Shown one piece after another: positions 1 through 64,000 of a DNA stretch of 64,000 nucleotides. A program made the position numbers and the translations under genes. The DNA lies in the NCBI GenBank assembly GCA_964472415.1, contig CAYYLC010000001.1, forward strand, positions 131,269-195,268, read 5' to 3'. How positions within the stretch are numbered: the first letter of the stretch is position 1; every line of letters starts with the position of its first letter. The stretch is from an uncultured Gammaproteobacteria bacterium. GTDB lineage: Bacteria > Patescibacteriota > Microgenomatia > Levybacterales > GWA1-39-11. The notes under the pieces were generated by a model. The model was not told the DNA's origin, ran no database searches, and saw only the letters and a program-made list of their open reading frames with translations.

Positions 1-225
1 ACTGGAAAATCAAAAGGATTCGGATTTGTAGAATTTTCTACTCCAGAAGAAGCTAAAAAAGCAGCTGAGGAGTTGAATGGTAAAGAGTTAGATGGACGTG
101 CAATTAATGTTTCTGAAGCAAGACCACAACAGCCAAGAGAAAATAATTTCTCAGGTGGCGGAAATTTTAGACGAGACGATAGACGTGGTGGAGGTCGTGA
201 TGACCGACGAGGCGGCGGATATTAA
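1..225 (+). CDS. RNA-binding protein with RRM domain and Gly/Arg-rich (RGG-like) C-terminal tail; 5' end lies outside the window
   Basis: Frame-1 translation reads ..GKSKGFGFVEFSTPEEAKKAAEELNGKELDGRAINVSEARP.. (RNP-1-like KGFGFVEF), then GGGNFRRDDRRGGGRDDRRGGGY; stop TAA at 223-225. Confidence 0.8.
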   Translation, partial: TGKSKGFGFVEFSTPEEAKKAAEELNGKELDGRAINVSEARPQQPRENNFSGGGNFRRDDRRGGGRDDRRGGGY

Positions 226-235
226 TTCGTTCTAA

Positions 236-273
236 TAAAAAACCCTCTCAGAAGAAATTCTAGGGGGTTTTTT
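236..273. terminator. Bidirectional rho-independent terminator between the convergent RRM gene and tRNA-binding gene
   Basis: A-run 236-242; stem CCCTCT(c)AGAA / TTCTAGGGGG (243-267) around a GAAA tetraloop; T-run 268-273. Confidence 0.8.
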
Positions 274-280
274 GATGGCA

Positions 281-601
281 TTAGCGTATCTTGCTTCCAT
301 TCGGAACGCTTTCAGATGGATGGAGTAGCGCTATTTTTTCGTCTCCGGTTGCAAGCATCATTCCCTGGCTTTCATATCCTCGTAATTTTCGTGGTTCAAG
401 ATTTACGATAATAGGAATCTGTTTACCGATAAGAACTGTTGGATTTGGATAACTTTCTGCAATACCAGCTAGTATCTGTCGGGTTTCTTCTCCGAGATCA
501 ATCTGAAGTCTTAGTAATTTATCTGCTTCAGGAATTTTTTCTGCTTCTAGAATAGTTCCGATTCGAATGTCTAGTTTTACGAAGTCATCAATTGTTATCA
601 T
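281..601 (-). CDS. tRNA-binding domain protein (CsaA/YgjH/Myf-type EMAP domain)
   Basis: 106 aa: DFVKLDIRIGTILEAEKIPEADKLLRLQIDLGEE..RQILAGI.. matches the Myf/tRNA-binding OB-fold signature. Confidence 0.8.
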   Translation of the reverse strand: MITIDDFVKLDIRIGTILEAEKIPEADKLLRLQIDLGEETRQILAGIAESYPNPTVLIGKQIPIIVNLEPRKLRGYESQGMMLATGDEKIALLHPSESVPNGSKIR

Positions 602-837
602 ATATATTATTATATCATTAAGCTTTGGAGAAATGAGTGTTGCAAAGATGCCATTTCTTTTTTACCATAAGATTATGCCTAAAAAGAAATGGTATCGTAA
701 GCGTGAGGACAATCGGTTTTTTGCTATTTTGTTTATTGTCCTTGCATTGGTGCTTATCATAGTGCATTTTGGTATGGGAGGGTCCTAGTGATATATTTAG
801 ACTTGATATAGTGTGGGGTTTCTTTTACAGTAAGTAT

Positions 838-1407
838 ATGAGAGCTGATAATGAACGAAAAAAATTATTACTTATATTACTTCTTATTGGTGGATTTGTA
901 GTTCTTGTTTTCCTTCTTACCCGTACGGTCCCAGCAATTTTATATACAGATAGCCAAATAAAATCAACGCTGGATTATTCTACAGTTCTGATTCCCGAAA
1001 GTGAAGTCTCTGTTTCACTCAATAATGGTATAGCTGAATATGAGGACAGTGAGATAGAGGGGACAGTAGAAGTCACCGATCCTTATTTATCAGTAAAGAC
1101 AAATGAAGGGTATGACTTATTTGCGACGATGACATATACGACAGGAGGCGTTGGAGAATTCGTGACACTCGCAATATTTGAAGAAGAAGATGGTGAGGTA
1201 ATATTTCGGAATTCATTTCCTATCGGAGATCGGGTAATTGTAAAAGACATCATTGGTCCTGAAAGTCCGCAACAGGGTGCATATCGGGTTATTGTGGAGT
1301 ATCTAGATCATGAATTCAATCAGTCGCTTACAGAATCTCCTAAAATTCAGAAAAGATTAGAATTGGAAATTGAGGATCATAGCATTACCACGAATTTATC
1401 TGAATAA
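838..1407 (+). CDS. Hypothetical membrane-anchored protein (N-terminal TM helix plus an acidic beta-rich domain)
   Basis: ORF opens at 769; Met at 838 precedes KKLLLILLLIGGFVVLVFLL; no recognisable catalytic motif. Confidence 0.5.
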   Translation: MRADNERKKLLLILLLIGGFVVLVFLLTRTVPAILYTDSQIKSTLDYSTVLIPESEVSVSLNNGIAEYEDSEIEGTVEVTDPYLSVKTNEGYDLFATMTYTTGGVGEFVTLAIFEEEDGEVIFRNSFPIGDRVIVKDIIGPESPQQGAYRVIVEYLDHEFNQSLTESPKIQKRLELEIEDHSITTNLSE

Positions 1408-1443
1408 TTCTTCTATAATAGAGGGAATAAAACATCTTTACCT

Positions 1444-1917
1444 ATGAAATATAATCTTTTTCGTTCTCCTTTTGGATCTGTTGTGATAAGTGCAGATGAA
1501 ACTGGTATTACCGGAGTGCATATGGAGAATGATCGATTTTTCTTAGAAATTCCAAAAGATTGGGTGCGAGATGAAAAGAGCTTATTGTTGAAGAAGGCGG
1601 AGGTTCAGCTTTTGGAGTATTTTCAGAAGAAAAGAAACAGTTTTAATCTCCCTCTTTCACAAAACGGAACAATATTCCAAAAGCGTGTATGGAGAGTAAT
1701 TTCAGAAATTCCATACGGAGAAACGATTTCATATAAGGAGATTGCAACTAAGATTGGCCATCCGCTTGCAGTCCGTGCAGTTGGAAGTGCAGTTGGAAAG
1801 AATCCAATTTGTATTATGGTCCCTTGTCATAGAGTTTTAAATACCGGTGGGAGAATTGGCGGTTATGTTGCAGGAGTAGGAGTAAAGAAAAGTTTGCTAG
1901 AGTTAGAGCAAGAATAA
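1444..1917 (+). CDS. ogt: Methylated-DNA-protein-cysteine methyltransferase (O6-alkylguanine DNA alkyltransferase)
   Basis: 157 aa with TIFQKRVWRVISEIPYGETISYKEIA and active-site PCHRV motif. Confidence 0.9.
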   Translation: MKYNLFRSPFGSVVISADETGITGVHMENDRFFLEIPKDWVRDEKSLLLKKAEVQLLEYFQKKRNSFNLPLSQNGTIFQKRVWRVISEIPYGETISYKEIATKIGHPLAVRAVGSAVGKNPICIMVPCHRVLNTGGRIGGYVAGVGVKKSLLELEQE

Positions 1918-1991
1918 ATTTACTATAGTAAGTTTGTCTTTAGAAATATTTCCAGGATCTGATAATTTGTAGTACGTGATATACTGAATCC

Positions 1992-2171
1992 ATGAAGAAG
2001 ATTGGGTATTCATTTTATTTTCCAGGACAAATTGCTTCTGCACTTGTTGCGTTCATCCTAAATGTTGGTATTCCATATATGACTGGAGATTCTATTAACT
2101 GGTTTACTACTATTTTAGTGACTGTTTCTGTTTTCTTTTCTGCGGGATTACGATATTTTCCTAAGAAATAA
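1992..2171 (+). CDS. Possible small two-TM membrane protein (59 aa), below the ORF-track length cutoff
   Basis: ATG 1992 to TAA 2169-2171: MKKIGYSFYFPGQIASALVAFILNVGIPYMTGDSINWFTTILVTVSVFFSAGLRYFPKK; sits in an otherwise empty 320-nt gap. Confidence 0.25.
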   Translation: MKKIGYSFYFPGQIASALVAFILNVGIPYMTGDSINWFTTILVTVSVFFSAGLRYFPKK

Positions 2172-2242
2172 GTGGCGTATTTTTCAGGATAATATTTATC
2201 GGAGCGATATAAATCAAGTTTTTTAATATTTTACTTTATCGA

Positions 2243-2506
2243 CTAGTTTTTATTTGTCACCTTATAAACTTTGCCGTTTGTATTATATGTAATCCATTCT
2301 CCAACTTGTTTCCCCATGTCAAAATATCCTGAGCGTTTTAAGGTGCCATTTTTGCGATACCATTCCCAGTAGCCATTGGTTTTTCCATCTACGATTTTCC
2401 CTTTTGACCACACAGTCTTTCCATTGGCATGATATTTAATAGTAAAACCGTCAACGATCTCTGATTTTTTGGGCTGGACCATTTTTTTATTGGAAGATTG
2501 CATATT
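2243..2506 (-). CDS. MORN-repeat protein (YwqK-like)
   Basis: Repeated GKxxGxWxxY(xx)NG units (GKTNGYWEWYRKNGTL, GKQVGEWITYNTNGKV); ORF opens at 2593 but the repeats follow Met at 2506. Confidence 0.6.
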   Translation of the reverse strand, partial: NMQSSNKKMVQPKKSEIVDGFTIKYHANGKTVWSKGKIVDGKTNGYWEWYRKNGTLKRSGYFDMGKQVGEWITYNTNGKVYKVTNKN

Positions 2507-2643
2507 TGCAGTATAGCAAAATTTTGAATATAGAATCTGTGCATAGCAGGCGCTGCTAGAGCTTATTTTCTCAATATAGAGTAACCATTTCATCCAGTGT
2601 TTCAGCCTGGTTACTGATGATTTCCATCATTTCAAGCTTAAAG

Positions 2644-3114
2644 TTATTTTGATTGTTTTAACGAATTTGAATCTTTCTTTACTAAAAATATTATGAGAAA
2701 GAAGATGCTACTTAGAAGATATAGGAGTGCCAGAATTGAGAAGTTGATTGGGATTCTAAAGAGAATTAAAGCAATTACAACTGAGGTAAATACTAGAGCC
2801 ATTGTGCTATTAACTTGTAGCTCAGAGCCTCTACCAGGAATTTTACTTACGCTTATTAACCTTATAACTCCATGGTTATAGACATAATCTAAAGGATGCA
2901 TAGGTAATTTTATTCCAAGAAGTGCTAATGTTGCCGCTGTAAGTAGTATATATGGATTCTTTAAGAATACGCCTAATAATACGATTGCTATGTATATTGG
3001 ATAACTAAAACGAATTCCATACTGAACACTTTTTTTGTCTGATATTAACTTGCAAGCAATCCATTGTGCCTCTAATCGGACATGTAGTTTTCTCCACAAG
3101 CCTTTTAACTTCAT
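2644..3114 (-). CDS. Hypothetical integral membrane protein
   Basis: 156 aa with four predicted hydrophobic helices; no motif recognised. Confidence 0.45.
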   Translation of the reverse strand: MKLKGLWRKLHVRLEAQWIACKLISDKKSVQYGIRFSYPIYIAIVLLGVFLKNPYILLTAATLALLGIKLPMHPLDYVYNHGVIRLISVSKIPGRGSELQVNSTMALVFTSVVIALILFRIPINFSILALLYLLSSIFFLIIFLVKKDSNSLKQSK

Positions 3115-3153
3115 AGTTTTAATTCGTTTACTTTGATTTTTTGTATTTCCATA

Positions 3154-6100
3154 TTAGTTAGCACCAGTCCAGTCTTTTGCCATAAGTTCTGCTTGTTCTA
3201 ATACAATTTTGGTTGCACCTTCCTGTTTGTCTGGTGGATATTTATATTTCACGAGTAATCTTTTAATGTAGATTCTCAGTTTTGCTTGAACGCTTTCTTT
3301 TATTGTCCAGTCAATTGATGTGTTCTTGCGAAGCATGTCAACCAGTTCTCGTGCCATTGCCTTGAGTGTTTCATCTCCAAGTTCACGCACTGCACTTTCA
3401 TTATTTGCCAGCGCATCATAGAAAGCGATTTCTTCAGGTGATAGCCCCATCTCATTGCCAATTTCTCTTTCATGCTGAATTTTCTTTGCCAGTTCCAGAA
3501 GTTCTGCTATAACTTGTGCTGCTTCGATTGTTCTGTTTTGGTATTTACGAATCGTTGCCTCTAGCATTTGTGCAAATGAACGAGATTTTACAAGATTTGT
3601 CTTTGTCATTGTTCTCAATTCATCATTTAATAGTTTTTTAAGAAGTTCTAATGCAACATTTTTATGCTGCATATTTTTTACTTCACTTAGAAATTCCTCT
3701 GAAAATATTGAGATGTCAGGAGACTTAATTCCAGCAGCTGAATATATGTCTATCACAGCATCTGAAGTGACAGCAGAGGAGACTATTTGTCTTATTGCCA
3801 CATCATAGTCATCATCTGTTGGCCCGCCATCTTGTGGTTCCATTTTCATTATTGCACCACGCACTATCTGATAAAATCCAACCTCATCTCGTATTTCCAT
3901 TGCCTTGTCATGAGGCACTGCAAGTGAAAATGCTTTTGATAATTCATTCACAGCTCTCAAATATCGTTTCTTACCATCCTCAAGTCCTAGTATAAAGTTT
4001 GTCGCAGCAGATATCGCTTGAGTCCTCTCAGAAGCTTTACCATTGAAGTATTTCTGATAGTCAAAGCCATGATACATTCCTCGTACAATCTCATACTTTT
4101 CAAGCATTAGTGTAACCGCTTCATCCTGAGGAATTGCGGTTTCTGATCTATCAGATTCGGAATAGTAGGAAAGTGCTTCTTTAAGCTCTGGTGCAATTCC
4201 AATGTAGTCAACAATAAGTCCACCTTGCTTGTCCTTATAAACACGATTAACACGAGCAATGGCTTGCATCAGTCCATGTCCTTGCATTGGTTTATCTATG
4301 TACATTGTATGAAGCGAAGGCACATCAAAGCCTGTCAGCCACATATCACGGACAATAACCAGATTCAATTCATCATCTGGATCTCTCATTCTTCTTGCCA
4401 TTGCGTCCAGCTCGTGTTTTGATCTGATATGAGGCTGAAAATTCAGCGGATCAGTTGCACTTCCGGTCATAACTACTTTCAGGAATCCTTTTGTTTCATC
4501 ATCACTATGCCATTGTGGACGAAGTTTTATGATCTCGTTGTAAAGCTCAACGGCAATACGTCTGCTCATTGCAACTATCATGCCTTTTCCATCCATGACT
4601 GAAAGTCTGTTTTCAAAATGATCCACCAGGTCCCGCGCAACCAGTGCTATTCTTTTTTCAGATCCTACCATTGCTTCAAGTCTGGCCCACCTACTCTTTA
4701 GTTTTTCTTTCTTTTCAATTTCTTCACCTTCTGTTAACTCTTCAAATTCTGGATCAATTTTTGGTTGCTCTTCTTTTTTAAGCTCAATTCTGGCAAGTCT
4801 CGCCTCGTAATAAATCGACACAGTTGCGTGATCCTCAACAGCGCGGGTTATATCGTAGATATCGACATACTCGCCAAATACTGCTCTTGTGTTCCTGTCC
4901 GACAGTTCAACAGGTGTGCCTGTAAAACCAATAAATGACGCGTTCGGAAGCGCATCTCTCATGTGTTTTGCAAATCCACTGATAAATTCATACTGACTTC
5001 GATGTGCCTCATCGGCAATGACAACAATATTTTTTCTGTCAGATAACATCGGATAGTCCTGCTCCCCATGAACAGGTAAGAATTTTTGTATGGTTGTGAA
5101 TATTACGCCACCTGAGGCAACTTTTAGAAGCTCTTGTAATTCATTTCTGTCATCTGCTTGTTTTGGTGTTTGTCGTAAGAGATCAGAGCTCTTTGAAAAT
5201 ATTCCAAACAATTGATTATCAAGATCATTTCTGTCAGTCAGTATGACAAGAGTAGGATTGTTAAGTTCTTGAATGATTTTTCCTGCAAAAAATGTCATAG
5301 TGAGACTTTTGCCAGAACCTTGAGTGTGCCAGACGACACCAGCACGTCTATCTCCTTCTTCTAGCGTGGCTTTTATAGTACTTTCTACCGCTTTGTTAGT
5401 GGCAAAGTATTGATGATAAGCAGCAGCTTTTTTAATTGTCTTTTCGCCATCAGTTTCAAACACGATGAAATTGGAAATAATGTCGAGTAATCGTGACTTA
5501 TCAAAGATTCCTTTTAACAGAACTTCAAGCTGAGGCAAAGCATTGGAAGCAATATCAATGCCATTGAGTGTTCGCCATCTCGTGAACCATTCAAGATTTG
5601 CAGACAAAGTACCAACTCGTGCTTCATTTCCATCACTAATGATTGAAAGTTCGTTATAGGCAAAAAGTGATGGAATATCTTGCTTGTACGTTTGGATTTG
5701 ATTAAATGCTCCTCTGACAGTTGCTTTTTCGTCTCCTGGATTTTTCAGTTCTATGACTATGACAGGTAATCCATTGACGAATACGACAACATCAGGACGT
5801 CTGTTATTGTTATTTTCAATGATGGTGTATTGGTTAACTGCCAGAAAGTCATTCTCGTCAATATTCACAAGGTCCACAAGCTTTACTTTGTCACCAGCGA
5901 CAGTTCCATCACTTCGCATATACTCTACATCCACGCCATCTCGCAGATATGAATGAAAGATTCTATTATTTAGGATTGCACTTGGAGTGATGAATGGAAC
6001 CTGCAGAACTTTCTTAAATGCTTCTTCTTTTGCGTCCATAGGAATATCAGAATTGAATTTCTCAATCGCATTCCAAAGTCTTTCCTCTAGTACTACATCA

Positions 6101-6234
6101 GCATAAGATTTTCGCTCAGGACTCACTCCGTCTGGTGGTGGTGCAATCTCAGGCCCACCAATAACAGAATAGCCTAATTCCTCAAGCCATTCTAAAGTCG
6201 CTAATTCTAAATCTGTTTCTGTGTATTTATTCAT
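3154..6234 (-). CDS. hsdR: Type I restriction enzyme R subunit (endonuclease/helicase)
   Basis: 1026 aa; Walker [13 protein letters not shown]; DEAH box [10 protein letters not shown]; typical HsdR N-terminus [22 protein letters not shown]. Confidence 0.95.
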
Positions 6235-7210
6235 GTTTATTTATCTGTGCTTTGATTAATTCAAAACAGTCATTGTTGTATAAAACAGGAATAGCGGAGC
6301 CTCCACGTTTTGTTCTTTTATATTCTCTTTCTTGTCTTTGACTTCTGAAATTGTATGCAGAATACTTCTCATCACCTTTTAGATTGTGTTTTTTGATAAT
6401 CTTGTTTAGATCATTTTGTTTGAATTTAGGAACCTCTTTTTTTAACTTGTCTCTAAGATCAGTCCATGTATATGGATATAAGTCTGTCACATTTTTACGT
6501 TCTATGATTGCAATAGCAGCATCTTTTGCTTCTTTATCCACTATTATTCTTGGAGCTTTTACTTCAGCGATTCGTTTTGCAGACACGATTTCGGCTTTGA
6601 TTTCGCACACTAGATAAAATCCTTCATTCTCTACTTGATTGTTCTTTTGCCTTTCAGAAATGTCTAGAATGATATTTTTAATCACACTAGGTTCATTGTC
6701 TATTGCAAGTGTCGTAAATGTCTTGAAGTTATAAGCAAAACCTAGTGGCAGAATGTTGAAGTTATAAGTTTTACTAAAATCTAAATTAAACCATTCTTTG
6801 ACTAATTTATTAAAATTTCTTAAAGATGCAGCACCAAGCGAATATACAAGATAAGACGTAGAGTCGTTATTATAAAAATGTATAGCAGTGTCTCTAATAT
6901 CAACCAACCTGTCTAGATTTTCTTCGAGAATATTATTTAGTTCGAGTTTCTTAAGTGCACCCATAATATCTACAGTATATGGAGTTTTCGCACGATTCTT
7001 TTTAATATATCTTCCTTCATATACATAAATTGCATTTGGATTTTTAGAATCCATTAGTATTTTTGCTTTTAATAATAGCTCCCATGCATTGATAAGTAAG
7101 ATTACAAATACTTCCTCTCTATACTTAAAATCTGGTTTATTGTAGATTTCAATCGAAGACAATGCTGCAGCGACTGACTTATCAAGTAAATTTTTGTATA
7201 TTGCTCTCAT
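6227..7210 (-). CDS. Hypothetical protein embedded between hsdS and hsdR; candidate HEPN-like nuclease (Rx4H motif); no P-loop
   Basis: 327 aa; overlaps hsdR start by 8 nt and ends 2 nt before the hsdS stop; motif IRDTAIH (R106..H111, nt 6878-6895); no Walker A; same position as PrrC in prr loci. Confidence 0.55.
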
Positions 7211-7211
7211 A

Positions 7212-8570
7212 TTAATTGACTCTTATCCTCCCACTCATAAGTCTTGGTAAAAGTGAATCTCTGATTTCGCTAAGCACATATACCTCTTTTTGGTTTGAAA
7301 TATACTTTTCCATTAAATTCACGATTAGTTTTTCAAAGCTTTTAAGGATATTATTTCCGGGTAGCAGAATCGAAACACTCTCTAAAATATCTGGACTAAT
7401 ATTTGGCTGAGCACTACCATATGCTTTTTCAACTATTGATTTTTGTATGTCACCGCTTCTTAGTAGGAAATATAAATACCAATGGTAATTTGAATTCTTT
7501 AGAAAATACTTTCCGACTCTTTGATTTAAAACTAACTCATAGTCACCTTTTACAAGGATGCCAATTTTTCCTGTTGTATTACCTGACATGGCAATCAAAA
7601 TATCTCCAGAATTCAAGATGAACTGTCTTGTCCTGTCTTTTACCTCCTCTTCAGAAACAAACTGAATATCCGTTACATCAACATCTGGATCAATAATATT
7701 TTTAATTTTGATTACGCCATATTTTCCAGAATCTTTAAAAGAAGAACCTTTAAAAGCAAATCCTGACTTTAGAGTTGCTATTTCTCTTACCCGTGAAGCT
7801 TCCCATCCTTTTGGAATCTCGCCTAATTCACTTTCCACCATCTCACCACCACTGGATTTGTACGGTTTGCCATTTTCGTTTGGAAATTCGAAATCCACAA
7901 ACCATCTTTTGAATAGTGTCTTGCCGATTTCCTCAAGCGTCTTATTCATCCTACGGTTTAATTCAATCTTGTCATCAAGCGAGGAGAGAATTGAGGCGAT
8001 TTGTTGTTGTTCACCAATTGGTGGATACTTGACCCAAGATTCCTTTATAGCCTCAGTTGTCAAATTCACTTGAACTCCACTTCGTGCTGTAGTTCTTAGC
8101 CTTTCGATATAACTTCTGGAATTCAGATAATAGTATAGATATGCACTGTCTACATTTGAGTTAGGACGAATTCTGCCGACGCGTTGGTTAACTAAAAATT
8201 TTTCATTATTAATTCTTGCAGAGTGACCTAACAAGTTCATGCTCGACTTCATGTCTGTCATACACATGAGGATATCATCCTTATCGGTTATGTAGCTTGC
8301 AAGCTTTCTAGCCAGGCTCTGATCCGCATAATCCTCTTTTCCTGTTATTTTAATTCCACCTCCTATATCAATGTTCCCCATCTTGAAGACTGGCACAGCA
8401 TTCTCAGATTTCTCAGTGTACGAACGACTACTAAACGCATATCCATTTGAAAAATCGGCTAACTCTTTTAGCTGCCTTAAATTCCAATCCTCTGGAATTT
8501 CACCAATTTCTGTTTGCCTGTCCGCCGTAGCTTTAGCGTTGGAGGGTTTGTATTGTGTATCGGATTTCAT
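7212..8570 (-). CDS. hsdS: Type I restriction-modification specificity subunit with two target-recognition domains
   Basis: 452 aa; central conserved coiled region PPIGEQQQIASILSSLDDKIELNRRMNKTLEEIGKTLFKRWFVDFEFP and C-terminal LLPRLMSGRIRV. Confidence 0.93.
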   Translation of the reverse strand: MKSDTQYKPSNAKATADRQTEIGEIPEDWNLRQLKELADFSNGYAFSSRSYTEKSENAVPVFKMGNIDIGGGIKITGKEDYADQSLARKLASYITDKDDILMCMTDMKSSMNLLGHSARINNEKFLVNQRVGRIRPNSNVDSAYLYYYLNSRSYIERLRTTARSGVQVNLTTEAIKESWVKYPPIGEQQQIASILSSLDDKIELNRRMNKTLEEIGKTLFKRWFVDFEFPNENGKPYKSSGGEMVESELGEIPKGWEASRVREIATLKSGFAFKGSSFKDSGKYGVIKIKNIIDPDVDVTDIQFVSEEEVKDRTRQFILNSGDILIAMSGNTTGKIGILVKGDYELVLNQRVGKYFLKNSNYHWYLYFLLRSGDIQKSIVEKAYGSAQPNISPDILESVSILLPGNNILKSFEKLIVNLMEKYISNQKEVYVLSEIRDSLLPRLMSGRIRVN

Positions 8571-8573
8571 AGC

Positions 8574-9410
8574 TTATGACTTAAGCTGTTTAACTTTATG
8601 GATTTGGCTCAAAGACTTCATTTGGGAGATGGCAACTTTGTTGAGCTGAAGTAGTCGCTCGCTTTGCTCCAGTCCCAGTTTAATAAGCTCTGCATTGAGT
8701 GACTCGAGATTGGTGAGACAAACTAGCTGGGCGGCGTTAGCGTAGTCTCGGACGTTACCTGGCTTTTTGGGGTTGGCGCTTCGCCACTCTTTGGCTGTCA
8801 TACCAAACAAGGCCTTATTGAGAACATCTGCTTCACTGGCATACAAGGCATTTGCTTGTGACTTAGATATTTTTGGAGGTATAAGAAATTCTTTGACAGC
8901 ATCGGTGTGAATACGATAGTTGATGGCCGCCAAATTGCGCTTCAGATCCCATCCTAGTTTTTCCCGCTCAATCTCTTCTTCTTTAAGCCGCTGAAATTCC
9001 TTGATCAAGAATAGTTTGAACTCTGCACTAATCCAGCTGGCAAATTCAAATGCGATGTCAGTGTGGGCAAAAACACCTCCACCATATCGACCAGGTTTCA
9101 TAATCAAACCAACAGCCTGAGTTGCTTCTATCCATCGTTTAGGAGTCAAAGAAAAGCTATTTGAACCCGCCTCGTTTTTAAAGGCGTCGAATTCGACGCC
9201 TTTAAACTCGGCGTTGTTAATACTCTCCCACAGTCCAAGAAATTCGATAGTGCTTCTATTTCTCAACCAATTTTGGATGATGTAATTCGTTCGCTCACTG
9301 TCTTTATACTTAGCAATATCTGTCAATGAAATAAAATCAGCATTTTCCAAAGTGCGAGTGGTAATTTCAATTCCCTTTACAATTATTTGCCTTGATTTTT
9401 GTTTCTTCAT
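8574..9410 (-). CDS. KilA-N (APSES-type) DNA-binding domain protein inserted between hsdM and hsdS
   Basis: 278 aa; ..[30 protein letters not shown].. resembles the KilA-N/ORF6N signature (GTWVHPDLA..FA.WLSP.F); C-terminal half is coiled-coil-like; start overlaps hsdM stop by 4 nt. Confidence 0.65.
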
Positions 9411-10945
9411 ACCTCAAATCCAACTTTTTTTAAATTCTCTTTAATTTTTTCTTCAAGCTCTTTTGACTCTATGAATTGTGCTGATAATTCGCTGGTCAGT
9501 CTTGCCATTTTCTCCTCAAATACTTCGTCATCTTCCATCTCAAAATCCGTGCCAACATATCTACCAGGAGTGAGGACATAGCTGTTCTTCTCTACTTCTT
9601 CAATACTTGCGGCTTTACAAAAGCCCTTCACATCTTCGTAATTCCCATCTTTGTTTCGCCAGTTGTGGTAAGTGTCTGAAATCCTTTGTAGTTCTTCATC
9701 AGTCAGTTCTCTGTGTCTTCTATCTATCATTGTTCCCATATTGCGAGCATCAATAAAAAGAATTTCGTTATGTCTGTCTCGGAATTTGTGATTATGTCTA
9801 TCTCGTGAGACAAACCATAGAGAGGCTGGAATACCAGTAGTGTAAAAGAGCTTATCTGGAAGTGCCACGATGCAATCCACAAGTCCTGCTTTTATGATTG
9901 CTTCTCTAATGATTCCCTCATTGGAAGTGTTAGAGGATAAAGCACCGTTTGCCATAACGAATCCTGCAATACCAGTAGGTGATAAATGATGGATGAAATG
10001 CTGAATCCAGGCATAGTTGGCATTGCCTGTTGGAGGCACACCATATTTCCAGCGGACATCATCGCGGAGTCTCTCACCGCCCCAGTCGCTCATATTAAAT
10101 GGAGGATTGGCGAGAATAAAATCTGCTTTTAAGTCTTTATGAAGATCATTATGAAAACTGTCTCCTTCAGATTCGCCTAAATTTCCTTCAATTCCACGAA
10201 TTGCCAGATTCATTTTGGCAAGTCTCCAAGTAGTGGCATTGCTTTCCTGTCCATATACTGCAATGTCACTAACTTTTCCGCCATGTTCTTCCACAAACTT
10301 TTCACTTTGGACAAACATCCCACCACTTCCGCAACAAGGATCGTAAACTCTTCCTTGAAATGGCTCTATCATAGTAACAAGGAGTTTTACTACTGAAGCT
10401 GGTGTATAGAATTCACCGCCGCCTTTTCCTTCTGCACTAGCAAATCTTCCAATGAAGTATTCATAGACACGTCCAAGAATATCTTTTGACTTTGAGGCTT
10501 TGTCTCCAAGTCCAAGTGAGCTGAAAATATCAACTATTTCACCGAGTCTTTGTTTATTAAGATCTGGCCGTGCATAACGTTTAGGAAGAACACCTTTTAG
10601 AGTAGGATTCTCTTTTTCAATTGCTATCATTGCGTCATCAATGATTTTGCCTATTTCAGGCTTCTTGGCATTTTCTTTGAGATAATCCCATCTCGCATTC
10701 TCCGGTACCCAAAATATATTTCTTGCTTTGTATGCGTCCTTATCCTCCCATTCACCATTAAATGCTTCTGGATCATTTTTGATTGACTGGTACGTTTCTT
10801 CAAAAGAGTCGGAGATATATTTGAGGAAAATAAGTCCTAGTACAACATGTTTATATTCAGCAGAATCCATGTGTCCACGAAGTTTGTCCGCAGCAGCCCA
10901 TAATTTCGCTTCAAAACCTATATTTGCAGAACTGTTTTTTGCCAT
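9407..10945 (-). CDS. hsdM: Type I restriction-modification N6-adenine DNA methyltransferase subunit
   Basis: 512 aa; HsdM_N-like N-terminus ([35 protein letters not shown]); catalytic ILANPPFN motif. Confidence 0.95.
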
Positions 10946-10969
10946 AATGTTTTTAATTCTCTTTGGTGC

Positions 10970-11164
10970 TTATTTTTTGTTTCGTGACAAATAAGCTTCA
11001 ATATCACTCTTGCGGTATCGTCTGTCACCAACACCTTTTCGAGTGCCAACACGAACGGCTTTCAGAATTTCGTTCTTATCCCAGCGCCATAAAGTTTGAA
11101 CATTTACATTCAAGATCCGTGCTGCCTCTTGGATAGATATCAGCTCTTCAAGCGCTGAATTCAT
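10970..11164 (-). CDS. Small helix-turn-helix DNA-binding protein (excisionase/MerR-like HTH_17 family), first gene upstream of hsdM
   Basis: MNSALEELISIQEAARILNVNVQTLWRWDKNEILKAVRVG..: classic excisionase-family HTH; ORF opens at 11200 but Met at 11164 fits. Confidence 0.65.
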   Translation of the reverse strand: MNSALEELISIQEAARILNVNVQTLWRWDKNEILKAVRVGTRKGVGDRRYRKSDIEAYLSRNKK

Positions 11165-11432
11165 ATTAGTTGAGCTTAATTTTACTAAATTGAGGATCAA
11201 AACACCAGATAAGATGAGTTTTCATCATTCATGATAAGTTAGGCTATTATTCTTTCCAAAATAAAGATTTTTTAATAACAAAAGACTCAAGTAATACTTA
11301 TTAGGTACAAATCAAAAAAGACAAGAGAAAGCAAAGAAGGAGATCGAGGACATTGTATTTGCGTTAGAACCGAAAGAATTGGCTGTTATATCAAGCAATT
11401 TAGTGTCTTACGAGCCTATCAGTTCTGCTTTG

Positions 11433-11503
11433 CTGCCGAGCAGGGATTCGAACCCCAATAAACGGATCCAGAATCCGTTGTCCTACCATTAGACGACTCG
11501 GCA
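11433..11503 (-). tRNA. tRNA-Gln (anticodon CUG)
   Basis: Reverse complement folds as a cloverleaf: acceptor UGCCGAG/CUCGGCA (U1-A72, discriminator G73, as in bacterial tRNA-Gln); D-arm GUCU..GGAC; anticodon stem ACGGA/UCCGU with loop UUCUGGA; T-loop UUCGAAU; CCA not encoded. Confidence 0.85.
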
Positions 11504-11624
11504 TCGATAGGGTGTAGTAAAGTGTATTTTACAAAATTAGCTTATACAATGCTACTTTGCTCTGAAATACAGTGGAGGATTTTCTGTATGTTCTCAATAA
11601 TCATTCGAGGGCATATAAAGAAAT

Positions 11625-13836
<2,212 letters not shown>

Positions 13837-14760
13837 TTATGACCAGAGCAAGATGCCTGACAATCGTTCAATTTGCTTTTTATTTCCGAGCATTTGCTTT
13901 GTCCTCCTTTCTTTATTGGTGAGAGATTTTTTTTCATTTTCTATATGACCTATGGCTTCTCCCATCGATCGAATCCGGGAGCCATATCGGGCAAGTTGCG
14001 CTTCGCTTACGGTTTGTTTGAAAAGTGATGCAAATACTTGTGTCTCAAAAAATTGGAGTATTTCTCCAATAGAAGGTTCAAAGAGAAATTTTCTCATAGT
14101 GTCTGAATCTGGATCTGTCTTCTTACCTTTGTCAGGTTTATTAATCTCTTTGTATAAAATATTTTGTGGATCATCTTCAGTTTTGTATCCTGAGACGTTT
14201 GAAACGATCGGTGTTTGTGTCACAATACTTTCAAATTTACCATAGTACACATCGATTTTTTGGTAATTAACCAGTGCTAACACTAATTCTTTGAGGTCTT
14301 CAATCTTAACATCGCTATCAGGGATTTCGAAATATTGGGCTTGTTTTTTAATCCCTGAATTTCCATAGAGTTCTTTTCCGACTTTTCCAACGATTATGAT
14401 ATCGTCATTGTTACTCTTTACTGCTTCAATAAAAAATTTGTATACCTTTGAAATAATATCTCCTTGGAGTTTTCCGTTTGAAGATAGGAGAACAGATACT
14501 GATTTTCCATTTTTAACAAACGAAGAAAGTTCTTCTGTATTTTTATTCTTTCGTTTCAGAAAATGAGCAATTTTATTTCCATATGATATTTTTACGTCAT
14601 AAAAAATCTCCGTTAGTTGTTCTAAGAAAGAGCGAGTTTGCAGAACCCCCTTTCTCTCTTTCTGCATCTTCATAACAGAAATTTCTTGCATTGCTTGAAC
14701 TACCATTCCCATAGTAGAGACTGTTTCGATTGTTTCTCTTAATTCTTTTAGGCTTTGCAT
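13837..14760 (-). CDS. atpG: F-type ATP synthase gamma subunit
   Basis: 307 aa; N-terminal MQSLKELRETIETVSTMGMVVQAMQEISVMKMQKERKG matches the gamma N-terminal helix; lies between alpha and beta. Confidence 0.85.
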   Translation of the reverse strand: MQSLKELRETIETVSTMGMVVQAMQEISVMKMQKERKGVLQTRSFLEQLTEIFYDVKISYGNKIAHFLKRKNKNTEELSSFVKNGKSVSVLLSSNGKLQGDIISKVYKFFIEAVKSNNDDIIIVGKVGKELYGNSGIKKQAQYFEIPDSDVKIEDLKELVLALVNYQKIDVYYGKFESIVTQTPIVSNVSGYKTEDDPQNILYKEINKPDKGKKTDPDSDTMRKFLFEPSIGEILQFFETQVFASLFKQTVSEAQLARYGSRIRSMGEAIGHIENEKKSLTNKERRTKQMLGNKKQIERLSGILLWS

Positions 14761-16220
14761 AATGAAAGGATTTTCTTTTTGTTTGAGTCTGTAAATTTCT
14801 CCAGTTCTTTAATTGTATGAATATTTTCAAAATTTTTTAAGAGGGAAGTTAATTTGCCTTCTTCATAAGCTTTAGTGAGGCATTCAATAATCGATTCAAT
14901 TTGATCATTGGTGTATTCATTAAAGGTTTTTTGCCAAATTAACACAAATAAAAGTGTTTGAACGGTCTCTGGAATTAATAATTTATATGATTGATTAAAG
15001 AGGCGGTAGAACTTATCTCCTGTTTTGAGAATATCTTTCACTTTGTCAGAAAGTTCTGCACCAAAATATGAATAGTTTTGCATTTTTTCATACTCTGCAA
15101 GAAATGCAGTAAGGCGCTGGGTGACTTCTCTTCTGAGCGATGATTGGGCCTGTTTTCCGACACGAGTCACAGAGAGTGAAGAGTTGATTGCTGGGCGACG
15201 TCCATTATGGAATGCACTACTATCAAAAAGAATATGCCCATCAGTCATTCCCATGACATTCGTTGCGATATATGAGGCCAAATCTCCTTCAACAATTTCG
15301 ACAATTGGAAGACATGAGATCGCAACAGGTTCTTTTTCAGGTTGTATAAAGTTCCCTGTACGTTCTAGGAGCCTTGCATGAGCATAGAAAATATCTCCGG
15401 GATAGGAATCTCGTCCTGGGAAGCGCTTTGCTACTAGAGATAATTCTCGATAGAATTTTGCATGGGTAGAAAGATCATCAAGCACAACCAATACATCTTG
15501 CCCGAGGTCCCTAAAATACTCAGCAATTGTCATAGCAGAGTATGGGGTAAGATAGATAAGACTTGGTGAATCTTGGGAGTTGGATGTGACAATGATGACC
15601 TTATCCATAATTTTTTCTTCAATAAAGTAGTTGTATAGCCTTTTAATTTCGTGAGTTTTCCTCGCAATTCCAGCGTAGATAACAATAGTGTTGTTGTGCT
15701 TAATTTGGTTCACGATTGTGCTGAGGGCAAATGACGTTTTACCTGTTTTACGATCTCCGATTACCAGCTCTTTTTGTCCCATTCCGAGCGGGATGAGGAT
15801 GTCTACGAGGTTTACTCCAGTAAGAAGAGGCTTGTTTATTGTTGCTCGTACATCAATTTTTCCTGCCTCCACATAAATCTCTCTCCGCTCTTTCGGAGGA
15901 GTAAAGTTTTTAATAATCGGATATACCTCTCCGAGAGGATCGATAATTGTGCCGAGAAGATTTTTCCCGACAGGTACAGAGATCATCGTATCAGTTCTTA
16001 CTATTCGTTCTCCCACTGCTACCGGCTCTTTAGAAAATGTAAGAATTTCAATTTCCTCTCTGTTTGCTGAGAACACTTCACCGAGCTTCCCCGATTCGAA
16101 AAGAATTAGCTCGTGGAGTTTCGCCTTTGGGATTCCTGTAGCTTTAACAATGGATGCTTTAAGTTCTTTTACGATACCATACTCACCAGTTTTTTCTAAG
16201 AAATGTGCAAAATTTTTCAT
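14748..16220 (-). CDS. atpA: F-type ATP synthase alpha subunit
   Basis: 490 aa; Walker A GDRKTGKTSFALSTIVNQ; conserved alpha core. Confidence 0.93.
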   Translation of the reverse strand: MKNFAHFLEKTGEYGIVKELKASIVKATGIPKAKLHELILFESGKLGEVFSANREEIEILTFSKEPVAVGERIVRTDTMISVPVGKNLLGTIIDPLGEVYPIIKNFTPPKERREIYVEAGKIDVRATINKPLLTGVNLVDILIPLGMGQKELVIGDRKTGKTSFALSTIVNQIKHNNTIVIYAGIARKTHEIKRLYNYFIEEKIMDKVIIVTSNSQDSPSLIYLTPYSAMTIAEYFRDLGQDVLVVLDDLSTHAKFYRELSLVAKRFPGRDSYPGDIFYAHARLLERTGNFIQPEKEPVAISCLPIVEIVEGDLASYIATNVMGMTDGHILFDSSAFHNGRRPAINSSLSVTRVGKQAQSSLRREVTQRLTAFLAEYEKMQNYSYFGAELSDKVKDILKTGDKFYRLFNQSYKLLIPETVQTLLFVLIWQKTFNEYTNDQIESIIECLTKAYEEGKLTSLLKNFENIHTIKELEKFTDSNKKKILSLCKA

Positions 16221-16684
16221 AAACTTAGGGGTAGTTCAGCGAGCTGTTTTCTTAAGGATTTATCCTTGAATGTCCCTTTTATCCCAATCTGAATTCCTCC
16301 TATTATTTTAGGGTTAACGTGTATATTCAGGAGATATTTCTCCTTTGAATTAGCGGTAATCCAACTACCAATCTTTTTAATCTGTTGATGGGTAGGGTCT
16401 ATTGCGATAGTAAGATCGATTACGGGAATTTGAGAAATTTCTTCTCGAATATTTGTAAGATAGGTCCTCAACTTTTCATGATTATTGAGAGATATTTTTT
16501 CGTTTTTGATCGCATCGAGGAGGGCTTCAGTGAATTCATATGAGAATATTTTTTGAATTCTTTGCATATTTTTCTCATTTTTATAAAGACTTGCTATAAA
16601 CTCTTCTATTTGAGTATTAAGTTTGTCAGCTTGTTTTTTTGTGTAAAGTATTTCTAAGATAGGCAGATATTTATTTTCATTCAT
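16217..16684 (-). CDS. atpH: F-type ATP synthase delta (OSCP) subunit
   Basis: C-terminal IIGGIQIGIKGTFKDKSLRKQLAELPL matches the delta C-terminal signature; ORF opens at 16729 but Met at 16684 avoids overlap with atpF. Confidence 0.7.
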   Translation of the reverse strand: MNENKYLPILEILYTKKQADKLNTQIEEFIASLYKNEKNMQRIQKIFSYEFTEALLDAIKNEKISLNNHEKLRTYLTNIREEISQIPVIDLTIAIDPTHQQIKKIGSWITANSKEKYLLNIHVNPKIIGGIQIGIKGTFKDKSLRKQLAELPLSL

Positions 16685-17363
16685 GGTCAGAAAAAAGTCC
16701 CTCAGCTTTTGCTTCTTCCAGCGAGGCAAGGATCAATTTTTCGTGTTCATCTACTGGAATGCTTTTCCCAAGCAGATCAGTTGCAATTTTTTTAATTAAG
16801 TTCTTGATTGACTCATCAGCTTTTTTCATTTCTTTTAACTTGTAGTCTTTAATTTCTTTTTGGGCTTTTTCAAACTCCAGGTCAACTTTATATTTTAGAT
16901 AATTTTCCAGGGAAATAGTTTGTCTATCAAGAACTTTTTGAAGTTTTGAAATTCCTAATTTACCAGTGGATTCCATTTTGCTAATGGTTTTTTCTGCTTG
17001 TTTTTCGTATTTCTTTTCAAGATTTTCGAACTCTGCATCAAATGTTTCTGAAATTTCATTTAATTGTAATGTGAGAATATTGGCGTGTTTTTGAGAGGTT
17101 TCTTTAAGAATATCTTGTAGTTTCTTTTCGTTCAGTTCTTTAACTGATTTCGTTTCTTTAATAATCTTAGTGGCTTTTTCTAATGATTCTCGCAAAAGCT
17201 TTTCAGAATTTTGATGAACGAGCTCCATAGTCTTTGCGGAGTGTCGGTGGAGTCTATCCTCGATTCTTTTAATCTTTTTTTCCTTTTTTCTCAATTTTTG
17301 CCAAAAGGCAAAAAGTGCTATTGCACAGATAATACTTATAATAATAGGCAGAATAATAACCAT
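16677..17363 (-). CDS. atpF: F-type ATP synthase subunit b
   Basis: 228 aa; single N-terminal TM helix (MVIILPIIISIICAIALFAFW) then a long charged coiled coil; position between the c-like gene and delta. Confidence 0.7.
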   Translation of the reverse strand: MVIILPIIISIICAIALFAFWQKLRKKEKKIKRIEDRLHRHSAKTMELVHQNSEKLLRESLEKATKIIKETKSVKELNEKKLQDILKETSQKHANILTLQLNEISETFDAEFENLEKKYEKQAEKTISKMESTGKLGISKLQKVLDRQTISLENYLKYKVDLEFEKAQKEIKDYKLKEMKKADESIKNLIKKIATDLLGKSIPVDEHEKLILASLEEAKAEGLFSDHE

Positions 17364-17364
17364 T

Positions 17365-18159
<795 letters not shown>

Positions 18160-18163
18160 TTAA

Positions 18164-21100
18164 TTAGTTTATAATCCACCAGTTGAAGAATATTTCTTCT
18201 TCTCCTGCTTTTTCTACTTCAACTTTGAAGTATTCTTGATCCTTTTGCTCTGTAACTGCCAGTACTCCTTCATAGAGAGTTTTAGGAGTGATAAATATAT
18301 TTGATTTTTCTGTGACTGCTTTTGTGTTTATTATTGCAGCAGATTCTCCTTCTGGAATTTTCCCAACTCCTAATGAGGCATTTTCTTCATCTGTCGTTTC
18401 AATTTCGATCTTTTGTGCCTTAAGGGTGCCTTTTGTAACAATATCCCCATTTTCATTCAGGGTAATAGCTCCTTTAAAAAATTCTACGTTCTCTTGGCTT
18501 TCAGATTGTAGTTGAAGCGGTTTGTCGATTGTGTTTATGCTGTTTTCTGCAGCATTTATAATGATGGAGCCGATTTGGAGCGATTCAGTAAGCGTAATAG
18601 TGTCAAGCTGTAATCCTTTAATTTTTGTAAATATTTGAGAGCTGTCAGATGCTATTTCAAATTCTGAATCCAGGATTTGATTCAAAATCTCGTTTTGATC
18701 CTCTAATTTGTTGAGTTTTTCCTCGATGAGAGTAACGCGCGACTCAATGCCTGTAGTGCTATTTATGGTTTTTGTTTCGAGATCTTCAAATGCATTTCCA
18801 AGCTTTGTTAATGGCAGGATAGGAGTGTTATTTCCTGCAAGATGCGTGTTGTTGTTTGGTATAAGATTGCCTGCTTGATCTATTTTTAGGGTAGAGTACC
18901 ATCCGGCATTTGCAAAAATCGTAATTGTACCAATTTCAGATTCTGAGTATCCTTCAAGTGCTCGTCCAACTATATATGTTGAGGAAGTTGCTTTTACTGC
19001 AACTCCAGGTGTTTCTCCGATCGTCAAAGGGTCGCCAGTTTTAATTTCTCCATTTGCGGTGCTTACTTTTGTTGGGACTCGTCCACTCAGGGCAACCGGA
19101 TAAATATATTTATGGATAGAGTCTGTTTCTGCTTCTGAGTTTAGCGTCACGCCAGGTTTTGTAGATATAACTCCAAGTAGTGTGCTTGATCCATCCCTTG
19201 CTTTTACTATTGCCTGTGAATTTCCATTATCTGCCATACTTACAACATCTCCTGGTTGGAGGGCTTGTGATGATACATAGTTTTCTGCAAGGTCAGCTCC
19301 TGTGACTACAGTATTTTCAGTATAGATAGTCCCCGTAGCATTTAAGGCGCAGATACCAGTTTCGGTGACACATAAGCTTCCGGCAATACTTAGCGTATTA
19401 TTGGCAGATGTAGGAGTCGAGAGGTTAATTCCAACCATTTTTTCTGAAAAATCACCCCAAATCAGTGGGCTTCCGGCAGTATTCGCGATATATAATTGGT
19501 CTGAGAACGTGGCTGAACTTGATGCTCCGGCATTGGGTCCTATAAAGATGTTCCCTGATCCTCCTGCCAAATGATACCCGGCGTTATACCCTACTGCGAC
19601 ATTAGAGTCACCGTCTACGTTTGATGCGAGCGCATTTGCTCCAAAAGCACTATTGCTCGCGGCAGTTGAACCGCTGAGCAGAGCATTCGCTCCGAATCCG
19701 GCATTATTGATTCCGGATTCGTTCAAACTTCCTACAGAATATCCGACAAATGTATTAAACAATCCGCTTCCTCCTGCTCTCATCTCGAAGGGAGATGCAC
19801 CACCATCACTGCTCTCCAACACGAAACCTGCATTTGATGGTGTAGGTGGTGGCGGAGGGGGTGGTTCAGGGGTAATCGATGTTGAAGTAACTCGGACATT
19901 TGTTATCTCAACCTTGAATTGTCCTCCTGCTAGAGATGAGATACCCAGACTTAGGCTTGCAGCTCCTGAAGGGGTTATCGGCATAGGATTCCCGAAAAAA
20001 TTAAGCGTACCATACGTACCAGGAGTATCGACACGGTCATCTAGACTAATGATTCTCGACGCATTTGGACCAAGTTGAATATTGATGCTACCTCTGTACT
20101 CAAGAGAAACCACTTCAAAGGTTACCGTATATGCGATACCTCCCTGTATGTAGTTTCCCATATATTGATTATCGAGCGTTGCTACTGCGCTAGTTCCGGT
20201 TGAAAAATGTAACCCATCAGCGATAGAGAGTCCTGATCCCAAATCCCAATTCCCTGTATTAGATGAAAAGTCGCTATCTGCAGGATTTGAAATTAAATTG
20301 TCATCAGGAGGGCCACCACCCCCCGGATCACTTGATGTAGGATAGCTTGAGCTTTCCTTTACTGTTAATATACCCTTTAATGAGCTCGTATTTATGCCAA
20401 CACCACCTCCAGAAACTTGCATCATATTATATCCACCTGCTTTAACAAGTAGGCTTGATGCTGCCTCAAAAGAAATGTCCTCATTATTAAGTGAAATGAA
20501 TTTCCCACTTGTTATGATTTGTCCACTTCCAGGACTGAGTACAATGTCTTCATCCGCGTCCAAGACTATATTTTCCCCTGAATCAAGAGTGATGCTATCA
20601 TCATTGACTGTCCGGATAGTTCCGCTTGAAGTGAGGGATAGCGTTCGTGTCGGAGATTGTCTTAGCCAGATTGTCGGATCACCTGAATTGATATTGGTAA
20701 TCGTAAACTTAGCATTGTTCACGGTTGATCCGCCTATTGCAAGGTTTTGCGTGGTATCTTTTGCGAATAAGAGAGTGCTTTGCGAATCCCATAAGCTGGC
20801 AGAGGGGTCGACCGGACACGAACCACTGCCTGTAACAATCCCTCCGCTCGTTGTGACGCAAGAATACCCTTCAACTGAAACTCCTGATAGTCCTTGATTT
20901 TGATAGACACCGCTTGCGAGATTCAAGTTTCCAGCACCGGTTAGCACCATTCTGCTCTGCCCAGAAGCTGACGCAGTAAGGATGTTTTTTAATGAATCAG
21001 TTTGATTTATAGATAATGCTGATGACCCTGTATCTCCGGAGATAGAAATGAACCCTGAAGGTGATGTTGTTCCGATACCGATAGCACTTCCTGAGTCATA

Positions 21101-23053
21101 GATAAGTGAGTTATTGAGAGATTGTCCGTTTGAACCAAATATTGGGAGGTAGTTATCTGTTCCATTGCTGATAACACCACCATCTTCACCGATACAATTA
21201 CCGCTTGAGTCACAAATGATCCTGTTTCCCCAATAGAGGCTTGAGCCGGGACCTGTGGTTGAAGCTGTTGTGTTTAGGATGTCTCCGGAACCTTCTCCTT
21301 CGCCGATTCGAATTGCACCGTGCACATCTAATACTACATCAGCAAGTGGTGATGATGTGCCGACTCCAACACTTGTTCCGTTATCGTAAATAAGCGAAGG
21401 GGTTAATATGCCAGGAGTATCATATTTCGGGATAAAATTTGCCGTTCCAAGACCGATTAATCCTCCTCCCGCAGTAGCGCAGTTTCCGGTTGTGAGACAG
21501 ATTGTGCCGGAGGCATCGGGAAATTGGTAACTTCTATTACCATTAAGCTCTTCCAGAGTAAGGTATGCCACGTTCTCAGAACCGGAACTAAATGTGAGCA
21601 TATTCTCAGAGGATGCAAGCTTGAGGCTTTCAAATGTGGGAGATGCGACAGTGTCAAGTATTTGTGGGAGTGTTAGGAGAATGTCACCAGTGAGCCCAGT
21701 TGGTGAGTATGAGCCATTCACGAGAATATGTCTCACGCCACCAGCAATTTTTGTTACACCGGTATTAGTTATCGTGAGTGAGTAAGGAGCTCGCGTAATA
21801 GAGAGCCCATTGCCAGTAGATAGACTTCTCGGTTCGTATTCTCCTGTTAAGCCACTCCCAATAAGAATTTGACCATCTGTTGGGATTTTGTCTGTACCTG
21901 TGCCCCCATATGAAGAAGATAGGATTCCTGATACGTGATTGCTGCTTGAGAGGTCGATTGGTCCACTAGTTAGTTTGTATCCCAGTGCTTGGACAATTCC
22001 ATTGCCTAATGAGGTAAGTTCGATTTCTCCTGATGCGCTAAAATCCGTTACTCCTTTTAAGGAGCCGTTGGCAGTTAAGTCAGCCCCATCAATTAATAGT
22101 GATTGAGTTCCTTTTGAAGTTAATATTACGCTCCCGGTACTTGTGCCGCCTACATAGAGATCTGTATCATTGAGAGCCTCGATTCTTCCGTTTGAATTTA
22201 GTGAAAGTGATTGTAGCGAATCTGTTGGATTTTCTAGAAGTATCTGTGAGAATTTTACGATTGCACCAGTGTCTATATTTTGTGGTAAGGAGAGTGAATA
22301 CACACTCCCAACTCTTTCTGCATATATTTGTTTATCAGTACCAACAATATGACTAATCATTCCGGTTCCAACATTACTGGAGATTGTAATGCTTTTTGTT
22401 ATTGGGTTTGATGATAGTGAAATTCCAGTTCCTGGTATAAAGGTAAGTGAATCATTATTGGAGCTTGCTGTGATGATTGGTCCGTCGGGAACGAGGATAT
22501 TTTTAAAAATACTCTGATCACCGAGTAGTTCATTTATTTCTTCAAGATTGACTATTGGGATAGTAAGATCTCCGGTTTCTCCATTTACAGAGAGTACTCC
22601 AGTATTGCTAATTTCAAGCGTATCATCACCTTCTATGGTAATACCAGGCCCGCCGATCAAAACACTCGTGAGTAATTCTGTATCAATCTGGAGGCCTTCA
22701 CTAATAAGGCCAAGATCTACGAGTTCCCCTCTATAATAAAGATCACCATTTAGGTTTGTATTTTGTTCAATAGTAACATCTGACTCAAATAATGTGGCAG
22801 CAGTGAAGTTGGTAGGTATGCTAAACGTTACACCTCCTGCAGTCTCTGAATCAGTTACTGCAAGAACCTCGCCTAAATTGCCAGGAGTTCTCGGTGGAGG
22901 ATTTTCTTCTGAATTGTTACCAGAAGTCCATTCAATGGCGAAGATGATTGTGACAGAGCTAAAAAGAAGGGCAATCCCAAGAAGGGCAATTTTAGAATAA
23001 AGCTTTATAAAGGAAAATGTTTTCATTTTCCTTGAATAATAATCTGGATCCAT
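18164..23053 (-). CDS. Giant (1629 aa) cell-surface or secreted protein: N-terminal signal anchor, long Gly/Thr/Ser/Asn-rich beta-repeat regions, polyproline linker, tail-fibre-like Gly/Ala/Asn repeats, C-terminal coiled coil
   Basis: N-terminus KMKTFSFIKLYSKIALLGIALLFSSVTIIFA; PEPPPPPPPTPS linker; NAGFGANALLSGSTAASNSAFGANALASNVDGDSNVAVGYNAGYHLAGGSGNIFIGPNAG; ends 8 nt upstream of the c-like gene on the same strand. Confidence 0.7.
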   Translation of the reverse strand: MDPDYYSRKMKTFSFIKLYSKIALLGIALLFSSVTIIFAIEWTSGNNSEENPPPRTPGNLGEVLAVTDSETAGGVTFSIPTNFTAATLFESDVTIEQNTNLNGDLYYRGELVDLGLISEGLQIDTELLTSVLIGGPGITIEGDDTLEISNTGVLSVNGETGDLTIPIVNLEEINELLGDQSIFKNILVPDGPIITASSNNDSLTFIPGTGISLSSNPITKSITISSNVGTGMISHIVGTDKQIYAERVGSVYSLSLPQNIDTGAIVKFSQILLENPTDSLQSLSLNSNGRIEALNDTDLYVGGTSTGSVILTSKGTQSLLIDGADLTANGSLKGVTDFSASGEIELTSLGNGIVQALGYKLTSGPIDLSSSNHVSGILSSSYGGTGTDKIPTDGQILIGSGLTGEYEPRSLSTGNGLSITRAPYSLTITNTGVTKIAGGVRHILVNGSYSPTGLTGDILLTLPQILDTVASPTFESLKLASSENMLTFSSGSENVAYLTLEELNGNRSYQFPDASGTICLTTGNCATAGGGLIGLGTANFIPKYDTPGILTPSLIYDNGTSVGVGTSSPLADVVLDVHGAIRIGEGEGSGDILNTTASTTGPGSSLYWGNRIICDSSGNCIGEDGGVISNGTDNYLPIFGSNGQSLNNSLIYDSGSAIGIGTTSPSGFISISGDTGSSALSINQTDSLKNILTASASGQSRMVLTGAGNLNLASGVYQNQGLSGVSVEGYSCVTTSGGIVTGSGSCPVDPSASLWDSQSTLLFAKDTTQNLAIGGSTVNNAKFTITNINSGDPTIWLRQSPTRTLSLTSSGTIRTVNDDSITLDSGENIVLDADEDIVLSPGSGQIITSGKFISLNNEDISFEAASSLLVKAGGYNMMQVSGGGVGINTSSLKGILTVKESSSYPTSSDPGGGGPPDDNLISNPADSDFSSNTGNWDLGSGLSIADGLHFSTGTSAVATLDNQYMGNYIQGGIAYTVTFEVVSLEYRGSINIQLGPNASRIISLDDRVDTPGTYGTLNFFGNPMPITPSGAASLSLGISSLAGGQFKVEITNVRVTSTSITPEPPPPPPPTPSNAGFVLESSDGGASPFEMRAGGSGLFNTFVGYSVGSLNESGINNAGFGANALLSGSTAASNSAFGANALASNVDGDSNVAVGYNAGYHLAGGSGNIFIGPNAGASSSATFSDQLYIANTAGSPLIWGDFSEKMVGINLSTPTSANNTLSIAGSLCVTETGICALNATGTIYTENTVVTGADLAENYVSSQALQPGDVVSMADNGNSQAIVKARDGSSTLLGVISTKPGVTLNSEAETDSIHKYIYPVALSGRVPTKVSTANGEIKTGDPLTIGETPGVAVKATSSTYIVGRALEGYSESEIGTITIFANAGWYSTLKIDQAGNLIPNNNTHLAGNNTPILPLTKLGNAFEDLETKTINSTTGIESRVTLIEEKLNKLEDQNEILNQILDSEFEIASDSSQIFTKIKGLQLDTITLTESLQIGSIIINAAENSINTIDKPLQLQSESQENVEFFKGAITLNENGDIVTKGTLKAQKIEIETTDEENASLGVGKIPEGESAAIINTKAVTEKSNIFITPKTLYEGVLAVTEQKDQEYFKVEVEKAGEEEIFFNWWIIN

Positions 23054-23249
23054 TTTTTTATAACTAGACCCTTTTTGTAACTAGAATAAAGGGCAATCCT
23101 ATCATACAGAATTGTCTTTTGGATATGCAACAGTGATGGATATCCTGATATTTTTATAGTTCTTTGTTGCAGGTGATATGAAAAAATGCCTCTGAGCAAT
23201 TCATAGAGACTGTATGAACAATTTCGCCTCAAATCTCGTAAAATAGATA

Positions 23250-23278
23250 TTGACATATAGGGGTGTTTTCTATACACT
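23250..23278 (+). promoter_or_regulatory. Candidate sigma-70-type promoter P1 upstream of lon (TTGACA-N17-TACACT)
   Basis: TTGACA 23250-23255, 17-nt spacer, TACACT 23273-23278. Confidence 0.5.
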
Positions 23279-23295
23279 GGGCGCACGAGAAATGC

Positions 23296-23324
23296 TTGAC
23301 AGTTAGCAAAGCATTTGTTACACT
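23296..23324 (+). promoter_or_regulatory. Candidate promoter P2 immediately upstream of lon (TTGACA-N17-TACACT); -10 box ends 8 nt before the ATG (leaderless-like)
   Basis: TTGACA 23296-23301, spacer 23302-23318, TACACT 23319-23324, lon ATG at 23333. Confidence 0.5.
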
Positions 23325-23329
23325 GCTAA
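23303..23329 (+). promoter_or_regulatory. CIRCE-like inverted repeat (TTAGCAaag-N9-cacTGCTAA) overlapping lon promoter P2; possible HrcA-type operator
   Basis: 27-nt element with the 9-9-9 architecture of CIRCE (TTAGCACTC-N9-GAGTGCTAA); the outer 6 nt of each arm match the consensus. Confidence 0.4.
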
Positions 23330-23332
23330 TCC

Positions 23333-25729
23333 ATGATACCAAAACGCCCAGATTCTAATTTACAGAATGTACCAGTAATCCCAATTCGAGATGGAATAGT
23401 TTTTCCTCATACAGAATCTATCCTTACTTTCGGGAGGCCAAAGAGCCTTGCGGCACTGGAAAATGCATTTACTGGAGAGCGCTTAGTTTGTTTTGTACTC
23501 CAGAAGAATCCTCGTCAAAATAATCCAGAATTAACAGATCTTTATGAAGTAGGGACTGTCGCACATATTGAGCGAATGATTCGGAGTGATGGAGAGGTAA
23601 ACGCACTCGTAAAAGGGATCTCTCGTGCACGAATTGTGAGCTTCAACAAATCATCTGAGTATCTCGAAGCGATTATTGACGAAGTTGATGAACCGTCTGA
23701 TCAGAGCGATGAGATAACTGCTTTGATGAATCATATTACATCTTTATTCAAGAAGTCATTGAGCTTAGGAAAGCAGGCAGATTTTCTCGTATTTATGAAT
23801 ATTATGTCAGAGATTAGTCCTGCAGAGCTTGCGGATCAAATCGCATCTACACTTGATATTAAAGGGGGCGAACGGCAAGAAATCTTGGAGACGTTTGATG
23901 TAAAAGAGCGACTTGAAAAAGTGTCAGAATATCTTTCTCGCGAGGTGAAGGTTTTGGAGCTTGAGCGTAAGATCGCAAATAGAACACAGGAGAAATTAGA
24001 GAAATCGACAAAAGATGCGATACTGCGTGAGCGCTTGAAAAGTATTGAAAAAGAATTGGGTGAGAGCGATGAGGCAGGAGAAGTAAAGGAACTTTTAGAT
24101 AAAATTAGAAAAGCAAAGATGCCTGAAGATGTAGAAGAAAAGGCGAGAAAAGAGTTAAAAAAACTTCAGCAACTTACTCCTTATAATCCTGAATCAGGAT
24201 ATATTAGAAATTATTTGGAAACACTCGTGTCTCTTCCTTGGAGTGAAAAAACGAAAAACAAAACGTCATTGAAAGAAGCAGAGAGAATTCTCGATGAGGG
24301 GCATTACGGTTTAAGTAAAGTAAAAGAACGAGTAATTGAATATCTTGCAGTCCATAAGCTTTCAGGAAAAATGAAAGGTCCGATTCTTTGTTTTAACGGG
24401 CCTCCTGGAGTCGGAAAGACCTCTATTGGGAAGAGTATTGCAAAAGCTTTGGGGCGGGAGTTTGTGAAGATGTCACTTGGTGGAATTCGAGATGAGGCTG
24501 AGATCCGTGGTCATAGGAGAACATATGTGGGTGCAATGCCAGGGAGGATTATTCAGGGAATTAAAGACGCGAAAACAAATAACCCTGTATTCATGCTTGA
24601 TGAAATTGATAAAGTAGGAGCTGATTATCGTGGAGATCCATCATCTGCGCTTCTTGAAGCGCTTGATCCTGAACAGAATGGTGAGTTTTCAGATCACTAC
24701 CTTGAGGTTCCGTTTGATTTATCAGATGTAATGTTTGTTACAACCTCTAATATGCTGCACACTATTCCTCCAGCGCTTCGTGATAGATTGGAAATTATAA
24801 ATTTTGCAGGATATACGAGCGATGAGAAATTTCATATTGCGAAGAAATATTTGGTCAAAAAGCAGCTCGAATCAAATGGCCTGAAGTCTGCAAATGCTGA
24901 GATTAGCGATAAGGGGCTTCAGTATATTATCCAGCGTTATACGAGAGAGTCTGGGGTAAGGAGTCTTGAACGAGAGATTGCAAAGGTGTTCCGGAAAATA
25001 GCGCGTGGTGTTGCTGAGGGAAAGAAGAAAAAAGTTCTTATTACAGAAAGAAATGTCCGAAAACTACTTGGACCAGAGAAATTTAGTTCAACGCTTGCTG
25101 AAAAGAAGAATGAGATCGGAATGTCTACAGGACTTGCATGGACAGAGGTTGGAGGAGAAATCCTATTTATCGAAGTAGCACTTATGCCTGGAAAAGGGCA
25201 ACTTGTACTTACTGGTCAGTTAGGAGATGTGATGAAGGAGTCTTGTCAGGCAGCAATGACTTATATTAGATCTCGGGCAAATAAATTCGGCCTTGATGAA
25301 AATTTCTATAAGGATATTGATGTTCATGTTCATGTACCAGAGGGTGCTGTACCAAAAGATGGACCTTCAGCTGGTGGCGCTATAACTACCGCGATAGTGT
25401 CTGCTTTAACAAAGATTCCAGTAAATCGGATGGTAGGGATGACCGGAGAGGTAACGCTCAGAGGGAGAATCTTGGAAATTGGTGGAGTAAAAGAGAAAGT
25501 AATTGCAGCGCATCGTGCTGGAATTAAAACGCTAATATTACCAAAGGAAAATAAAAAAGATCTTGAAGATGTTCCAAAAGATGTACTGAAGGATCTCCGG
25601 TTCGTATTTGCATCTCACATGGATGAAGTTCTCAAAGAAGCACTCACTAAATCTATTGAAGGGATAAAGCAGATAAGGGGCGAAAAAGAGCCGAAGCTGA
25701 AAACTCCCCAGCCGATTGCTGCCGACTAA
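23333..25729 (+). CDS. lon: ATP-dependent Lon protease (La)
   Basis: 798 aa; N-terminal LON domain (VIPIRDGIVFPHTESILTFGRPKS); Walker A GPPGVGKTSIGKS; catalytic-Ser motif PKDGPSAGGAITTAIVSALT. Confidence 0.97.
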   Translation: MIPKRPDSNLQNVPVIPIRDGIVFPHTESILTFGRPKSLAALENAFTGERLVCFVLQKNPRQNNPELTDLYEVGTVAHIERMIRSDGEVNALVKGISRARIVSFNKSSEYLEAIIDEVDEPSDQSDEITALMNHITSLFKKSLSLGKQADFLVFMNIMSEISPAELADQIASTLDIKGGERQEILETFDVKERLEKVSEYLSREVKVLELERKIANRTQEKLEKSTKDAILRERLKSIEKELGESDEAGEVKELLDKIRKAKMPEDVEEKARKELKKLQQLTPYNPESGYIRNYLETLVSLPWSEKTKNKTSLKEAERILDEGHYGLSKVKERVIEYLAVHKLSGKMKGPILCFNGPPGVGKTSIGKSIAKALGREFVKMSLGGIRDEAEIRGHRRTYVGAMPGRIIQGIKDAKTNNPVFMLDEIDKVGADYRGDPSSALLEALDPEQNGEFSDHYLEVPFDLSDVMFVTTSNMLHTIPPALRDRLEIINFAGYTSDEKFHIAKKYLVKKQLESNGLKSANAEISDKGLQYIIQRYTRESGVRSLEREIAKVFRKIARGVAEGKKKKVLITERNVRKLLGPEKFSSTLAEKKNEIGMSTGLAWTEVGGEILFIEVALMPGKGQLVLTGQLGDVMKESCQAAMTYIRSRANKFGLDENFYKDIDVHVHVPEGAVPKDGPSAGGAITTAIVSALTKIPVNRMVGMTGEVTLRGRILEIGGVKEKVIAAHRAGIKTLILPKENKKDLEDVPKDVLKDLRFVFASHMDEVLKEALTKSIEGIKQIRGEKEPKLKTPQPIAAD

Positions 25730-25767
25730 CTTACCCATTTCTTACCTGAGACAAGTATAATGTCTCT

Positions 25768-26274
25768 ATGAATCAGGTAGCGGGATCTGAATTACACAAT
25801 GGGCAGAGCGTTGTAATCAATACAGGGAAAAAAGAAGATAAATCTCGGGAAGAAAAAGTCCTTTCGTCTCTTGAGGAGCTGAGAAAGGCATCAGATAGAA
25901 CGCTTTATAAGGCAAAAACGGTTTTCCCTTTTGTACTATTTCCCGATACGGTTATCGTTGATTATCAGAAGATAAGTATTGTTACCAGAGAATTTCTAAA
26001 TTCTGAGCGTGTTGATGCCATAAACCATGAAGATCTAAAGAATGTTGAAGTGGTTTCTGGACCATTATTTGCGACTTTGTTACTAAAGACAGACCAATTT
26101 AACCCTCCGCTGACAGTTTCTTATTTGCATAAAAATGATGCATTGAAGATTAGGAATATATTGAATGGATTGATGACGGCAAATCATGCCAAAGTTCATT
26201 TTGAAGATGTAACGAATAAGAAGAAGCTTGTGAAAGAACTTGAGCAGATCGGTAGTGTGGATATTAGCGAGTAG
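25768..26274 (+). CDS. Hypothetical protein (168 aa), possibly with a bacterial PH-like domain
   Basis: No strong motif; TATAAT at 25756-25761 lies 6 nt before the ATG. Confidence 0.4.
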   Translation: MNQVAGSELHNGQSVVINTGKKEDKSREEKVLSSLEELRKASDRTLYKAKTVFPFVLFPDTVIVDYQKISIVTREFLNSERVDAINHEDLKNVEVVSGPLFATLLLKTDQFNPPLTVSYLHKNDALKIRNILNGLMTANHAKVHFEDVTNKKKLVKELEQIGSVDISE

Positions 26275-26394
26275 TTTTTTTTAATTCTTTACAATTTTCC
26301 TACAGTATTTTATTAATGCTTCTTGTAGCTAAATTAGGATATAGGATTTCCTGCCTTTCACATTCGGAGGTTTTACTCTATAATAGAAACAGTT

Positions 26395-26736
26395 ATGGCA
26401 GATACGAAACGAAAAAAAATAGTTACTCCTTTTGGGAGATATTTTCGTGAACTCGAAGAAATTGATAGTGATTTAAAAAGCTCGAAAGAGTTTGGATCAA
26501 TATTGATTTTATCGTTAGTGGAGGAGATTGGTGAAATGGCCCGAGCATATTTAGCAGAGCATGGACGTAAAAAAACGAATATAGCTGCTCAGAATGATGA
26601 AACGTACGAGCAGGAGCTTGGAGATATACTTGTTACTATTATTCGGTTTGCCCGGATAAAAAATATTGATCTGGATAAACGAATTAAATATACTCTTTCT
26701 AAAATTAAGAAGCGTAAAGATTCGCCAAAACTCTAA
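26395..26736 (+). CDS. MazG-like nucleotide pyrophosphohydrolase domain protein
   Basis: 113 aa; LSLVEEIGEMARAYL ... EQELGDILVTIIRFARIKNIDLD fits the MazG/NTP-PPase EExxE...D helical motif. Confidence 0.65.
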   Translation: MADTKRKKIVTPFGRYFRELEEIDSDLKSSKEFGSILILSLVEEIGEMARAYLAEHGRKKTNIAAQNDETYEQELGDILVTIIRFARIKNIDLDKRIKYTLSKIKKRKDSPKL

Positions 26737-26749
26737 TTCTCCTTTCCAT

Positions 26750-26777
26750 AAACGCCTCACATTTCTGCAAGGCGTTT
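26750..26777. terminator. Bidirectional hairpin terminator between convergent genes
   Basis: AAACGCCT (26750-26757) / AGGCGTTT (26770-26777), 8-bp perfect stem and 12-nt loop, AT-rich flanks. Confidence 0.6.
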
Positions 26778-26792
26778 ATATATCTGCTTGAT

Positions 26793-27170
26793 TTAGATGA
26801 GAGCCCCCTCACGTTTGTGTTCGTGTATGAGATAAGGGAGCGTAACTCCCGCAATTCCACCTCCGAGATGGAGAATCTGATCGATTGTACCTAGTCCGCT
26901 GGGTGCGAGACCGAGAAGCGTAGGGTCAAGAAGCCCTACTAAAAACATTCCGAGATATGCTATCCCAAATGTCATTAAGGCGGTTCTAGAAAGTTCAGCA
27001 GATTGTAATCCTGCATATACTAGGAATCCTCCTAATGCAATTCGAGAAATATCAAGAACGATATCGATATTCATCTCTCCCATCATCCGTCCTTCTCCAC
27101 TGATGAGCCCTAATATTCCAAGTAGAAGGACAAATGCCCCGATGGTTGTCGCAAATGCTGTTAATTTCAT
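26793..27170 (-). CDS. Hypothetical small integral membrane protein
   Basis: Start chosen at MKLTAF, preceded by GGGGGTG (Shine-Dalgarno-like); four hydrophobic helices. Confidence 0.5.
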   Translation of the reverse strand: MKLTAFATTIGAFVLLLGILGLISGEGRMMGEMNIDIVLDISRIALGGFLVYAGLQSAELSRTALMTFGIAYLGMFLVGLLDPTLLGLAPSGLGTIDQILHLGGGIAGVTLPYLIHEHKREGALI

Positions 27171-27270
27171 AGTTTCACCCCCTTCCATTATTTTGTAAGT
27201 GTAGCTTTTTCGTATATGGTTTCAGAGAGACTTCAGTGAGGATAGTGTAAGTAGTGCGCAGGGCGGATTT

Positions 27271-28428
27271 TTATCGTTTCGAATCTTTTTGACTCTGGAA
27301 GAGAAGATATAATTGGAGGCAGTAGAGAATTACTGCTCCATATAATGCGTGCGATCGAATAAGTACCGGAAATGCTTGAGGGTCTTTGAGGTTTATTGCT
27401 ATAAGTAAAAAACTAAGTGCAAGAATGGTAACATATTTCATATTAATTCTGTTTTGCTTTATGTAGAATAGTGTTGCAAGGAGGGGAATTATAGTCCAAA
27501 CATAATGATGTTGCCATGCTATTGAGTTAAAAATTAAGTTTAATATTATAAGGTTTGATATACACAAAAGCTCTAGGAAAGTGTCGGCATTTTTCTGTTT
27601 GAGAATAGCTATAATTGAGGTTGAGAATAAAATAATTCCACTAATAATTAGTATGAATCGGGTCAGAAGTGGATTATCTATAGCCCTGTTTAAAAACGCT
27701 GAAAACGACTGGTTATAATAAGCATCTGCCTGGGATCCTATAATTGATGGTAATGTTGTTTCAAAAAAATAGAAAAATGTTGTATGTCCTACATAAAAAT
27801 AAGAGATCGTATATAGTGCAATAATTGATAATATAATTGAGAAAATAATTTTCCATCGTTTGCTTCTTATTAAGAATGCAATTAGGAGAATTGGGAAGAT
27901 CTTCAGAGATAGGGCAATGGATAAAAATATCCCAGCTAATTCATCTTTTGTTTTTAAATAAAAGTATAAAAATAAAGTAATTAATAGTAATATGATGTTG
28001 TTAATTTGCCCCATTCCGAGAGTAAATTTTACGGGGAAAAAATTTAACAATAAAATAATAAGTACTAACCCAAAAATGTTTAATATGCGAATCTCAAATA
28101 TTTTGAATAATATTACTATCGAAGCAAAGAAGCATGTTATTGAAAAAAATGTAAACACATTTTCTGAAACACTATATGGAAATAGCGTGAATGGAGTAAA
28201 AAAAATTAGAGAAAAGGGAGGATATATGAAGGCCGCAAACATGCTCTCTGTAGTTATGTATGGGTTATCAGTATTTATTAAGTTTACAGTTCCGTAGTAA
28301 TACGTATTATAGTCAGGATAGAGATCGAGAGTTGCAGAGCGCAGGAAGACAGATAGCGATAATAAAACAGCTCCTAATAATAAAATCTTTATAAAGATTA
28401 CTCGAGAAGATTTCATAGAAGTAATCAT
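27271..28428 (-). CDS. GT87/DUF2029-like polytopic membrane glycosyltransferase (GT-C type)
   Basis: 385 aa, 10 or more TM helices; NTDNPY..YPPF..LFPY and LGMGQINNIILL motifs recall DUF2029 mannosyltransferases. Confidence 0.5.
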   Translation of the reverse strand: MITSMKSSRVIFIKILLLGAVLLSLSVFLRSATLDLYPDYNTYYYGTVNLINTDNPYITTESMFAAFIYPPFSLIFFTPFTLFPYSVSENVFTFFSITCFFASIVILFKIFEIRILNIFGLVLIILLLNFFPVKFTLGMGQINNIILLLITLFLYFYLKTKDELAGIFLSIALSLKIFPILLIAFLIRSKRWKIIFSIILSIIALYTISYFYVGHTTFFYFFETTLPSIIGSQADAYYNQSFSAFLNRAIDNPLLTRFILIISGIILFSTSIIAILKQKNADTFLELLCISNLIILNLIFNSIAWQHHYVWTIIPLLATLFYIKQNRINMKYVTILALSFLLIAINLKDPQAFPVLIRSHALYGAVILYCLQLYLLFQSQKDSKR

Positions 28429-28713
28429 GTACTTTGTTAATTTTAATGAGCTTTATTGTTAATTACAAATAGCCAGTTTATCGGCATAGTATTTTTTTCT
28501 ATCTATGGTTAATGAGAGTTTTTTTATTTATGTGCGTACATACTTATCCATGTGATCTATGTAGTAGTTGGTGATTTATTATTTTTATTTATTAGAAAAA
28601 TATATCGACATAAGAAAGTATCAGTATTGCTGAAAAGTTGGACTCTCAAACATATTGGTTTAAAAATGTCTTAAAAATCGTGTTAAGTAACCTGGAGGTT
28701 ATTTAACCTGGTG

Positions 28714-28786
28714 TGACCCCACGGGAATTCGAATCCCGGTTTCTTGGATGAGAACCAAGTGTCCTAGGCCTCTAGACGATGGGGCC
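28714..28786 (-). tRNA. tRNA-Glu (anticodon CUC)
   Basis: Reverse complement GGCCCCAUCGUCUAGAGGCCUAGGACACUUGGUUCUCAUCCAAGAAACCGGGAUUCGAAUUCCCGUGGGGUCA; D-arm GUCUAGAGGCC.AGGAC is typical of tRNA-Glu; anticodon loop UUCUCAU. Confidence 0.85.
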
Positions 28787-28903
28787 AAAACCTAAGATTA
28801 GTAATGGTGTATTCTAGCGTATTTCAACTTAAGATAGCAAGTAAGTCAACTTTTCTTTTGTGTTTTATTTCGCTATTTCTGATAATTTAGTATAATGATT
28901 TTC

Positions 28904-29659
28904 ATGAAGCCATTCCTCCTCTCTGTAGTTATCCCTTCGTATAACGAAATGGCGAATCTTCAAAAGGGAACTCTCACAAAAGTTCTGAGTTATTTATCAG
29001 GTCAAAAGTATGACTTCGAGATAATTGTAGTAGATGATGGGAGTACAGATGGAAGTAGGCAATATGTAGGACATTTTATAAAAAAACATAAAAAAATAAA
29101 GCTTATTGAGGGAAAGCATAGTGGGAAAGCAGGGGCAGTGACGCAAGGGGTTCTAAAAGCAAAAGGAGATTATGTGTTATTTACAGACATGGATCAGGCA
29201 ACACCGATTGAGGAAATTGAAAAGTTATTGCCACAGGTGAAGAAGGGGTATGATGTGATTATCGGATCTCGTGAAGGACAGAGGAGAGGTGCACCATTCA
29301 CTCGAAAAATAATGGCAAAAAGCATGGTAATCTTGCGTTCGGCTATCGTGGGAATCCCTAATATAAAAGATACGCAGTGCGGATTTAAGTTATTTACGAA
29401 AGATGCAGCAAAAGATATATTCAAAAAAGTAAACAAGGTCCATAATGGATTCAAAGCGATAAGAGGATCATCTGTCACTGCAGGATTTGATATTGAGCTC
29501 TTATATATTGCGGAGAGCAAGGGTTATAAGATCAAAGAAATTCCTGTTACCTGGCTTTATGTTGAAACACGTCGGGTGAGCCCGATAAAAGATTCTATTG
29601 AGGGAGTTTTTGAACTATTTCGCATCAAGAAAAATATTCTTTCCGGTGTTTATAATTAA
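28904..29659 (+). CDS. GT2 glycosyltransferase, Dpm1/GtrB-like polyprenyl-phosphate sugar synthase
   Basis: LSVVIPSYNE ... IIVVDDGSTDGS ... YVLFTDMDQATP; TATAAT (28891-28896) lies 7 nt before the ATG. Confidence 0.8.
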   Translation: MKPFLLSVVIPSYNEMANLQKGTLTKVLSYLSGQKYDFEIIVVDDGSTDGSRQYVGHFIKKHKKIKLIEGKHSGKAGAVTQGVLKAKGDYVLFTDMDQATPIEEIEKLLPQVKKGYDVIIGSREGQRRGAPFTRKIMAKSMVILRSAIVGIPNIKDTQCGFKLFTKDAAKDIFKKVNKVHNGFKAIRGSSVTAGFDIELLYIAESKGYKIKEIPVTWLYVETRRVSPIKDSIEGVFELFRIKKNILSGVYN

Positions 29660-29662
29660 TGT

Positions 29663-30829
29663 ATGATACATAAAACCCTTTTCCCCTTGTGGCTCCTTGG
29701 GGGAATATTTTTGTTTTTATATTCATTTACGCAAGTTGATCTGTCGCTTACGTTCTCTCAAGCGTCTATTTTTCAGCAAGTCCAAAAATCATTCCAATAC
29801 ATTGGATGGTTTAACCGGCCACTTTCCGCGTATCTTTATATCGGAATAATTTTCTATTTATCTATTTTATTTATCATAACGCTTTTTGCAATTTCAAAAA
29901 ATAAAATATCTAAAAAATCATTGTGGTGGATTATTATTTTGGTCGCAGTTATTCTTACGCCTTCATATAATGCGTTTTCATATGATTTATTTAATTATAT
30001 TTTTGATGCGAGGATAGTATCGCATTATGGTCAGAATCCGTATGAGTTTCGTCCTCTAGATTTTGCAACAGATCCCATGCTTTCGTTTATGCGTTCAACA
30101 CATCGAGTATATCCGTATGGTCCAGTATGGCTTGGGATAACGGCACCGATAACATTTGTTTCCCATGAGATATTTGCGCTTAGCTTTGCACTATTTAAGA
30201 TCGTAGGAACATTAGCATTTCTCGGGACAGCGTTTTTTATCGGGAAATTGGCTGCTCATTTAAAAATGAAAAATACAAATTTTTCTATTGCGCTTTTCGC
30301 ATTGAATCCATTGATTTTAATTGAAGGATTAGTTTCTTCTCATAATGAGATCGTAATGATGTTTTTTGCAGTGATGTCTTTTTATTTTTTATTTACAAAA
30401 AGACATACATTCTCTCTTATGGGATTTTTTATATCAGTAGGGATAAAATATGCAACTTTTATTTTCCTTCCTATATATATTGCAAAATTATTTATAAAAA
30501 AACTTTCTGATAGGAGCTTGATGCAGTTTACGATTGCGTTGGGGATTCTTGCAGTTGTGATTACGTCTGTTGCGTCGGGACAAAATAAAAACCCTGAATT
30601 CCAGCCTTGGTATTTGTTGCTTGTTGCACCATTTATTTCATTCTCAGATAACAAATTTATAAAAAGTTTGCTTCTTGCAGTTTCTTTCGTGGTCCTGTTT
30701 TCATATGTACCATTTCTCTATAATGGAAGTTGGCCTGTGCAAATCGTTGCGATAAAAAATACCTTGGTCGTGATTGGGATTTTGATAGGAATTATTTTTT
30801 ACTATTTATATAAGACAAAGATAAAATGA
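29663..30829 (+). CDS. GT87/DUF2029-like polytopic membrane glycosyltransferase
   Basis: 388 aa; SYDLFNYIFDARIVSHYGQNPY ... YPYGPVW resembles DUF2029/PimE-like motifs; multi-TM. Confidence 0.5.
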   Translation: MIHKTLFPLWLLGGIFLFLYSFTQVDLSLTFSQASIFQQVQKSFQYIGWFNRPLSAYLYIGIIFYLSILFIITLFAISKNKISKKSLWWIIILVAVILTPSYNAFSYDLFNYIFDARIVSHYGQNPYEFRPLDFATDPMLSFMRSTHRVYPYGPVWLGITAPITFVSHEIFALSFALFKIVGTLAFLGTAFFIGKLAAHLKMKNTNFSIALFALNPLILIEGLVSSHNEIVMMFFAVMSFYFLFTKRHTFSLMGFFISVGIKYATFIFLPIYIAKLFIKKLSDRSLMQFTIALGILAVVITSVASGQNKNPEFQPWYLLLVAPFISFSDNKFIKSLLLAVSFVVLFSYVPFLYNGSWPVQIVAIKNTLVVIGILIGIIFYYLYKTKIK

Positions 30830-32364
30830 ATTTATTTAATAAGATAATGATAAATTTAAGAAAGTATCGTTTTGCGGTAGTTTCTTTTCTCATCATTTCC
30901 CTTACATACTTTGTCAGTCGAATTGTAAGTATTATGCAATTGCCGATCTTTACTGATGAGGCGATTTATACTCGATGGTCACAGATTGCATATAACGATG
31001 CGAATTGGCGCTTCATATCACTAACTGATGGAAAGCAGCCATTATTTGTGTGGTTGCAGATGGCGTTTATGCATTTTTTTGATGACCCGCTCTTTGCAGG
31101 GAGATTAGTTTCTGTGCTTGCTGGATTTGGAGCATTAGTAGGAGTTTTTTTTCTTACCCAGCTTATTTTCAAAAATATAAAAGTTTCATTATTTGCGGCT
31201 TTCTTGTATCTTATATATCCATTCGCGCTCATCTATGATCGATTAGCATTGTATGAGTCGCTTCTCGCAATGTTTTTTATATGGGCATTGTATTTTCAAA
31301 TTTTACTTGTAAAAAAAATGCGACTTGATATCGCGATGATTTTAGGATTTGTATTGGGTGGAGCAGTGCTTACTAAGTCTTCAGGATTTCTATCCATTTA
31401 TATGATGCCATTTTTATATTTGTTGCTAGATTTTGGAAAAAGGGCTTTTAAGGTAAACGCCTTGAAATTCACTGTCTTTTTGGTAGTTTCTATTATTTTG
31501 GCAAATGCAATATATGCAATCCTTAGACTATCACCCTTTTTTCATATTATTGAACAGAAGAATTCTATATTTGTATATCCAGTTTCAGAATGGTTGCGAT
31601 TTTCGTTGGATATAAAGATTGCTAATTTTATCAGTAACCTCAGGGGAATTTTTGACTGGTTTGTGATCTACTTTAGTGTTCCATTCATTCTGGCAATGTT
31701 TTTTTCATTTTCTGTTAAATCGTTGTATAGAGAGAAAATTATTTTACTTTTATGGTTCTTGCTTCCAGTGAGTGCTTTAATATTGTTTGGGAAAACGATT
31801 TATCCACGTTATTTATTTTTTATGACACTGCCACTCTTACCGCTTGTTGCAGTTGGCTTTTTGAAACTTGTTGAAGTTGTAAAAAGTAAAATTGCTATTG
31901 GATTTATTATAATCGCATTTTTTATGTATCCGATTTATACAAACTATATGATTCTTATCAATTTTCAGGATGCTCCCATCCCAGTCCTTGATCGTGAACA
32001 GTTGATAAATGGATGGCCGGCAGGCGGAGGGGTAAAAGAGTCAATAGAATTTTTTGAGAATGAAGCGCGTAATAAGCAGATTATTATCGCAACGCAGGGA
32101 ACATTTGGTCTTATGCCATATTCTTACGAAATATATTTAAATGAGAATTCAAATATTGAAGTGAGAGGGTATTGGCCTATTGAAGATAATCCTCCACGAG
32201 AATTGTTAGATGCTGAAAAAGATGTATATGTGGTATTTTATCAACCTTGCCCGCAGTGTAGGTATCCAGGTGATGCACCAGATACGTGGCCAATAGAAAA
32301 GATACGTGAATATAGAAAAGGGGATGGGATAACGACACTTGGATTATACAAGTTTTTGCAGTAG
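30826..32364 (+). CDS. GT39/ArnT/PMT-family (GT-C) membrane glycosyltransferase
   Basis: 512 aa; first-loop IFTDEAIYTRW (DE motif) and multi-TM topology. Confidence 0.6.
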   Translation: MNLFNKIMINLRKYRFAVVSFLIISLTYFVSRIVSIMQLPIFTDEAIYTRWSQIAYNDANWRFISLTDGKQPLFVWLQMAFMHFFDDPLFAGRLVSVLAGFGALVGVFFLTQLIFKNIKVSLFAAFLYLIYPFALIYDRLALYESLLAMFFIWALYFQILLVKKMRLDIAMILGFVLGGAVLTKSSGFLSIYMMPFLYLLLDFGKRAFKVNALKFTVFLVVSIILANAIYAILRLSPFFHIIEQKNSIFVYPVSEWLRFSLDIKIANFISNLRGIFDWFVIYFSVPFILAMFFSFSVKSLYREKIILLLWFLLPVSALILFGKTIYPRYLFFMTLPLLPLVAVGFLKLVEVVKSKIAIGFIIIAFFMYPIYTNYMILINFQDAPIPVLDREQLINGWPAGGGVKESIEFFENEARNKQIIIATQGTFGLMPYSYEIYLNENSNIEVRGYWPIEDNPPRELLDAEKDVYVVFYQPCPQCRYPGDAPDTWPIEKIREYRKGDGITTLGLYKFLQ

Positions 32365-32368
32365 TTAT

Positions 32369-34780
32369 ATGGTTAAAAGAAGCACTTTTCTTGCACTTAT
32401 TATCTTTATTTTTGTAACGGTTTTATTTTTCTATAAAGCGGTTTTTCAGGGTCAAGTCCCGTTTCCAGGCGATTTATTAGTCGGAAATTATGCTCCATAT
32501 AACTCATATTCGTTTATCGGTTATGCACCTGGGAGCTTTCCACATAAAGCACAAAATATTGATGTAGTGGAGCAGTTGTACCCATGGAAGTTTTTTTCTA
32601 TCGAGATATTGAAAAGCTTTGAATTCCCACTCTGGAATCCGTATAATTTTTCTGGCACACCGCATATTGCAGCAATTCAGTCAGGAACGTTTTATCCATT
32701 TAATATTTTATTTTTTATTCTTCCATTTGTCTTGGCGTGGTCAATATTTATTATTCTTCAGCCTATTTTGGCAGGATTTTTTACTTACTTATTTCTTAGA
32801 AAGTTAAAATTACACGTTAGTAGTTGTTTATTTGGCGGGATAGCTTTTGCTTTTTCCTCCTTTTTAGTGGTCTGGATGCAGTATGGAAATATGGTGCATG
32901 CGCTTATTTGGCTGCCCTTGATATTATGGCTAATATTGCATTTGTTCGAAAAACCTTCACTTCTCAAATCAGTAATTTTATCAATGCTTTTATCTTTCTG
33001 TGTTTTTGCAGGACATTTCCAGATTTCATTATATGTATATGTATTTAGTTTTATCTTTGCTCTGTTTGTGTTAATTGCGTTTTATAAAGGCTTTTTTTTC
33101 AGGAGGTTTTTAACAATAGGAAGTATTTATGCTTTCTCACTTTTTCTTTCTGCAATGCAGACCCTTCCATCAATAGAGATATTTCTTGCATCGTCTCGAT
33201 CTGAATATGTTTTAGAAATTTTAGTGGGGTTTCTTATTCCACAATATCACTCTATTTCTGTATTGTTTCCAGATTTTTTTGGAAGTCCTGTGACGAGAAA
33301 CTATTGGCCAACAGGCACCTATATAGAACGGGCAATATATTTCGGAATTATCCCGTTCTTCTTCGCATTATATGCAGTTGTGCGAAATAGAAATCGGTAT
33401 GTATGGTTTTTTATGATAGCAATGCTTGCTGTTTTTCTTATTACGTTCGATACGATTATTACAAAATTTATGTATTCTCTCTATATTCCACCGATAATTG
33501 GCACTTCTGTTCCAACACGACTTATATTTGTTTTTGCATTTTCCGGAAGCGTACTGGCAGCATTTGGATTTAATAGGATATTAGAAGAGAGAAGAGTGCG
33601 ATATTTCCTTATTTCTGCAGGGATTTTAACTTCAATAGTTTTTTCTATATGGTTTTTTGTCTTAGTTTCACCAATTTTATTTATCGAGTATTCATGGTTT
33701 CAGGATATAAAAACTTCGCTTCGTAATATGATAATTCCGACTGGAGTATTAGCAATTGCTCTCGTTGCATCATTTATTTATATAAGACTATTAAGAAGAC
33801 ATTCTAGAAATTCCCTTATCGTATTTACGGTTATCATAATTACATTTACTGCTTTTGAACTTTTTATTTTCTTTCAAAAATTTACGCCCTTTTCTCCTCA
33901 GGAAGCAGTATATCCGAAGAATTCTATGCTTAGTTTTATTAGGGAAAATCAAGATTTTTATAGGAGTTGGGGATATGGATCAGCAAACATTCCAGCAAAT
34001 ATTCAGACCTATGAGGAGATTTATTCAACGGATGGATATGATCCATTTTATATAAAACGATATGGAGAACTGTTATCTACGACAGGTGATGGAAAAGTTT
34101 CTCCAGATATTATGCGAGCAAATGCAAGATTGATCGGAGGGTTTGGAGAAGAAGATTTGAAAAATAATTTTTATCGGCAACGGCTCATGAACCTTCTTGG
34201 TGTTAAATATGTCTATCATAAAAAATCTCAGGATAATCATGCTTTTGATAAGACATTTGATGAAAATACCTATGAACTTGTTTGGCATGATCAGGATTTG
34301 CAAATTTATGAAAATAAAGATGTATTGCCAAGGGCTTTTATTGTGAATGATTATATTCTTCTGAGAGACGGTAATAAAATTATAGATGCGTTGTACGATG
34401 ACACAATGGATCTGTCACAGACTATAATTCTCGAAAAAAAACCCAATATAGAGGCGCAAAATAAGAGAAATGACAATATGGTCACTATAAACAAATATAG
34501 CGGTAATGAGATCGAGTTAGTAGTAGATTCAGAAAGCTCAGGACTCCTATTTTTATCTGATGCATATTTTCCAGGATGGAGCGCATACGTAAATGACGAA
34601 AAGAGGGAAATCTATCGTGCAAATTATTCATTCCGTGCAGTCGAAGTTCCTAAAGGGAAGAGTGTTGTTGTATTCCGGTATGAGCCACAAATGTTTGTCA
34701 TAGGAATATGGATTTCTGGAATTTCATTTGGATTGGTTTCTATTATAATAATATTTGCGATTTTGAGAAGAAAAATATGA
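32369..34780 (+). CDS. YfhO-family membrane protein (GT-C-like glycosyltransferase)
   Basis: LYPWKFFSIEILKSFEFPLWNPYNFSGTPHIAAIQSGTFYPFNILFF; C-terminal LLFLSDAYFPGWSAYVNDEKREIYRANYSFRAVEVPKGKSVVVFRYEP plus a final TM helix. Confidence 0.75.
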   Translation: MVKRSTFLALIIFIFVTVLFFYKAVFQGQVPFPGDLLVGNYAPYNSYSFIGYAPGSFPHKAQNIDVVEQLYPWKFFSIEILKSFEFPLWNPYNFSGTPHIAAIQSGTFYPFNILFFILPFVLAWSIFIILQPILAGFFTYLFLRKLKLHVSSCLFGGIAFAFSSFLVVWMQYGNMVHALIWLPLILWLILHLFEKPSLLKSVILSMLLSFCVFAGHFQISLYVYVFSFIFALFVLIAFYKGFFFRRFLTIGSIYAFSLFLSAMQTLPSIEIFLASSRSEYVLEILVGFLIPQYHSISVLFPDFFGSPVTRNYWPTGTYIERAIYFGIIPFFFALYAVVRNRNRYVWFFMIAMLAVFLITFDTIITKFMYSLYIPPIIGTSVPTRLIFVFAFSGSVLAAFGFNRILEERRVRYFLISAGILTSIVFSIWFFVLVSPILFIEYSWFQDIKTSLRNMIIPTGVLAIALVASFIYIRLLRRHSRNSLIVFTVIIITFTAFELFIFFQKFTPFSPQEAVYPKNSMLSFIRENQDFYRSWGYGSANIPANIQTYEEIYSTDGYDPFYIKRYGELLSTTGDGKVSPDIMRANARLIGGFGEEDLKNNFYRQRLMNLLGVKYVYHKKSQDNHAFDKTFDENTYELVWHDQDLQIYENKDVLPRAFIVNDYILLRDGNKIIDALYDDTMDLSQTIILEKKPNIEAQNKRNDNMVTINKYSGNEIELVVDSESSGLLFLSDAYFPGWSAYVNDEKREIYRANYSFRAVEVPKGKSVVVFRYEPQMFVIGIWISGISFGLVSIIIIFAILRRKI

Positions 34781-36318
34781 AACAGTTCTTAAAATATATA
34801 GTCCCTTATGTAATCCTTATAGTTATTTGTATTCCTGCGCTTTTACCATTTATACATACAGGATTCATTGCTACGGATGACGGTTCTTGGTTGATAATTC
34901 GACTTTCTGCTTTTTATGATTCGTTTCGCGATGGACAATTTCCAGTGCGATTCGTGGAAAGAATAAATTTTGGCTATGGATATCCTGTTTCCAATTTTTT
35001 ATACCCGGGCTATTTATATATAGGTTCGGTGATTCATTTTGTAGGGTTTGGATTTATTGAATCAGTAAAAATATTATTTGGATTATCTATAGTTTTCTCT
35101 GCATTTTTTTCCTACATTTGGTTTCGGAGATTGTTTGGAAAAATAGATTCTCTTGTAGGGTCATTTGTATATTTATATACACCATATCATCTTTTTGATA
35201 TGTATAAGAGGGGATCATTGGGTGAGGCACTTTCTATTTCTGTTTTACCGCTCGCGTTTTATGGAATTGAAAAAGCAAGCACGATCTTGATTGCGCTTTC
35301 CGTATTTTCAATTTTATTGTTTCATAACACGCTTGCCGTTTTATTCATCCCTCTTATTCCTCTATATGCGTTCATGAGAAAGTCTTTTTTAAGATCACTT
35401 CCCGGGATAATTCTGGGAGGACTTATGTCTTCATTTTTTACGATTCCAGCAATTTTTGAGTTACGATACACAAAGTTTTTAGAAACGTCTATCTCAAATC
35501 CATTCGAGTATTTTGCAGACATTCAGTTGATAGGGATCGGTTCTCTAATAATTTTTGTTGGTCTTTTGTTTTTATTGTTTACGATCTATAAGAAGGAGCT
35601 TAATAGAGTTCCATATAGCGGATTCGTGATTCTAATGAGTATAATTTTTATTCTTACTTTATTTTTTAGTTCTTCATTCAGCAAATTTATTTGGGAAAAC
35701 ATAAATTCTTCATGGATCCAATTTCCATATCGATTACTGTCTCTTGTAATTATTGCATCCGCTTTTTTTGCAGCATATATAAGTTATATTCTCTTTAATA
35801 GAATAAAGATTATCGTGGGAATAGTTATAGTTTTTATAACTATTATTTCTGCATATAGTTATTTCACGGCTATTTCTTATACAGATCACCCGGAAGAGTT
35901 TTATACAACAAATGAAGCGACTACTACCATTCATGATGAATACATGCCGAAATGGGTTGAAAGGAATCCTACTAGCAGATATACGAATAAAATTGAAGTA
36001 ATTTCTGGGAGTGTTGCAGTTTCAAATATCTCAGAAAAGTCTAATCTTATTGAATTTCAGACAGTGGTAGCTGAACCATCTGTTATCCGCGTAAATACGA
36101 TTTACTATCCGGGATGGAAAGTTTTTGTGGAAGGTGAGAAGCGAGAGATTAATTATGAAAATGAGCGTGGAGTTATAGAGTTCGAACTAGAGCAATACGA
36201 TGATAGAGTATATATTTCGTTCCAGGAAGATTTTGTGAGAATAATTGCCGATATGATAAGTATCATTGCAGTAATTATCCTGATATATTATATTTCTCGT
36301 CCGCTACTAAAATTCTAA
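34777..36318 (+). CDS. PF10131/COG5617-like (6-pyruvoyl-tetrahydropterin-synthase-related) polytopic membrane protein, predicted GT-C transferase
   Basis: HTGFIATDDGSWLIIRLSAFYDSFRDGQFPVRFVERINFGYGYPVSNFLYPGYLY; ATG overlaps the previous stop (ATGA at 34777-34780). Confidence 0.55.
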   Translation: MKQFLKYIVPYVILIVICIPALLPFIHTGFIATDDGSWLIIRLSAFYDSFRDGQFPVRFVERINFGYGYPVSNFLYPGYLYIGSVIHFVGFGFIESVKILFGLSIVFSAFFSYIWFRRLFGKIDSLVGSFVYLYTPYHLFDMYKRGSLGEALSISVLPLAFYGIEKASTILIALSVFSILLFHNTLAVLFIPLIPLYAFMRKSFLRSLPGIILGGLMSSFFTIPAIFELRYTKFLETSISNPFEYFADIQLIGIGSLIIFVGLLFLLFTIYKKELNRVPYSGFVILMSIIFILTLFFSSSFSKFIWENINSSWIQFPYRLLSLVIIASAFFAAYISYILFNRIKIIVGIVIVFITIISAYSYFTAISYTDHPEEFYTTNEATTTIHDEYMPKWVERNPTSRYTNKIEVISGSVAVSNISEKSNLIEFQTVVAEPSVIRVNTIYYPGWKVFVEGEKREINYENERGVIEFELEQYDDRVYISFQEDFVRIIADMISIIAVIILIYYISRPLLKF

Positions 36319-38000
36319 TGAAAAAAATTACTAGTCTTTTCATAGTTCTTTTTGGAGTATCAGTTTCACTCCCGATACTATTGCCATTACTGCAGGATGG
36401 GTTTTTTACTATCCATGATAATACGCAAGTTGAGCGGGTCTTTGAGATGAAAAATGCGCTTTCTGATGGAAGCTTTCCGGTTCGATGGGTAGAGAACCTT
36501 GGGTATGGATATGGGTATCCGATATTTAATTTCTACGCACCATTTCCATATTATGTGGGTGGATTTATAAACCTAATTCTTCAAAACTCTCTCCTTGCTA
36601 CGAAAATAATGTTTGGGATTGGGATTGTCGGATCATTTTTCTCCATGTATTTATTGGCCCGAAGGTTTACCAATAGTTTGGGAGGAATTGTTGCGGGAGT
36701 GCTTTATCTGTATTTTCCGTACCACGCTATAAATATTTATGTAAGAGGTGCTGTAGGAGAGTATTTTGCATATATTTTTACGCCCCTTATTTTCTTAGGA
36801 ATATACGTTCTGTATGAAAAAATCCAGAAAACAAAAAAAATCCCAGTTTTACAGAGTGTATTATTTTCTATCCCAATTGCATTGGTTATAATATCCCACA
36901 ATTTAACCACTTACATGGTGGGATTATTTTTAATTCCGTACGGAGCTTATTTTTTTATTAGGTCAAATAATAAAAAATATTTTCTTGCCTCTATCCTGAG
37001 TGCGCTAGTTCTTTCATTTTTCCTTGCAGCATTTTATCTATTACCAGCAGTTTTAGAATCTCGATATACTGATGTGGCATCACAAATAGGAGGTGGTGCA
37101 GACTATCCAGATCATTTTGTATGTTTCTCCCAGTTTTGGAGTAGTGATTGGGGTTTTGGTGGATCCATCCCCGGATGTGTCGACGGCTTGAGTTTTGGAT
37201 TGGGAAAATTTAATATTTTATTAGTTTTCCTTGCATTTATTTTCTTTTGTGTCAGATTTATTCGAAAACGAAAAATCACGACTGAAATAATCTTTTGGTT
37301 GCTCTTACCATTTTCGCTATTTCTTATGACTTCTTATTCTCAATTTATTTGGGACACACTTCCTTATATGGAGTATTTGCAATATCCCTGGAGATTTCTT
37401 AATTTTACTGCACTTTTTATTGCAGCTTTACTAGCATTTTTTGTCAAAAATTTTAAGAGCAGAATTCTGAGAATAATAATCTCCCTCTTTATAGTCTCAG
37501 GGGTAGTATATCTTAATTATCAGCATTTTAACCCAGTGGATATAGTCAGCAACTCAAATTCATTTTATGAAAATGAAGAGCATATTAGATTTGATACCTC
37601 AAAGATATCAGATGAATATATGCCTAAAGGATTTAACAAGCCAGAAGAAATTGAAAATGTACCTGAAAAACTAATGCAAGCAGATTCTGAAGATATATCA
37701 TTATTACTAATCAATAAGAAGACAGGATATATAGAATTTTCCAAAGATGGTGATCAGGGGAGAATTTACATTAACCAAGCATATTTCCCGTCATGGAGCG
37801 CATATGTGGATAATCAAAAGGTGGGGTTTGCACGAACTAATAACGGAATGAGTATTGTGCTTTCTGAGGGGATAAGGAATGTCGTATTTAGATTTGAAAT
37901 GACACCAATTCAAGCAACTGGAAATGCATTGAGCATTATTGGAGTAATTGTAGTTTTTGTTGTTATAATAGTGAAAAGAAAGGATTTATATGAAAGATAA
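36318..38000 (+). CDS. PF10131-like membrane protein, paralog of 34777-36318
   Basis: LLQDGFFTIHDNTQVERVFEMKNALSDGSFPVRWVENLGYGYGYPIFNFYAPFPYY; C-terminal AYFPSWSAYVDNQKVGFARTNNG. Confidence 0.55.
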   Translation: MKKITSLFIVLFGVSVSLPILLPLLQDGFFTIHDNTQVERVFEMKNALSDGSFPVRWVENLGYGYGYPIFNFYAPFPYYVGGFINLILQNSLLATKIMFGIGIVGSFFSMYLLARRFTNSLGGIVAGVLYLYFPYHAINIYVRGAVGEYFAYIFTPLIFLGIYVLYEKIQKTKKIPVLQSVLFSIPIALVIISHNLTTYMVGLFLIPYGAYFFIRSNNKKYFLASILSALVLSFFLAAFYLLPAVLESRYTDVASQIGGGADYPDHFVCFSQFWSSDWGFGGSIPGCVDGLSFGLGKFNILLVFLAFIFFCVRFIRKRKITTEIIFWLLLPFSLFLMTSYSQFIWDTLPYMEYLQYPWRFLNFTALFIAALLAFFVKNFKSRILRIIISLFIVSGVVYLNYQHFNPVDIVSNSNSFYENEEHIRFDTSKISDEYMPKGFNKPEEIENVPEKLMQADSEDISLLLINKKTGYIEFSKDGDQGRIYINQAYFPSWSAYVDNQKVGFARTNNGMSIVLSEGIRNVVFRFEMTPIQATGNALSIIGVIVVFVVIIVKRKDLYER

Positions 38001-38703
38001 GATTTCTGAACTCTCTATTTTTTTTCCGTTTTGGAATGAAGAAAAAAATATCCAGAAGGTTGTAGAAGATGCGAGAAAGATTGCAAAAGAAGTTGCGTTA
38101 AAATGGGAGATTATTATGGTTGATGATGGATCTTCTGATAGGACGAAGGAAGAAGGGAGAAAATTAGCAAGAAAATATAGGAATGTGAAGTTAGTATCGC
38201 ATAATCCAAATCGCGGTTACGGGGCAGCTCTTCGTTCTGGACTTCAAAGTTCGCAATATAAATATATAGTTTTTACCGATGGAGATAGGCAATTTGATTT
38301 TTCAGAAGTAAATAAATTCATAGAGAAAATAAAAGATGCGGATATTGTCATAGGATATCGAAAAATGAGAAGAGATAGTTTCTTTAGACATGTCCTTATG
38401 AATATGTTAAAGGTTTGGGACTGTATCTTTTTTAGATTTTATTTTAAAGATATTGATTGTGGATTTAAGATGTTTAAAAAAACTGCTGTTAAAAAAATAA
38501 TGCCTCTCCGTTCAGATGGTGCAATGATAACAACAGAGATTCTTGCGAAGGCAAAAGAAAAGAAGCTCAAAATAATAGAGGTTGAGGTAAATCATTATCC
38601 AAGAAAATATGGTGTGCAGAGTGGGGCAAATATTCCAGTTATTTTTCGTGCAATCTTAGAGAGTTTTATCTTGTGGTTTGATATCAAAAACAAGAGAATC
38701 TAG
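37990..38703 (+). CDS. GT2 glycosyltransferase (Dpm1-like)
   Basis: LSIFFPFWNEEKNI ... IIMVDDGSSDRT ... YIVFTDGDRQFD. Confidence 0.8.
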   Translation: MKDKISELSIFFPFWNEEKNIQKVVEDARKIAKEVALKWEIIMVDDGSSDRTKEEGRKLARKYRNVKLVSHNPNRGYGAALRSGLQSSQYKYIVFTDGDRQFDFSEVNKFIEKIKDADIVIGYRKMRRDSFFRHVLMNMLKVWDCIFFRFYFKDIDCGFKMFKKTAVKKIMPLRSDGAMITTEILAKAKEKKLKIIEVEVNHYPRKYGVQSGANIPVIFRAILESFILWFDIKNKRI

Positions 38704-38722
38704 AAATGTATATACTGAATAT

Positions 38723-40177
38723 ATGGAAAATTTTACATTTGAAGCAATCGCAAAAAAGTCTGTCCATGGTGTTATAGCACTCACATCTCGTACATTTTTT
38801 ATTCAGCTGTTAGGAATTTTCGCAAGCTTTATTTTAACTATCTACCTAGATGAATTTAGCTTTGGAGTTTTTTCTATAGTTTCATCAATTATCATTTTCT
38901 TTAGTTATTTCCAAGATGTTGGCCTTGCTGCATCTCTTATTCAAAAGAAGCAGAAACCAACACTTACAGATTATCGTGCAGTTTTTACTGTTCAGCAAAT
39001 TGTTGTTCTGGTACTTGTTCTGCCAACGTTTATTTTTTCCGGACAAATTGTCTCATTATATGGACTATCTACTAATGGGCAGTGGCTGCTTGTTGCTCTC
39101 TTAGTATCCTTTTTTATAAATTCTCTTAGGACAATTCCTACAGTCATGATGGAGCGGAATTTGCAATATGGTAAATTGGTGCTCCCTGAAATTGTTGAGG
39201 GGATTCTTTATAATGTAGTGTTGATTTTAGGAGCGGTGTTGGGATGGGGCGTGAATAGTTTTACTGCTGCTGTTCTTGTAAGATCCATTGGAGGATTAAT
39301 TGCGACTTATTATATCCAACCATGGAAAATCGGTGTTTCTTTAAATAAAGATTCGCTTAGGGAGCTTTTATCTTTCGGAGTACCATTTCAATTGAATAGT
39401 ATTCTTGCTTTGTTTAAAGATCATTTCTTAACTCTGTATCTTGGTCTTATTCTACCACTCACTCAGTTAGGAATTATCGCATTTGCCCAAAAGTTGGCTT
39501 TTTTGCCCCTTCGGCTCGTGATGGATAATATTATAAAGATTACGTTTCCATCATATAGTAGGCTTCAGGATGATAAGCTTGCTCTTAAAATTGCGATAGA
39601 AAAATCATTGTTCGTAATTTCCTTTTTTATATTTCCAACTGCTGTAATGATTATCATGTTTAGCCCGTTTCTTATCGAATTTATTCCTCGCTATGAAAAA
39701 TGGCAGCCGGCAATTCTCTCTATCATGTTTTTTGCATTAAGTACTGTTTTATCTTCAATCTCCACTCCACTAACGAATTTCTTAAATGCTATTGGGAAAG
39801 TAAAAATTACATTATACTTTATGATTTTTTGGACAGTTGCGACGTGGATTATTACAATCTTTACCGTACAGAGAATGGGATTTAATGGAGTTGCATTTGC
39901 ATCATTTATGGTAAGCCTGAGTTCATTTGCAGTATTTTTTATTGCGAAACGATATTTAGAATTTTCTGTTTTTCGGCCCATTTATAAATCATTTATTGCA
40001 TCAGTTTTTATAGCAGGATTAATTTATGCCCTTTCTTCACATATTGATTCTTTTTTTATTATGATAGGGGTAGGGATTATTAGTGGATTTGTATATTTAG
40101 GGGCTATGTTTTTGATTTCCAGGGAAGAGATTCTTACTACACTTAAATTTGCGAAGAAATCATTCGCGAAAGAGTAG
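38723..40177 (+). CDS. Wzx-type oligosaccharide flippase (MOP superfamily, Polysacc_synt)
   Basis: About 484 aa, around 12 TM helices, typical N-terminal KSVHGVIALTSRTFFIQLLGIFASFIL. Confidence 0.7.
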   Translation: MENFTFEAIAKKSVHGVIALTSRTFFIQLLGIFASFILTIYLDEFSFGVFSIVSSIIIFFSYFQDVGLAASLIQKKQKPTLTDYRAVFTVQQIVVLVLVLPTFIFSGQIVSLYGLSTNGQWLLVALLVSFFINSLRTIPTVMMERNLQYGKLVLPEIVEGILYNVVLILGAVLGWGVNSFTAAVLVRSIGGLIATYYIQPWKIGVSLNKDSLRELLSFGVPFQLNSILALFKDHFLTLYLGLILPLTQLGIIAFAQKLAFLPLRLVMDNIIKITFPSYSRLQDDKLALKIAIEKSLFVISFFIFPTAVMIIMFSPFLIEFIPRYEKWQPAILSIMFFALSTVLSSISTPLTNFLNAIGKVKITLYFMIFWTVATWIITIFTVQRMGFNGVAFASFMVSLSSFAVFFIAKRYLEFSVFRPIYKSFIASVFIAGLIYALSSHIDSFFIMIGVGIISGFVYLGAMFLISREEILTTLKFAKKSFAKE

Positions 40178-40199
40178 TTTTTTTGGATATAATGAGTTT

Positions 40200-41105
40200 A
40201 TGAAGAAATTAAGCATTGTCATTTCCGCCTTTAATGAAGAAAATAATATTGAAGATTGTCTAAAATCTGTTCAAAATATCGCCTCAGAAATAATACTGAT
40301 CGATAACTCCTCAGTTGATGAAACGATTAATATCGCAAAAAAATATACTAATAAAATTTTTTCAAGAAAGAACAATCTAATGTTAAATATTAATAAAAAT
40401 TTTGGAATTTCAAAAGCAACTAATGAATGGGTCCTACTTCTTGATGCTGATGAGCGCATAACAGAAGATTTAGAGAGAGACATAAGAAAAGTTTTAGAGA
40501 ATAATGATGTAAGCATAAATGGGTATTTTATGCCGCGTAAGAACATGATTTTTGGAAAATGGATACAACATACCGGGTGGTATCCAGATAAGCAGCTTAG
40601 ATTATTCCGAAGAAAAAGAGCAAAATTTGCAGAAAAACATATCCATGAAATGATAGAGGTGAGTGGAGAGGTCGGAGAGTTGGAGTCGCCCCTTTATCAT
40701 CTGAACTATGTAAATGTAAGTCAATTTTTGGATAAAATGATTCGTGTGTATACCATCTCTGAGGCAAACAGTTTAATAAATTCTGGATATAAGATTTCGA
40801 TCGCAGATGCTATCTTGATGCCTACGAAAGAATTTGTAAAAAGATTTTTTGCAGAAAAAGGATATAAAGATGGAAGTCATGGATTGATGCTTTCACTTCT
40901 CATGGCGTTTTATCATTTTGTAGTGTTTCTGAGAGTTTGGGAGGCGAAATCCTACCCGGATTCAAAAGATATATTGAAAGAATTTGAATCTGCGCAAAAA
41001 GAATCATTTCGACAGATTAGTTACTGGATGATTACAGAGAAGATTTATTCAGAAAAAAATCCTATTAAAAAGATCCTACAAAAAACTATAAAGAAAATTT
41101 CATGA
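40200..41105 (+). CDS. GT2 glycosyltransferase
   Basis: KKLSIVISAFNEENNIEDCLKSV ... EIILIDNSSVDETINIAKKY ... WVLLLDADERIT. Confidence 0.8.
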   Translation: MKKLSIVISAFNEENNIEDCLKSVQNIASEIILIDNSSVDETINIAKKYTNKIFSRKNNLMLNINKNFGISKATNEWVLLLDADERITEDLERDIRKVLENNDVSINGYFMPRKNMIFGKWIQHTGWYPDKQLRLFRRKRAKFAEKHIHEMIEVSGEVGELESPLYHLNYVNVSQFLDKMIRVYTISEANSLINSGYKISIADAILMPTKEFVKRFFAEKGYKDGSHGLMLSLLMAFYHFVVFLRVWEAKSYPDSKDILKEFESAQKESFRQISYWMITEKIYSEKNPIKKILQKTIKKIS

Positions 41106-42019
41106 TGAGACATATTTCTATTACGATCCTTCATTTTGGAGAAATCTCTATAACTAGTAAATGCCTTGATTCTTTGGAGAAATTAAATCTTCCTAATATA
41201 GGACTTACTGTATTAGTTATAAACAACGACCTCCGTGTCAAATTTCCCGAAAATTCACCATATAAAAATTTTAAACTTCACGTCTTGAATAATAAGGAAA
41301 ACAATGGATTTTCTGGAGGGCATAATCAAGGATTTAGGTTCGCTAGAAGGAATAAGTCTGATTTTCATATAGTTTTAAATAATGATGTATATGTAGATAA
41401 GGATATGATTACAGAGCTCCTCGGATGTTTCAAAAGGTGGCCCACTGCTGGATTAGTATCTCCGAAAATTTATTTTGGGAAAGGGGACGAGTTCCATAAG
41501 AGCAAATATAAAGAAGAAGAGCTAGGAAGGGTGATATGGTATGCTGGGGGAATTACGGATTGGGATAATTTAATAAATCATCATCGGGGTGTAGATGAGG
41601 TAGATCATGGACAGTATGATGATGAGGAAGGTGAGACGGATTTTGCAACAGGTGCGTGTTTCATGATCCCTATGGATTTAGTTCAAAAAGTGAAAGGATT
41701 TGATCATAGATATTTTCTATATTATGAAGATGGCGATTTGAACATGCGAATAAAAAGACTTGGAAGGAAGATTATCTTTTGTCCTCAGTCTATTGTTTGG
41801 CACAGGAATGCAAAATCTTCAGGGTCTGGTTCTGCTTTGCAAGATTATTATATATCGCGAAACCGGATGCTCTTCGGGCTAACCTATGCTCCACTGAGAA
41901 CAAAAATTGCACTATTTCGAGAGAGTATAAAAATATTACTCAGGGGACGTAGGTGGCAAAAAAGAGGAATTATAGATTTCTACTTGAGGAATTTTGGTAA
42001 AGGAAGTTATTCAATTTAA
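41102..42019 (+). CDS. GT2 glycosyltransferase, WbbL/rhamnosyltransferase-like
   Basis: ISITILHFGE ... LVINNDLRV ... FLYYEDGDLNMRIKRLG ... VWHRN. Confidence 0.75.
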   Translation: MMRHISITILHFGEISITSKCLDSLEKLNLPNIGLTVLVINNDLRVKFPENSPYKNFKLHVLNNKENNGFSGGHNQGFRFARRNKSDFHIVLNNDVYVDKDMITELLGCFKRWPTAGLVSPKIYFGKGDEFHKSKYKEEELGRVIWYAGGITDWDNLINHHRGVDEVDHGQYDDEEGETDFATGACFMIPMDLVQKVKGFDHRYFLYYEDGDLNMRIKRLGRKIIFCPQSIVWHRNAKSSGSGSALQDYYISRNRMLFGLTYAPLRTKIALFRESIKILLRGRRWQKRGIIDFYLRNFGKGSYSI

Positions 42020-42024
42020 GTTAT

Positions 42025-43716
42025 ATGGTTAGAAAAATATTAAAGTTTTATCCAATCTATATTGTAGTTATTCTTGGAGTATTGCCATTATTTGATTTAT
42101 TCCATGCAGGATTACCACTTACCCATGATGGAAAAGATCATGTTGTGCGTATCGCAAATTTCTATGCGTCTCTTTCTGAAGGAATTTTAATTCCGAGATG
42201 GGCTGAGAATTTAAATTGGGGATATGGACATCCTGTCATGATGTTTTTGTATCCACTCCCCTCGTATTTCGCATCTTTTTTCCACGTTTTAGGATTCTCT
42301 TTAATTGACTCGCTCAAAATAGTTTTTGGTGTGTCATTTATTTTTTCTGGACTTGGAATGTACATATGGTTGCGAAAATTGCTTGGGATAGAGGCAGGAT
42401 TATTGGGGGCAATTTTATATCTTTTTGCACCATATAGGTTTGTTAATGTATATGTTAGGGGAGCCATAGGTGAGCACGTAGCTTTTTTGTTTATTCCCTT
42501 TATATTATTTTTTATTACTCAGCTATTTTTAGATACGAGAAGTTCATTAAGGTTTTTGATAGTAAACTTTTTGGGAATTGCATTATTTACTGCAGGTCTT
42601 ATCCTTTCTCATAATGCACTCAGTATTTTATTCCTTGCATTTGCAGGGATATATGCAGTCATTATATTTTTCTACAATAGAAACATCATGAAGTTTATTA
42701 CGTTAGGAATTGGGGTATTCTGGGGATTTTTATTATCATCGTTTTTCTGGATCCCGGCACTTATTGAGGGCAAGTATACACTTAGGGATATTGTAACTGG
42801 GGATTCTGAGTACGCATTGCGTTTTGTAGAAACTCCTCTCAAGTTCTTTTCTCCTGAATGGAGTTATGGTATAACCGGTCAATTATCTGTTCAGATAGGG
42901 ATTGTTCATCTCCTTGTTATCGCAATTTCTGTGATTGCTGTTGTGAAACTTACTAAAAAGGAGCCAATGAAAAAGTCGTTGTATATTTTTGCGCTTTTTT
43001 CACTTATTTTTTCCTTATTTATGATGCTGAGAGAATCAAACTTTATCTGGAGTTTTGTTTCAACAATTCAAAAATTTCAATTTCCGTGGAGATTTTTGTC
43101 GCTTACAGTCCTTGCGAGCTCATTAGTTGGAGCATATGCGATACTGCTTGTTAAAAAAGAAAAAAGAATTTTTGGTCTTATATTAGTTGTGGTTTTTGCC
43201 GTTCTCTTTTACGGTTCGTACTGGCGTGCAAATGATTACCTGAATCGTGAGGATTTATTTTTTAAATCAGTTTATGAAGGGACAACAGATACTGGAGAAA
43301 GTGCACCTGTCTGGTCTGTGCGATTTATGGAGGAGAGGCCAGATGCACATATAGAGATTCTTCAAGGAGAAGTGTTCATTCAAGAAAAATCTCGTTCATC
43401 TGTCCTTCATGAGTATAGTATTATCTCCTCCGACTCAGCGCGAATAAAGGAAAATACGCTGTATTTTCCCGGGTGGAATATTTATATAAATAATAAGAAG
43501 CTGAATCCTGATACTGAAATTCAATATCAAGATCCTGCGCATAGAGGCGTCATGACTTTTAATATTGATGAAGGAGAGAGCAATGTTAGAGTTGTTTTTG
43601 AAGATACTAAGTTGAGATTTGTATCAAATGTTATTTCCCTAATTTCATTTATCCTTTTAGGACTAATTACACTTATTGTACTTTTTTCTAAACCTCATGC
43701 AAGAAAAAATTCTTAA
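42025..43716 (+). CDS. PF10131-like membrane protein, third paralog
   Basis: LFDLFHAGLPLTHDGKDHVVRIANFYASLSEGILIPRWAENLNWGYGHPVMMFLYPLPSY. Confidence 0.55.
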   Translation: MVRKILKFYPIYIVVILGVLPLFDLFHAGLPLTHDGKDHVVRIANFYASLSEGILIPRWAENLNWGYGHPVMMFLYPLPSYFASFFHVLGFSLIDSLKIVFGVSFIFSGLGMYIWLRKLLGIEAGLLGAILYLFAPYRFVNVYVRGAIGEHVAFLFIPFILFFITQLFLDTRSSLRFLIVNFLGIALFTAGLILSHNALSILFLAFAGIYAVIIFFYNRNIMKFITLGIGVFWGFLLSSFFWIPALIEGKYTLRDIVTGDSEYALRFVETPLKFFSPEWSYGITGQLSVQIGIVHLLVIAISVIAVVKLTKKEPMKKSLYIFALFSLIFSLFMMLRESNFIWSFVSTIQKFQFPWRFLSLTVLASSLVGAYAILLVKKEKRIFGLILVVVFAVLFYGSYWRANDYLNREDLFFKSVYEGTTDTGESAPVWSVRFMEERPDAHIEILQGEVFIQEKSRSSVLHEYSIISSDSARIKENTLYFPGWNIYINNKKLNPDTEIQYQDPAHRGVMTFNIDEGESNVRVVFEDTKLRFVSNVISLISFILLGLITLIVLFSKPHARKNS

Positions 43717-46042
43717 ATATTTACCGGTATTGTTTATTGTTGCTATTTGGTTTGTGTTTTCTTCACCATTTTTTCTGAAAGAATTAGTTCCATACCCATC
43801 GCTTTTCCAATCAAACTTCTTTTCTCCATGGAGTGCATATTCAGTATATGAAGGACCAGTGAGAAACAATGCAATGCCAGATATTATTACGCAAATTTAT
43901 CCATGGAGAGAGTTTACAATCAACAGTCTAAAAAATGGAGAGATTCCACTATGGAACCCTTATAATTTTTCAGGTACACCACATCTTGCTAATTTTCAAT
44001 CGGCACCATTTTTTCCTTTTAATATTTTATTTTTTCTTCCACTCGAATTTATTTTTTCTTGGAGTATCTTAGTTCTACTCCAGCCGTTGTTTGCAGGTGT
44101 AGGAATGTATGTATTTATTAGGAGCTTGAAGCTTTCAAGAATAGGAGCTGTTATGGCAGCGATCTCTTTCATGTTCTGTGGATTCCTTACAACGTGGATG
44201 GGATATGCGACTCTGGGTTATGCAATTTTGTTTTTACCATTTGCATTATGGGGAGTATATAACTATATAGAAAGTAAAAAAGTTTATTATGGAGTTATTA
44301 TTGCCCTTTTAATTTTATTGAGTGTATTTGCTGGGCATTTTCAAACTAGTGTATATTTTTTAGGAACATTATTGGGATATATTATTTTTGAATCATTAAG
44401 GCATAAGGACAAAAAAGCACTCATATACCTTTTGTGCTGTTTCGCGTTTGGCGTATTGTTGACGCTTCCGCAGGTTTTGCCATCATTAGAGTTTTATGCC
44501 AATTCAGTCAGGGAGGGAATTGTAAGACAGATAGAGGTGATTCCATTCATGTATATACCGACATTAGTTGCTCCAGATTTTTTTGGGAATCCAGTTACGA
44601 GGAATGATTGGTTTGGACATTATGCAGAATGGAGTGGATATGCTGGAGTTATTCCGCTACTTCTCGCATCCTTTGCGAGCATGTCTCTCTTTAGACGTGA
44701 TAAGAGAGTTTTATTTTTTATAATTCTTGCGACGATTTCATTACTCCTTGCATTTCAGACACCAATAAATAACCTCATTTTTGTTTTAAAAGTTCCGTTA
44801 TTTTCTACTAGTGCTGCAAGTAGAATTATTGTATTATTCTCATTTTCAGTTGCAGTTTTGTCAGCATTTGGAATTGATTTTCTTATCAAGAGAGCAAGGT
44901 ATTTGTCATTAAAAAGAATATTATTGTTTCTGTCAATTTGTTTATTGCTCTTAATAGCTTTGTGGTCAGTTCCATTTTTTAAACTTCTTCCAGACAGTGA
45001 AAAGAATCTAATTGCGCAAAGTAATTTAGTATTACCGACGCTTATTATTATTGCATTTTCGGTTTTGATATCTGGGTTATATATTGTTCGGAAAAAGAGA
45101 GTTCTCGTATATGTGGTAAGTACTGTTATTCTTTTGGGAGTTTGTGTTGACATGATGAGATTTTCAATGAAATGGATGCCATTTGAACCGGATGAATTTG
45201 TATTTAAGGACGTAGGGGTTACACAGTTCTATGAGCAGAGTCAAACTGTGGGGAGATATCTGGGAGAATTTTCTGCAGAGAATTCTGTGTATTATAAATT
45301 GCAGACATTAGGAGGATATGACCCGTTGTATTCTGCGCGGTATGGTGAATTTGTGAAATATGTTGAACTGGGACAGAAGGAATCAGGATCACGATCAATT
45401 GTAAGATTCCCGTACAATTCTAAATATGTTGATAAAGCTATAAATTATTTAGGAGTGGAATACATCCCACAAAAAAAATCTGATGATAGGATGCCTTGGG
45501 CATTTCCAATCCAAAATTATCCCGTAGATAGATTTAGTGTTGTGTATGAAGACAATGCTTATCGCATATTCCGAAATAATCAATCATATCCAAGAGTTTT
45601 TGTAGTAGATAGATTTATCATAGAAAACGACGACGAAAAAATGTTAAATATGATGTTCCGCGATGATATAGATTTGAGAAATACTGCAATCCTTGAAAAA
45701 GATCCGGGTATTCGTAATAATGCATCTCCAGCTGCAAACGTTAAGATCGTTGATTATAAAAACAATTCAATTGATGTACGCGTAGATTCTCAAAGTAATG
45801 CACTTTTAGTACTTACTGATAGTTATTATCCAGGATGGAAGGCGTATATAGATGATTCAGAGGTGGAGATTTTGAGGACAAACTACGCATTCCGGGGTAT
45901 TATAGTTCCAGAAGGAAGATCTACAGTCAGGTTAGTATATGAGCCGGATACATTTTTGTATGGAATTTATGGAGTAATTGTAGGGATCGGTGGACTTTTA
46001 GGTATAGCTGTGTATTATAAAAGATATGAAAGAAAAAATTGA
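43697..46042 (+). CDS. YfhO-family membrane protein, second paralog
   Basis: IYPWREFTINSLKNGEIPLWNPYNFSGTPHLANFQSAPFFPFNILFF; C-terminal LVLTDSYYPGWKAYIDDSEVEILRTNYAFRGIIVPEGRSTVRLVYEP; ORF opens at 43676. Confidence 0.75.
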   Translation: MQEKILKYLPVLFIVAIWFVFSSPFFLKELVPYPSLFQSNFFSPWSAYSVYEGPVRNNAMPDIITQIYPWREFTINSLKNGEIPLWNPYNFSGTPHLANFQSAPFFPFNILFFLPLEFIFSWSILVLLQPLFAGVGMYVFIRSLKLSRIGAVMAAISFMFCGFLTTWMGYATLGYAILFLPFALWGVYNYIESKKVYYGVIIALLILLSVFAGHFQTSVYFLGTLLGYIIFESLRHKDKKALIYLLCCFAFGVLLTLPQVLPSLEFYANSVREGIVRQIEVIPFMYIPTLVAPDFFGNPVTRNDWFGHYAEWSGYAGVIPLLLASFASMSLFRRDKRVLFFIILATISLLLAFQTPINNLIFVLKVPLFSTSAASRIIVLFSFSVAVLSAFGIDFLIKRARYLSLKRILLFLSICLLLLIALWSVPFFKLLPDSEKNLIAQSNLVLPTLIIIAFSVLISGLYIVRKKRVLVYVVSTVILLGVCVDMMRFSMKWMPFEPDEFVFKDVGVTQFYEQSQTVGRYLGEFSAENSVYYKLQTLGGYDPLYSARYGEFVKYVELGQKESGSRSIVRFPYNSKYVDKAINYLGVEYIPQKKSDDRMPWAFPIQNYPVDRFSVVYEDNAYRIFRNNQSYPRVFVVDRFIIENDDEKMLNMMFRDDIDLRNTAILEKDPGIRNNASPAANVKIVDYKNNSIDVRVDSQSNALLVLTDSYYPGWKAYIDDSEVEILRTNYAFRGIIVPEGRSTVRLVYEPDTFLYGIYGVIVGIGGLLGIAVYYKRYERKN

Positions 46043-46769
46043 TGTAGTTATTCTCACCTATAACGAAGAAGAGGTTATAGAAGATGCGATAAAAAGCGTC
46101 AAGAGTTTTGCTGAGAAAATAATAGTAGTGGATTCTGAGTCCAATGATGATACCGGAAGGATAGCAAAAAATAATGGAGCATCAGTGTATATTCACCCTT
46201 TCAAAAATTTTTCTGAACAACGCAATTTTGCGTTACAACTCTCTCATTCTTCATGGATCTTTTATTTAGATGCAGATGAGCGTGTCACAGCAGAATTTAA
46301 AGATGAGTTGTTGGAGGCTTTAAATGAATCTAATTTTAGTGCTTTCATTGTGAAGCGAAGGACATTTTATTTCGGGAAAGATTGGGGATTTGAAGATGAA
46401 GTTCCTAGAATATTTTGGAGGGAGAGTTTTAAGAATTGGACAGGAGTTGTTCATGAGACTCCGCATTTTATGGGAAAATCTGGTAGATTAAAGAATCCTA
46501 TTTTGCATTATACCCATAGAAATCTTCGCCAAATGCTGCAAAAAACAAATGAATGGTCAGAATATGAAGCGAAACTACGTCATGATGCTCATCATCCACC
46601 AATGAAGCCGTGGCGATTTTTGAGGGTTATGGTTTCAGAGTTTTTTAGAAATTATATAAAGCTCAAAGGATATAGGAATGGAACACATGGATTTATAGAA
46701 TCGGTGTATCAGTCTTACTCTATGTTTATTACGTACGCGAAATTATGGGAGCTGCAGAATAAAAAATAA
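46026..46769 (+). CDS. GT2 glycosyltransferase
   Basis: IDVVILTYNEEEVIEDAIKSV ... IIVVDSESNDDTGRIAKNNGA ... IFYLDADERVT. Confidence 0.8.
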   Translation: MKEKIDVVILTYNEEEVIEDAIKSVKSFAEKIIVVDSESNDDTGRIAKNNGASVYIHPFKNFSEQRNFALQLSHSSWIFYLDADERVTAEFKDELLEALNESNFSAFIVKRRTFYFGKDWGFEDEVPRIFWRESFKNWTGVVHETPHFMGKSGRLKNPILHYTHRNLRQMLQKTNEWSEYEAKLRHDAHHPPMKPWRFLRVMVSEFFRNYIKLKGYRNGTHGFIESVYQSYSMFITYAKLWELQNKK

Positions 46770-46770
46770 G

Positions 46771-47028
46771 TTATTTTTTATTTTTCTTTTTAAACCAGGA
46801 CTCCATTTCTTTAAAAGTAAGTTTTTTCTTTGAGAAAAAGAATAGATATGTAACGGCTAGGATTAGGGAAAGGTCTTTGAGGGGGAAAGCAAGTACTAAT
46901 CCAAGCGCTACAAACCAATTTCTTTGTGATTGTTTAGATGCGCGCCAGAGCGCATACGTGTTTGCGAGAATCGATAGGATCGTAACTGCGATACCAAGAT
47001 ACATAAGTGCAGGCGTATTGAGATTCAT
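46771..47028 (-). CDS. Small hydrophobic membrane protein (85 aa), the only opposite-strand gene inside the cluster
   Basis: MNLNTPALMYLGIAVTILSILANTYALW ... WFVALGLVLAFPLKDLSLILAVTYLFFF; sits in the only sizeable intergenic gap of the cluster. Confidence 0.4.
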   Translation of the reverse strand: MNLNTPALMYLGIAVTILSILANTYALWRASKQSQRNWFVALGLVLAFPLKDLSLILAVTYLFFFSKKKLTFKEMESWFKKKNKK

Positions 47029-47098
47029 GTCAGACTATACTGTATCATAGCTTTTTTTGCTAATCAATTGTTGATACAATTGTCATGGATTATTTCGC

Positions 47099-48157
47099 AT
47101 GAAAATTGGAATTTATACTCCTTATTTGGATACGATGACCGGTGGAGAATTATATATGCTTTCTATGGCAGAGTTTCTGTCGAAAGAGCATGTTGTTGAT
47201 ATCTTTTGGGATGATAGTAAGATTCTGGAGAAGGCAAAAAAGAGATTTAATCTACATCTGAAAGATGTGCGAATAGTTGAGAATATTTTTTCCTCCAAAT
47301 ATTCTACATTTTTTAGATTTAGAAAAACCTTTCAATATGACAGAATAATTTATTTATCCGATGGGAGCTTGCCCCTCCTCGCACCAAAAAAGCTAATTGT
47401 TCACTTCCAGCAACCTATTAAGAGTAATGATGTTTCTCGATTTCAGATTCTTAGAGCAAAAAATATAAGAAAAATAATTTGCAATTCACTGTATACAAAG
47501 TCATTTATTGATAGAGTGTATAAGGTGGATAGTGAGATCTTATATCCACCGGTCCAGAAAATTCAGACAGTTGCAAAATCAAAGAAAAACATAATCCTTA
47601 CTGTAGGTAGGTTTTATCCATATAAAAATAATAGTGATTATAAAAAAATTGGATTTATGATCGACGCATTTAGAGTAATAAAGCGAAAATATCCAAATTG
47701 GGAATTTCATGTAGTAGTGAGCGTGAAAGATGAGCACGAAAAAGAGTTTAATGAACATATTGTAAAAAAAGCTAAAGATATAGTTATCATAAAAAATGCA
47801 GATTATGGTACGGTGCAGAAAGAATATGGAGAGGCAAAGATCTACTGGCATGCGTCTGGATTTGGTGAGAATATAGAGAAATATCCAGATCGGGCTGAGC
47901 ATTTTGGGATTTCAACGGTGGAGGCGATGTCTGCAGGATGTGTGCCCATAGTGGTAGGTTTAGGAGGCCAGAGAGAGATTATCACCACTGGAAAAAATGG
48001 GTATTTGTGGGATACAGAAGAAGAGCTTGTGCAATATACCCTTGATGTAATTTACGACGAGAAAGAATTAGATAAGCTTTCTTATAATGCTCAGAAAATA
48101 ACCCAACGATTTAATAAAGAAAAGTTCTGTAAACGTTTGCAGGAAATTATTGCATGA
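47099..48157 (+). CDS. GT4 (GT-B fold) glycosyltransferase
   Basis: C-terminal EHFGISTVEAMSAGCVPIVVGLGGQREII (Ex7E motif). Confidence 0.75.
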   Translation: MKIGIYTPYLDTMTGGELYMLSMAEFLSKEHVVDIFWDDSKILEKAKKRFNLHLKDVRIVENIFSSKYSTFFRFRKTFQYDRIIYLSDGSLPLLAPKKLIVHFQQPIKSNDVSRFQILRAKNIRKIICNSLYTKSFIDRVYKVDSEILYPPVQKIQTVAKSKKNIILTVGRFYPYKNNSDYKKIGFMIDAFRVIKRKYPNWEFHVVVSVKDEHEKEFNEHIVKKAKDIVIIKNADYGTVQKEYGEAKIYWHASGFGENIEKYPDRAEHFGISTVEAMSAGCVPIVVGLGGQREIITTGKNGYLWDTEEELVQYTLDVIYDEKELDKLSYNAQKITQRFNKEKFCKRLQEIIA

Positions 48158-50445
48158 AAGAGTTTATTAAAAAAAATCTACTTTTAATAGTTGGCATAAT
48201 TTTTGTATTAGTTTTTTTCTACAAATTTTTCCTTTATGGCTTGCTTCCCATCCCTACCGATAATATTGTAGGCGTATATCATCCATATCGAGATTTTTAT
48301 AGTACTGAATATCCAAGAGGAATTCCATTTCAAAACTTTCTTGTCACAGATCCCATTCGTCAACAGTATTTATGGAAAGAGCTCGCAGTTTATTCATTGA
48401 AACAAGGAGAATTGCCATTATGGAATCCGTATAACTTTTCAGGCTATCCACTCCTTGCAAACTTTCAGTCAGCAGTTTTTTATCCACTAAATATTTTACT
48501 GCTTGTGGCACCATTTGAATATGGATGGTCTATGCTGATTATTTCCCAAATGCTCCTCTCGTTTATTTTTACGTTTCTTTATATAAAAAATCTTAGATTA
48601 AGTAGTGGGGCAGCTTTTGTGGGAGGACTCGCTTTTTCATTTTCTGGATTTGCAATTTCTTGGCTTGAGTGGGGTAATATCTTGAGTACTGCGTTATGGT
48701 TGCCATTGATTCTTCTCAGTATTGATAAGATATTTAGTAATAAAAAATATCAGAAATTATATGTTAGGAATTTATGGGGCTGGATATTTTTGATGTCACT
48801 TGTTTGTTCTTTTTTTGCAGGACATCTGCAAACATTTTTTTATCTTGCGGTAACTGCTTTTGCTTATATCATGGTGCGGTGGTGGAAAAGTTCGCGAAGT
48901 AGTAAGCCTTTATTATTATTTAGCGTTATGCTGTTTGCTTTTATTGTAATAACTGCAATTCAGTGGGTGCCGACATTACAGCTTATTAGTCTGTCTGGAC
49001 GGGAAATAGATCAGATAAGTTCACAGATTGAGGGATGGTTTATTCCCTGGCAAAATTTAGCGCAATTCATTGCTCCTGATTTTTTCGGAAATCCTGCAAC
49101 GCTTAACTATTGGGGAGTTTGGAATTATGGTGAATTTATCGGATATGTCGGTATCCTTCCACTTATTCTTGCACTAGGAGCAGTTTTATTGATACGAAGA
49201 GAAATAGTTATTTTCTATAAAATACTGTTGTTTTTGAGCTTCCTATTTGCTTTTCCTACCGTTATTTCAAAAATTCCATTTGTTCTAGAAATTCCATTTC
49301 TTGCGTCAGCACAGCCTACGAGATTATTATTTCTTATGACGTTTTCGCTGAGTATTTTGTCAGCATTTGGGTTTGATTACTTCCAAAATCATAGAAAAAG
49401 AATTTTGCTGCCACTGTTTCTTGTAGGATTATTTCTCGCTGCATTATGGATTATTGTTTTGAAAAATGATATTCTCCCTTCTTATTTCGAGATAGACACA
49501 GCAAATCTAGTTGTCTCCAAAAGTAATCTCAGGCTCCCTACTGCAGTTTTTAGTGCAACAGTTCTCTTGTTTTTATTTTTTATCTTTCTTCCAAAAAATC
49601 TTTTAAAGAAGAGAGTGTTCTTTGGGGTATTATCCTTAATTATTTTCATATTTCTTCTCGACATATTTCGATTTGCTGACAAATATACAGTGTTCTCAGA
49701 GAGAGAATATCTTTATCCTGAGACGAAGACTCTTTCATATTTAGAGGACCAAGAAGGGAATTTTCGTATTATGGGGACTGATTCCCGTGTGTTACCGCCT
49801 AATTTTACTATTAATTATCGGTTGCAGAGTGTTGATGGATATGATCCCTTGTATTTATTGCGATACGCTGAGTTGACAGCGGCTATCGGACGGAGTAATC
49901 CCGACATAAAACCACCATTTGGATTTAATCGAATTATCACACCTCAAAATTATCATGATGAAATTATAAATATTTTGAATATTGAATACATTCTTTCATT
50001 AACAGATATAGAAATTACTGAATATGAAAAAGTTTTTCAAGAACAAGAGACAAGGGTGTATAAAAATAATAGAGCTATTGATAGAGCATTTTTTGCAGGA
50101 GAGACGATTGTAGCACATGATAGGCAAGATGCAATCGAAAAGATTTTTGAAAATAAAGATAATTTGGACCTCGTTGCGATTGTTGAAGGGGAGAATGTTC
50201 AGAAATTTAATCGCGAATGGTCAACAGGTATTACAAAAGTAATTTCTTACGAACCGAATAGAGTTGAGATAGAGGTTCAAAATGATAAAGATGGTTTTCT
50301 CGTATTATCTGATAGCTTTTATCCAACATGGCGTGTTAGTATAGATGGAAAGCCGACAGAAATTATTCGAACAAACTATAATTTCCGTGGTATAGTTGTT
50401 CCCAAGAATAGTTCTCAAGTAATATTTACGAACCATCTTTTTTAA
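48154..50445 (+). CDS. YfhO-family membrane protein, third paralog; C-terminus truncated relative to its paralogs
   Basis: LWKELAVYSLKQGELPLWNPYNFSGYPLLANFQSAVFYPLNILLL; C-terminus ..FYPTWRVSIDGKPTEIIRTNYNFRGIVVPKNSSQVIFTNHLF stops before the terminal TM helix. Confidence 0.7.
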   Translation: MKEFIKKNLLLIVGIIFVLVFFYKFFLYGLLPIPTDNIVGVYHPYRDFYSTEYPRGIPFQNFLVTDPIRQQYLWKELAVYSLKQGELPLWNPYNFSGYPLLANFQSAVFYPLNILLLVAPFEYGWSMLIISQMLLSFIFTFLYIKNLRLSSGAAFVGGLAFSFSGFAISWLEWGNILSTALWLPLILLSIDKIFSNKKYQKLYVRNLWGWIFLMSLVCSFFAGHLQTFFYLAVTAFAYIMVRWWKSSRSSKPLLLFSVMLFAFIVITAIQWVPTLQLISLSGREIDQISSQIEGWFIPWQNLAQFIAPDFFGNPATLNYWGVWNYGEFIGYVGILPLILALGAVLLIRREIVIFYKILLFLSFLFAFPTVISKIPFVLEIPFLASAQPTRLLFLMTFSLSILSAFGFDYFQNHRKRILLPLFLVGLFLAALWIIVLKNDILPSYFEIDTANLVVSKSNLRLPTAVFSATVLLFLFFIFLPKNLLKKRVFFGVLSLIIFIFLLDIFRFADKYTVFSEREYLYPETKTLSYLEDQEGNFRIMGTDSRVLPPNFTINYRLQSVDGYDPLYLLRYAELTAAIGRSNPDIKPPFGFNRIITPQNYHDEIINILNIEYILSLTDIEITEYEKVFQEQETRVYKNNRAIDRAFFAGETIVAHDRQDAIEKIFENKDNLDLVAIVEGENVQKFNREWSTGITKVISYEPNRVEIEVQNDKDGFLVLSDSFYPTWRVSIDGKPTEIIRTNYNFRGIVVPKNSSQVIFTNHLF

Positions 50446-51383
50446 TGAAACTAGATATTATAATCCCCAACTATAACGGTTCACATCTTCTTAAGAAAAA
50501 CATCCCTGATATTATCAAAGCGATAAAAGAATACAAGAATATTTCAATTATTGTGGTTGATGACGGATCAAAACCAGAGGATGTTATTACATTACGAAAG
50601 ACGCTCGATGCAGTAAATATGAGCTCAAAAACTCCAGTTATTCTTATTGAGCGAGAAAAGAATGGAGGATTTTCCTCAGCTGTAAACACCGGGGTAAAAG
50701 CAAGTAAGGCAGATTTTGTCTTTCTCCTAAATTCTGATGCAGTTCCTTATAAAGGATTTTTTGAGCCAATCCTAAAGCGATTTGAAGAAAATGAGAACTT
50801 ATTTGGTGTCGGATGTATGGATATCAGTATTGAAGGAGATAGAAAAATAAAGCGGGGACGAGGTGTAGCGTTTTGGAAAAAGGGAATTCTGAGACACAAA
50901 AAAGGAGAGATTAAAAATAGTAGTAATACGTTTTGGATATCTGGGGGAAGTAGTGTGATAAAGAGAGAATTGTACGTAAAATTTAATGGAATGGATGAAA
51001 TCTATAATCCATTTTATTGGGAGGATATTGATCTGTCATATCGGGTTCAAAAAGCAGGATACGAAATAGCATTTGAAGAGGGAAGTATAGTGGAGCACCG
51101 CCATGATGAAGGAGCTATAAAAACACATTTTAAGAAAAATAAAATAACGACGATCGTTTATAGAAATCAATTCATTTTTCATTGGAAAAATATTACTGAT
51201 GGGAAACTTATGGTTTCACATATTTTTTGGCTTCCATTTCATTTGATAAATGCAGCTATTGGGAGAGATTTTAATTTATTACAGGGATTCTTTCAGGCAC
51301 TCAAAAAGTTTTCTGAAATTAGAAGAAAAAGAGATCTACAAAAAAAGCTTTATAAAAGACGAGACACAGAAATTATTAAATGA
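50445..51383 (+). CDS. GT2 glycosyltransferase (WbbL-like)
   Basis: LDIIIPNYNGSHLL ... IIVVDDGSKPED ... FLLNSDAVP ... YWEDIDLSYRV. Confidence 0.8.
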   Translation: MKLDIIIPNYNGSHLLKKNIPDIIKAIKEYKNISIIVVDDGSKPEDVITLRKTLDAVNMSSKTPVILIEREKNGGFSSAVNTGVKASKADFVFLLNSDAVPYKGFFEPILKRFEENENLFGVGCMDISIEGDRKIKRGRGVAFWKKGILRHKKGEIKNSSNTFWISGGSSVIKRELYVKFNGMDEIYNPFYWEDIDLSYRVQKAGYEIAFEEGSIVEHRHDEGAIKTHFKKNKITTIVYRNQFIFHWKNITDGKLMVSHIFWLPFHLINAAIGRDFNLLQGFFQALKKFSEIRRKRDLQKKLYKRRDTEIIK

Positions 51384-52081
51384 AATTATCTATTTTAATT
51401 CCGGTCTATAATGAACAGGAGACTGTAGGGGTGGTTTTGGATTCAGTCCAAAAATTAAATGTGCCAAAAATTACGAAAGAAATTATCGTTATTGATGATG
51501 GATCTTCCGATAAGACTCCACAAATTCTTAAAAAAAGAAAAAATATTATACTAATTACTCACAAAAAAAATCAGGGAAAAGGTGCTGCAATCCAATCTGG
51601 ACTAAGAAAAGCAGCCGGAGAAATTATTCTTATTCAGGATGCGGATCTAGAATATAACCCCAAAGATATCCCAAAGCTTATTCAGCCGATAATTGATAAA
51701 GAATATCAAGTAGTATATGGGACTCGTCTTCGCACGAAGCCGGTATTATTTGGAGAGAATAGGACACCACTATTGCTCCATTTTTTTGGGAATAAATTTC
51801 TTAGCATTGTTACTTCAGTTCTGTATGGAAAAAAAATAACAGATATGGAAACAGGGTATAAAGCATTTAGTGAAAAAGCTCTAAAAGGAATCACTCTCCA
51901 TTCTCGATCATTTGACTTGGAGCCAGAAATTACTGCAAAAATATTAAAGAAGGGAATAAAGATCTTGGAGATAGATATCGCGACAAATCCCAGAAATTAC
52001 GATGAAGGAAAAAAAATACGGCCGGTGAAAGATGGCACGAAAGCGTTATGGACGCTTATAAAATATAGATTTTCTGAGTAA
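51380..52081 (+). CDS. GT2 glycosyltransferase (Dpm1-like polyprenyl-phosphate sugar synthase)
   Basis: LSILIPVYNEQETV ... IIVIDDGSSDKT ... IILIQDADLEYNP. Confidence 0.8.
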   Translation: MKLSILIPVYNEQETVGVVLDSVQKLNVPKITKEIIVIDDGSSDKTPQILKKRKNIILITHKKNQGKGAAIQSGLRKAAGEIILIQDADLEYNPKDIPKLIQPIIDKEYQVVYGTRLRTKPVLFGENRTPLLLHFFGNKFLSIVTSVLYGKKITDMETGYKAFSEKALKGITLHSRSFDLEPEITAKILKKGIKILEIDIATNPRNYDEGKKIRPVKDGTKALWTLIKYRFSE

Positions 52082-52082
52082 A

Positions 52083-53603
52083 ATGCAAAAGTTTAATATA
52101 AAAGTTATAAGATATTTTTTATCAAAACATTATTTTGGGTTAGGGACAGTATCTATAGTGATATTGGCAGGGTTTTTTAGATTTTGGAATTATGGAAATC
52201 GATGGGGGCTTGCATATGATCAAGGACAATTTGCTGTAGTTGCTCGATATGCGCTTGAGACAGTGCAATTGCCGTTACTTGGTCCCTTTTCTTCAGGAGG
52301 ACCATTTCAAACTGGTGGCGAGTGGTACTGGATTGTCATGCTGGGAACAGCACTGTATCCAAAGTTTGTTTTATCTCCTTGGATATTTGTGACTCTTTTA
52401 ACAATTTTTGCCGTCTTTGTGATGATTATGGTAGGAAAAATATATAACGGAAAAATATTTGGTTTATTACTAGGATTTTTGCTTGCTCTGTCTCCAGTTC
52501 AAATTTATCAATCAACAAACCTTACAAACCAAACTCCTATTGTGCTCTTTTCGGCTCTTACAATATTATTTGCTCTTATATTTACAAAAACGGGTAAAAG
52601 TAAATTTGTTTTCTTCTTAGCGCTTGTTGTAGGAAGCGCTACTTCAGTCCATATTCAGTCAGTTGCACTCATGCCCTTTATATTTTTTGTAATTGTTTTC
52701 TTTAGAAAGAATATATTAAAAAATATTATTCTTATTTCTCTTGGGTTGGGCATTCCGTGGATTCCAGTTCTTATCGCGGATATGCAAAATAATTTTTATA
52801 ACACTACCAGCATGATTATGTACTTTACGAATAATCAGGCCCAGGTTTCGTATGATGTATTGGGGAGAAGATGGCTCACGTTTATAATTGATTTTATTCC
52901 TACATCTTGGGGAAATATTATCGGAGGAAATATAGTATTTGGCTACTTTTTCATAATTACTGCTACTATTTTTGCAGCAAGACGAACTCTGAATAAAAAA
53001 ATAAAGAAAGAAACTCTTGTTATCTTTCTCAGTATTGGAGTTATGTTTATTATTTTGCGCTATGTTAAGACGCCATTATTTGAGAGCTTTTTTGTGTTTA
53101 TTCATCCATTTATTATCCTGGTTTCAGGCTGGACCATTTTCCAAATATTAAAATTGAATCGATTTTTGGGAGTGGCAGTTATGTTTATTATTGCAGCTGG
53201 GAGTATTTATAGTTTTTGGGGACCAATAAATACTGCAACAAATACTACATATGAGAAAGTTCTTACTATTCAAAAGGTTTTATATGAAAGATATCCTAAT
53301 GAAACATTTTCTATATATGATTATCAATCAAATAATAGCAGTATTGTTTTGCCGCTCGTTTTGAATTTATATATTGATGACAGAGTGGGGAATGAAGGGA
53401 GGAGTATAGGTGTATATAGAAGGACACCAGATCATTACATCCAAATAGAGCAAGAGTCTTTATATGGAGATCAAGGTGCGTTGCAAATTTTTGATATATC
53501 TAGTTCAGAGAGTTCACAATTGGAGGATATTGGTTGGAGAAATGATAATCCTGAGACTGTTTACGATGAAACGCAGCATTGGTTTAGGTTTAATACAGAA
53601 TAA
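52083..53603 (+). CDS. GT-C polytopic membrane glycosyltransferase (GT39/PMT_2-like)
   Basis: 506 aa multi-TM; first loop WNYGNRWGLAYDQGQFAVVARYALE. Confidence 0.5.
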   Translation: MQKFNIKVIRYFLSKHYFGLGTVSIVILAGFFRFWNYGNRWGLAYDQGQFAVVARYALETVQLPLLGPFSSGGPFQTGGEWYWIVMLGTALYPKFVLSPWIFVTLLTIFAVFVMIMVGKIYNGKIFGLLLGFLLALSPVQIYQSTNLTNQTPIVLFSALTILFALIFTKTGKSKFVFFLALVVGSATSVHIQSVALMPFIFFVIVFFRKNILKNIILISLGLGIPWIPVLIADMQNNFYNTTSMIMYFTNNQAQVSYDVLGRRWLTFIIDFIPTSWGNIIGGNIVFGYFFIITATIFAARRTLNKKIKKETLVIFLSIGVMFIILRYVKTPLFESFFVFIHPFIILVSGWTIFQILKLNRFLGVAVMFIIAAGSIYSFWGPINTATNTTYEKVLTIQKVLYERYPNETFSIYDYQSNNSSIVLPLVLNLYIDDRVGNEGRSIGVYRRTPDHYIQIEQESLYGDQGALQIFDISSSESSQLEDIGWRNDNPETVYDETQHWFRFNTE

Positions 53604-53647
53604 CTATTGGAGTTATCGAAGTGATTTACTTATAATAAATAGGTTCA

Positions 53648-55291
53648 ATGAAGAGAATATTCACTAATACAAAGTTTTTACTTGCACTCATTATCGCTAG
53701 TGCGATTTTTCTTCGTTTCTATCAAATTGCAAATACCCCACCGGCACTCACCTGGGATGAGGTTGCGTGGGGTTATAACTCGTACTCGCTTGGTCTTGAT
53801 GGACGAGATGAGTTTGGAGTATTTTTACCATATAAATATCTGGAGTCATTTGGGGACTTCAAGCCACCGCTGTACGCGTATGTAGGTATAATTCCCATAA
53901 AAATTTGGGGATTTACAGAATTCGCAACTCGGCTCCCTTCTGCATTCTTTGGTGTTTTGACTGTCATTTTGACGTTTTTTCTGACACGAGAAATATTTTA
54001 TTCATCAAGCCGCAAAGACTACTACTCGCTTTTCTCCTCCTTTCTTTTGGCAGTTTCTCCTTGGCATTTGAGTCTTTCTCGAGCTGCTTTTGAGGCAAAC
54101 GTTTCACAGTTTTTTATTGTTGCTGGGATTTATTTTTATCTTATGGCGCTTCGAAGAAACGCATGGGTTTTAATTCTCTCCGCAATTTCGTTTGCATTAT
54201 CGTTTTACACTTTTAATACTGCCCGAGTTTTTGTGCCGATTATAGTGATAACTTTGAGTCTTATTTTTATAAAAAAGCTGTGGGTGATAAAGAAGCAAAC
54301 AATAGTCGCAGGGATTATAGGGTTTTCGCTACTTTTACCAATCATTGGATTTCTTTTTTCTCCACAAGCAAGTCTCAGATTTCGCGAAGTAAACATATTT
54401 TCTGATCCTGAGATCGTAGAGCTTTCCAATCAGGAAATAGCAAATGATAATAATTCACTACTCAGTAATATTCTTCATAATAGAAGATTGAAGTATGGAA
54501 TTTCTTTTATCTCGCATTACTTTGATCATTTTAATCCAGATTTCTTGTTTATATCAGGGGATAGTAACCCGAAATTCTCATCTCAGGATGTAGGACAGCT
54601 TTATATATGGAGCATTCCGTTTTTGGTCATAGGGACGCTAGTGCTATTTAGAAAACGTGAAGGGAGATGGTTTGTGGTACCATTGTGGTTACTTCTGGGA
54701 ATAATTCCTGCAGCAACTGCCAGAGAAACACCTCATGCGCTCCGGATTGAGACAACGCTTCCGATGTTTCAAATCCTGGTTGGATATGGAGCAATAACAG
54801 CGCTCTTTTATTTCAGGAAAAAGTTTAATCCGATTATTTTCAAATCTATATTTGGAATTATATTAGTCGTGTTATTTCTGAATATTGGATATTATCTCTA
54901 TGGATATTATGTTCATTATAACCGTGAGCATTCTGATCATTGGCAATATGGATATGGAGAAGCTTTTGAGTATGCTATCGCGCATGAAAATGAGTATGAT
55001 GCAGTTTACGTGACTGATAAACTGGGTAGACCGTATATTTATTATCTCATGCATGCAGAAATTCCTCCGGAAGAATTCCAGAAAGATTCGACCGTAGAAC
55101 GTGATCCATTGGGATTTGTAAACATACGACGAGTGGGGAAGTACTACTTTAGAGACTACTTAGATATTGATGAAGAAGGAAAAAATATTTTATATGTCGG
55201 AGTGCCACTCGATGTTCCCGATGACGCAACAATTCTTACGACTGCGTATAATTTAGATGGGACACCATCATTAATCGTATATACAAAATAA
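53648..55291 (+). CDS. GT39/ArnT-like (GT-C) membrane glycosyltransferase
   Basis: LTWDEVAWGYNSYSLGLDGRDEFGVFLPYKYLESFGDFKPPLYAYV ... FTEFATRLPSAFFG. Confidence 0.65.
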   Translation: MKRIFTNTKFLLALIIASAIFLRFYQIANTPPALTWDEVAWGYNSYSLGLDGRDEFGVFLPYKYLESFGDFKPPLYAYVGIIPIKIWGFTEFATRLPSAFFGVLTVILTFFLTREIFYSSSRKDYYSLFSSFLLAVSPWHLSLSRAAFEANVSQFFIVAGIYFYLMALRRNAWVLILSAISFALSFYTFNTARVFVPIIVITLSLIFIKKLWVIKKQTIVAGIIGFSLLLPIIGFLFSPQASLRFREVNIFSDPEIVELSNQEIANDNNSLLSNILHNRRLKYGISFISHYFDHFNPDFLFISGDSNPKFSSQDVGQLYIWSIPFLVIGTLVLFRKREGRWFVVPLWLLLGIIPAATARETPHALRIETTLPMFQILVGYGAITALFYFRKKFNPIIFKSIFGIILVVLFLNIGYYLYGYYVHYNREHSDHWQYGYGEAFEYAIAHENEYDAVYVTDKLGRPYIYYLMHAEIPPEEFQKDSTVERDPLGFVNIRRVGKYYFRDYLDIDEEGKNILYVGVPLDVPDDATILTTAYNLDGTPSLIVYTK

Positions 55292-55292
55292 T

Positions 55293-56948
55293 ATGAAAAA
55301 ATTCATCTTGACTCATAAAATTATATTACTCTTTATTTCTATTTTGTTTTTAGGTTCTGTATTAAGGTCGTGGGATTTGGGAAAGACTCCTCTGTCACCC
55401 ACCTGGGATGAAGTAGCGCTTGGGTATAATGCATATTCGATCTTTGAAACAGGGAAAGATGAATTTGGGAAAACGCTTCCTGTTGTGATGCGATCATTTG
55501 ATGATTATAAGCCAGCATTTTACACGTATCTTATTATTCCCAGTTATAAAATCTTTGGACTCAATGAATTTTCTGTACGACTTCCTTCGGCAATCATGGG
55601 AATATTGACTCTGGTAAGTGTTTATTTTCTTATAAAAAAACTCTTTAAAAGAGAGAGTATTGCGCTTCTTACCATGCTTCTTCTTGCAATTTCCCCATGG
55701 CATATTCAGTTTAGTAGAGTTGCATTTGAGACAAATGTAGGACTTGCTTTGAATGTTTTTGCTGCGACCTTTTTCCTGTATGGGTTAAAAAGACACTGGA
55801 TGCTCCTACTTGCAGCACTTTTTGCGGGTTTGAGTGTGCATACGTACCAAAGCGACAGAGTATTTACTCCGCTATTTATTCTCGGTATGATTATTATTTT
55901 TTGGAAGCAATTTTTTACAGTTCCTCGTAAATTCATCATTTGGTCTTTTATCATTGGTTTTGTTGTTATTTTGCCATTTATTATTACTGTTTTTACAGAC
56001 AGTAACACCTTGCTTCGCGCGAAGGGTACAAGTGTTTTTAGTAATAATGTTGAGCTCTTGAAGAATAATGCGACAAGAAATGAATTAAATATAGAGACGG
56101 GAGATACTCTTGGAAAGATTATTGATAATAGGCGGATAGTATATGCGAAGGCAGTCCTTGATGGATACCTGTCACATTTTAATTCTAATTGGCTCTTAAA
56201 GGGGGATATTGCTCGACATCATGCGCCTGAAATGGGGCTTATTTATCTTTGGGAATTCCCCTTTATTCTGATCGGAATTTATCTTTTGATATTCTCAAAA
56301 TTTGATAAAAAGACAAAGTTTTTTGTATTTTTCTGGTTTCTTCTCGCTCCACTTCCTGCATCTATTACGACAGGAGTTCCTCATGCAGTGCGCACGTTTA
56401 ATTTCCTCCCAACTTGGCAAATTTTCACTGCATTAGGAATTCTGGGGATGTATAGTTCTGTTTCCAATTTCAAATATAAAGTGTTGCGGATAAGACTTGA
56501 ATATATTGTTGTTTTGTTGCTTGTTTTGTTTGCCATATTTAATTTTATATATTATCTTAATCAGTATTTCGTACAGCAGAATTATTTTCATGCACGGGAC
56601 TGGCTGCATGGTCATCGGGAAATGATTAGTGAAATGTTGAAGCGAGAAGAAAATTATTCAAAAGTTCTTATAACCGATAAGGAACCGATGGATAGGGCTA
56701 GTATGTTTTTCTTATTTTATAGTCAATATCCACCAGAGGAATATCAAAAAGTAAGTCCTCAATCTGGTGGATTTGCGGTGCATCCAGAGTTTGATAAGTA
56801 TATATTTAGGCCGATAGATTGGGAAAAAGATAGCACTTTGAAAGATACACTTATTGTAGGTCTCCCCTCAGAGATTCCTCAAAAAGAAGCTATTTATACA
56901 GTGTATTATCCAAATGGTGATCCTGCGCTTGTCATGGCAGAACGATAA
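55293..56948 (+). CDS. GT39/ArnT-like membrane glycosyltransferase, tandem paralog
   Basis: LSPTWDEVALGYNAYSIFETGKDEFGKTLPVVMRSFDDYKPAFYTYL ... LNEFSVRLPSAIMG. Confidence 0.65.
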   Translation: MKKFILTHKIILLFISILFLGSVLRSWDLGKTPLSPTWDEVALGYNAYSIFETGKDEFGKTLPVVMRSFDDYKPAFYTYLIIPSYKIFGLNEFSVRLPSAIMGILTLVSVYFLIKKLFKRESIALLTMLLLAISPWHIQFSRVAFETNVGLALNVFAATFFLYGLKRHWMLLLAALFAGLSVHTYQSDRVFTPLFILGMIIIFWKQFFTVPRKFIIWSFIIGFVVILPFIITVFTDSNTLLRAKGTSVFSNNVELLKNNATRNELNIETGDTLGKIIDNRRIVYAKAVLDGYLSHFNSNWLLKGDIARHHAPEMGLIYLWEFPFILIGIYLLIFSKFDKKTKFFVFFWFLLAPLPASITTGVPHAVRTFNFLPTWQIFTALGILGMYSSVSNFKYKVLRIRLEYIVVLLLVLFAIFNFIYYLNQYFVQQNYFHARDWLHGHREMISEMLKREENYSKVLITDKEPMDRASMFFLFYSQYPPEEYQKVSPQSGGFAVHPEFDKYIFRPIDWEKDSTLKDTLIVGLPSEIPQKEAIYTVYYPNGDPALVMAER

Positions 56949-56957
56949 AAAAACAGT

Positions 56958-57728
56958 ATGAAAAAATTATCAGTGGTGCTTGCGACATTTAATGAAGAAG
57001 AGAATATTGAACGATGCTTGAAGTCGGTTCAGGGTTTTGCTGATGAAACAATTATTGTAGATGGGAAATCAAAAGATAGGACTACTGAAATAGCAAAAAA
57101 TTTTGGCGCAATAGTGATCTCTACTACGAACAAGCCGAACTTTCATATCAATAAGCAAAAAGCAATTGATGCAGCAACGGGAAAATGGATTTTGCAATTA
57201 GATGCGGATGAGGTGGTTAGTGAGGGATTAAAAAAGGAAATAGGAAAAATTATAGAGAGAAATCCCGAAGAAAATGGATATTGGATGCCAAGAAAAAATT
57301 ATTTTCTTGGAAGATTTTTAATGAAAGGAGGCCAATATCCTGATTACACGATACGATTATATAGGAATGGAAAAGGAAAGCTTCCTCAAAAAGATGTGCA
57401 TGAGCAAGCAGTGGTTGAAGGGAAGGTGGGTTATTTGAAGTATGGACTGCTCCACTATCCATATAGGGACTTTAAGTTTTATGTAGAGAAATGGAATAGA
57501 TATAATATGTTGTTTGCCAAGCAAATCGAAGATGAGATGAGAGGAAGAAATATCTTTTATAAATTAATTCATGGCTTCGGGTATTTAGTGTTGCGTCCGG
57601 CACATTGGCTTCTCACCACCTATATTAGACATAAGGGGTTTTACGATTCTTGGCAAGGGTTCGTTTTTTCAGCTATGTCTGCACTGAGATTTCCAGCATC
57701 GTATATAATGTATTTAATCAAAAGATGA
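56958..57728 (+). CDS. GT2 glycosyltransferase
   Basis: KKLSVVLATFNEEENIERCLKSV ... TIIVDGKSKDRTTEIAKNFGA ... ILQLDADEVVS. Confidence 0.8.
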   Translation: MKKLSVVLATFNEEENIERCLKSVQGFADETIIVDGKSKDRTTEIAKNFGAIVISTTNKPNFHINKQKAIDAATGKWILQLDADEVVSEGLKKEIGKIIERNPEENGYWMPRKNYFLGRFLMKGGQYPDYTIRLYRNGKGKLPQKDVHEQAVVEGKVGYLKYGLLHYPYRDFKFYVEKWNRYNMLFAKQIEDEMRGRNIFYKLIHGFGYLVLRPAHWLLTTYIRHKGFYDSWQGFVFSAMSALRFPASYIMYLIKR

Positions 57729-58702
57729 GAAATATTTTAGTAACAGGTGGAGCAGGATATATCGGAAGTTTTATGGTTAAGTCTCTTCTAGAGAGAGGAG
57801 ATAGCGTTGTGGTGTTTGATAATCTACAGAGAGGGCATAGGAATGCAGTTGATCGTCGGGCAGAGTTTGTTGAGGGAGATATTCTGCACGAGAAGGATAT
57901 TCAAGATATTTTTAAAAAGCATCAATTTGATGCAGTTCTACATTTTGCAGGACTTATATCAGTTGAAGAGTCATCTAAAAAGCCTGAAATGTATTATGAG
58001 AATAATGTGGTAGGATCCCAGAAGCTTTTCAGTGCAGCTCTTGAGATTGGGAATGTAAAAAACTTTATTTTTTCATCTACTGCTGCAGTATATGGAAATC
58101 CAACTAAAGTTCCAATTCCGGAAGATCATCCGAAAAATCCTACGAGTCCGTATGGGAAGAGTAAGTTAGAAACTGAAAAAAATCTTCAAGATTTGCGAGA
58201 AAGGAATAATGAGGTGAATTATGCGATTTTACGGTATTTTAATGCATGCGGCGCAGCAATAAATGGTGAAATTGGAGAGAGTCATGATCCAGAGACGCAC
58301 ATTATTCCTCTTGCGATTCGTGCTGCAATGCAAAATAAAGAGTTTAAGCTATATGGGACTGATTATGATACGAAAGACGGAACGTGTATTCGTGATTATA
58401 TTCATGTACTTGATCTTGTGGAAGCACATATACTTGCACTTGATAAAATTATGGGAGATGGTGGAGGTTATTGTTATAATGTGGGGACAGGGGAAGGCTT
58501 TACGAATAGAGAAGTAGTCGAAATGGTGAGGAGGGTTAGTGATAAGGATATTCAAATCGTAGAAGCGGAGAGGCGAGCAGGGGACTCGAGCGAATTAGTG
58601 GCAGATGTTACTAAGATAAAGAAGGAATTAGGATTCAGTCCTCAATATTCAGATCTTTCTACGATTGTTGCTAGTGCATGGAAGTGGCACAATCCTAAAT
58701 AA
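57725..58702 (+). CDS. galE: UDP-glucose 4-epimerase
   Basis: MRNILVTGGAGYIGSFMV (Rossmann GxxGxxG), YGKSK (YxxxK), FNACGA; ATG overlaps previous stop (ATGA 57725-57728); ORF opens at 57650. Confidence 0.9.
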   Translation: MRNILVTGGAGYIGSFMVKSLLERGDSVVVFDNLQRGHRNAVDRRAEFVEGDILHEKDIQDIFKKHQFDAVLHFAGLISVEESSKKPEMYYENNVVGSQKLFSAALEIGNVKNFIFSSTAAVYGNPTKVPIPEDHPKNPTSPYGKSKLETEKNLQDLRERNNEVNYAILRYFNACGAAINGEIGESHDPETHIIPLAIRAAMQNKEFKLYGTDYDTKDGTCIRDYIHVLDLVEAHILALDKIMGDGGGYCYNVGTGEGFTNREVVEMVRRVSDKDIQIVEAERRAGDSSELVADVTKIKKELGFSPQYSDLSTIVASAWKWHNPK

Positions 58703-59733
58703 TGAAAATAGGAATAGATATTTCTCCATTATTTTCTGGTCATAAAGTTCGTGGAGTAGGTTCATATGTTTCCCTCCTCAAAGAAAATATTGAGAAGTTT
58801 GATCCTAAAAACTCTTATACTTTTTTTAAAGGTAAAGCGCCAGAGGAGCTTGATGTCGTACATTACCCGTATTTTGATCCTTTTTTCCCGGTAATGCCGT
58901 TTCAGAAAAGAACGAAGACTGTAGTGACGGTTCATGATTTAATCCCAATAAAGTTTAAGAAATATTTTCCAAGTGGGATTAAGGGGGCTCTTAGGTGGCA
59001 ATACAATAAGCGATTATTAAAAAGTGCAGACAGGATTATTGTTGATTCGGTAGCTTCAAAAAATGATGTAATAGATTTGGTGGGCGTTAAAAAAGAATTA
59101 ATAGACGTAGTATATTTAGGGGTAGATTCAATATATAAAAAGATGAGTGTTTCTGAAAATGATAGAAGTCTAATTTCAGGAAAATATGATTTACCGAAGA
59201 ATTTTTTCCTTTATGTTGGAGACGTTACGTGGAATAAAAATCTACCGCGGATTATTGAATCCGCTAAAAAGGCAGATGTCCATTTATTATTGGTTGGTAA
59301 AGCTTTAGTCGGTAAAAATTTTGAGAGGGATAATCCGTGGAATCGTGACAAAGTAAAGGTGGTCGATTTAATAGAGAGAGATACTAAGATAAGCGCATTG
59401 GGATTTGTTTCAGATGAAGACTTGTTGACTCTCTATAACCTTGCTGAAGGGCTTTTAATGCCTTCTTTGTATGAAGGATTTGGCTTGCCTGTTTTGGAGG
59501 CGATGAGTACAGGATGCCCGGTGATTACGAGTAGATTAGGAAGCCTGCCAGAAGTGGGTGGAGATGCTGTCTTATATACTGATGCAGAATCAATTGATTC
59601 TATTGCGCAAGAGATAGATAATCTTTATTTGAATAAAAAACTTCAGAATGAATTATCTGAAAAAGGACTTGAGCGAGCCAGAAAATTTAGTGTTGAAAGA
59701 ATGATGAAGAATATTGCACGATGTTATCGTTAG
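58702..59733 (+). CDS. GT4 glycosyltransferase
   Basis: EGFGLPVLEAMSTGCPVITSRLGSLPEVGGDAVLY. Confidence 0.8.
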   Translation: MKIGIDISPLFSGHKVRGVGSYVSLLKENIEKFDPKNSYTFFKGKAPEELDVVHYPYFDPFFPVMPFQKRTKTVVTVHDLIPIKFKKYFPSGIKGALRWQYNKRLLKSADRIIVDSVASKNDVIDLVGVKKELIDVVYLGVDSIYKKMSVSENDRSLISGKYDLPKNFFLYVGDVTWNKNLPRIIESAKKADVHLLLVGKALVGKNFERDNPWNRDKVKVVDLIERDTKISALGFVSDEDLLTLYNLAEGLLMPSLYEGFGLPVLEAMSTGCPVITSRLGSLPEVGGDAVLYTDAESIDSIAQEIDNLYLNKKLQNELSEKGLERARKFSVERMMKNIARCYR

Positions 59734-59736
59734 TTC

Positions 59737-60996
59737 ATGAGAAGTAAAATAATTCAACTCATTAAGCACCCATTTATATCGGGGAGCATCATTGTGATGA
59801 GTGGGTCATTGGGAGCAAATTTTATTCATTTCTTGTTCAACATTTTCTTGAGTAGAAATTTAGCAGTACAAGATTATGGCTCTGTGGCGAGTCTGATGGC
59901 CATAATAACTCTTTTTGGGATATCCTCAAGTGCTATAGCGCCTACTATCGTAAGCTTTACAAGCAGGAGCTTTCAGGAGAACGATTTAGAGAATGTCAGA
60001 TCTGTATATTTCAAGATCTTTAATTTTTTCCTTTTATTATCTGGGATTATTCTAGTTATTTTCTTAGCATTTAGTAGAATGATTTCTGTTTTTCTTAATA
60101 TTTCTAATGGAGCAATTCTAGTAGAAATAACAGGAATTACAGTTTTTATTGGGTTTATGAGTATGCTTAATCTTTCGCTTTTTCAGGCGAGATTATCGTT
60201 TCGAGTATTTTCTTCACTAAACATATTATCCGCAATTATAAAACTATTTTTAGGGATGGTATTTATTTTTTATGGATTTAGCACAGTAGGAGTAATGTTT
60301 GCGATATTGTTGTCATATGTAATCCCCTATTTATTAGGTTTTGGATTTATAAAATTTCTATTCAAAAGAAATGTTTCGAACGTAAGAATTAAATGGAAGG
60401 ATATCGTGGTATACGCTGCGCCATCTGGGGCAGCACTTGTGGGACTCACTGCCATTAGTTCAATAGACTTATTATTGGTAAAGCATTTATTTGATGCAAA
60501 TTCTGCGGGTGTGTATGCGGGCTTGTCGCTTTTGGGAAGGGTAGTGTTTTTCTTTACTGCACCTATCACAGTAGTGATGTTTCCTCTCATGTCGAGGAAA
60601 TACGATAAAAAAGAGAATTATAATAAAGTATTATTATTTGCAATATTAACAGTTGGCGTATCATCATTTGGAATATCGTTATTTTATTTCCTCTTCCCAG
60701 AATTCGTTATTAGATTGTTCCTTAAAAATGAAGTTTATCTAAATGCAGTACCATATCTAGGAATGATTGGGATATTTGCTTCTCTTCATTCTCTTAACTC
60801 AGCTATGATGTATTATTTCCTTTCTATAAGAAAGACATGGATATATAAGCCGATTGTCGTAGCGGGACTATTACAAGCACTTGGAATATATTTATTCCAT
60901 GATTCATTAGGATTAGTAATTGGGATATCTATTTTAATGACTGCGTTATTACTCATTTTCCTTTCCTTTTATGCGTTTTTCCTTACTAAAAAATAA
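59737..60996 (+). CDS. Wzx-type oligosaccharide flippase (MOP superfamily), second copy
   Basis: 419 aa, around 12 TM helices. Confidence 0.65.
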   Translation: MRSKIIQLIKHPFISGSIIVMSGSLGANFIHFLFNIFLSRNLAVQDYGSVASLMAIITLFGISSSAIAPTIVSFTSRSFQENDLENVRSVYFKIFNFFLLLSGIILVIFLAFSRMISVFLNISNGAILVEITGITVFIGFMSMLNLSLFQARLSFRVFSSLNILSAIIKLFLGMVFIFYGFSTVGVMFAILLSYVIPYLLGFGFIKFLFKRNVSNVRIKWKDIVVYAAPSGAALVGLTAISSIDLLLVKHLFDANSAGVYAGLSLLGRVVFFFTAPITVVMFPLMSRKYDKKENYNKVLLFAILTVGVSSFGISLFYFLFPEFVIRLFLKNEVYLNAVPYLGMIGIFASLHSLNSAMMYYFLSIRKTWIYKPIVVAGLLQALGIYLFHDSLGLVIGISILMTALLLIFLSFYAFFLTKK

Positions 60997-61034
60997 CTAT
61001 ATATGTTTATTTTAGCCTTTGATATACTATTTTA

Positions 61035-61808
61035 ATGAAAAAGACGAAGCGTTGGAAGCTCTCATTGATCGTTCCGGCATATAAGCAGGAGCGAACTATT
61101 CAAAAAGATATTGAGAATATAGAAAAATCATTGAGGAATTACGATTTGGATTATGAGCTTATTGTAGTAGTCGATGGAAAATTAGATAAAACGGCTGATA
61201 AGCTCAAGAAGCTCGATCTCAAAAAGATGATTGTTGTGCAACTAGAAAAAAACTATGGTAAAGGATATGCAGTTAGGCGGGGAGTAGAAAGAGCAAATGG
61301 TGATATTATAGGTTTTTTGGATGCGGGAATGGATATAGATCCTGCCGGGATCGATATGCTCATAAACCACATGATGTGGTATGATGCAGATGTGATAGTG
61401 GGAAGCAAATTGCATCCTGTTTCCCAAGTAGAGTATCCATTTTATAGAAAGGTATTATCATGGGGATATCGGAAATTTACCTACTTACTATTTGGATTTA
61501 AAGTTCGAGATACGCAAGTTGGACTAAAATTATTTAAGAAGAATGTAGCAAAAGATGTATTCTCTCGTTCGCTTGTTAAGAAGTTTGCTTTTGATGTTGA
61601 GATTTTAGCACTTGCGTATTCTTTAGGATATAAAAAAATTTATGAAGCACCGATTAAGCTAAAATTGGACAAGAGGTCTTCAATAAAAAATTCCAATTTT
61701 TGGAGAATTATTTTTATCATGCTTATAGATACATTCGCTGTATTCTATCGTCTAAAGATTAAGAAATATTATAAAAGGAGTAATCAGAAAAATTGGCTTC
61801 CTGAATAA
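61035..61808 (+). CDS. GT2 glycosyltransferase (Dpm1-like)
   Basis: LSLIVPAYKQERTI ... LIVVVDGKLDKT ... NYGKGYAVRRGVERANGDIIGFLDAGMDIDP. Confidence 0.75.
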   Translation: MKKTKRWKLSLIVPAYKQERTIQKDIENIEKSLRNYDLDYELIVVVDGKLDKTADKLKKLDLKKMIVVQLEKNYGKGYAVRRGVERANGDIIGFLDAGMDIDPAGIDMLINHMMWYDADVIVGSKLHPVSQVEYPFYRKVLSWGYRKFTYLLFGFKVRDTQVGLKLFKKNVAKDVFSRSLVKKFAFDVEILALAYSLGYKKIYEAPIKLKLDKRSSIKNSNFWRIIFIMLIDTFAVFYRLKIKKYYKRSNQKNWLPE

Positions 61809-62917
61809 TGAATATATTGATTTTAAATTGGCGTGACATTAAAAATCCCAAAAGCGGTGGGGCTGAAATACTAACTCATGAATTGGCAAGGAGACTAGTT
61901 AGGGATGGGCATTCGGTGACACAATTTAGTGCTCTATTCGAGAATGCAAAGAAAGAAGAGATAGTCGATGGAGTGAGATTTATACGCAATGGTGTGCCGG
62001 ACGTGAGGCGCTTTTTTTCATCAGTTCATTTTAAAGCATTCCTTTATTATAGAAAAAATAATTCCCAATTCGATCTTATTATTGATGAAGTGCATGGAAT
62101 TCCTTTCTTTACTCCTCTTTATTCCCGGAGAAAAAAACTTGCACTTATCTGTGAGGTTGCTGGAAATATATGGGATATTTCATTCAAATTCCCATTTAAT
62201 ATTATAGGAAAAACTATAGAAAGAATTTATCATATTTTTTATCAAAACGTAAGGATCGTTACCATTTCTGATTCTTCAAAAAAAGATTTATCAAAGATTG
62301 GTTTTAAAAAAGAACAAATTGATGTACTTACATTGGGTTGTGATGTTCCGATAATAAAGAAATTACCTAAGAAAAATGAGGAATGCACTCTTATCTTTGT
62401 TAGTAGGATAACAAAATCTAAAGGTATTGAGGATGCAGTAAAATCGATTTCTGAAATTAAGAAAATAATTCCTAATATAAAACTCCTAATTCTTGGTAGA
62501 GGAGAAGAAAGATATGTGGAAAAGATCAAAATGATGATTCATGATATGGGGCTAGAGAAAAATATTATGATGCTTGGATTTGTTTCGGAACAAGAAAAAC
62601 GGAATTATTTAGAGAAATCTCACATTCTCATCGTGCCTTCTCGAAAGGAAGGATGGGGTTTGACAATCCACGAAGCTGGCTCTAGAGGAACTCCTGCCAT
62701 AGGATACAACGTAGAGGGATTAAGGGATGTGATAGTGGATAATGTGAATGGAATTATTTGCAAAAATAATTCTCATGCTGATATTGCAAAAAATGCATTA
62801 TTACTATTTTCAAATGAGAAATTATATCGCAAGTTACAGATGGGTGCTATTTCTGAACGAAAAAAATATACATGGGATAGGACATATAGAGAATTCCTCG
62901 AAGTGCTAGGTAGTTGA
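61808..62917 (+). CDS. GT4 glycosyltransferase
   Basis: EGWGLTIHEAGSRGTPAIGYNVEGLRDVIVDNVNGII. Confidence 0.8.
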   Translation: MNILILNWRDIKNPKSGGAEILTHELARRLVRDGHSVTQFSALFENAKKEEIVDGVRFIRNGVPDVRRFFSSVHFKAFLYYRKNNSQFDLIIDEVHGIPFFTPLYSRRKKLALICEVAGNIWDISFKFPFNIIGKTIERIYHIFYQNVRIVTISDSSKKDLSKIGFKKEQIDVLTLGCDVPIIKKLPKKNEECTLIFVSRITKSKGIEDAVKSISEIKKIIPNIKLLILGRGEERYVEKIKMMIHDMGLEKNIMMLGFVSEQEKRNYLEKSHILIVPSRKEGWGLTIHEAGSRGTPAIGYNVEGLRDVIVDNVNGIICKNNSHADIAKNALLLFSNEKLYRKLQMGAISERKKYTWDRTYREFLEVLGS

Positions 62918-62947
62918 TTACTGTGCTCAACTGATATTTTCCTACCT

Positions 62948-64000
62948 CTATCTAATTTTCCTTTTTAAGATAAAGGCAAATAAGAGTATCACAGCTGTTA
63001 CTGAGGAGACTATAATGCCAATCGTTAGATATGGTTGACTATATCTCATGATGACGTGATTGTTCCCTCTAGAAACCTTAAATCCCCTAAATCCATCTGA
63101 AACATTATAGAATGATGATTTCTTTCCGTTTATCTCTATTTCCCAGCCGTCGTCTAAAATTTCAGAAGATGCAATAATTGCGTCCTTTTTTGATTGTATG
63201 GTAAGTACAATTCTGCTCGAGTCGTATGCATTTATCGTGATATCCGTATCCTCAGGATTTTGTTCAGAGTCTATTCCTTCATGATTTGAAACATAGACTA
63301 CTTGTGGTGGACTTTCAGGTACTCCGCAATTATTTTTCATACAGGAAATTACTCTATATGGTACGAAAAATCGGGGCAAATAATTGACTACTTCATATAT
63401 ATAGTGATTGTTGCCAGAATTGGGTATTCTGTATGGGATACCTGGAGTATAGGACATGAATGTTTCATGAGGATGATCTGATGGAGAGATAGTTTTGATT
63501 AGTTTTAGAAGAGAGCTATTTTCATTTTCTTGATCTATTGTTACTAAGTATTTTGTATTGGTAAATTGTAACTCTTGAATTTTTTCAAATCGAGAAGTCT
63601 TTTGTGATGCGGGATAGGGGATAGAGTCATAGCCAGATGTGGATGGGACATCCATGAAAGAGGCATTATAGGCAAATTGATTTCGAGCAAAATAATACCT
63701 AAATAAATTGTCTTTTGTAGGTTTTTCTGGGATAAGGGAGTTTAATTCATAATAATTCTCATAAGATGTTTCCATGTGAAAATGTGGAATATTGTGATAA
63801 TAAAAACGGAGTTCAAAGATCAAAATAACAAGTCCTATAAATAGGAATATCTGCTTGTTCGTTTTTCTGAACAAATTAATAAGCAAAAGGCTGAAGAAGA
63901 AAAGTATTATTGCTCGAGAAAAACTTACGACAATATCAAAGTTTCCTGATGAGCAAGTGACTCCTCCACTGCAAAGATATGGCATGGTTAATGTTGCGAT
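62948..64000 (-). CDS. YfhO/PF10131-like GT-C membrane protein, C-terminal part; N-terminus runs beyond the window end
   Basis: C-terminus ILDDGWEIEINGKKSSFYNVSDGFRGFKVSRGNNHVIMRYSQPYLTIGIIVSSVTAVILLFAFIL parallels the YfhO paralog C-termini; the in-window reading frame is still in TM segments at 63985. Confidence 0.55.
   Translation of the reverse strand: MATLTMPYLCSGGVTCSSGNFDIVVSFSRAIILFFFSLLLINLFRKTNKQIFLFIGLVILIFELRFYYHNIPHFHMETSYENYYELNSLIPEKPTKDNLFRYYFARNQFAYNASFMDVPSTSGYDSIPYPASQKTSRFEKIQELQFTNTKYLVTIDQENENSSLLKLIKTISPSDHPHETFMSYTPGIPYRIPNSGNNHYIYEVVNYLPRFFVPYRVISCMKNNCGVPESPPQVVYVSNHEGIDSEQNPEDTDITINAYDSSRIVLTIQSKKDAIIASSEILDDGWEIEINGKKSSFYNVSDGFRGFKVSRGNNHVIMRYSQPYLTIGIIVSSVTAVILLFAFILKRKIR

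Follow-up and report, generated by a model that had tools for sequence, protein, structure and literature searches.

A type I restriction-modification operon with two embedded defence-candidate genes and a palindrome inside one of them

Gene order and the restriction-modification core

The window, a 64,000-nucleotide stretch of DNA, contains a run of six minus-strand genes in the order HTH, hsdM, KilA-N, hsdS, DUF3644 and hsdR, which is the order that the original prediction had given. The ORF listing and Pfam delimit an HTH ORF (10970..11164 with an ATG start, 64 aa, or 10970..11200 with a TTG start, 76 aa), hsdM (9407..10945, 512 aa), a 278-aa KilA-N ORF as embedded gene 1 (8574..9410), hsdS (7212..8570, 452 aa), a 327-aa DUF3644 ORF as embedded gene 2 (6227..7210) and hsdR (3154..6234, 1026 aa). 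An independently assembled contig (L001) has the five genes in the same order and with identical proteins, indicating that the layout is real and not an accident of assembly or ORF calling. The genes were claimed to be packed with overlaps or gaps of 3 nt or less, which is correct for four junctions: -4 nt from hsdM to KilA-N (ATGA), +3 from KilA-N to hsdS, +1 from hsdS to DUF3644 and -8 from DUF3644 to hsdR. It is not correct for the junction between HTH and hsdM, where a gap of 24 nt leaves the HTH gene outside the overlap chain. Judged from this spacing, the last five genes are probably translationally coupled, and all six are probably co-transcribed, starting at a single promoter ahead of the HTH gene. 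A weak consensus scan found promoter-like sites (9/12 matches) at 11231..11275 on the minus strand, a candidate for this operon promoter. Sigma-70-like sites within the unit were not enriched by the same kind of scan (27 against 30.3 +/- 5.8 in shuffles), giving no sign that the inserts have separate promoters. The third-position GC content (GC3) of the KilA-N gene (0.43) and the DUF3644 gene (0.24) contrasts with that of the hsd genes (0.30-0.33), which suggests separate origins for the two inserted genes. Housekeeping genes surround the operon, and a tRNA-Gln(CTG) gene lies directly upstream of it (11432..11503, minus strand; ARAGORN; Rfam tRNA, 59.2 bits); no direct repeat of the 3' end of this tRNA gene was found elsewhere in the window.

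All three subunits carry the hallmarks of a type I enzyme. HsdM is a type I N6-adenine methyltransferase with NPPF at residue 280 (Pfam HsdM_N 2.6e-28 and N6_Mtase 5.9e-110; PADLOC MTase_I 1.5e-233). Its score against the narrow TIGR00497 equivalog, 189, lies below the cut-off of 242.75, which places it in a different type I subfamily. HsdS is a specificity subunit with two target-recognition domains, matching Pfam Methylase_S (2.4e-39) in two stretches and PADLOC Specificity_I (2.7e-101). HsdR combines a nuclease N-domain (HSDR_N 8.5e-49), an SF2 helicase with DEAH at residue 408 (SWI2_SNF2 1.9e-81) and a HindI-like C-domain (T1RH-like_C). It passes TIGR00348 with 637 bits (cut-off 284.55) and reaches 1159.6 bits against PADLOC REase_I. 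By its gene content, the locus is an intact type I restriction-modification (R-M) operon with two passengers.

PADLOC also returned secondary matches to mad1 for the HTH protein (2.9e-10), mad2 for HsdM and mad5 for HsdS, as expected if the locus were a MADS-type (methylation-associated defence) or other non-canonical system rather than a type I R-M system with passengers. The NCBIfam equivalogs contradict such an assignment: MADS2 scores 48.7 bits where 720 are required, and MADS5 scores 72.8 where 400 are. The type I models far outscore the mad models, and a search for MAD3, MAD4, MAD6, MAD7 and MAD8 found none of them in the operon. We rejected MADS membership and regard this explanation as highly improbable.

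The small HTH protein is MerR/excisionase-like (Pfam HTH_17 1.5e-11) and is presumed to be the operon regulator; in another locus (L122), HsdM itself carries a homologous HTH at its N-terminus as a fusion. The arrangement may be compared with an EPEC type I R-M system under RptR, where a small DNA-binding protein is likewise the first ORF and DarTG2 is the embedded second defence module. However, the regulator here is of the HTH_17/excisionase-like type, and the embedded cargo is different.

Payne et al. (2024) derived the phage-defence-candidate (PDC) families from genes that lie inside type I RM, BREX and DISARM systems. Both inserted proteins match PADLOC models of such families over their full length: the 327-aa protein matches PDC-S19 (PDLC04954; 3.6e-63, residues 2-287 on profile positions 2-298 of 330), and the 278-aa protein matches PDC-S22 (PDLC04962; 3.6e-128, residues 3-277 on profile positions 3-274 of 281). 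These matches bear out the earlier proposal that accessory defence or abortive-infection modules had been grafted onto a type I system. That interpretation is supported, the pattern is already known, and the layout is ordinary. Our literature search found no experimental paper on PDC-S19 or PDC-S22, both of which are listed as unvalidated candidates. We found the two families in the same operon only here and in the identical copy of this contig: DUF3644 adjoins KilA-N in none of 78 further KilA-N loci, and no other DUF3644 locus has KilA-N as a neighbour.

The DUF3644 gene between hsdS and hsdR

DUF3644, which the 327-aa protein matches in Pfam with 1.3e-44, has been placed in the HEPN superfamily and was noted to occur "in R-M system operons" (Anantharaman et al. 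2013). The protein contains a single Rx4H motif, RDTAIH (R106 to H111), of which R106, D107 and H111 are invariant among 46 homologues with 40-80% identity. The HepT toxins 5yep and 6m6u gave a weak, motif-centred match. Foldseek with an AF2 model (pLDDT 78) gave the HepT toxins 7bxo and 5yep as its best meaningful matches, with target TM-scores of 0.56-0.58 and probabilities of up to 0.90 at non-significant E-values of 0.2-0.4, which is weak support for the four-helix HEPN fold.

The validated DUF3644 HEPN protein HEC-08 from E. coli ECOR52 protects E. coli from phage, and mutation of its H128 abolishes the activity. Like HEC-08, the window protein has an N-terminal DUF3644 HEPN domain with an Rx4-6H motif, and R123/H128 of HEC-08 align with R106/H111. 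hhalign (E 0.07) aligns the two only around the motif, which makes HEC-08 a distant relative. HEC-08, which was discovered inside Hma, ends in cysteine-rich zinc-ribbon domains. The window protein, with only two cysteines, has no zinc ribbon at its C-terminus; its C-terminal half is of a different, alpha/beta type. The HEC-08 architecture of a DUF3644 HEPN domain plus zinc ribbon was accordingly not found in it, and no HEC model was among the PADLOC hits.

PrrC and RloC provide a precedent in terms of gene context, as a HEPN-superfamily nuclease gene also lies inside a type I hsd operon in those cases. In EcoprrI, the HEPN nuclease PrrC is controlled by the type IC R-M complex and freed upon its inhibition. 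In PrrC and RloC, the anticodon-nuclease HEPN domain is fused to an N-terminal ABC-ATPase that contains a Walker A motif, whereas the 327-aa protein lacks this motif and belongs to a separate, DUF3644/EC042_2821-like HEPN family. A Walker A motif is absent from both inserts, and Pfam and PADLOC revealed no ATPase domain in the 327-aa protein, in agreement with the earlier statement that neither insert is a PrrC or RloC clone. Without the ABC-ATPase, the DUF3644 protein is PrrC-like but not a PrrC clone. The guard or back-up logic of PrrC offers, by analogy, the most plausible model for the gene, the product of which is most likely a back-up RNase following a PrrC-like logic without the ATPase. 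Such a passenger would be a counterpart to the PrrC guard paradigm in a minimal form that needs no ATPase.

Among 50 fully informative metagenome loci, type I genes lie within two genes of DUF3644 in 16, and six show the exact order hsdS-DUF3644-hsdR. The other large neighbours that we sampled were defence proteins in 10/10 cases (SduA, HmaC, type IIG, PglX-like, REase_I and Ppl). Since homologues also lie beside Hma, type IIG and other systems, these contexts do not imply that the protein is physically coupled to the type I enzyme in particular. In the closest operons (L082, L083 and L084), with 84-85% identical HsdR and 85% identical HsdM, DUF3644 is retained before hsdR. It directly adjoins hsdR in L082, with the same -8 overlap as in the window, and in L083, while the L084 contig ends inside the gene. 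In these sequences, the DUF3644 gene stays with this hsdR lineage as a stable companion.

The KilA-N gene between hsdM and hsdS

The 278-aa protein (Pfam KilA-N 2.1e-17) consists of a DNA-binding domain (residues 1-127), assigned to KilA-N/APSES by both sequence and fold match, a long helix (129-175) and a helical C-terminal domain (183-274). This conserved C-terminal domain is specific to the PDC-S22 family and distinguishes it from other KilA-N/APSES proteins such as P1 KilA, yeast Mbp1 and Bro. It showed no resemblance to any known effector; the C-terminal part has only about 30% identity to that of some "Rha family" proteins.

The gene is 57-79% identical across bacterial phyla and archaea, and the copies that we found in at least 547 species genomes lie at 57-68%. 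Type I genes were adjacent in 11 of the 78 sampled loci (about 14%); the remaining 86% or so had none, many of them with housekeeping neighbours. The slot within type I operons varies (M|S, S|R and S|M), and further copies lie beside type III and type IIG components. The gene also occurs in Staphylococcus phage EW and Streptococcus satellites, where it sits between integrase and repressor, and as a Tn3 passenger, and some gene calls are fused to a DDE transposase, MobL or NikA. In the closest relative operon, the slot between hsdM and hsdS holds an 82-aa ORF instead, and a Shedu gene is also present. The original prediction had named inserts missing from related operons and carrying their own promoters as counter-evidence; the KilA-N gene is indeed missing from the closest relative operon, but no promoter of its own was seen, and DUF3644 is kept. 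On this distribution, the KilA-N gene is a widely mobile solo gene and not an accessory specific to type I systems.

Such mobility raises the question of whether one or both inserts are selfish hitch-hikers, shielded from deletion inside an addictive R-M operon, prophages or transposons and conferring no defence benefit. The extreme horizontal spread of the KilA-N gene and its often mobilome-linked neighbours are in line with this view. Ghost fragments of other alleles beside intact copies (L004, L020 and L066) suggest repeated insertion or turnover, and a small number of copies (L034, L046 and L049) have become pseudogenes. P1 KilA, the founding member, is lethal to its own host. Against this view, about 60 residues are invariant in 49 sequences of the KilA-N family, a sign of strong purifying selection over the full length, and where temperate phages carry the gene between integrase and repressor, the location fits a prophage-borne accessory or defence gene. 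For DUF3644, the defence neighbours and the invariant catalytic motif argue for a function. We therefore consider the selfish explanation quite unlikely.

The likely explanation for the locus as a whole is an intact type I operon carrying two unrelated single-gene passengers. The operon of HTH, HsdM, HsdS and HsdR would have gained them at different junctions. At the hsdS/hsdR junction, the DUF3644 protein would be a HEPN RNase serving as a second-line, abortive-infection-type effector, which might act alone or as a guard freed when the restriction complex is inhibited, like PrrC under EcoprrI. At the hsdM/hsdS junction, the KilA-N protein would be a DNA-binding member of a widely transferred family that inserts at many sites, including R-M operons; it may serve in defence or regulation, or may simply persist as a selfish gene. 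The operon is one more case of the recognised rule that defence genes nest in R-M loci. It also offers a natural test-bed, with two candidate families in one compact, apparently co-translated unit and close relatives differing only in their passengers (the 82-aa ORF in place of KilA-N, and the Shedu gene).

A palindrome inside the KilA-N coding sequence

The more interesting outcome is a perfect, hairpin-forming 30-nt palindrome (TTTAAAGGCGTCGAA-TTCGACGCCTTTAAA) at 9177..9206, covering codons 69-78 of the KilA-N gene (F69-KGVEFDAF-K78). It is unique within the window, where none is expected, and its RNA fold reaches -28.3 kcal/mol (z -6.4). The palindrome follows a plan of TTTAA, 6-7 variable complementary bases, GAATTC, the complementary bases and TTAAA. 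Across the KilA-N family, 14.0 of 15 pairs are kept, against 9.4 expected under a synonymous-codon null. Pairing amounts to 95.4%, with 7/13 pairs compensatory, a level reached by 0/500 shuffles. The palindrome is retained through compensatory codon and amino-acid changes, which would force protein residues 70-72 to covary with residues 75-77. Free-standing copies are found upstream of some KilA-N homologues. The retrievable literature contains no mention that we could find of a palindrome in the KilA-N coding sequence, and it appears to be undescribed. We infer that the palindrome is a cis element recognised by the KilA-N protein or by the expression machinery.

One possible use of the element is regulation of the surrounding operon: the KilA-N protein could be a transcriptional regulator, analogous to a controller protein, that binds the palindrome in its own gene and thereby adjusts expression of the downstream hsdS, DUF3644 and hsdR genes against that of hsdM. 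A family that is 57-79% identical across phyla and lies mostly outside R-M operons does not behave as a dedicated hsd regulator should, and the closest relative operon works without KilA-N. The operon already carries the HTH gene, and the complementary variable inner bases favour intrastrand pairing over a duplex operator. This role as hsd regulator seems unlikely.

As a tentative alternative, the KilA-N gene may be a self-contained mobile cassette carrying the cis element, an RNA/DNA hairpin or dimer operator, in its own coding sequence for promoter-independent autoregulation or for recombination or mobility. On this view, the element is maintained in bacteria, archaea, phages and satellites alike. 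Either use would explain how a single gene can insert at any operon junction, including those of type I R-M operons. The gene family that bears the palindrome is present in thousands of genomes. If the palindrome is functional as hairpin or operator, it would be a clear example of amino-acid covariation imposed on a protein by nucleic-acid structure. It could also account for the way in which single-gene defence cassettes remain regulated or mobile at whatever site they reach. Truncated and ghost KilA-N copies break just after the palindrome, a position that the proposed use of the element would account for.

Organization of the operon and its surroundings

The type I restriction-modification operon consists of six minus-strand genes: an HTH_17/excisionase-like gene (10970-11164), hsdM (9407-10945), the gene of a 278-residue KilA-N protein (8574-9410), hsdS with two target-recognition domains (7212-8570), the gene of a 327-residue DUF3644 protein (6227-7210), and hsdR (3154-6234). 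The ORF listing confirms all six open reading frames of the original prediction at their coordinates, and our checks by Pfam, NCBIfam, and PADLOC agree with the assignments. HsdR, composed of HSDR_N, SWI2/SNF2, and a HindI-like C-domain, matches TIGR00348 with 637 bits, exceeding the cut-off. The junctions along hsdM-KilA-N-hsdS-DUF3644-hsdR are -4, +3, +1, and -8 nt; the predicted spacing of 3 nt or less holds for these four but not for the HTH and hsdM genes, which are separated by 24 nt. From the gene spacing, we infer that the operon is transcribed as a single, translationally coupled unit. Promoter-like hexamers are located between the tRNA-Gln and HTH genes. Within the operon, a consensus scan found promoter-like and terminator-like sites at or below the shuffle expectation, and separate promoters or terminators for the two inserts were rejected because such sites are not enriched. 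The same gene order with identical proteins is found on an independently assembled contig (L001).

Upstream of the HTH gene, at a distance of about 230 nt, is the tRNA-Gln(CTG) gene (11432-11503). Its 3' end is not repeated elsewhere in the window, even when up to three mismatches are allowed, and we found neither an att-like repeat nor an integrase at this tRNA; the flanking genes are housekeeping genes (ATP synthase, Ogt, and a tRNA-binding protein), and a classical tRNA-targeted genomic island is therefore not supported. The ATP synthase beta ORF (12040-13830) comprises 596 residues, about 130 more than usual, with a low-complexity C-terminal tail rich in Lys, Glu, and Asp. Elsewhere in the window, a 1629-residue minus-strand ORF (18164-23053) was not matched by any Pfam family at E<=0.001, and GT87-family glycosyltransferases are encoded at 27271-28428 on the minus strand and at 29663-30829, the latter within a long plus-strand gene array (28895-62917) unrelated to the operon.

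As for the HTH gene, a conserved partnership with hsdM was not retained as an explanation, with one informative case among 160 loci. In that locus (L122:613-2322), HsdM bears an N-terminally fused HTH domain with 40% identity to the HTH protein of the window, a fusion hinting that the small HTH gene may work together with the methyltransferase.

The embedded genes and the DUF3644 protein

Both inserts are, by their profile matches, already catalogued as candidate families of PADLOC, where PDC denotes "phage defence candidate" (Payne et al.). The KilA-N protein matches PDC-S22 from end to end (3.6e-128), and the DUF3644 protein matches PDC-S19 (3.6e-63). These matches support the original prediction of accessory defence modules grafted onto the operon, which amounts to the published "guilt-by-embedding" rule (Payne et al.). 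A MADS-type system was excluded by the NCBIfam cut-offs, and a literature search found no experimental test of PDC-S19 or PDC-S22. Among 158 loci, the two inserts occur together solely on the window contig and its identical copy. Their GC3 values are 0.43 for KilA-N and 0.24 for DUF3644, compared with 0.30-0.33 for the hsd genes.

DUF3644 has been assigned to the HEPN superfamily and reported in restriction-modification operons (Anantharaman et al., 2013). The DUF3644 protein of the window contains a single Rx4H motif (R106-DTAI-H111), of which R106, D107, and H111 are invariant across 46 homologues with 40-80% identity. Against solved structures, the family profile shows weak matches to the HepT toxins 5yep and 6m6u exactly at the motif, and HepT toxins were also the sole meaningful, not significant, Foldseek matches of the AF2 model (pLDDT 78). 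HEC-08, which contains the same Pfam domain, loses its defence activity upon mutation of the motif histidine H128, and hhalign pairs this residue with H111. However, HEC-08 has a zinc-ribbon C-terminus, which the DUF3644 protein of the window lacks, and the likeness is limited to the motif region; we therefore regard the latter as a member of PDC-S19 and not of HEC-08.

We surveyed 78 metagenome loci by single-sequence phmmer, of which 50 had neighbours on both sides of the DUF3644 gene. Type I genes lie within two genes of DUF3644 in at least 16 of these 50, a lower bound with this search, and six metagenome loci have the exact order hsdS-DUF3644-hsdR. All ten of the other large neighbours sampled were defence proteins (Shedu SduA, HmaC, type IIG enzymes, PglX-like methyltransferases, a type I REase, and Ppl). 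The closest relatives of the operon, L082-L084, all retain the DUF3644 gene, immediately before hsdR in L082 and L083, whereas L084 ends within the gene. In L082, HsdR and DUF3644 are 85% and 90% identical to those of the window and the -8 overlap is kept; L083 and L084 share 85% (HsdM), 84% (HsdR), and 81-83% (DUF3644) identity. DUF3644 thus stably accompanies hsdR in this lineage. As a presumed HEPN RNase, it would add an abortive second line of defence. The nearest analogy is the guard model of PrrC/EcoprrI, in which the PrrC nuclease is likewise a HEPN protein. Unlike PrrC, the DUF3644 protein has no ATPase, and a motif search verified the predicted absence of Walker A motifs from both inserts. 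Since the family also adjoins other types of systems, it does not follow that the protein is coupled to the Hsd complex.

Distribution of the KilA-N family

The synteny with relatives, retained for DUF3644, did not extend to KilA-N: in the closest relative operon (L084), an 82-residue membrane ORF (898-1146) fills the slot between hsdM and hsdS. A Shedu SduA gene (PADLOC, 4.9e-62) is located between hsdS and DUF3644 in both L083 (428-1591) and L084 (2422-3585). The same operon backbone bears differing embedded cargo. The PDC-S22 family itself is huge and unusually conserved, with more than 8000 clusters scored as a lower bound. Copies with 57-68% identity occur in at least 547 species genomes, spanning Bacteroidota, Firmicutes, Proteobacteria, CPR lineages, Nanoarchaeota, Woesearchaeota, and Methanospirillum. 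Type I genes adjoin KilA-N in only 11 of 78 loci, in the slots M|S (as in the window), S|R, and S|M; its immediate neighbours by Pfam include some type III and type IIG components, the majority being diverse housekeeping genes. A dedicated regulatory role of KilA-N fits poorly with this distribution, and we consider it unlikely.

Homologues also reside on mobile elements. The temperate Staphylococcus phage EW carries one (L162:4995-5828, 61.5% identity) between integrase and repressor, as do Streptococcus satellites including Javan588 (L163:4824-5840), and an Aeromonas plasmid carries one as a passenger adjoining a Tn3 resolvase/transposase (L164:6998-7825). KilA-N is promiscuous as a cargo gene, and its occupancy of the operon varies. 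That one or both passengers are purely selfish seems improbable to us. Around solo KilA-N genes, we found no conserved flanking DNA that could represent cassette ends beyond close relatives and palindromes, and a sequence search detected no relatives of KilA-N with solved structures.

The palindrome within the KilA-N coding sequence

Specialists would not find the operon surprising in itself; the part of the finding deserving follow-up is the coding palindrome of PDC-S22. A repeat scan identified a perfect 30-nt palindrome (9177-9206) encoding F69-KGVEFDAF-K78, unique within the window, where none is expected by chance. The same 30 nt in 62 homologues form on average 14.0 of 15 complementary pairs, 21 of them being perfect, compared with 9.4 pairs under a null model that preserves the peptide and the codon usage of each gene. 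Little changes in the outer TTTAA or the central GAATTC. The inner bases vary yet remain complementary, and the encoded amino acids therefore covary: CCCGTC/GACGGG (PV..DG), CCTCTC/GAGAGG (PL..ER), CGCATC/GATGCG (RI..DA), CACATC/GATGTG (HI..DV), CTGGTC/GACCAG (LV..DQ), CGATTG/CAATCG (RL..QS), and TTTAAC/GTTAAA (FN..VK). In an alignment of 83 sequences, 95.4% of the palindrome cells pair, with two-sided changes in 7 of 13 pairs. Compensatory cells number 133 compared with 37 ± 7 in shuffles, none of 500 shuffles reaching the observed value, although the sequences are related and the events not independent; slid controls gave at most 0.136 versus 0.367 for the palindrome.

Because the otherwise free inner bases stay complementary, the sequence data favour an intrastrand hairpin of either RNA or DNA rather than a simple duplex operator. 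Folded as RNA, the palindrome of the window has a free energy of -28.3 kcal/mol (z -6.4). A known RNA family was rejected, as an Rfam search matched solely the tRNA and no family at the palindrome. Alternatively, a dimeric protein could possibly have co-evolved with a symmetric site. The palindrome may have a role in autoregulation, processing, or recombination; a literature search found no paper linking KilA-N with a palindrome.

Palindromes of the same design also occur without the surrounding coding sequence, 6-130 nt upstream of the KilA-N gene in five loci, singly in L007:9931-9960, L028:9953-9982, and L030:9936-9965 and as two in tandem in L021:931-985 and L052:170-224. In two of the five, they occupy the gap between hsdS and KilA-N of type I operons. 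Truncated or ghost KilA-N copies, adjoining intact ones or residing in a Mannheimia phage (L004, L020:629-1244, L066, and L168), tend to break off close to the palindrome, several of them only a few codons away. The N-terminal fragment in L004 (10001-10222) extends to residue 74, the copy in L066 (11556-11782) has an internal deletion that joins residue 81 to residue 242, and the 77-residue gene of the Mannheimia phage (L168:2486-2716) stops three codons past its own palindrome. Such breakpoints hint at either palindrome-linked recombination or a module boundary. A 76-residue PHROG profile covers KilA-N residues 9-78.

Follow-up and report, generated by a model that had tools for sequence, protein, structure and literature searches.

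In the window (the whole stretch of 64,000 nucleotides that was analyzed), the minus strand carries a head-to-tail array of five genes in the order hsdM, KilA-N gene, hsdS, HEPN ORF and hsdR. The first operon gene, hsdM (9407..10945, 512 aa), was recognized by the Pfam domains HsdM_N and N6_Mtase (E = 5.9e-110). The hsdS gene (7212..8570, 452 aa) encodes two target-recognition domains, matched by Pfam Methylase_S in two stretches (E = 2.4e-39), and hsdR (3154..6234, 1026 aa) matches Pfam HSDR_N, SWI2_SNF2, ResIII, T1R_D3-like and T1RH-like_C. Two further genes are embedded between these type I restriction-modification (R-M) genes, and the operon that hosts them is apparently intact. One, between hsdM and hsdS, encodes a 278-aa KilA-N domain protein (8574..9410; Pfam KilA-N, E = 2.1e-17; PADLOC candidate PDC-S22, E = 3.6e-128). 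The other, with hsdS immediately upstream and hsdR immediately downstream, is the ORF under study (6227..7210, start codon ATG at 7210-7208). Its translation of 327 aa, its Pfam and PADLOC matches and its homologs assign it to the DUF3644/EC042_2821 family of HEPN proteins (PADLOC candidate PDC-S19). Gene order and Pfam assignments agree in placing it in the slot between hsdS and hsdR, which is the position of prrC and had been recognized as such in the initial annotation.

In operon order, the first junction is an overlap of 4 nt; spacers of 3 nt and 1 nt follow, and the last two genes overlap by 8 nt. This 8-nt overlap, formed by the stop of the HEPN ORF and the start of hsdR (6227-6234), had been given in the initial annotation and is exact. 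The same annotation let the ORF follow hsdS with no gap; the two genes do nearly abut, but one spacer base (7211) separates the hsdS stop (7212-7214) from the ATG. Scans for promoters and terminators within the operon found such sites no more commonly than in shuffled sequence. In view of the tight packing and the lack of an excess of internal promoter-like or terminator-like sites, the data fit a single transcript for the operon, and thus co-transcription of the HEPN gene with the type I R-M genes.

A tRNA-Gln gene is located just upstream of hsdM. We searched for an integration scar, and no att-like direct repeat of the tRNA-Gln end was found within 1900-11600. No antitoxin-like gene adjoins the HEPN ORF in the window.

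Family, motif and predicted structure of the 327-aa protein

The protein matches Pfam DUF3644 (PF12358) with E = 1.3e-44 and 152.4 bits (cut-off 27.6), over residues 7-186 and profile positions 1-178 of 183. The same profile was matched by all of 54 aligned homologs. In PADLOC, the best model was PDC-S19 (PDLC04954; E = 3.6e-63, residues 2-287, profile positions 2-298 of 330), which is classified there as a single-gene candidate ("S"); eight more PDC-S19 models match the protein as well. Homologs number 2077 at E ≤ 1e-5, nearly all of them full length at ~320-340 aa, which excludes a chance ORF at 6227..7210. The nearest genome match is a Patescibacteria MAG. Two further relatives come from MAGs of Wolfebacteria and Parcubacteria, lineages of the same Patescibacteria group. 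The NCBIfam search returned no meaningful match, and nothing was found in a search of PDB chain sequences (best E = 0.19, a kinesin).

DUF3644 was placed in the HEPN superfamily as the EC042_2821 family by Anantharaman et al. (2013; PMC3710099), who described a conserved Rx4-6H motif, fusions with domains of the wHTH, REase and zinc-ribbon types, and occurrence in R-M operons. More recently, the PDC candidates were drawn from genes that lie within BREX, DISARM or type I R-M systems, and were added to PADLOC (Payne et al., 2024; bioRxiv 10.1101/2024.01.29.577857). HEPN proteins of the DUF3644 family in R-M operons are therefore not new, having been described in 2013 (PMC3710099) and catalogued as PDC-S19 in 2024. 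A full-text literature search for "PDC-S19" found no paper, and the strings PDC-S19 and PF12358 are absent from the supplements of Payne et al. The protein matches the PDC-S19 model over nearly its whole length, and its embedding in a type I R-M operon fits the definition of the candidate class. It is a further member of the catalogued DUF3644/PDC-S19 candidate defense family and not a new type of system. As such, it adds one more example from an uncultivated lineage to a family already flagged as a defense candidate, and confirms that "guilt by embedding" works in small-genome bacteria too.

Four regions can be distinguished along the protein, all on the minus strand. The N-terminal HEPN domain (aa 1-186; 6653..7210) is predicted to be a bundle of helices into which a beta-hairpin is inserted at about aa 60-80. 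Within it lies the Rx4H motif RDTAIH (R106...H111; 6878..6895), which contains the predicted catalytic residues. A linker or middle region follows (aa 187-240; 6491..6652), in which the alignment reveals a conserved CE (202-203) and SAKK (210-213). The C-terminal module (aa 241-327; 6230..6490) is predicted as helix-helix-strand-helix-strand-helix and weakly resembles a MerR-like winged helix.

Conservation was judged from an alignment of 54 homologs with 40-81% identity to the 327-aa protein. R106, D107 and H111 are invariant in this set. The other invariant residues of the N-terminal half are E21, Y23, K25, P26, R31, N41, W43, E44, K48, R73, N98, N132 and W140; in the C-terminal half, D243 is invariant. 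By regular expression, the protein contains exactly one Rx4-6H motif, at R106, and no Walker A motif ([AG]x4GK[ST]). Pfam detected no ATPase family at E ≤ 0.1.

The AlphaFold2 model built from the 54-homolog alignment has a mean pLDDT of 81.5. Means over blocks of 10 residues range from 86 to 98 in the first 110 residues and from 75 to 95 from there to aa 150. No structure is resolved in the model for residues 206-238, and the final ~85 residues are predicted with confidence. The linker has pLDDT values of 33-52 in the model of the full protein, compared with 52-61 in a fragment model. As modeled, the N-terminal domain is a four-helix up-down bundle of the HEPN type. R106 ends the helix 93-109 and H111 lies in the turn ahead of helix 116-141, so that R106-x4-H111 sits at the junction of helices 3 and 4, where the Rx4-6H motif of HEPN domains is expected.

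Together, the strong DUF3644 match and the invariance of R106, D107 and H111 in 54 homologs support the HEPN identity of the protein. Most of what the initial annotation had proposed for the protein itself was borne out. The likeness to DUF3644 proteins noted there is right; the IRDTAIH sequence lies at nt 6878-6895 and is the lone Rx4-6H motif; a P-loop is indeed absent, as judged from both motif and Pfam searches. The HEPN fold and the conservation of R and H, suggested there as checks, were found in the structure prediction and the alignment, respectively.

The likeness to the EC042_2821 family thus comprises the DUF3644 match, the HEPN fold, the conserved Rx4H and the location in an R-M operon. 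The two proteins differ at the C-terminus. The prototype carries a REase-fold domain of ~180 aa (EC042_2821_CTD, PF18740), whereas the model of the 327-aa protein has a small helix-rich module in its place. A weak Pfam match to PF18740 fell below threshold and was seen in 2 of the 54 homologs, at E of about 0.01; we rejected this assignment.

Among DUF3644 proteins, HEC-08 has been studied by mutation: phage defense was lost when the motif histidine H128 was changed, and the gene was found embedded in Hma systems and not in type I R-M systems (bioRxiv 10.1101/2024.01.29.577857). HEC-08 resembles the 327-aa protein as a single-gene DUF3644-type HEPN defense protein, and the motifs KPxF, ExLLK and R[DN]xxxHFY can be seen by eye in both. 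However, the HEC-08 N-terminus matches the PADLOC HEC-08 (6.8e-71) and DUF3644 (2.7e-57) models, and the 327-aa protein matches neither at E ≤ 0.1. Moreover, it has two cysteines only, no CxxC pairs and no zinc-ribbon motifs, and hhalign against the N-terminal fragment of HEC-08 gave a weak result (probability 1.8%). The 327-aa protein is a distant relative of HEC-08 that belongs to a different model family. Mutational support for the motif histidine comes from this distant relative.

Genomic contexts of DUF3644 homologs

The genome census covered 80 loci from species-representative genomes. Pfam searches on 73 upstream neighbors identified Methylase_S (8), Eco57I (8), ResIII (7) and N6_Mtase (5), and also HNH, TIR and BrxL; for 68 downstream neighbors, ResIII (5), N6_Mtase (3) and HSDR_N (3) were found. 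Some relatives thus adjoin Eco57I-type or ResIII-type genes. Type I genes were detected by local iterative HMMs seeded with HsdM, HsdS and HsdR of the window. Of 75 loci, 28 had such a gene at most three genes away; in 23 it was an immediate neighbor, and in 10 such genes lay on both sides. When the count was restricted to loci flanked by 3 kb or more in both directions, type I genes were at most three genes away in 16/40 (~40%), and the homolog was embedded in 8/40.

The R-M association of the DUF3644 family is therefore far above random-gene expectation and well short of obligate. The co-occurrence with R-M genes that the initial annotation had implied is present, but it is facultative (16/40 well-flanked loci) and not near-obligate, as it is for PrrC.

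Homologs also occur on mobile elements. By tblastn, five plasmids and 40 phage records were found to carry DUF3644 homologs; the phage records comprise temperate phages of Staphylococcus, Streptococcus and Listeria as well as Streptococcus satellites. The predicted catalytic residues of the Rx4H motif are retained in contexts free of R-M genes. A conserved small partner or antitoxin ORF beside the homologs was also sought: none was common, and one 110-aa ORF recurred in two BREX-context loci only.

The closest relatives illustrate both kinds of context. The gene order in P0002 (five contigs), the relative with 81% identity, is hsdM, DUF4145, hsdS, DUF3644 and hsdR, followed by CpXC, GmrSD and PDDEXK genes; the DUF4145 gene in the hsdM-hsdS slot is the validated PD-T7-4 (PADLOC E = 4.3e-87). 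P0007, the relative with 53% identity, has hsdM, four small ORFs without assigned family, hsdS, DUF3644 and hsdR, and the 41% relative from a Wolfebacteria MAG (L021) has hsdS, DUF3644 and hsdR. As in L021, a homolog occupies the hsdS-hsdR slot in L084, L089 and L057. The 67% relative (P0006), by comparison, is solo; it adjoins a LexA-like repressor and a Vsr/Dcm pair, within a type IV secretion (conjugative) region. P0019 (47% identity, 24 contigs) comes straight after the brxL gene of a BREX system.

For the three relatives with the hsdS-hsdR arrangement, we compared the identity of the HEPN protein with the identities of HsdM/HsdR. The values are 81% versus 85/85, 53% versus 78/64 and 41% versus 53/44, while HsdS identity in the same relatives is merely ~31-34%. 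The HEPN protein has thus diverged roughly in step with HsdM and HsdR, which argues that a HEPN gene has long occupied the hsdS-hsdR slot in this operon lineage. The other slot holds the KilA-N/PDC-S22 gene in the window, PD-T7-4 in the 81% relative and the four small ORFs in the 53% relative. In this operon lineage, then, the hsdM-hsdS slot exchanges its cargo and the hsdS-hsdR slot keeps the HEPN gene. Such a two-slot lineage lends itself to studying, in a natural setting, whether embedded genes need the R-M complex. We note that the roughly parallel divergence of the HEPN protein, HsdM and HsdR is also compatible with a functional link between the HEPN protein and the R-M complex, which would count against autonomy of the HEPN protein.

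A C-terminal module common to DUF3644 and Schlafen/AlbA_2 proteins

We compared a profile built from the last 141 residues of the protein with 1.84 billion cluster representatives, and just 178 proteins were retrieved at E ≤ 1e-3. The best 150 of these 178 were sorted by their N-termini: 44 have DUF3644, 41 have a Schlafen/AlbA_2 domain (PF04326), 59 are short fragments and 6 are unclassified. The shared part corresponds to about residues 241-327 and aligns without gaps between the DUF3644 and Schlafen types (33-37% identity by tblastn, E down to 1e-14). Its conserved positions are YP, K, S-x-Y-x-F, G and YN-x2-A.

The Schlafen-type genes, too, are found in type I R-M operons. One locus (P0177) has the order hsdM, hsdS, Schlafen plus module, Bro-N (PDC-S13) and hsdR. 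In another (P0201) the Schlafen-type gene is located straight after hsdS, with hsdR downstream, and in a third (P0159) straight after a partial hsdS. In a metagenome scan for the Schlafen-type family, based on a 6-sequence alignment, type I genes were at most three genes away in 34 of 79 loci and flanked the gene on both sides in 24. For loci with flanks of at least 3 kb, the corresponding values are 19/28 and 16/28. PADLOC v2 contains no full-length model for these proteins. Four members were compared with it: one had no match, two matched PDC-S19 via the shared module only, and one matched PDC-S50 weakly with its N-terminal half.

Since the effector part is swapped (HEPN versus Schlafen) on a common module, the data suggest that the module is a sensing or partner-binding part. 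The finding of one module on two unrelated predicted RNase domains in the same slot points to the part that should be tested as a trigger-sensing or partner-binding element. We also considered the module as the tie to R-M systems. It is present in 38 of 75 DUF3644 genome loci, and R-M adjacency was 12/38 for proteins with the module versus 16/37 for those without. As adjacency is as frequent without the module, this idea was largely rejected.

Candidate mode of action

We think that the 327-aa protein is probably an autonomous single-polypeptide HEPN RNase defense effector, carried as a co-transcribed cargo cassette in the type I R-M operon. By analogy with HEPN biology (Anantharaman et al., 2013) and with the HepT and HepS structures, it would form dimers or higher oligomers, in which paired Rx4H motifs may create a metal-independent RNase site. 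Its inactivity could be maintained by its own conformation or by the C-terminal part, i.e., the linker and the small winged-helix-like module; both the oligomeric state and the auto-inhibition are extrapolated from these better known proteins. A cue that arises during phage or plasmid invasion would switch the effector on. Cleavage of host or invader RNA (tRNA, rRNA or mRNA) would then halt translation and stop growth or replication, and the protein might serve as a second line of defense when restriction fails. The R-M operon would supply co-expression and co-mobility, and not an obligatory licence through protein-protein contact.

Autonomy is supported by the motif-intact homologs that are solo on a conjugative element, located after brxL, on plasmids, or in temperate phages and satellites. 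The lack of a conserved small partner ORF beside the homologs points in the same direction, as does the single-gene status of the family in PADLOC. A role in defense is supported by the enrichment of Methylase_S, Eco57I, ResIII and N6_Mtase among the neighbors, and by the 81% relative, which carries PD-T7-4 and has GmrSD after hsdR.

A precedent for a self-contained HEPN nuclease is HepS of the Gifsy-1 prophage, a solo anticodon nuclease whose tetramer is self-inhibited until a phage tail-tip protein opens it, whereupon the enzyme cuts specific tRNA anticodon loops (PMC13043305). Like the 327-aa protein, HepS is a single HEPN protein with Rx4H and no partner gene, and its structure was among the top Foldseek matches, at a non-significant E of ~0.3. 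The two proteins have no detectable sequence relationship, however, and the HepS chains of ~190-220 residues lack the C-terminal module.

PrrC is held latent by binding to EcoprrI and is activated by the T4 Stp peptide. The initial annotation had proposed a minimal variant of this logic, with an abortive-infection RNase under the licence of the type I complex. In such a scheme, the complex would bind the HEPN protein and hold it latent until put out of action by a phage anti-restriction factor; the RNase, then released or activated, would abort the infection. The gene has the position of prrC (hsdS, gene, hsdR), with junctions in the style of translational coupling, and in both cases the product is a nuclease of the HEPN superfamily. 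The slot is kept in the 81%, 53% and 41% relatives with divergence roughly in step with HsdM and HsdR, no antitoxin-like gene is adjacent in the window, and the Schlafen/AlbA_2 proteins with the same C-terminal module use the same slot, being embedded in type I operons in 16/28 well-flanked loci. The comparison breaks down in other respects. PrrC and RloC have an N-terminal ABC-ATPase with a Walker A motif, whereas the 327-aa protein lacks this regulatory domain and belongs to a different HEPN family. PrrC is an example of near-exclusive embedding in type I R-M systems (Payne et al., bioRxiv 10.1101/2024.01.29.577857), and the DUF3644/PDC-S19 family is often found without R-M genes. R106 and H111 are kept where type I genes are missing (solo, with BREX, on plasmids and in phages), and HsdM-, HsdS- or HsdR-like genes lie at most three genes away in only 16/40 well-flanked loci. 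Finally, R-M adjacency is similar with and without the module, so that no region of the protein follows the presence of R-M genes. Licensing by the type I complex, as initially proposed, is thus unsupported. We do not favor it and regard it as unlikely, because the catalytic residues stay intact in many contexts free of R-M genes and a PrrC-type ATPase is missing; it retains some weight because the slot is conserved and no antitoxin is present. A role as back-up to restriction, as for PrrC and RloC, is plausible.

Improbable, in our estimate, is a primarily anti-plasmid function, in which the RNase would mainly clear conjugative plasmids, for example by degrading a replication primer RNA, without killing the cell. 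Such a function is suggested by Ishtar, a monogenic system with an N-terminal DUF3644 or DUF4145 HEPN domain and an uncharacterized C-terminal domain, which is often located near defense genes and causes loss of plasmid RP4 (bioRxiv 10.64898/2026.07.06.735840). In addition, one close relative of the 327-aa protein, at 67% identity, lies on a conjugative element. However, three Ishtar homologs from Table S3 that were compared are shorter (202-252 aa), and in the portion of Table S3 covered by the comparison no Ishtar homolog contains the YNKP or WELLLK motif that is invariant in the present family. The C-terminal domain described for Ishtar (5-7 strands, 3 helices) also differs from the module found here. 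Whether a protein of this kind targets phages or plasmids cannot be read from its sequence.

The C-terminal module (aa 241-327) could also act as a transferable adaptor or sensor through which exchangeable effectors of RNase type, HEPN or Schlafen/AlbA_2, are coupled to type I R-M systems; both chimeras recur right after hsdS and ahead of hsdR. If it docked on the R-M complex, or read its DNA-bound or translocating state, the proteins would be modular "R-M guards", and the logic of PrrC would be generalized without an ATPase. Given the similar R-M adjacency with and without the module, we assign this idea a low probability.

It is very improbable that the protein is a non-catalytic regulator, with the winged-helix-like module binding DNA to control the R-M operon and the HEPN domain serving in ligand binding or dimerization: some HEPN domains are non-catalytic and wHTH fusions are listed for the EC042_2821 family (Anantharaman et al., PMC3710099), but the gene is located in the middle of the operon and not upstream, many contexts of the family have no R-M system to regulate, and the Rx4H residues do not vary among homologs of 40-81% identity.

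Cargo of the two intergenic slots

The hsdM-hsdS slot swaps its cargo and the hsdS-hsdR slot retains the DUF3644 gene. This follows from a comparison of the window with the operons containing an 81%-identical (L084) and a 53%-identical (L089) relative, because the hsdM-hsdS slot was occupied differently in each. In the window operon it holds a second embedded gene, which encodes a KilA-N protein (window 8574-9410, minus strand) that matched the PADLOC candidate PDC-S22 (E=3.6e-128). In L084, the same slot contains a DUF4145 HEPN protein (L084 1844-2479; PD-T7-4 match, E=4.3e-87), and in L089 four small unknown ORFs (L089 3484-5679).

A C-terminal module shared with Schlafen-type proteins

The module formed by the last ~90 residues of the DUF3644 protein (window 6230-6490, minus strand) is also the C-terminus of a Schlafen/AlbA_2 (PF04326) family (L095, L097, L098, L100 and L101-L180), for which PADLOC v2 contains no full-length model. 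The genes of this family lie, as the DUF3644 gene does, between hsdS and hsdR in type I R-M operons, and among well-flanked metagenome loci, 16/28 were embedded in such operons. In one of these operons (L095), a gene for a Bro-N domain protein (L095 8089-8931; PADLOC PDC-S13, E=6.8e-114) is placed between the Schlafen-type gene and hsdR. Like KilA-N in the window, Bro-N is a DNA-binding-domain candidate embedded in a type I operon.

DUF3644 genes on phages and plasmids

Five plasmids and 40 phage records also carry DUF3644 homologs, the phage records being those of Firmicutes temperate phages and phage satellites. The carriers include a Staphylococcus phage StB20-like (L094; NC_028821.1 39023-40006) and the Streptococcus satellite phages Javan495, Javan737 and Javan756. 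Such carriage fits the view of DUF3644 as a defence or exclusion gene that is mobile and independent of R-M.

Edges of the island

A tRNA-Gln(CTG) gene (window 11432-11503, minus strand) separates hsdM from the ATP synthase epsilon gene, which places the start of the R-M island directly after a tRNA gene. The interval from tRNA-Gln to hsdR showed no integrase, and a search of window 1900-11600 for an att-like repeat of the tRNA-Gln end found none. Directly downstream of hsdR, two small genes follow on the same strand (window 2243-2593 and 2644-3114, minus strand), one encoding a 116-aa protein with MORN-variant repeats (under the Pfam threshold), the other a predicted membrane protein of 156 aa with a weak DUF4395 match. 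The defence island is larger in L084, where genes encoding CpXC, GmrSD_N, PDDEXK_1 and trypsin-like protease proteins come after hsdR (L084 7796-12679), the GmrSD_N gene being type IV restriction-like. The ATP synthase alpha/beta-family subunit of 596 aa (window 12040-13830, minus strand) has a low-complexity, E/K/D-rich C-terminal tail of ~150 residues past its Pfam domains, which end at about residue 432.

Follow-up and report, generated by a model that had tools for sequence, protein, structure and literature searches.

Genes that lie embedded in BREX, DISARM and Type I restriction-modification (R-M) loci were the basis on which the PDC families were defined (Payne et al., 'guilt-by-embedding', bioRxiv 10.1101/2024.01.29.577857), a study in which DUF3644 is described as HEPN and PrrC is almost exclusive to Type I loci. 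The prophage protein BstA, which has a KilA-N-like N-terminal domain, stops phage DNA from being replicated, and a DNA element in its own locus neutralises it (Owen et al. 2021; bioRxiv 10.1101/2020.07.13.199331). This element, aba, is 63 bp long, has terminal direct repeats and spans the start codon (bioRxiv 10.1101/2020.07.13.199331). DdrC of Deinococcus radiodurans is a domain-swapped DNA-binding dimer (PMC9303277). PDC-S22, the subject of the present analysis, is a defence candidate family, and a literature search returned no reported function for any of its members. The searchable text of the embedding paper (bioRxiv 10.1101/2024.01.29.577857) does not mention the palindrome, the DdrC-like C-terminal domain or the archaeal and phage spread described below.

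The window, by which we mean the whole 64-kb stretch of DNA analysed, contains a Type I R-M operon on the minus strand. The genes for the methyltransferase, hsdM (9407..10945; HsdM_N and N6_Mtase, E 5.9e-110; PADLOC MTase_I), the specificity subunit, hsdS (7212..8570; Methylase_S in two repeats; PADLOC Specificity_I), and the restriction subunit, hsdR (3154..6234; HSDR_N, SWI2_SNF2 and T1RH-like_C; PADLOC REase_I), all lie on this one strand, as in a Type I R-M system. Between hsdM and hsdS, also on the minus strand, the ORF listing and profile matches place a gene of 278 amino acids with an ATG start (8574..9410), the translation of which contains exactly the motif quoted in the preliminary description of this DNA. 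The tight packing reported there is borne out as well: the hsdM stop and the start of the inserted gene overlap by 4 nt, sharing ATGA at 9407-9410, and its TAA stop (8574-8576) is separated from hsdS by 3 nt (8571-8573). The gene is expressed via translational coupling to hsdM. Its GC3 is 0.43 versus 0.24-0.33 for its neighbours.

A second embedded cargo gene, minus strand, occupies 6227..7210 between hsdS and hsdR. It is the ORF previously described as HEPN-like, and it indeed belongs to DUF3644 (Pfam E 1.3e-44; PADLOC PDC-S19, E 3.6e-63), with the R-x4-H motif present in the translation as RDTAIH. At the head of the operon lies a small HTH_17/excisionase-like gene (10970..11200, minus strand; Pfam HTH_17 E 1.5e-11; PADLOC mad1 E 2.9e-10), which is the operon's candidate regulator. 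Directly upstream of the operon, ARAGORN locates a tRNA-Gln(CTG) gene (11432..11503, minus strand), an island-like position; a search for island ends as direct repeats of the tRNA-Gln 3' end found none that were convincing.

The inserted gene product had been assigned to a KilA-N/ORF6N family on the strength of its central motif. The profile check proposed at that time supports the KilA-N part of this assignment, the match to PF04383 scoring 63.4 bits (cutoff 23.8; E 2.1e-17; residues 11-144 on profile positions 3-106 of 107); the ORF6N part fell away, since PF10543 gave no Pfam match at E<=0.01. Across its whole length the protein matches PADLOC PDC-S22 (E 3.6e-128; residues 3-277 on profile positions 3-274 of 281), and its gene is embedded in a DNA-modification defence system in the manner of that family, between hsdM and hsdS and on the same strand. 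It also matches PHROG 2657 (E 4e-57), while a search of NCBIfam returned no family. Homologues make up more than 8000 90% clusters, the best of them 65-80% identical over the full length, and the nearest named relatives are CPR/Microgenomates. Because so many homologous clusters exist, we regard the ORF at 8574-9410 as confirmed, by sequence comparison, to be a real gene of PDC-S22 encoding a predicted KilA-N DNA-binding protein. The KilA-N gene of the hsdM-hsdS slot is an instance of an already catalogued defence-candidate family; taken alone, its presence there is a useful, ordinary annotation.

The protein has two domains: a DNA-binding domain of the KilA-N type at the N-terminus, and a bundle of helices at the C-terminus. 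The KilA-N domain, delimited by the Pfam envelope and the AlphaFold model, spans residues 11-144 (8979..9380, minus strand) and is modelled as three N-terminal strands plus helices with pLDDT mostly 84-94. Foldseek matches of this domain are viral KilA-N proteins, with E values of 4e-9 to 1e-3, and, weakly, the APSES proteins Mbp1/PCG2 (E 0.4-0.5). The C-terminal domain (residues 145-278; 8577..8978, minus strand) has no Pfam model, this half of the protein giving no Pfam match at E<=10. Modelled alone, it is all-helical with a pLDDT of 90.1 and a pTM of 0.81. DdrC is the only PDB structure to give a meaningful match, whether the query is the whole model or just the C-terminal domain, and the latter can be aligned to it with probability 1.0, TM 0.53 and an rmsd of 4.5 A over 121 columns. 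The likeness is weak (E about 1e-2 to 1e-3, 15-20% identity, TM about 0.3-0.5), four-helix bundles are common, and a search of PDB sequences with a 42-sequence profile at E<=1 gave no match, DdrC included. A Phage_pRha protein from a Providencia phage has a C-terminus that shares some 30% identity with this domain. Pfam and PADLOC scans found neither an ATPase nor a nuclease domain in the protein.

Comparison with related R-M loci shows that the gene is exchangeable cargo of the hsdM-hsdS junction and suggests that it is neither an R-M subunit nor a dedicated regulator. Among 52 related hsd loci, hsdM is joined directly to hsdS in 28, 23 hold other cargo (ORF6N, RhuM, YhcG, GmrSD, TIR, NYN, PIN or AbiTii) and one retains a KilA-N remnant. 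The closest operon (L087), with an hsdM 87% identical and the same upstream HTH gene, has an ORF for an 82-residue membrane protein in the slot. The survey of hsdM-KilA-N-hsdS synteny suggested in the preliminary description therefore turned up otherwise syntenic hsd loci that do not carry the gene, which is the outcome named there as contradicting its proposal. The hsdS-hsdR slot of related operons varies too, holding PIN_12, NERD or nothing. In one locus (L371) a RhuM gene and a KilA-N gene stand side by side, and there is no sequence similarity between RhuM and PDC-S22. Linkage of the PDC-S22 gene to Type I operons is nevertheless not random, since the closest relatives, which are 65-79% identical and come mostly from CPR bacteria, have a Type I operon as their context in 6 of 8 cases, in agreement with 'guilt-by-embedding' (bioRxiv 10.1101/2024.01.29.577857). 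The position of the gene within them varies, four copies lying directly after hsdM. In the broader set of homologues only about 8-10 of 80 lie in hsd loci, at different positions.

The suggestion that the protein is of phage and plasmid type is supported. Homologues occur in Staphylococcus phage EW, in Streptococcus satellite phages, on plasmids, in a Tn3-type transposon region and in an ICE, and their settings range from prophage lysogeny modules, satellites, plasmids and ICE to plain chromosome. In phage EW the gene (ORF014) lies between repressor/metalloprotease genes and the integrase, in Javan satellites it lies between repressor and integrase, and in the Streptococcus agalactiae ICE it adjoins repressor and integrase genes. 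A location in the lysogeny module is typical of prophage defence genes. Of the viral copies, 14 of 41 are within 3 kb of a tyrosine integrase. Relatives at 57-68% identity are found in Bacteroidota, Firmicutes, Proteobacteria, Cyanobacteria, CPR, Nanoarchaeota, Woesearchaeota and Methanospirillum, most of them outside R-M loci.

A repeat search of the window revealed a perfect 30-nt palindrome within the reading frame, TTTAAAGGCGTCGAA followed directly by TTCGACGCCTTTAAA (9177..9206, no strand assigned; 15+15 nt, 100% complementary, no spacer). It coincides in frame with codons 69-78 and is the only palindrome in the 64 kb to score at least 14/15. It recurs in 78 homologous loci, being perfect in 25 of the 78 and scoring 14/15 in a further 28. 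The mean number of paired positions in these loci is 13.7, compared with 9.1 expected from the peptide and codon usage, and 95.2% of cells are paired, compared with 80.9 +/- 0.7 in shuffles. Double-sided changes number 131 against 38.8, a value exceeded in none of 500 shuffles, and slid controls collapse. Two-sided changes are seen at 6 of the 13 pairs, and complementary codon pairs, at least 13 in number, preserve the palindrome. The covariation includes synonymous changes, for example GTC (Val) with GAC (Asp) and ATC (Ile) with GAT (Asp). The central Glu is encoded by GAA, never GAG, in every sequence that keeps it (77 of 78), from which it follows that the symmetry runs through the centre. 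Third-codon-position entropy reaches its minimum for the gene here, and this is the gene's only region of reduced synonymous variation. The core, TCGAATTCGA, is present in 89 copies in 1.74 Mb of loci where about 1.7 are expected, and nearly all of these are inside KilA-N genes. We conclude from these results that selection keeps the intragenic palindrome symmetric across the whole PDC-S22 family, by paired codon changes that span bacteria, archaea and phages. What is new here is a 30-bp palindrome in coding sequence whose symmetry is maintained through paired codon replacements in bacteria, archaea, plasmids and phages; the searchable literature yielded no report of it.

Similar palindromes stand alone in non-coding phage DNA. 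In one phage, the promoter region of a RhuM gene is taken up by three of them, resembling an operator array. The stand-alone phage sites are often asymmetric hybrids, and in 9 of 24 strongly asymmetric ones both arm 5-mers are known from gene-borne sites, the comparison being with 37 known arms among 1024 possible 5-mers. Truncated copies of the gene break just 3' of the palindrome: residues 9-79 are retained in L197, followed by a Bro-N gene and an integrase, residues 50-81 in L235 and residues 9-86 in L099, and in L065 residues 44-81 are fused to 242-277.

Our main reading, which is tentative and to which we assign a probability somewhat short of even, is by analogy with BstA-aba: the gene may encode a dimeric DNA-binding defence or exclusion protein that carries its own cognate DNA site. 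The KilA-N protein would act alone, rather than as an R-M subunit or dedicated R-M regulator. The combination of a KilA-N domain with a bundle resembling that of DdrC, itself a DNA-binding dimer, suggests that the protein may bind DNA as a dimer formed through this bundle. Independently of R-M, it would add a second layer, of phage defence or of superinfection exclusion, and in this it would resemble BstA. The intragenic palindrome is most likely the putative cognate site of the protein; lying inside the ORF, it would travel with the gene into any operon and could serve autoregulation or self-immunity of the carrying element, while the related palindromes in phage genomes would be targets or decoys. 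The full-length match to PDC-S22, the embedding in an R-M operon, the cargo behaviour of the gene, its GC3, its wide transfer, the lysogeny-module location, the covariation within the palindrome, the distribution of the core and the precedent of BstA all support this reading. Against it, the arm bases vary, and if the protein reads them each arm change would need a matching change in specificity; a hairpin or cruciform would be a simpler explanation of the strict complementarity, as would homogenisation of the arms through template switching. Moreover, the asymmetric hybrid phage sites are not favoured for a homodimer, there is no sequence link to BstA and the similarity to DdrC is weak.

The palindrome might instead be a recombination joint with a lox-, dif- or att-like core, in which inverted arms of 12-13 bp flank an invariably A/T centre. 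It would be acted on by integrases or serine recombinases, or would be a short 'linker' in homologous exchange, and phages, satellites and defence islands would in this way swap gene halves and accessory modules; the KilA-N protein might then be an accessory factor or the mere host of the site. The breakpoints of the four truncated copies and the mixing of two known arms in asymmetric stand-alone sites fit this idea, as do the small serine recombinases that adjoin the gene on Photorhabdus and Aeromonas plasmids and the location of some stand-alone sites directly upstream of serine or tyrosine integrase genes. We nevertheless think it unlikely: most copies of the gene have no recombinase nearby, a mid-gene site would disrupt the gene on integration unless its partner were another copy, and the symmetric AATT centre confers no polarity. 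Furthermore, 15 of 142 stand-alone sites lie within 3 kb of an integrase, close to our own estimate for random placement in a 40-kb temperate phage, so that there is no enrichment; the stand-alone sites were on this account rejected as phage attP, although several adjoin integrases. There is also a small probability that the arms pair in mRNA or single-stranded DNA, 200 nt inside the reading frame, as a hairpin with a 13-bp stem and an AAUU loop that controls translation, mRNA decay or processing. The dose of a protein that may be toxic would in this way be set without reliance on the host operon. Pairing that persists as the arm sequence varies is what such a hairpin predicts, and the 90-nt segment containing the palindrome folds at -35.1 kcal/mol (z = -4.9). 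A plain hairpin does not, however, require loop bases that are invariant at a synonymous site, the stand-alone copies are often asymmetric, and a search of the gene and six loci with stand-alone sites against Rfam found no family that covers the palindrome. Sense-strand mismatches are G.T/T.G in 35 cases and A.C/C.A in 6, but this excess is mostly due to one codon changing from Lys AAA to Arg AGA, and the variable arm columns alone give 13 G.U and 10 A.C, so that no real RNA-specific wobble signature emerges. A TTTAAAG run was discarded as a -1 frameshift site because the heptamer is out of the required frame and the stem starts on the run.

The remaining alternatives concern the protein. It could regulate the biology of mobile elements with no part in defence, as a transcription factor, antirepressor-like protein or recombination directionality factor of prophages, satellites and ICEs, the hsd copy being a hitch-hiking passenger. 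This would account for the repressor and integrase genes adjoining it in phage EW, the Javan satellites and the ICE, and for a C-terminal domain shared with a Rha-family protein; PHROG 2657 and 129 carry the annotation 'transcriptional regulator', though these names are annotations and not tests. We judge it distinctly unlikely, in that 57-80% identity is kept in chromosomes with no visible mobile element and in CPR R-M operons, conservation which argues for a host-level function. The roles favoured in the preliminary description, a dedicated regulator or infection sensor of the Type I R-M system, or a partner of the HEPN (DUF3644) protein, appear very improbable. Translational coupling to hsdM and the prevalence of Type I contexts among the closest relatives speak for them. 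Nevertheless, the gene is missing from the closest operon and from 51 of the 52 related ones, few broader homologues lie in hsd loci and those in varied positions, and the operon has a small HTH gene of its own. R-M controller (C) proteins are small HTH proteins consistently linked upstream, a description that a 278-aa KilA-N protein with this distribution does not fit. As to the partnership, none of the 80 homologous loci contains DUF3644.

Returning to a defence or exclusion protein with its own site, we can formulate a more specific version, which is possible but on balance doubtful. PDC-S22 would be a self-contained protein-plus-site module, its ORF encoding both the dimeric DNA-binding protein and the 30-bp palindrome that it recognises. 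Since one ORF would hold both, horizontal transfer could never part the gene from its site. Diversification of the arm bases would go in step with that of the residues that they encode and give cognate variants, and phages would carry free copies or hybrids as targets, as decoys conferring aba-like immunity or as recombination joints. Should the palindrome prove to be the site of the protein itself, a cargo gene that lacks a promoter would have a compact means of bringing along its regulation or self-immunity, and the BstA-aba principle would have a second example, in a family that is far more widespread. Should it prove to be a recombination joint, it would supply a concrete sequence for the shuffling of accessory and defence genes between phages and defence loci. 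Either way, a defined 30-bp site is an experimental handle on an uncharacterised family with thousands of members.

Compared with known systems, the window protein is a member of PDC-S22 encoded by a single gene co-oriented in a Type I operon. RhuM (PDC-S05), ORF6N and PrrC-type guards share with it the same hsd slots, the same orientation and the same swapping in and out. A PrrC-type guard, however, combines ABC-ATPase and anticodon-nuclease domains, neither of which is present in the PDC-S22 protein, and PrrC is near-exclusive to Type I loci whereas PDC-S22 homologues are mostly outside R-M loci, some 10% of the broader set being in hsd loci. With KilA-N/APSES proteins such as phage P1 KilA and Mbp1 (Iyer, Koonin and Aravind 2002) it has the KilA-N profile in common, together with a modular architecture of swappable C-terminal domains, the PDC-S22 C-terminal domain being fused elsewhere to Phage_pRha. 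Within that large group PDC-S22 is a specific, very conserved subfamily that gives no ORF6N match. The resemblance to DdrC (PDB 7QVB, 7UDI and 8U0G), a Deinococcus-specific damage-response protein (DNA-damage response protein C), is at the level of the fold only, with no sequence similarity, and the N-terminal domain of DdrC is described as a winged HTH, in contrast to KilA-N here. In the PADLOC scan at E<=0.01, PDC-S22 was the only match, so that no sequence link to BstA emerged from a database that presumably contains a BstA model. BstA-aba and PDC-S22 nevertheless have in common two domains, of which the N-terminal one is KilA-N-like, a gene encoded beside the prophage repressor and an element that overlaps that gene; PDC-S22 homologues occupy this BstA-type prophage slot, although the window copy does not. 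The form of the element differs, aba being 63 bp long and lying over the start codon, whereas that of PDC-S22 is a perfect 30-bp palindrome at codons 69-78.

The KilA-N gene (8574-9410, minus strand) encodes a 278-residue protein containing the motif quoted in the preliminary description, and lies in a Type I restriction-modification (R-M) operon whose members, all on the minus strand, were assigned with Pfam. An HTH_17/excisionase-like gene, mad1-like in PADLOC, heads the operon (10970-11200), with hsdM at 9407-10945, hsdS at 7212-8570, a second embedded gene, DUF3644 (HEPN), at 6227-7210 with the R-x4-H motif RDTAIH, and hsdR at 3154-6234. The KilA-N ATG overlaps the hsdM stop codon as ATGA (9407-9410), and its TAA is followed by 3 nt and the hsdS ATG, both junctions being as previously described. 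A Pfam search of the protein returned KilA-N over residues 11-144 (63.4 bits, cutoff 23.8); the second half of the earlier KilA-N/ORF6N label falls away, there being no ORF6N match in that search, and NCBIfam gave no model for the protein. GC3 is 0.43 in the gene and 0.24-0.33 in its neighbours. The operon head and a tRNA-Gln(CTG) directly upstream of the operon (11432-11503) make an island-like setting, in which neither an integrase nor a flanking direct repeat was found. An ATP synthase beta-subunit ORF (12040-13830, 596 aa) has an unusually long C-terminal extension of about 130 residues, which in translation is highly charged and rich in Lys, Glu and Asp.

Inside the KilA-N gene, a repeat search revealed an inverted repeat of 15+15 nt at 9177-9206, perfect and without a spacer. 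It reads TTTAAAGGCGTCGAA followed by TTCGACGCCTTTAAA and spans codons 69-78 in frame. No other palindrome in the 64-kb window reaches 14/15, and by our own calculation about 6e-5 perfect ones are expected there by chance. In the equivalent 30 nt of 78 homologous loci, pairing is 15/15 in 25, 14/15 in 28 and 13/15 in 12, and the mean is 13.7 pairs against 9.1 expected when the peptides are back-translated with each gene's own codon usage. Symmetry is kept by paired replacements that alter both amino acids (CCC/GGG, Pro/Gly; CGC/GCG, Arg/Ala; CAC/GTG, His/Val; CCT/AGG, Pro/Arg; CTG/CAG, Leu/Gln; TCC/GGA, Ser/Gly; TAT/ATA, Tyr/Ile; GTT/AAC, Val/Asn; AAT/ATT, Asn/Ile; TCG/CGA, Ser/Arg) and also by the choice among synonymous codons (Val GTC with Asp GAC, Ile ATC with Asp GAT, Leu CTC with Glu GAG). 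On an ungapped alignment with 500 shuffles as control, 95.2% of cells are paired (80.9 +/- 0.7 in shuffles), two-sided changes number 131 (38.8 +/- 6.9) and the covariation score is 0.365 (0.120); no shuffle reaches the observed covariation, and sliding the partner by one column lowers pairing to 53-58%. Third-codon-position entropy has a single deep minimum at residues 66-80, 0.78 bits compared with 1.3-1.7 elsewhere.

The dyad symmetry extends through the very centre. The core TCGAATTCGA is nearly invariant, and the 77 sequences with Glu at the central codon all use GAA for it. The 1.74 Mb of fetched loci contain this core 89 times, where about 1.7 occurrences are expected; 79 copies belong to KilA-N genes, namely those of the window and the 80 genome loci, and of the remaining 10 most are in KilA-N genes or gene remnants at other loci. 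The palindrome is present in all eight additional close relatives and in plasmid, ICE, phage and satellite copies of the gene. Besides the window, the fetched loci L001-L080, L081-L085 and L365-L375 carry it in the gene. No Rfam family matched it when the gene was searched, and a literature search found no paper linking KilA-N with a palindrome. We conclude that, across the family, selection at the nucleic-acid level keeps the intragenic palindrome symmetric.

Palindromes of this type also stand alone. Scans of viral contigs with TTTAA-N5-TCGAATTCGA-N5-TT.A.A and TTTAAA-N4-TCG-N4-CGA-N4-TTTAAA gave at least 183 sites, where about one chance match per scan is expected by our own estimate on an assumed collection size; among the matches listed, 41 fall within KilA-N coding sequence and the other 142 show no similarity to KilA-N closer than about 450 nt. 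The latter occupy 70 unrelated flank contexts, mostly non-coding phage DNA. Their type is TTTAAA-N4-TCGA(A/T)(A/T)TCGA-N4-TTTAAA (in viral loci L167-L363, for example L196:1488-1517, L210:7788-7817 and L287:12410-12439), the constant bases being fixed by the search patterns themselves; the centres listed are AATT, AAAT or ATTT, and the free arm bases are largely symmetric, with the same arm 5-mers as gene-borne sites. Among the matches listed, arms differ at two or more positions (Hamming distance) in 45 of 71 unique stand-alone sites and 16 of 66 in genes, and 9 of 24 strongly asymmetric stand-alone sites are hybrids, both arms being known from genes. Neighbours are diverse (lysins, holin, Ltp, integrases, RhuM, DUF3644 and Tad2-like genes), with no enrichment near integrases among these matches. 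Three inverted repeats centred on TCGAATTCGA or TCGATTTTGA fill a 100-nt intergenic region upstream of a phage RhuM gene (viral locus L178:2670-2753), an arrangement shared by 12 related contigs. The palindrome is identical in the streptococcal-type phages L196, L237 and L238, the flanks having diverged; just beyond it, near an integrase gene, GAACATATGTAC (L238:1234-1270 and its equivalents in the other two) resembles by eye a Gram-positive SOS (Cheo) box. On phage contig L213 a ROOL RNA (2771-3327, 246 bits) and a Bacilli-1 RNA (3537-3601, 74 bits) flank a stand-alone palindrome (3415-3444).

The protein matches PADLOC family PDC-S22 end to end (E 3.6e-128) and its DUF3644 neighbour matches PDC-S19. 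PDC ('phage defence candidate') families were proposed from co-oriented embedding in BREX, DISARM or Type I R-M loci and are candidates by embedding alone; DUF3644 is described as a HEPN domain, validated in the HEC-08 system (bioRxiv 10.1101/2024.01.29.577857). Since PDC-S22 was catalogued from embedded genes, the KilA-N-in-R-M arrangement was already known at family level. A full-length match was also obtained to PHROG 2657, whose annotation is 'transcriptional regulator'. The gene call is correct, and its product belongs to a known candidate family as an ordinary member. A protein cluster search gave more than 8000 homologous clusters at 90% identity, the best 120 of them 58-80% identical (mostly at least 65%), with CPR bacteria as their main source. 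Scanning a single genome per species yielded 547 relatives; the best 80, 57-68% identical to the window protein, come from Bacteroidota, Firmicutes, Proteobacteria, Cyanobacteria, Planctomycetota and CPR among bacteria and Nanoarchaeota, Woesearchaeota and Methanospirillum among archaea. Such conservation across domains indicates strong constraint and frequent transfer. Copies of the gene adjoin a Tn3 transposase and resolvase on Aeromonas plasmids and a serine recombinase on a Photorhabdus phage-like plasmid, lie near an integrase in a Streptococcus agalactiae conjugative element, and stand between repressor genes and integrase in Staphylococcus phage EW and Streptococcus satellite phages.

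Around those best 80 homologues, hsd genes are found in only eight loci, in differing positions (hsdM-KilAN-hsdS, hsdS-KilAN-hsdR, hsdS-KilAN-x-hsdM), with which Pfam counts on flanking genes agree; other neighbours are Type III-like, PLD, SNF2, recombinase and ordinary housekeeping genes, and DUF3644 is near none of the 80. A survey around 80 close relatives of the window hsdM (63-87% identity) gave 52 informative loci: hsdM is joined straight to hsdS in 28, other inserts separate them in 23, and one holds a truncated KilA-N gene. Cargo in these slots includes ORF6N (4), RhuM (3), YhcG/DUF1016 (2), GmrSD, TIR, NYN, PIN, AAA_15/21, AbiTii, DUF3800, DUF3644 and Bro-N. The closest operon, L087, has the same HTH gene and an hsdM 87% identical to that of the window, with an 82-aa membrane ORF replacing the KilA-N gene at the same ATGA overlap. 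From both surveys we conclude that the gene is swappable cargo in the Type I operon and not an R-M subunit, nor the dedicated controller or HEPN-gene partner that the preliminary description had offered. The synteny raised there holds in part: the closest KilA-N relatives (65-79% identity) occupy Type I operons, at variable positions, in six of eight distinct contexts, and this clade's preference for such operons is real, but the hsd loci yield just the one truncated copy.

Slots equivalent to that of the window DUF3644 gene hold PIN_12, Hypoth_Ymh or NERD genes in related operons. A CPR-type operon (L371:2834-4708) has adjacent RhuM and KilA-N genes in the hsdM-hsdS interval, so one slot can hold a stack of cargo genes. 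In several related hsd operons a duplicated 3' hsdM fragment follows the cargo (L125:4024-4305, L136:9693-9977, L160:6908-7159, L154:1659-2198), suggesting recombination that swaps the cargo and the hsdM end in one piece.

The AlphaFold2 model (42 homologues, pLDDT 85.6) has three N-terminal strands and helices forming the KilA-N domain, a long helix at residues 129-151 and a helical C-terminal half. The gene is real, conserved, horizontally mobile and two-domain. No Pfam model was found for the C-terminal half, whose invariant polar residues include N164, Y165, T169, E193, N198, G218, N219, R221, D222, E236 and N239. A Phage_pRha protein from a Providencia phage has a C-terminus about 30% identical to it, so this half is a module that is joined to different DNA-binding heads. 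A model of this half by itself has pLDDT 90.1 and pTM 0.81. The sole meaningful PDB match in structure searches, for the whole protein (E 8e-4) and for the C-domain (probability 1.0, TM 0.53, rmsd 4.5 Å), is the DNA-damage response protein DdrC of Deinococcus radiodurans; no sequence-level link to DdrC was found, and the likeness is not evidence of homology. The match to DdrC is taken as a lead that the C-domain may dimerise and help to bind DNA.

Several truncated gene copies break within a few codons after the palindrome. They retain residues 9-79, followed by a Bro-N gene replacing the rest and an integrase (L197:10161-10571), residues 50-81 (L235:3475-3732), residues 9-86 (L099:8574-8807), or, with an intact palindrome, residues 44-81 joined to 242-277 (L065:8556-8782); a decayed fragment keeps residues 1-74 (L003:7001-7264), and at L019:629-2080 two extra N-terminal pieces (residues 1-101) stand in tandem, each bearing a palindrome variant of its own. 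One possible role of the palindrome is that of a recombination joint, which is supported by the breakpoints, the hybrid arms of stand-alone sites and the recombinases adjacent now and then. The palindrome could also act as an RNA or single-strand hairpin, complementarity being the property conserved, but its centre is sequence-invariant and the wobble evidence is confounded. Part of the covariation could arise without selection, by template-switch homogenisation of the arms, but this leaves retention of the element over such an evolutionary range unexplained.

The protein, for its part, could be a mobile-element regulator; a role as R-M regulator or HEPN partner is the least likely. The likeliest reading, which we hold tentatively and at rather less than even confidence, is that this candidate dimeric DNA-binding protein adds a layer of defence or exclusion independent of R-M, and that the palindrome is the putative site of the protein encoded by the same gene. 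A site within the ORF would suit a promoterless cargo gene that needs to work in any operon. The palindrome is what makes the case interesting: with it, an anonymous candidate becomes a protein-plus-site problem that can be tested directly. BstA acts in abortive infection and is encoded by prophages; its N-domain is KilA-N-like, it stops phage DNA from replicating, and a cognate DNA element that overlaps the gene for BstA turns the protein off (bioRxiv 10.1101/2020.07.13.199331). Although the PADLOC scan gave no sequence link between BstA and the KilA-N protein, and the BstA element differs from the palindrome in form and position, BstA is the closest precedent for the reading favoured here.

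Follow-up and report, generated by a model that had tools for sequence, protein, structure and literature searches.

What do the products of a 34-kb run of glycosylation genes build, and on which side of the membrane? The question is raised by positions 28895-62917 of the stretch of DNA analysed here (64,000 nucleotides, hereafter the window). The most probable product is a cell-surface glycan that is uncharacterised and is assembled in part outside the membrane. We favour this reading because the run of 26 genes is real and because the order of its core is the same in 38 of the 46 fully covered relatives. The host is a tiny-genome member of the Microgenomates (Levybacteria-like, Candidate Phyla Radiation). 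For the more specific proposal, that this is its envelope-glycan locus, built as a two-compartment assembly line, we estimate a probability of about one half.

Gene content of the cluster

The run consists of 26 consecutive plus-strand ORFs, each of which matches a glycosylation family (Table 1; genes are named below by their start coordinates). An earlier note on this DNA had counted about 27 genes from 28904 onwards, nearly all for sugar transfer. The content holds, with every gene in a glycosylation family; the number is 26, and position 28904 corresponds to a second ATG within the first ORF, which starts at 28895. The same note had called the run uninterrupted and co-directional. Packing is indeed tight, with overlaps or spacings of at most 44 bp at 24 of the 25 junctions (ORF or gene-call coordinates). 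Strictly, the run is interrupted once: its sole large gap (46770-47098) is occupied by the minus-strand DUF5652 gene. Glycosylation genes also extend past both ends, with a GT87 gene upstream and a fourth YfhO-like gene downstream, whose frame has not closed by base 64000, where the window end truncates it.

The family assignments of the earlier note were borne out by Pfam and NCBIfam profiles, paralogy and predicted folds. Nine GT2 genes were found where about ten had been counted (28895, 37990, 40149, 41102, 46026, 50445, 51380, 56958 and 61035). Four of them (28895, 37990, 51380 and 61035), all without a predicted membrane helix, are Dpm1-like, in agreement with the four or five such synthases proposed. 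The three GT4 (47099, 58702 and 61808), three YfhO (32339, 43676 and 48154; 71-98 bits, cut-off 28.5), three PF10131-like, two Wzx (38678 and 59737) and single galE (57650) genes were correctly recognised. Two PF10131-like genes, 36318 and 42025, score above cut-off; 34708 is assigned by paralogy to 42025 (31% identity over 553 aa, BLAST E=4e-73) and to 36318. The GT39/ArnT-like and GT87-like group comprises four PMT_2 genes (30826, 52083, 53648 and 55293) and one MptA_B/GT87-like gene (29663). Pfam search of the window revealed no priming phosphoglycosyltransferase, Wzy, WaaL, Wzz or GtrA family at E<=0.01, and no LCP-type transferase was found within it. As the note had also stated, galE is the sole sugar-nucleotide gene.

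Table 1 Features of the cluster and its flanks (window coordinates; scores in bits, cut-offs in brackets)
Coordinates (strand)	Assignment	Profile score	Other features
27271..28428 (-)	GT87 GT-C, divergent flank	PF09594 112.8	
28713..28786 (-)	tRNA-Glu(CTC)	Rfam tRNA 55.3	ARAGORN; 5' boundary of cluster
28895..29659 (+)	GT2 group A, Dpm1-like	PF00535 103.8	0 TM; first gene
29663..30829 (+)	MptA_B/GT87-like GT-C	GT87 19.4 (25)	~9 TM
30826..32364 (+)	PMT_2 (ArnT/PMT-like) GT-C	PF13231 49.8	10 TM; 'TDE' motif after TM1
32339..34780 (+)	YfhO-family GT-C, copy 1	PF09586 98.3	12 TM
34708..36318 (+)	PF10131-like GT-C, copy 1		Paralogy; gene call from 34777
36318..38000 (+)	PF10131-like GT-C, copy 2	PF10131 52.9	
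37990..38703 (+)	GT2, Dpm1-like	PF00535 90.6	No predicted TM helix
38678..40177 (+)	Wzx-type MOP flippase	Polysacc_synt_3 153.3	12 TM; gene call from 38723
40149..41105 (+)	GT2 group B (GmaR/SunS-like)	PF00535 86.3	Cytoplasmic
41102..42019 (+)	GT2 group C (Glyco_tranf_2_3)	PF13641 39.5	
42025..43716 (+)	PF10131-like GT-C, copy 3	PF10131 40.2	
43676..46042 (+)	YfhO-family GT-C, copy 2	PF09586 74.9	Gene call from 43697
46026..46769 (+)	GT2 group B (SunS-like)	PF00535 69.7	Best NCBIfam SunS, under cut-off
46771..47028 (-)	DUF5652 small membrane protein	PF18893 30.8 (23.4)	85 aa
47099..48157 (+)	GT4	PF00534 77.4	
48154..50445 (+)	YfhO-family GT-C, copy 3	PF09586 70.9	
50445..51383 (+)	GT2 group C	PF00535 88; PF13641 51.5	
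51380..52081 (+)	GT2, Dpm1/AglJ-like	PF00535 122.6	No predicted TM helix
52083..53603 (+)	PMT_2-like GT-C, borderline	PF13231 26.1 (26.1)	9 TM
53648..55291 (+)	PMT/PMT_2 (GT39/ArnT-like) GT-C	PF13231 40.3; PF02366 34.7	'WDE' motif after TM1
55293..56948 (+)	PMT/PMT_2 GT-C	PF13231 54.2; PF02366 45.8	
56958..57728 (+)	GT2 group B	PF00535 75.2	Opens accessory module
57650..58702 (+)	UDP-glucose 4-epimerase GalE	TIGR01179 410.9 (262.3)	Probable start ATG 57725
58702..59733 (+)	GT4	PF00534 91.7	
59737..60996 (+)	Wzx-type flippase, second	Polysacc_synt_3 63.2	
61035..61808 (+)	GT2 group A, Dpm1-like	PF00535 75.6	Mixed NCBIfam matches
61808..62917 (+)	GT4	PF00534 129.5	Final gene of run
62948..64000 (-)	YfhO-like, convergent flank	YfhO 51.1	C-terminal part of profile

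Predicted GT-C folds and Dpm1-like synthases

The AF2 model of 36318 has a pLDDT of 91.4. Its top 26 Foldseek matches in the PDB are all GT-C, with AglB, STT3, AftD, ArnT, AftA, Emb, ALG12, PglB, Pmt4 and DPY19. It carries a C-terminal beta-sandwich and a terminal TM helix, as in YfhO. For 29663 (pLDDT 88.8), the top three matches are GPI mannosyltransferase I, PimE and ALG12, with weak E-values (0.06-0.13); the fourth is a transporter (probability 0.09, TM 0.12). Homologs of this protein at 62% identity carry PF26314 (MptA_B_family) and PF09594. The GT-C assignment survives the possibility, raised in the earlier note, that the large membrane proteins are transporters: both models match GT-C enzymes, and transporters appear at a probability below 0.1. 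Sequence inspection identified an Asp or Asp-Glu shortly past TM1 in most GT-C ORFs. In the PF10131-like family, His33-Asp34 just past TM1 is invariant across 50 homologs. YfhO copy 1 shares 32-35% identity with copies 2 and 3, and 55293, a tandem paralog of 53648 (35% identity), weakly matches ArnT 5ezm.

The Dpm1-like calls all lie under NCBIfam equivalog cut-offs. The top matches are PgfS, ArnC and AglJ for 28895 and PgfS, AglJ, ArnC and PpgS for 37990; 51380 scores 131.9 bits against AglJ TIGR04182 (cut-off 325). The best PDB sequence matches of 51380 are P. furiosus DPMS 5mlz (E=2.1e-15, residues 1-211), ArnC and GtrB. The least secure of the four is 61035, about 31% identical to other group A members. 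Unlike GtrB, ArnC and archaeal DPMS, which have membrane helices, none of these enzymes has a predicted one. Elsewhere, 40149 best matches GmaR 22ao (E=7.6e-16) and then SunS among PDB sequences, and GalE also matches Epimerase (201.6 bits).

Conservation of the locus in relatives

Eighty related loci, mostly titled Levybacteria or Gottesmanbacteria, were compared over the 10 kb on either side of one gene. Of the 46 loci with full 10-kb flanks, the 38 mentioned above have every one of the 10 core slots tested. The order kept is PF10131-like, PF10131-like, Dpm1-like, Wzx, GT2, GT2, (PF10131-like), YfhO (the 43676 slot), GT2, GT4, YfhO, GT2, Dpm1-like, then PMT_2 genes. The bracketed gene, 42025, occurs in 24 of the 80 loci. 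YfhO copy 2 is found in 80 related loci at 40-49% identity, and the most conserved core gene is 37990 (median 64% identity to orthologs, 41 loci). In the relative L083, the 5' end is conserved from the opening GT2 (251 aa) through MptA_B, PMT_2 and YfhO onward. The DUF5652 gene was detected by tblastn in 56 related loci, directly 3' of the YfhO/GT2 pair (43676 and 46026 slots) and on the opposite strand every time. Its matches are confined to L002-L060 and L065/L067, with none in the other Gottesmanbacteria-type loci within L061-L081.

Only two parts vary, the PMT_2 array downstream and the module at 56958-62917. In the latter (GT2-GalE-GT4-Wzx-GT2-GT4), which resembles a standard Wzx-type repeat-unit module lacking Wzy, 56958 has no positional ortholog in related loci. 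Sequence comparison points to a locus in three parts: a core inherited vertically (~29.7-52 kb), a PMT_2 array that varies and a Wzx module specific to the strain.

The redundancy seen by the earlier note disappears in this comparison. Each paralog has its own positional ortholog, 40-65% identical across dozens of Levybacteria/Gottesmanbacteria genomes, as against 25-35% among paralogs within the window. Because core slots and order are conserved in relatives, the paralogs are old, distinct and non-redundant enzymes.

A possible two-compartment pathway

The general architecture put forward in the earlier note, a Dpm1-like polyprenyl-phosphate-sugar synthase feeding extracytoplasmic GT-C enzymes, is supported, the GT-C fold having been tested and not refuted. 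The "repeated pairing" of the two is not, as four synthases stand against 11 GT-C enzymes; the core has two Dpm1-like synthases versus at least six GT-C enzymes. Mycobacterial LM/LAM/arabinogalactan synthesis and the ALG and GPI steps in the ER lumen likewise use few donors for many GT-C enzymes, unlike 1:1 decoration systems.

We propose that, at the inner face of the membrane, Dpm1/AglJ/ArnC-like GT2s would put single sugars from nucleotide sugars on polyprenyl phosphate, GalE interconverting UDP-Glc and UDP-Gal. The remaining GT2 and GT4 enzymes would lengthen a lipid-linked primer to a short oligosaccharide. Because no phosphoglycosyltransferase is encoded in the cluster, a Dpm1-like enzyme may start this primer, as AglJ starts the lipid-linked glycan in archaea. 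Wzx-type proteins would then flip the lipid-linked intermediates, a GtrA-type flippase being absent. Outside the membrane, the 11 GT-C enzymes (three YfhO, three PF10131-like, four PMT_2, one MptA_B/GT87-like), together with the products of the two flanking GT-C genes, would each add a specific residue or linkage to the growing glycan and/or the final acceptor, sharing a few polyprenyl-P-sugars. The sequences show families, folds, an operon-like packing and a conservation that reaches deep, slot after slot; we infer the donors, the step order, the flipped species and the acceptor, the last of which has no gene in the cluster. Several GT-C enzymes may also each have an acceptor of their own, rather than working one after another on a single glycan. 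There is precedent for a GT-A that lacks a membrane anchor cooperating with a GT-C, a Wzx flippase and a small membrane protein (PMC8035078).

Alternative functions

Direct protein O-glycosylation of the Pgf/GtrB-PgtC2/Pmt type is possible, although we consider it unlikely. Single sugars would be placed onto Ser/Thr-rich regions of surface proteins (pili, S-layer, fibres such as the giant protein described below, membrane-protein linkers), with no common glycan. In streptococci, the YfhO-family proteins PgtC2, PgfM1 and PgfM2 glycosylate such regions with GtrB or PgfS and the epimerase PgfE (PMC12041528; PMC5856776). PgfS tops the NCBIfam matches of two window GT2s, but far under the equivalog cut-off (~75 bits vs 500). 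Moreover, 53648 and 55293 match the PMT protein-mannosyltransferase family and carry a 'DE' motif, and group B GT2s are similar to GmaR and SunS, both of which glycosylate proteins. This model would however fail to explain at least five cytoplasmic GT2/GT4 enzymes, both Wzx proteins and the low synthase:GT-C ratio, and no acceptor-protein gene lies in or beside the cluster in the related loci examined.

The earlier note had proposed a giant surface protein as substrate because of its adjacency. Its gene lies 5.8 kb off on the opposite strand, and Lon, three small genes, the GT87 gene and a tRNA come in between. In relatives, it is linked to the ATP-synthase operon and not to the cluster. One relative with a protein at 56% identity again has it heading this operon, and the other side is without a glycosylation cluster; in L083, the giant protein is absent. 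Detectable homologs number 18 for its family versus >1700 for cluster proteins. The giant protein could nevertheless carry glycans, as it is 22% Ser+Thr, a point in favour of protein O-glycosylation, but its position near the cluster does not argue for this.

Decoration of a teichoic-acid-like or secondary wall polymer, in CsbB-GtcA-YfhO or GacI/J/K/L style, appears improbable. Each GT-C would add one side-chain sugar to a backbone made elsewhere, as YfhO and GtrB-like GT2 proteins glycosylate LTA and WTA in Bacillus and Listeria (PMC5836110; PMC8035078), and the known variant with cytoplasmic GT-A, small membrane protein and Wzx fits the parts found (PMC8035078). Against this, TagB/F, LtaS, TagO and LCP genes were not found in the window or related loci, GtrA is missing, and 11 GT-C enzymes on four synthases go far past any described decoration system. 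To our knowledge, teichoic acids have not been demonstrated in Microgenomates to date.

It is very doubtful that the locus makes a Wzx-dependent capsule or an O-antigen-like heteropolysaccharide, with Wzy or WaaL replaced by a PF10131-like or YfhO protein. Such a reading would account for the two Wzx, the GT2 and GT4 enzymes, GalE and the module 56958-62917, which differs among genomes. The weak EpsG (Wzy-like) match of 34708 stays under cut-off (20.5 vs 30.1 bits), and its paralogy to the PF10131 proteins, with a relative of GT-C type among them, is clear. Priming, Wzy, Wzz and ligase families are absent, as noted above, and both gene order and gene content of the core are strongly conserved, unlike those of hypervariable O-antigen and capsule loci.

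Finally, many paralogs in a row might suggest a collapsed or concatenated repeat (the latter considered in the earlier note) or mislabelled membrane transporters, an artefact that we reject as having a negligible chance: paralogs share merely 25-35% amino-acid identity, the longest DNA repeats are 30-58 nt (60-83% identity) over conserved protein motifs, an independent Logan assembly of SRR8449813 reproduces window positions 33323-48000 (14.7 kb), gene order is identical in 80 other genomes, Pfam scores exceed cut-offs and the predicted folds are GT-C.

The unusual scale pointed out in the earlier note holds against model bacteria; within the lineage, the cluster is the norm. A complete Levybacteria chromosome (L064) is merely 762,565 bp, and a 34-kb locus would therefore represent about 4% of such a genome.

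A compact run of glycosylation genes

The region 28895-62917 contains 26 successive plus-strand ORFs of 233 to 813 residues, all of which were assigned to glycosylation families with Pfam (table below). The G+C content of the window is ~34-37%. At 24 of the 25 junctions the genes overlap by 1-20 bp or are spaced by at most 44 bp, according to the ORF coordinates and to the gene calls of an independent assembly. Such tight packing is typical of operons. The earlier note described the run as uninterrupted and co-directional, which is nearly right; the sole large gap, 46770-47098, holds a minus-strand gene encoding an 85-residue DUF5652 protein. Glycosylation genes also continue on both sides of the borders that it had proposed (28904-62917), with a divergent GT87 gene at the 5' end and a convergent YfhO-like gene at the 3' end. 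Rfam identified two tRNAs only in the window and no riboswitch or leader. Two further scans were uninformative, promoter-like sites being fewer than in shuffled sequences (66 versus 82.8) and terminator-like sites near expectation.

Features of the window. Cluster genes are given by their start coordinates.
Feature	Position	Strand	Evidence or remark
GT2 (n = 9)	28895, 37990, 40149, 41102, 46026, 50445, 51380, 56958, 61035	+	Pfam
GT4 (n = 3)	47099, 58702, 61808	+	Pfam
YfhO, PF09586 (n = 3)	32339, 43676, 48154	+	98.3, 74.9 and 70.9 bits, cut-off 28.5
PF10131 (n = 2 above cut-off)	36318, 42025	+	Pfam
PF10131-like, third member	34708	+	Paralogy: 31% identity over 553 aa to 42025, E = 4e-73
PMT_2 (n = 4)	30826, 52083, 53648, 55293	+	Pfam; 52083 exactly at cut-off
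GT87-like, weak	29663	+	19.4 bits, cut-off 25
Wzx (n = 2)	38678, 59737	+	Polysacc_synt_3, 153.3 and 63.2 bits
GalE (UDP-glucose 4-epimerase)	within 56958-62917	+	Equivalog TIGR01179, 410.9 bits, cut-off 262.3
DUF5652	46771-47028	-	85 aa, 30.8 bits, cut-off 23.4
GT87, divergent from cluster	27271-28428	-	112.8 bits
tRNA-Glu(CTC)	28713-28786	-	Between the GT87 gene and the first cluster gene, which diverge from a 466-bp spacer
Fourth YfhO-like gene, convergent on cluster 3' end	62948-64000	-	Truncated by window edge
Giant protein	18164-23053	-	1629 aa, no Pfam match
F-type ATP-synthase genes	11625-18156	-
ATP-synthase beta subunit	12040-13830	-	596 aa
tRNA-Gln(CTG)	11432-11503	-	After the atp operon
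Type I restriction-modification (HsdM/HsdS/HsdR)	3154-10945	-
KilA-N domain gene	8574-9410		Between restriction-modification subunit genes
DUF3644 gene	6227-7210		Between restriction-modification subunit genes

The number of related genes in a single run raised the question, already put in the earlier note, of a mis-assembled concatenation. The paralogs of the window share only 25-35% protein identity. The longest DNA repeats in the 27-64 kb region are 30-58 nt long with 60-83% identity, and they fall on conserved protein motifs such as the GT2 'VDDGS' region or the C-terminal 'YFPGW' region of YfhO and PF10131 proteins. Moreover, the Logan assembly of run SRR8449813 contains positions 33323-48000 with the same genes. 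Concatenation and repeat collapse are therefore ruled out.

Assignment of the large membrane proteins to GT-C glycosyltransferases

The AlphaFold2 model of the PF10131 protein 36318 (pLDDT 91.4, pTM 0.91, from an alignment of 50 sequences) was compared with the PDB using Foldseek. Its top 26 matches are all GT-C glycosyltransferases, including AglB, STT3, AftD, ArnT, AftA, EmbA/B/C, ALG12, PglB, Pmt4 and DPY19. The best one, AglB, is a match at the fold level only (TM 0.42, 13% identity). For 29663 (model pLDDT 88.8), the nearest folds are GPI mannosyltransferase I, PimE and ALG12, with weak E values of 0.06-0.13, a probability of ~1 and TM-scores of ~0.4; transporters have probabilities below 0.1 and TM-scores of ~0.12. 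Homologs of 29663 at 62% identity bear PF26314 (MptA_B_family) and PF09594 (GT87), the family to whose cut-off 29663 itself does not rise and which the divergent gene 27271 clearly exceeds. Re-assignment of the large membrane proteins to transporter families, the other outcome contemplated in the earlier note, is excluded by Pfam scores above the cut-offs and by the GT-C folds of the two models, the only high-probability Foldseek matches being GT-C.

In GT-C enzymes the catalytic acid sits soon after the first membrane helix. An Asp or an Asp-Glu pair occurs at this place in most GT-C ORFs of the cluster, and His33-Asp34 is invariant in 50 homologs of the PF10131-like family. The WWD motif and Pfam matches to the STT3 family (PF02516) are absent from every cluster protein. 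Thus, none is a classical oligosaccharyltransferase, and this identity is ruled out for the PF10131-like proteins. A Wzy/EpsG polymerase was also considered for 34708; its EpsG score of 20.5 bits is below the cut-off of 30.1 and assignment as a PF10131 paralog was preferred.

The three YfhO copies have 10-12 predicted transmembrane (TM) helices, with a terminal helix in two copies. The activity expected of them, as members of this family, is transfer of a sugar from C55-P-sugar onto teichoic acid or protein. PDB sequence searches with one YfhO protein and one PF10131-like protein returned no match. A C-terminal module with the motif 'YFPGW.AY' is common to YfhO and PF10131-like proteins (32339-34780, 36318-38000, 42025-43716, 43676-46042 and 62948-64000). 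In the 36318 model it forms a beta-sandwich followed by the terminal membrane helix. The common module suggests that the two Pfam families are long and short forms of one superfamily.

Three groups of GT2 enzymes

The GT2 enzymes sort into three groups. Group A (28895, 37990, 51380 and 61035; ~31% mutual identity) corresponds to the "four or five" Dpm1-like enzymes of the earlier note, which number four. With 51380, the best matches of a PDB sequence search are Pyrococcus DPMS (5mlz, E = 2.1e-15, residues 1-211), ArnC and GtrB. The best NCBIfam matches of the group are PgfS, AglJ, ArnC, Dol-P-hexose transferase and PpgS, all under the equivalog cut-offs; AglJ, the best match of 51380, reaches 131.9 bits for a cut-off of 325, and the PgfS model ~75 bits for a cut-off of 500. 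These matches support assignment of group A as probable Dpm1-like polyprenyl-phosphate sugar synthases at the broad family level only, most strongly for 51380 and 37990 and most weakly for 61035. By a Kyte-Doolittle scan, all four lack TM segments. Human DPM1, mycobacterial Ppm1, whose catalytic domain also lacks membrane helices, and streptococcal GacI are similar in this respect, unlike GtrB.

Group B (40149, 46026 and 56958) is similar to GmaR and SunS, two GT2 enzymes that glycosylate proteins or peptides. Group C (41102 and 50445) matches the generic Glyco_tranf_2_3 family.

A conserved core with variable modules

A genome scan with the second YfhO copy (43676) yielded 80 loci at 40-49% identity. 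Where record titles are informative, they nearly always name Candidatus Levybacteria, Levyibacteriota, Gottesmanbacteria, Microgenomates or Patescibacteria, and the set contains no genome of the same species. Named homologs of further cluster proteins are likewise from Levybacteria. On this basis the window is assigned to a Microgenomates (CPR) bacterium related to Levybacteria, and the 'uncultured Gammaproteobacteria' titles of some third-party-annotation (TPA) assemblies are regarded as placeholders. ORFs were called in the 80 loci and each was assigned to its best-matching window protein. If slots are named after the start of the window gene in kb, the following order recurs: PF10131-like (34.7), PF10131-like (36.3), Dpm1-like (37.9 or 28.8), Wzx (38.6), GT2-B (40.1), GT2-C (41.1), an optional PF10131-like (42.0), YfhO (43.6), GT2-B (46.0), GT4 (47.0), YfhO (48.1), GT2-C (50.4), Dpm1-like (51.3) and PMT_2 genes. 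Of the 46 loci with full 10-kb flanks, 38 contain all ten core slots tested. Slot 46.0 is found on either flank of slot 43.6. We observed two layouts there, either GT2-B before YfhO without the third PF10131-like gene, or PF10131-like before and GT2-B after.

In Gottesmanbacteria-type loci, slots 29.6 (MptA_B/GT87-like) and 30.8 (PMT_2) directly precede slot 34.7. A closer relative (L083, 62% identity) matches the window at the 5' end of the cluster, with GT2, MptA_B/GT87, PMT_2, YfhO, a 514-residue protein, PF10131, GT2, Wzx and GT2 in this order, and has Lon 3 kb upstream.

Compared with their positional orthologs, the two Dpm1-like slots have median identities of 64% and 55%; most other core slots fall at 40-49%, and slot 34.7 at 37.5%. 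Since these values, mostly 40-64%, exceed the 25-35% found between paralogs, the duplications are older than the split between Levybacteria and Gottesmanbacteria, every copy having been kept. The earlier note spoke of redundancy; instead, each paralog has its own positional ortholog, and retention of each copy after such old duplications argues for distinct functions.

In the sampled loci, only fragments in two (L028 and L053) correspond by position to the tail of the cluster, 56958-62917 (GT2-B, GalE, GT4, Wzx, Dpm1-like, GT4). PMT_2 genes vary in number among loci. At the same insertion points, related loci (L002-L081) carry extra genes for PF01663 phosphodiesterase, GT87-like, DUF2079 and DUF6056 membrane proteins, PMT_2 and SAM methyltransferase (for instance L002 7909-9168, L033 16954-18360, L070 16551-17414). 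From the conserved slot order, the non-matching tail and these varied inserts, the locus is best described, at the level of gene content and order, as a conserved core with variable accessory modules.

The DUF5652 gene belongs to this conserved arrangement. By tblastn, 56 related loci have a homolog, in every case antisense to the cluster genes and directly downstream of the pair formed by slots 43.6 and 46.0. About two hydrophobic stretches can be read by eye in the protein. In the Pfam search DUF5652 was the sole match, with no sequence likeness to GacJ or DPM2/DPM3. By analogy with these small proteins, it may serve as membrane partner of the TM-less Dpm1-like synthases.

A possible two-compartment assembly line

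The cluster thus provides TM-less Dpm1-like synthases, at least five cytoplasmic GT2/GT4 enzymes, Wzx-type flippases, a small conserved membrane protein and many GT-C enzymes. In kind, these parts correspond to variant (b) of the multi-component transmembrane glycosylation systems reviewed by Rismondo and colleagues (GacI/J/K/L; PMC8035078), from which they depart in stoichiometry. The ratio of synthases to GT-C is two to at least six in the core (~29.7-52 kb) and 4 to 11 in the whole run. Few lipid-phosphate-sugar donors also serve many linkage-specific GT-C enzymes in the mycobacterial PPM- and DPA-dependent pathways (PimE, MptA, MptB, Pmt, Emb, Aft) and in the ALG and GPI mannosyltransferase steps of the ER lumen. 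In both, glycan chains grow and branch outside the cytoplasm. Because of this resemblance in stoichiometry, we favour, with a probability of about 0.5, a two-compartment assembly line. In our proposal, lipid-linked intermediates would be made inside the cell, with initiation perhaps on polyprenyl monophosphate by a Dpm1-like enzyme, as for AglJ in haloarchaea. Wzx would flip these intermediates, and successive GT-C enzymes would then elaborate them outside.

Among the close parallels is the mycobacterial and corynebacterial network of Ppm1, PimE/MptA/MptB (GT87) and Pmt (GT39), where each GT-C is specific for one linkage and uses polyprenyl-P-mannose or decaprenyl-P-arabinose as donor. Few donors, as proposed for the window, many GT-C and the MptA_B/GT87 and PMT families are common to both. 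However, the window lacks the Emb and Aft families, YfhO and PF10131-like proteins dominate, and the genes form one operon-like locus instead of being dispersed, in a CPR bacterium with a genome probably smaller than 1 Mb.

Archaeal Agl N-glycosylation involves the Dol-P-hexose synthases AglJ and AglD, AglG/I/E, the Wzx-like AglR, the GT-C AglS and the oligosaccharyltransferase AglB. There, a Dpm1-like GT2 starts the glycan on polyprenyl monophosphate, which makes a phosphoglycosyltransferase dispensable; flipping has been linked to a Wzx-like protein, and a PMT_2-like GT-C adds the final sugar outside the membrane. The window recalls this system through the AglJ match of 51380 and the AglB match of the PF10131-like model, but it is from a bacterium, has no STT3/AglB family match or WWD motif in any cluster protein, and the AglJ score is below the cut-off. 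A priming phosphoglycosyltransferase (WecA/MraY-like PF00953 or WbaP-like PF02397) was not found among window ORFs of at least 100 residues or among the neighbours in L083; it could be encoded elsewhere in the genome.

As another explanation, each GT-C might independently add a single sugar to surface proteins, by O-glycosylation of the Pgf, GtrB-PgtC2 or Pmt type (PMC12041528, PMC5856776), which is possible if rather unlikely. Like streptococcal Pgf and GtrB-PgtC2 (PMC5856776, PMC12041528), the cluster combines genes for a PgfS/GtrB-like GT2, a YfhO-family GT-C and a UDP-hexose 4-epimerase. Yet the Pgf operon has four genes and adjoins its adhesin substrates (PMC5856776, PMC12041528), whereas here 26 genes are found, GalE lies in the non-conserved module, the likeness to PgfS of S. 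mutans is far under the cut-off, and no adhesin gene adjoins the cluster in the window or in relatives.

Decoration of a teichoic-acid-like polymer appears improbable. It would follow the scheme of CsbB/GtcA/YfhO, GtlA/GtlB and GacI-GacJ-GacK-GacL of Gram-positive bacteria, in which a GT-A/GT2 enzyme makes the polyprenyl-P-sugar, a flippase moves it and a GT-C, often YfhO, transfers the sugar outside (PMC8035078). In their variant (b), GacI/J/K/L, Rismondo and colleagues describe a cytoplasmic GT-A without membrane anchor, a small membrane partner, a Wzx-type flippase and a GT-C (PMC8035078). The window has the same kinds of parts as this variant, the small membrane protein being a DUF5652 protein. 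In contrast to these Gram-positive systems in general, it has 11 GT-C from four families for four synthases and not 1:1 pairs, TM-less synthases, and an order kept across two candidate phyla in the sampled loci. Similarly, of the elements of GtrA/GtrB/GtrC-type systems, the GT2 synthase and the multi-spanning GT-C are present and the C-terminal membrane helices of the synthase and GtrA are absent. Pfam searches of the window, covering ORFs of at least 100 residues and the 85-residue DUF5652 gene, the only small one, gave no match to GtrA-type flippases (PF04138) or to teichoic-acid backbone genes. Both protein O-glycosylation and teichoic-acid-like decoration are compatible with the assembly line as regards the final acceptor.

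A non-canonical Wzx-dependent polysaccharide is very unlikely: Wzx, GT2 and GT4 enzymes, GalE and co-directional packing do recall Wzx/Wzy O-antigen and capsule loci, but Pfam found no priming transferase, Wzy_C, O-antigen polymerase, Wzz or WaaL ligase in the window, GT-C enzymes dominate and the core is conserved, not hypervariable.

Returning to the assembly line, a more specific version can be formulated, which we regard as tentative and, taken as a whole, doubtful. The product would be an envelope glycopolymer or lipoglycan particular to the lineage, assembled by at least 6-11 non-redundant GT-C enzymes that belong mainly to the YfhO/PF10131 superfamily, within an old, vertically inherited extracytoplasmic machinery shared by Levybacteria and Gottesmanbacteria. 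Functionally, this machinery would parallel mycobacterial LM/LAM/arabinogalactan synthesis or the ALG/GPI steps of the ER lumen; it would start on polyprenyl monophosphate without a classical priming transferase and use the DUF5652 micro-protein as membrane partner of the synthases (cf. GacJ, DPM2/DPM3). If so, the polymer would be a major, hitherto undescribed surface component of this CPR lineage and a likely mediator of host attachment.

The component families and the general mechanism are all known already. What appears undescribed is that 11-13 GT-C genes are gathered in one locus, that YfhO and PF10131-like proteins prevail among them, that gene order is deeply conserved among Microgenomates whose genomes are very small, and that a DUF5652 gene is embedded. 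We found no description of such a cluster in CPR, Patescibacteria, Microgenomates or Levybacteria in the literature searched, which is weak evidence as most subscription journals were outside its scope. To our knowledge, the chemistry of the CPR/Patescibacteria cell envelope is almost unknown. This envelope is the interface of a presumed episymbiotic lifestyle, and the cluster is thus relevant to its biology. One complete Levybacteria chromosome has 762,565 bp. Such small genomes, in lineages whose proteins are now 40-50% identical, nevertheless keep the gene order of a glycosylation locus of more than 20 kb, which suggests that its product is a major surface structure under selection. The two highly conserved polyprenyl-P-sugar synthases, the slot-specific orthologs of the poorly characterised YfhO/PF10131 GT-C families and the DUF5652 micro-protein are targets for experiments; their heterologous expression could make envelope composition testable without culture.

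The giant protein and the upstream neighbourhood

Upstream of the cluster are found Lon, a MazG-like gene, DUF4383, the F-type ATP-synthase operon and a type I restriction-modification system. The giant protein encoded in this region has an N-terminal membrane helix and is rich in Ser, Thr and Gly (22% Ser+Thr). Among its distant homologs, some have the PF13884 domain of tail-fibre chaperones and others bear the name of beta-strand repeat proteins, and it is plausibly a surface fibre. We detected 18 homologs, two of them close (56% identity over the full length, and a partial match at 58%). The gene immediately precedes the ATP-synthase genes and shares their strand. The relative with 56% identity (L082, 10001-20885) shows this placement directly in front of the ATP-synthase operon too, and there its neighbours on the other side are unrelated genes. 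In L083, the cluster and Lon are conserved and the giant protein is absent. Judging from these arrangements, its conserved linkage is with the atp operon and not with the cluster. Its adjacency, on which the earlier note had based its candidacy as the glycosylated substrate, therefore gives no support to this role.

Two unannotated proteins of ~263 and ~228 residues are encoded between the giant protein and the atp genes. The ATP-synthase beta subunit is longer than its counterpart of 458 residues in L082, and ends with a highly acidic low-complexity tail of ~140 residues, rich in Glu, Lys and Asp.
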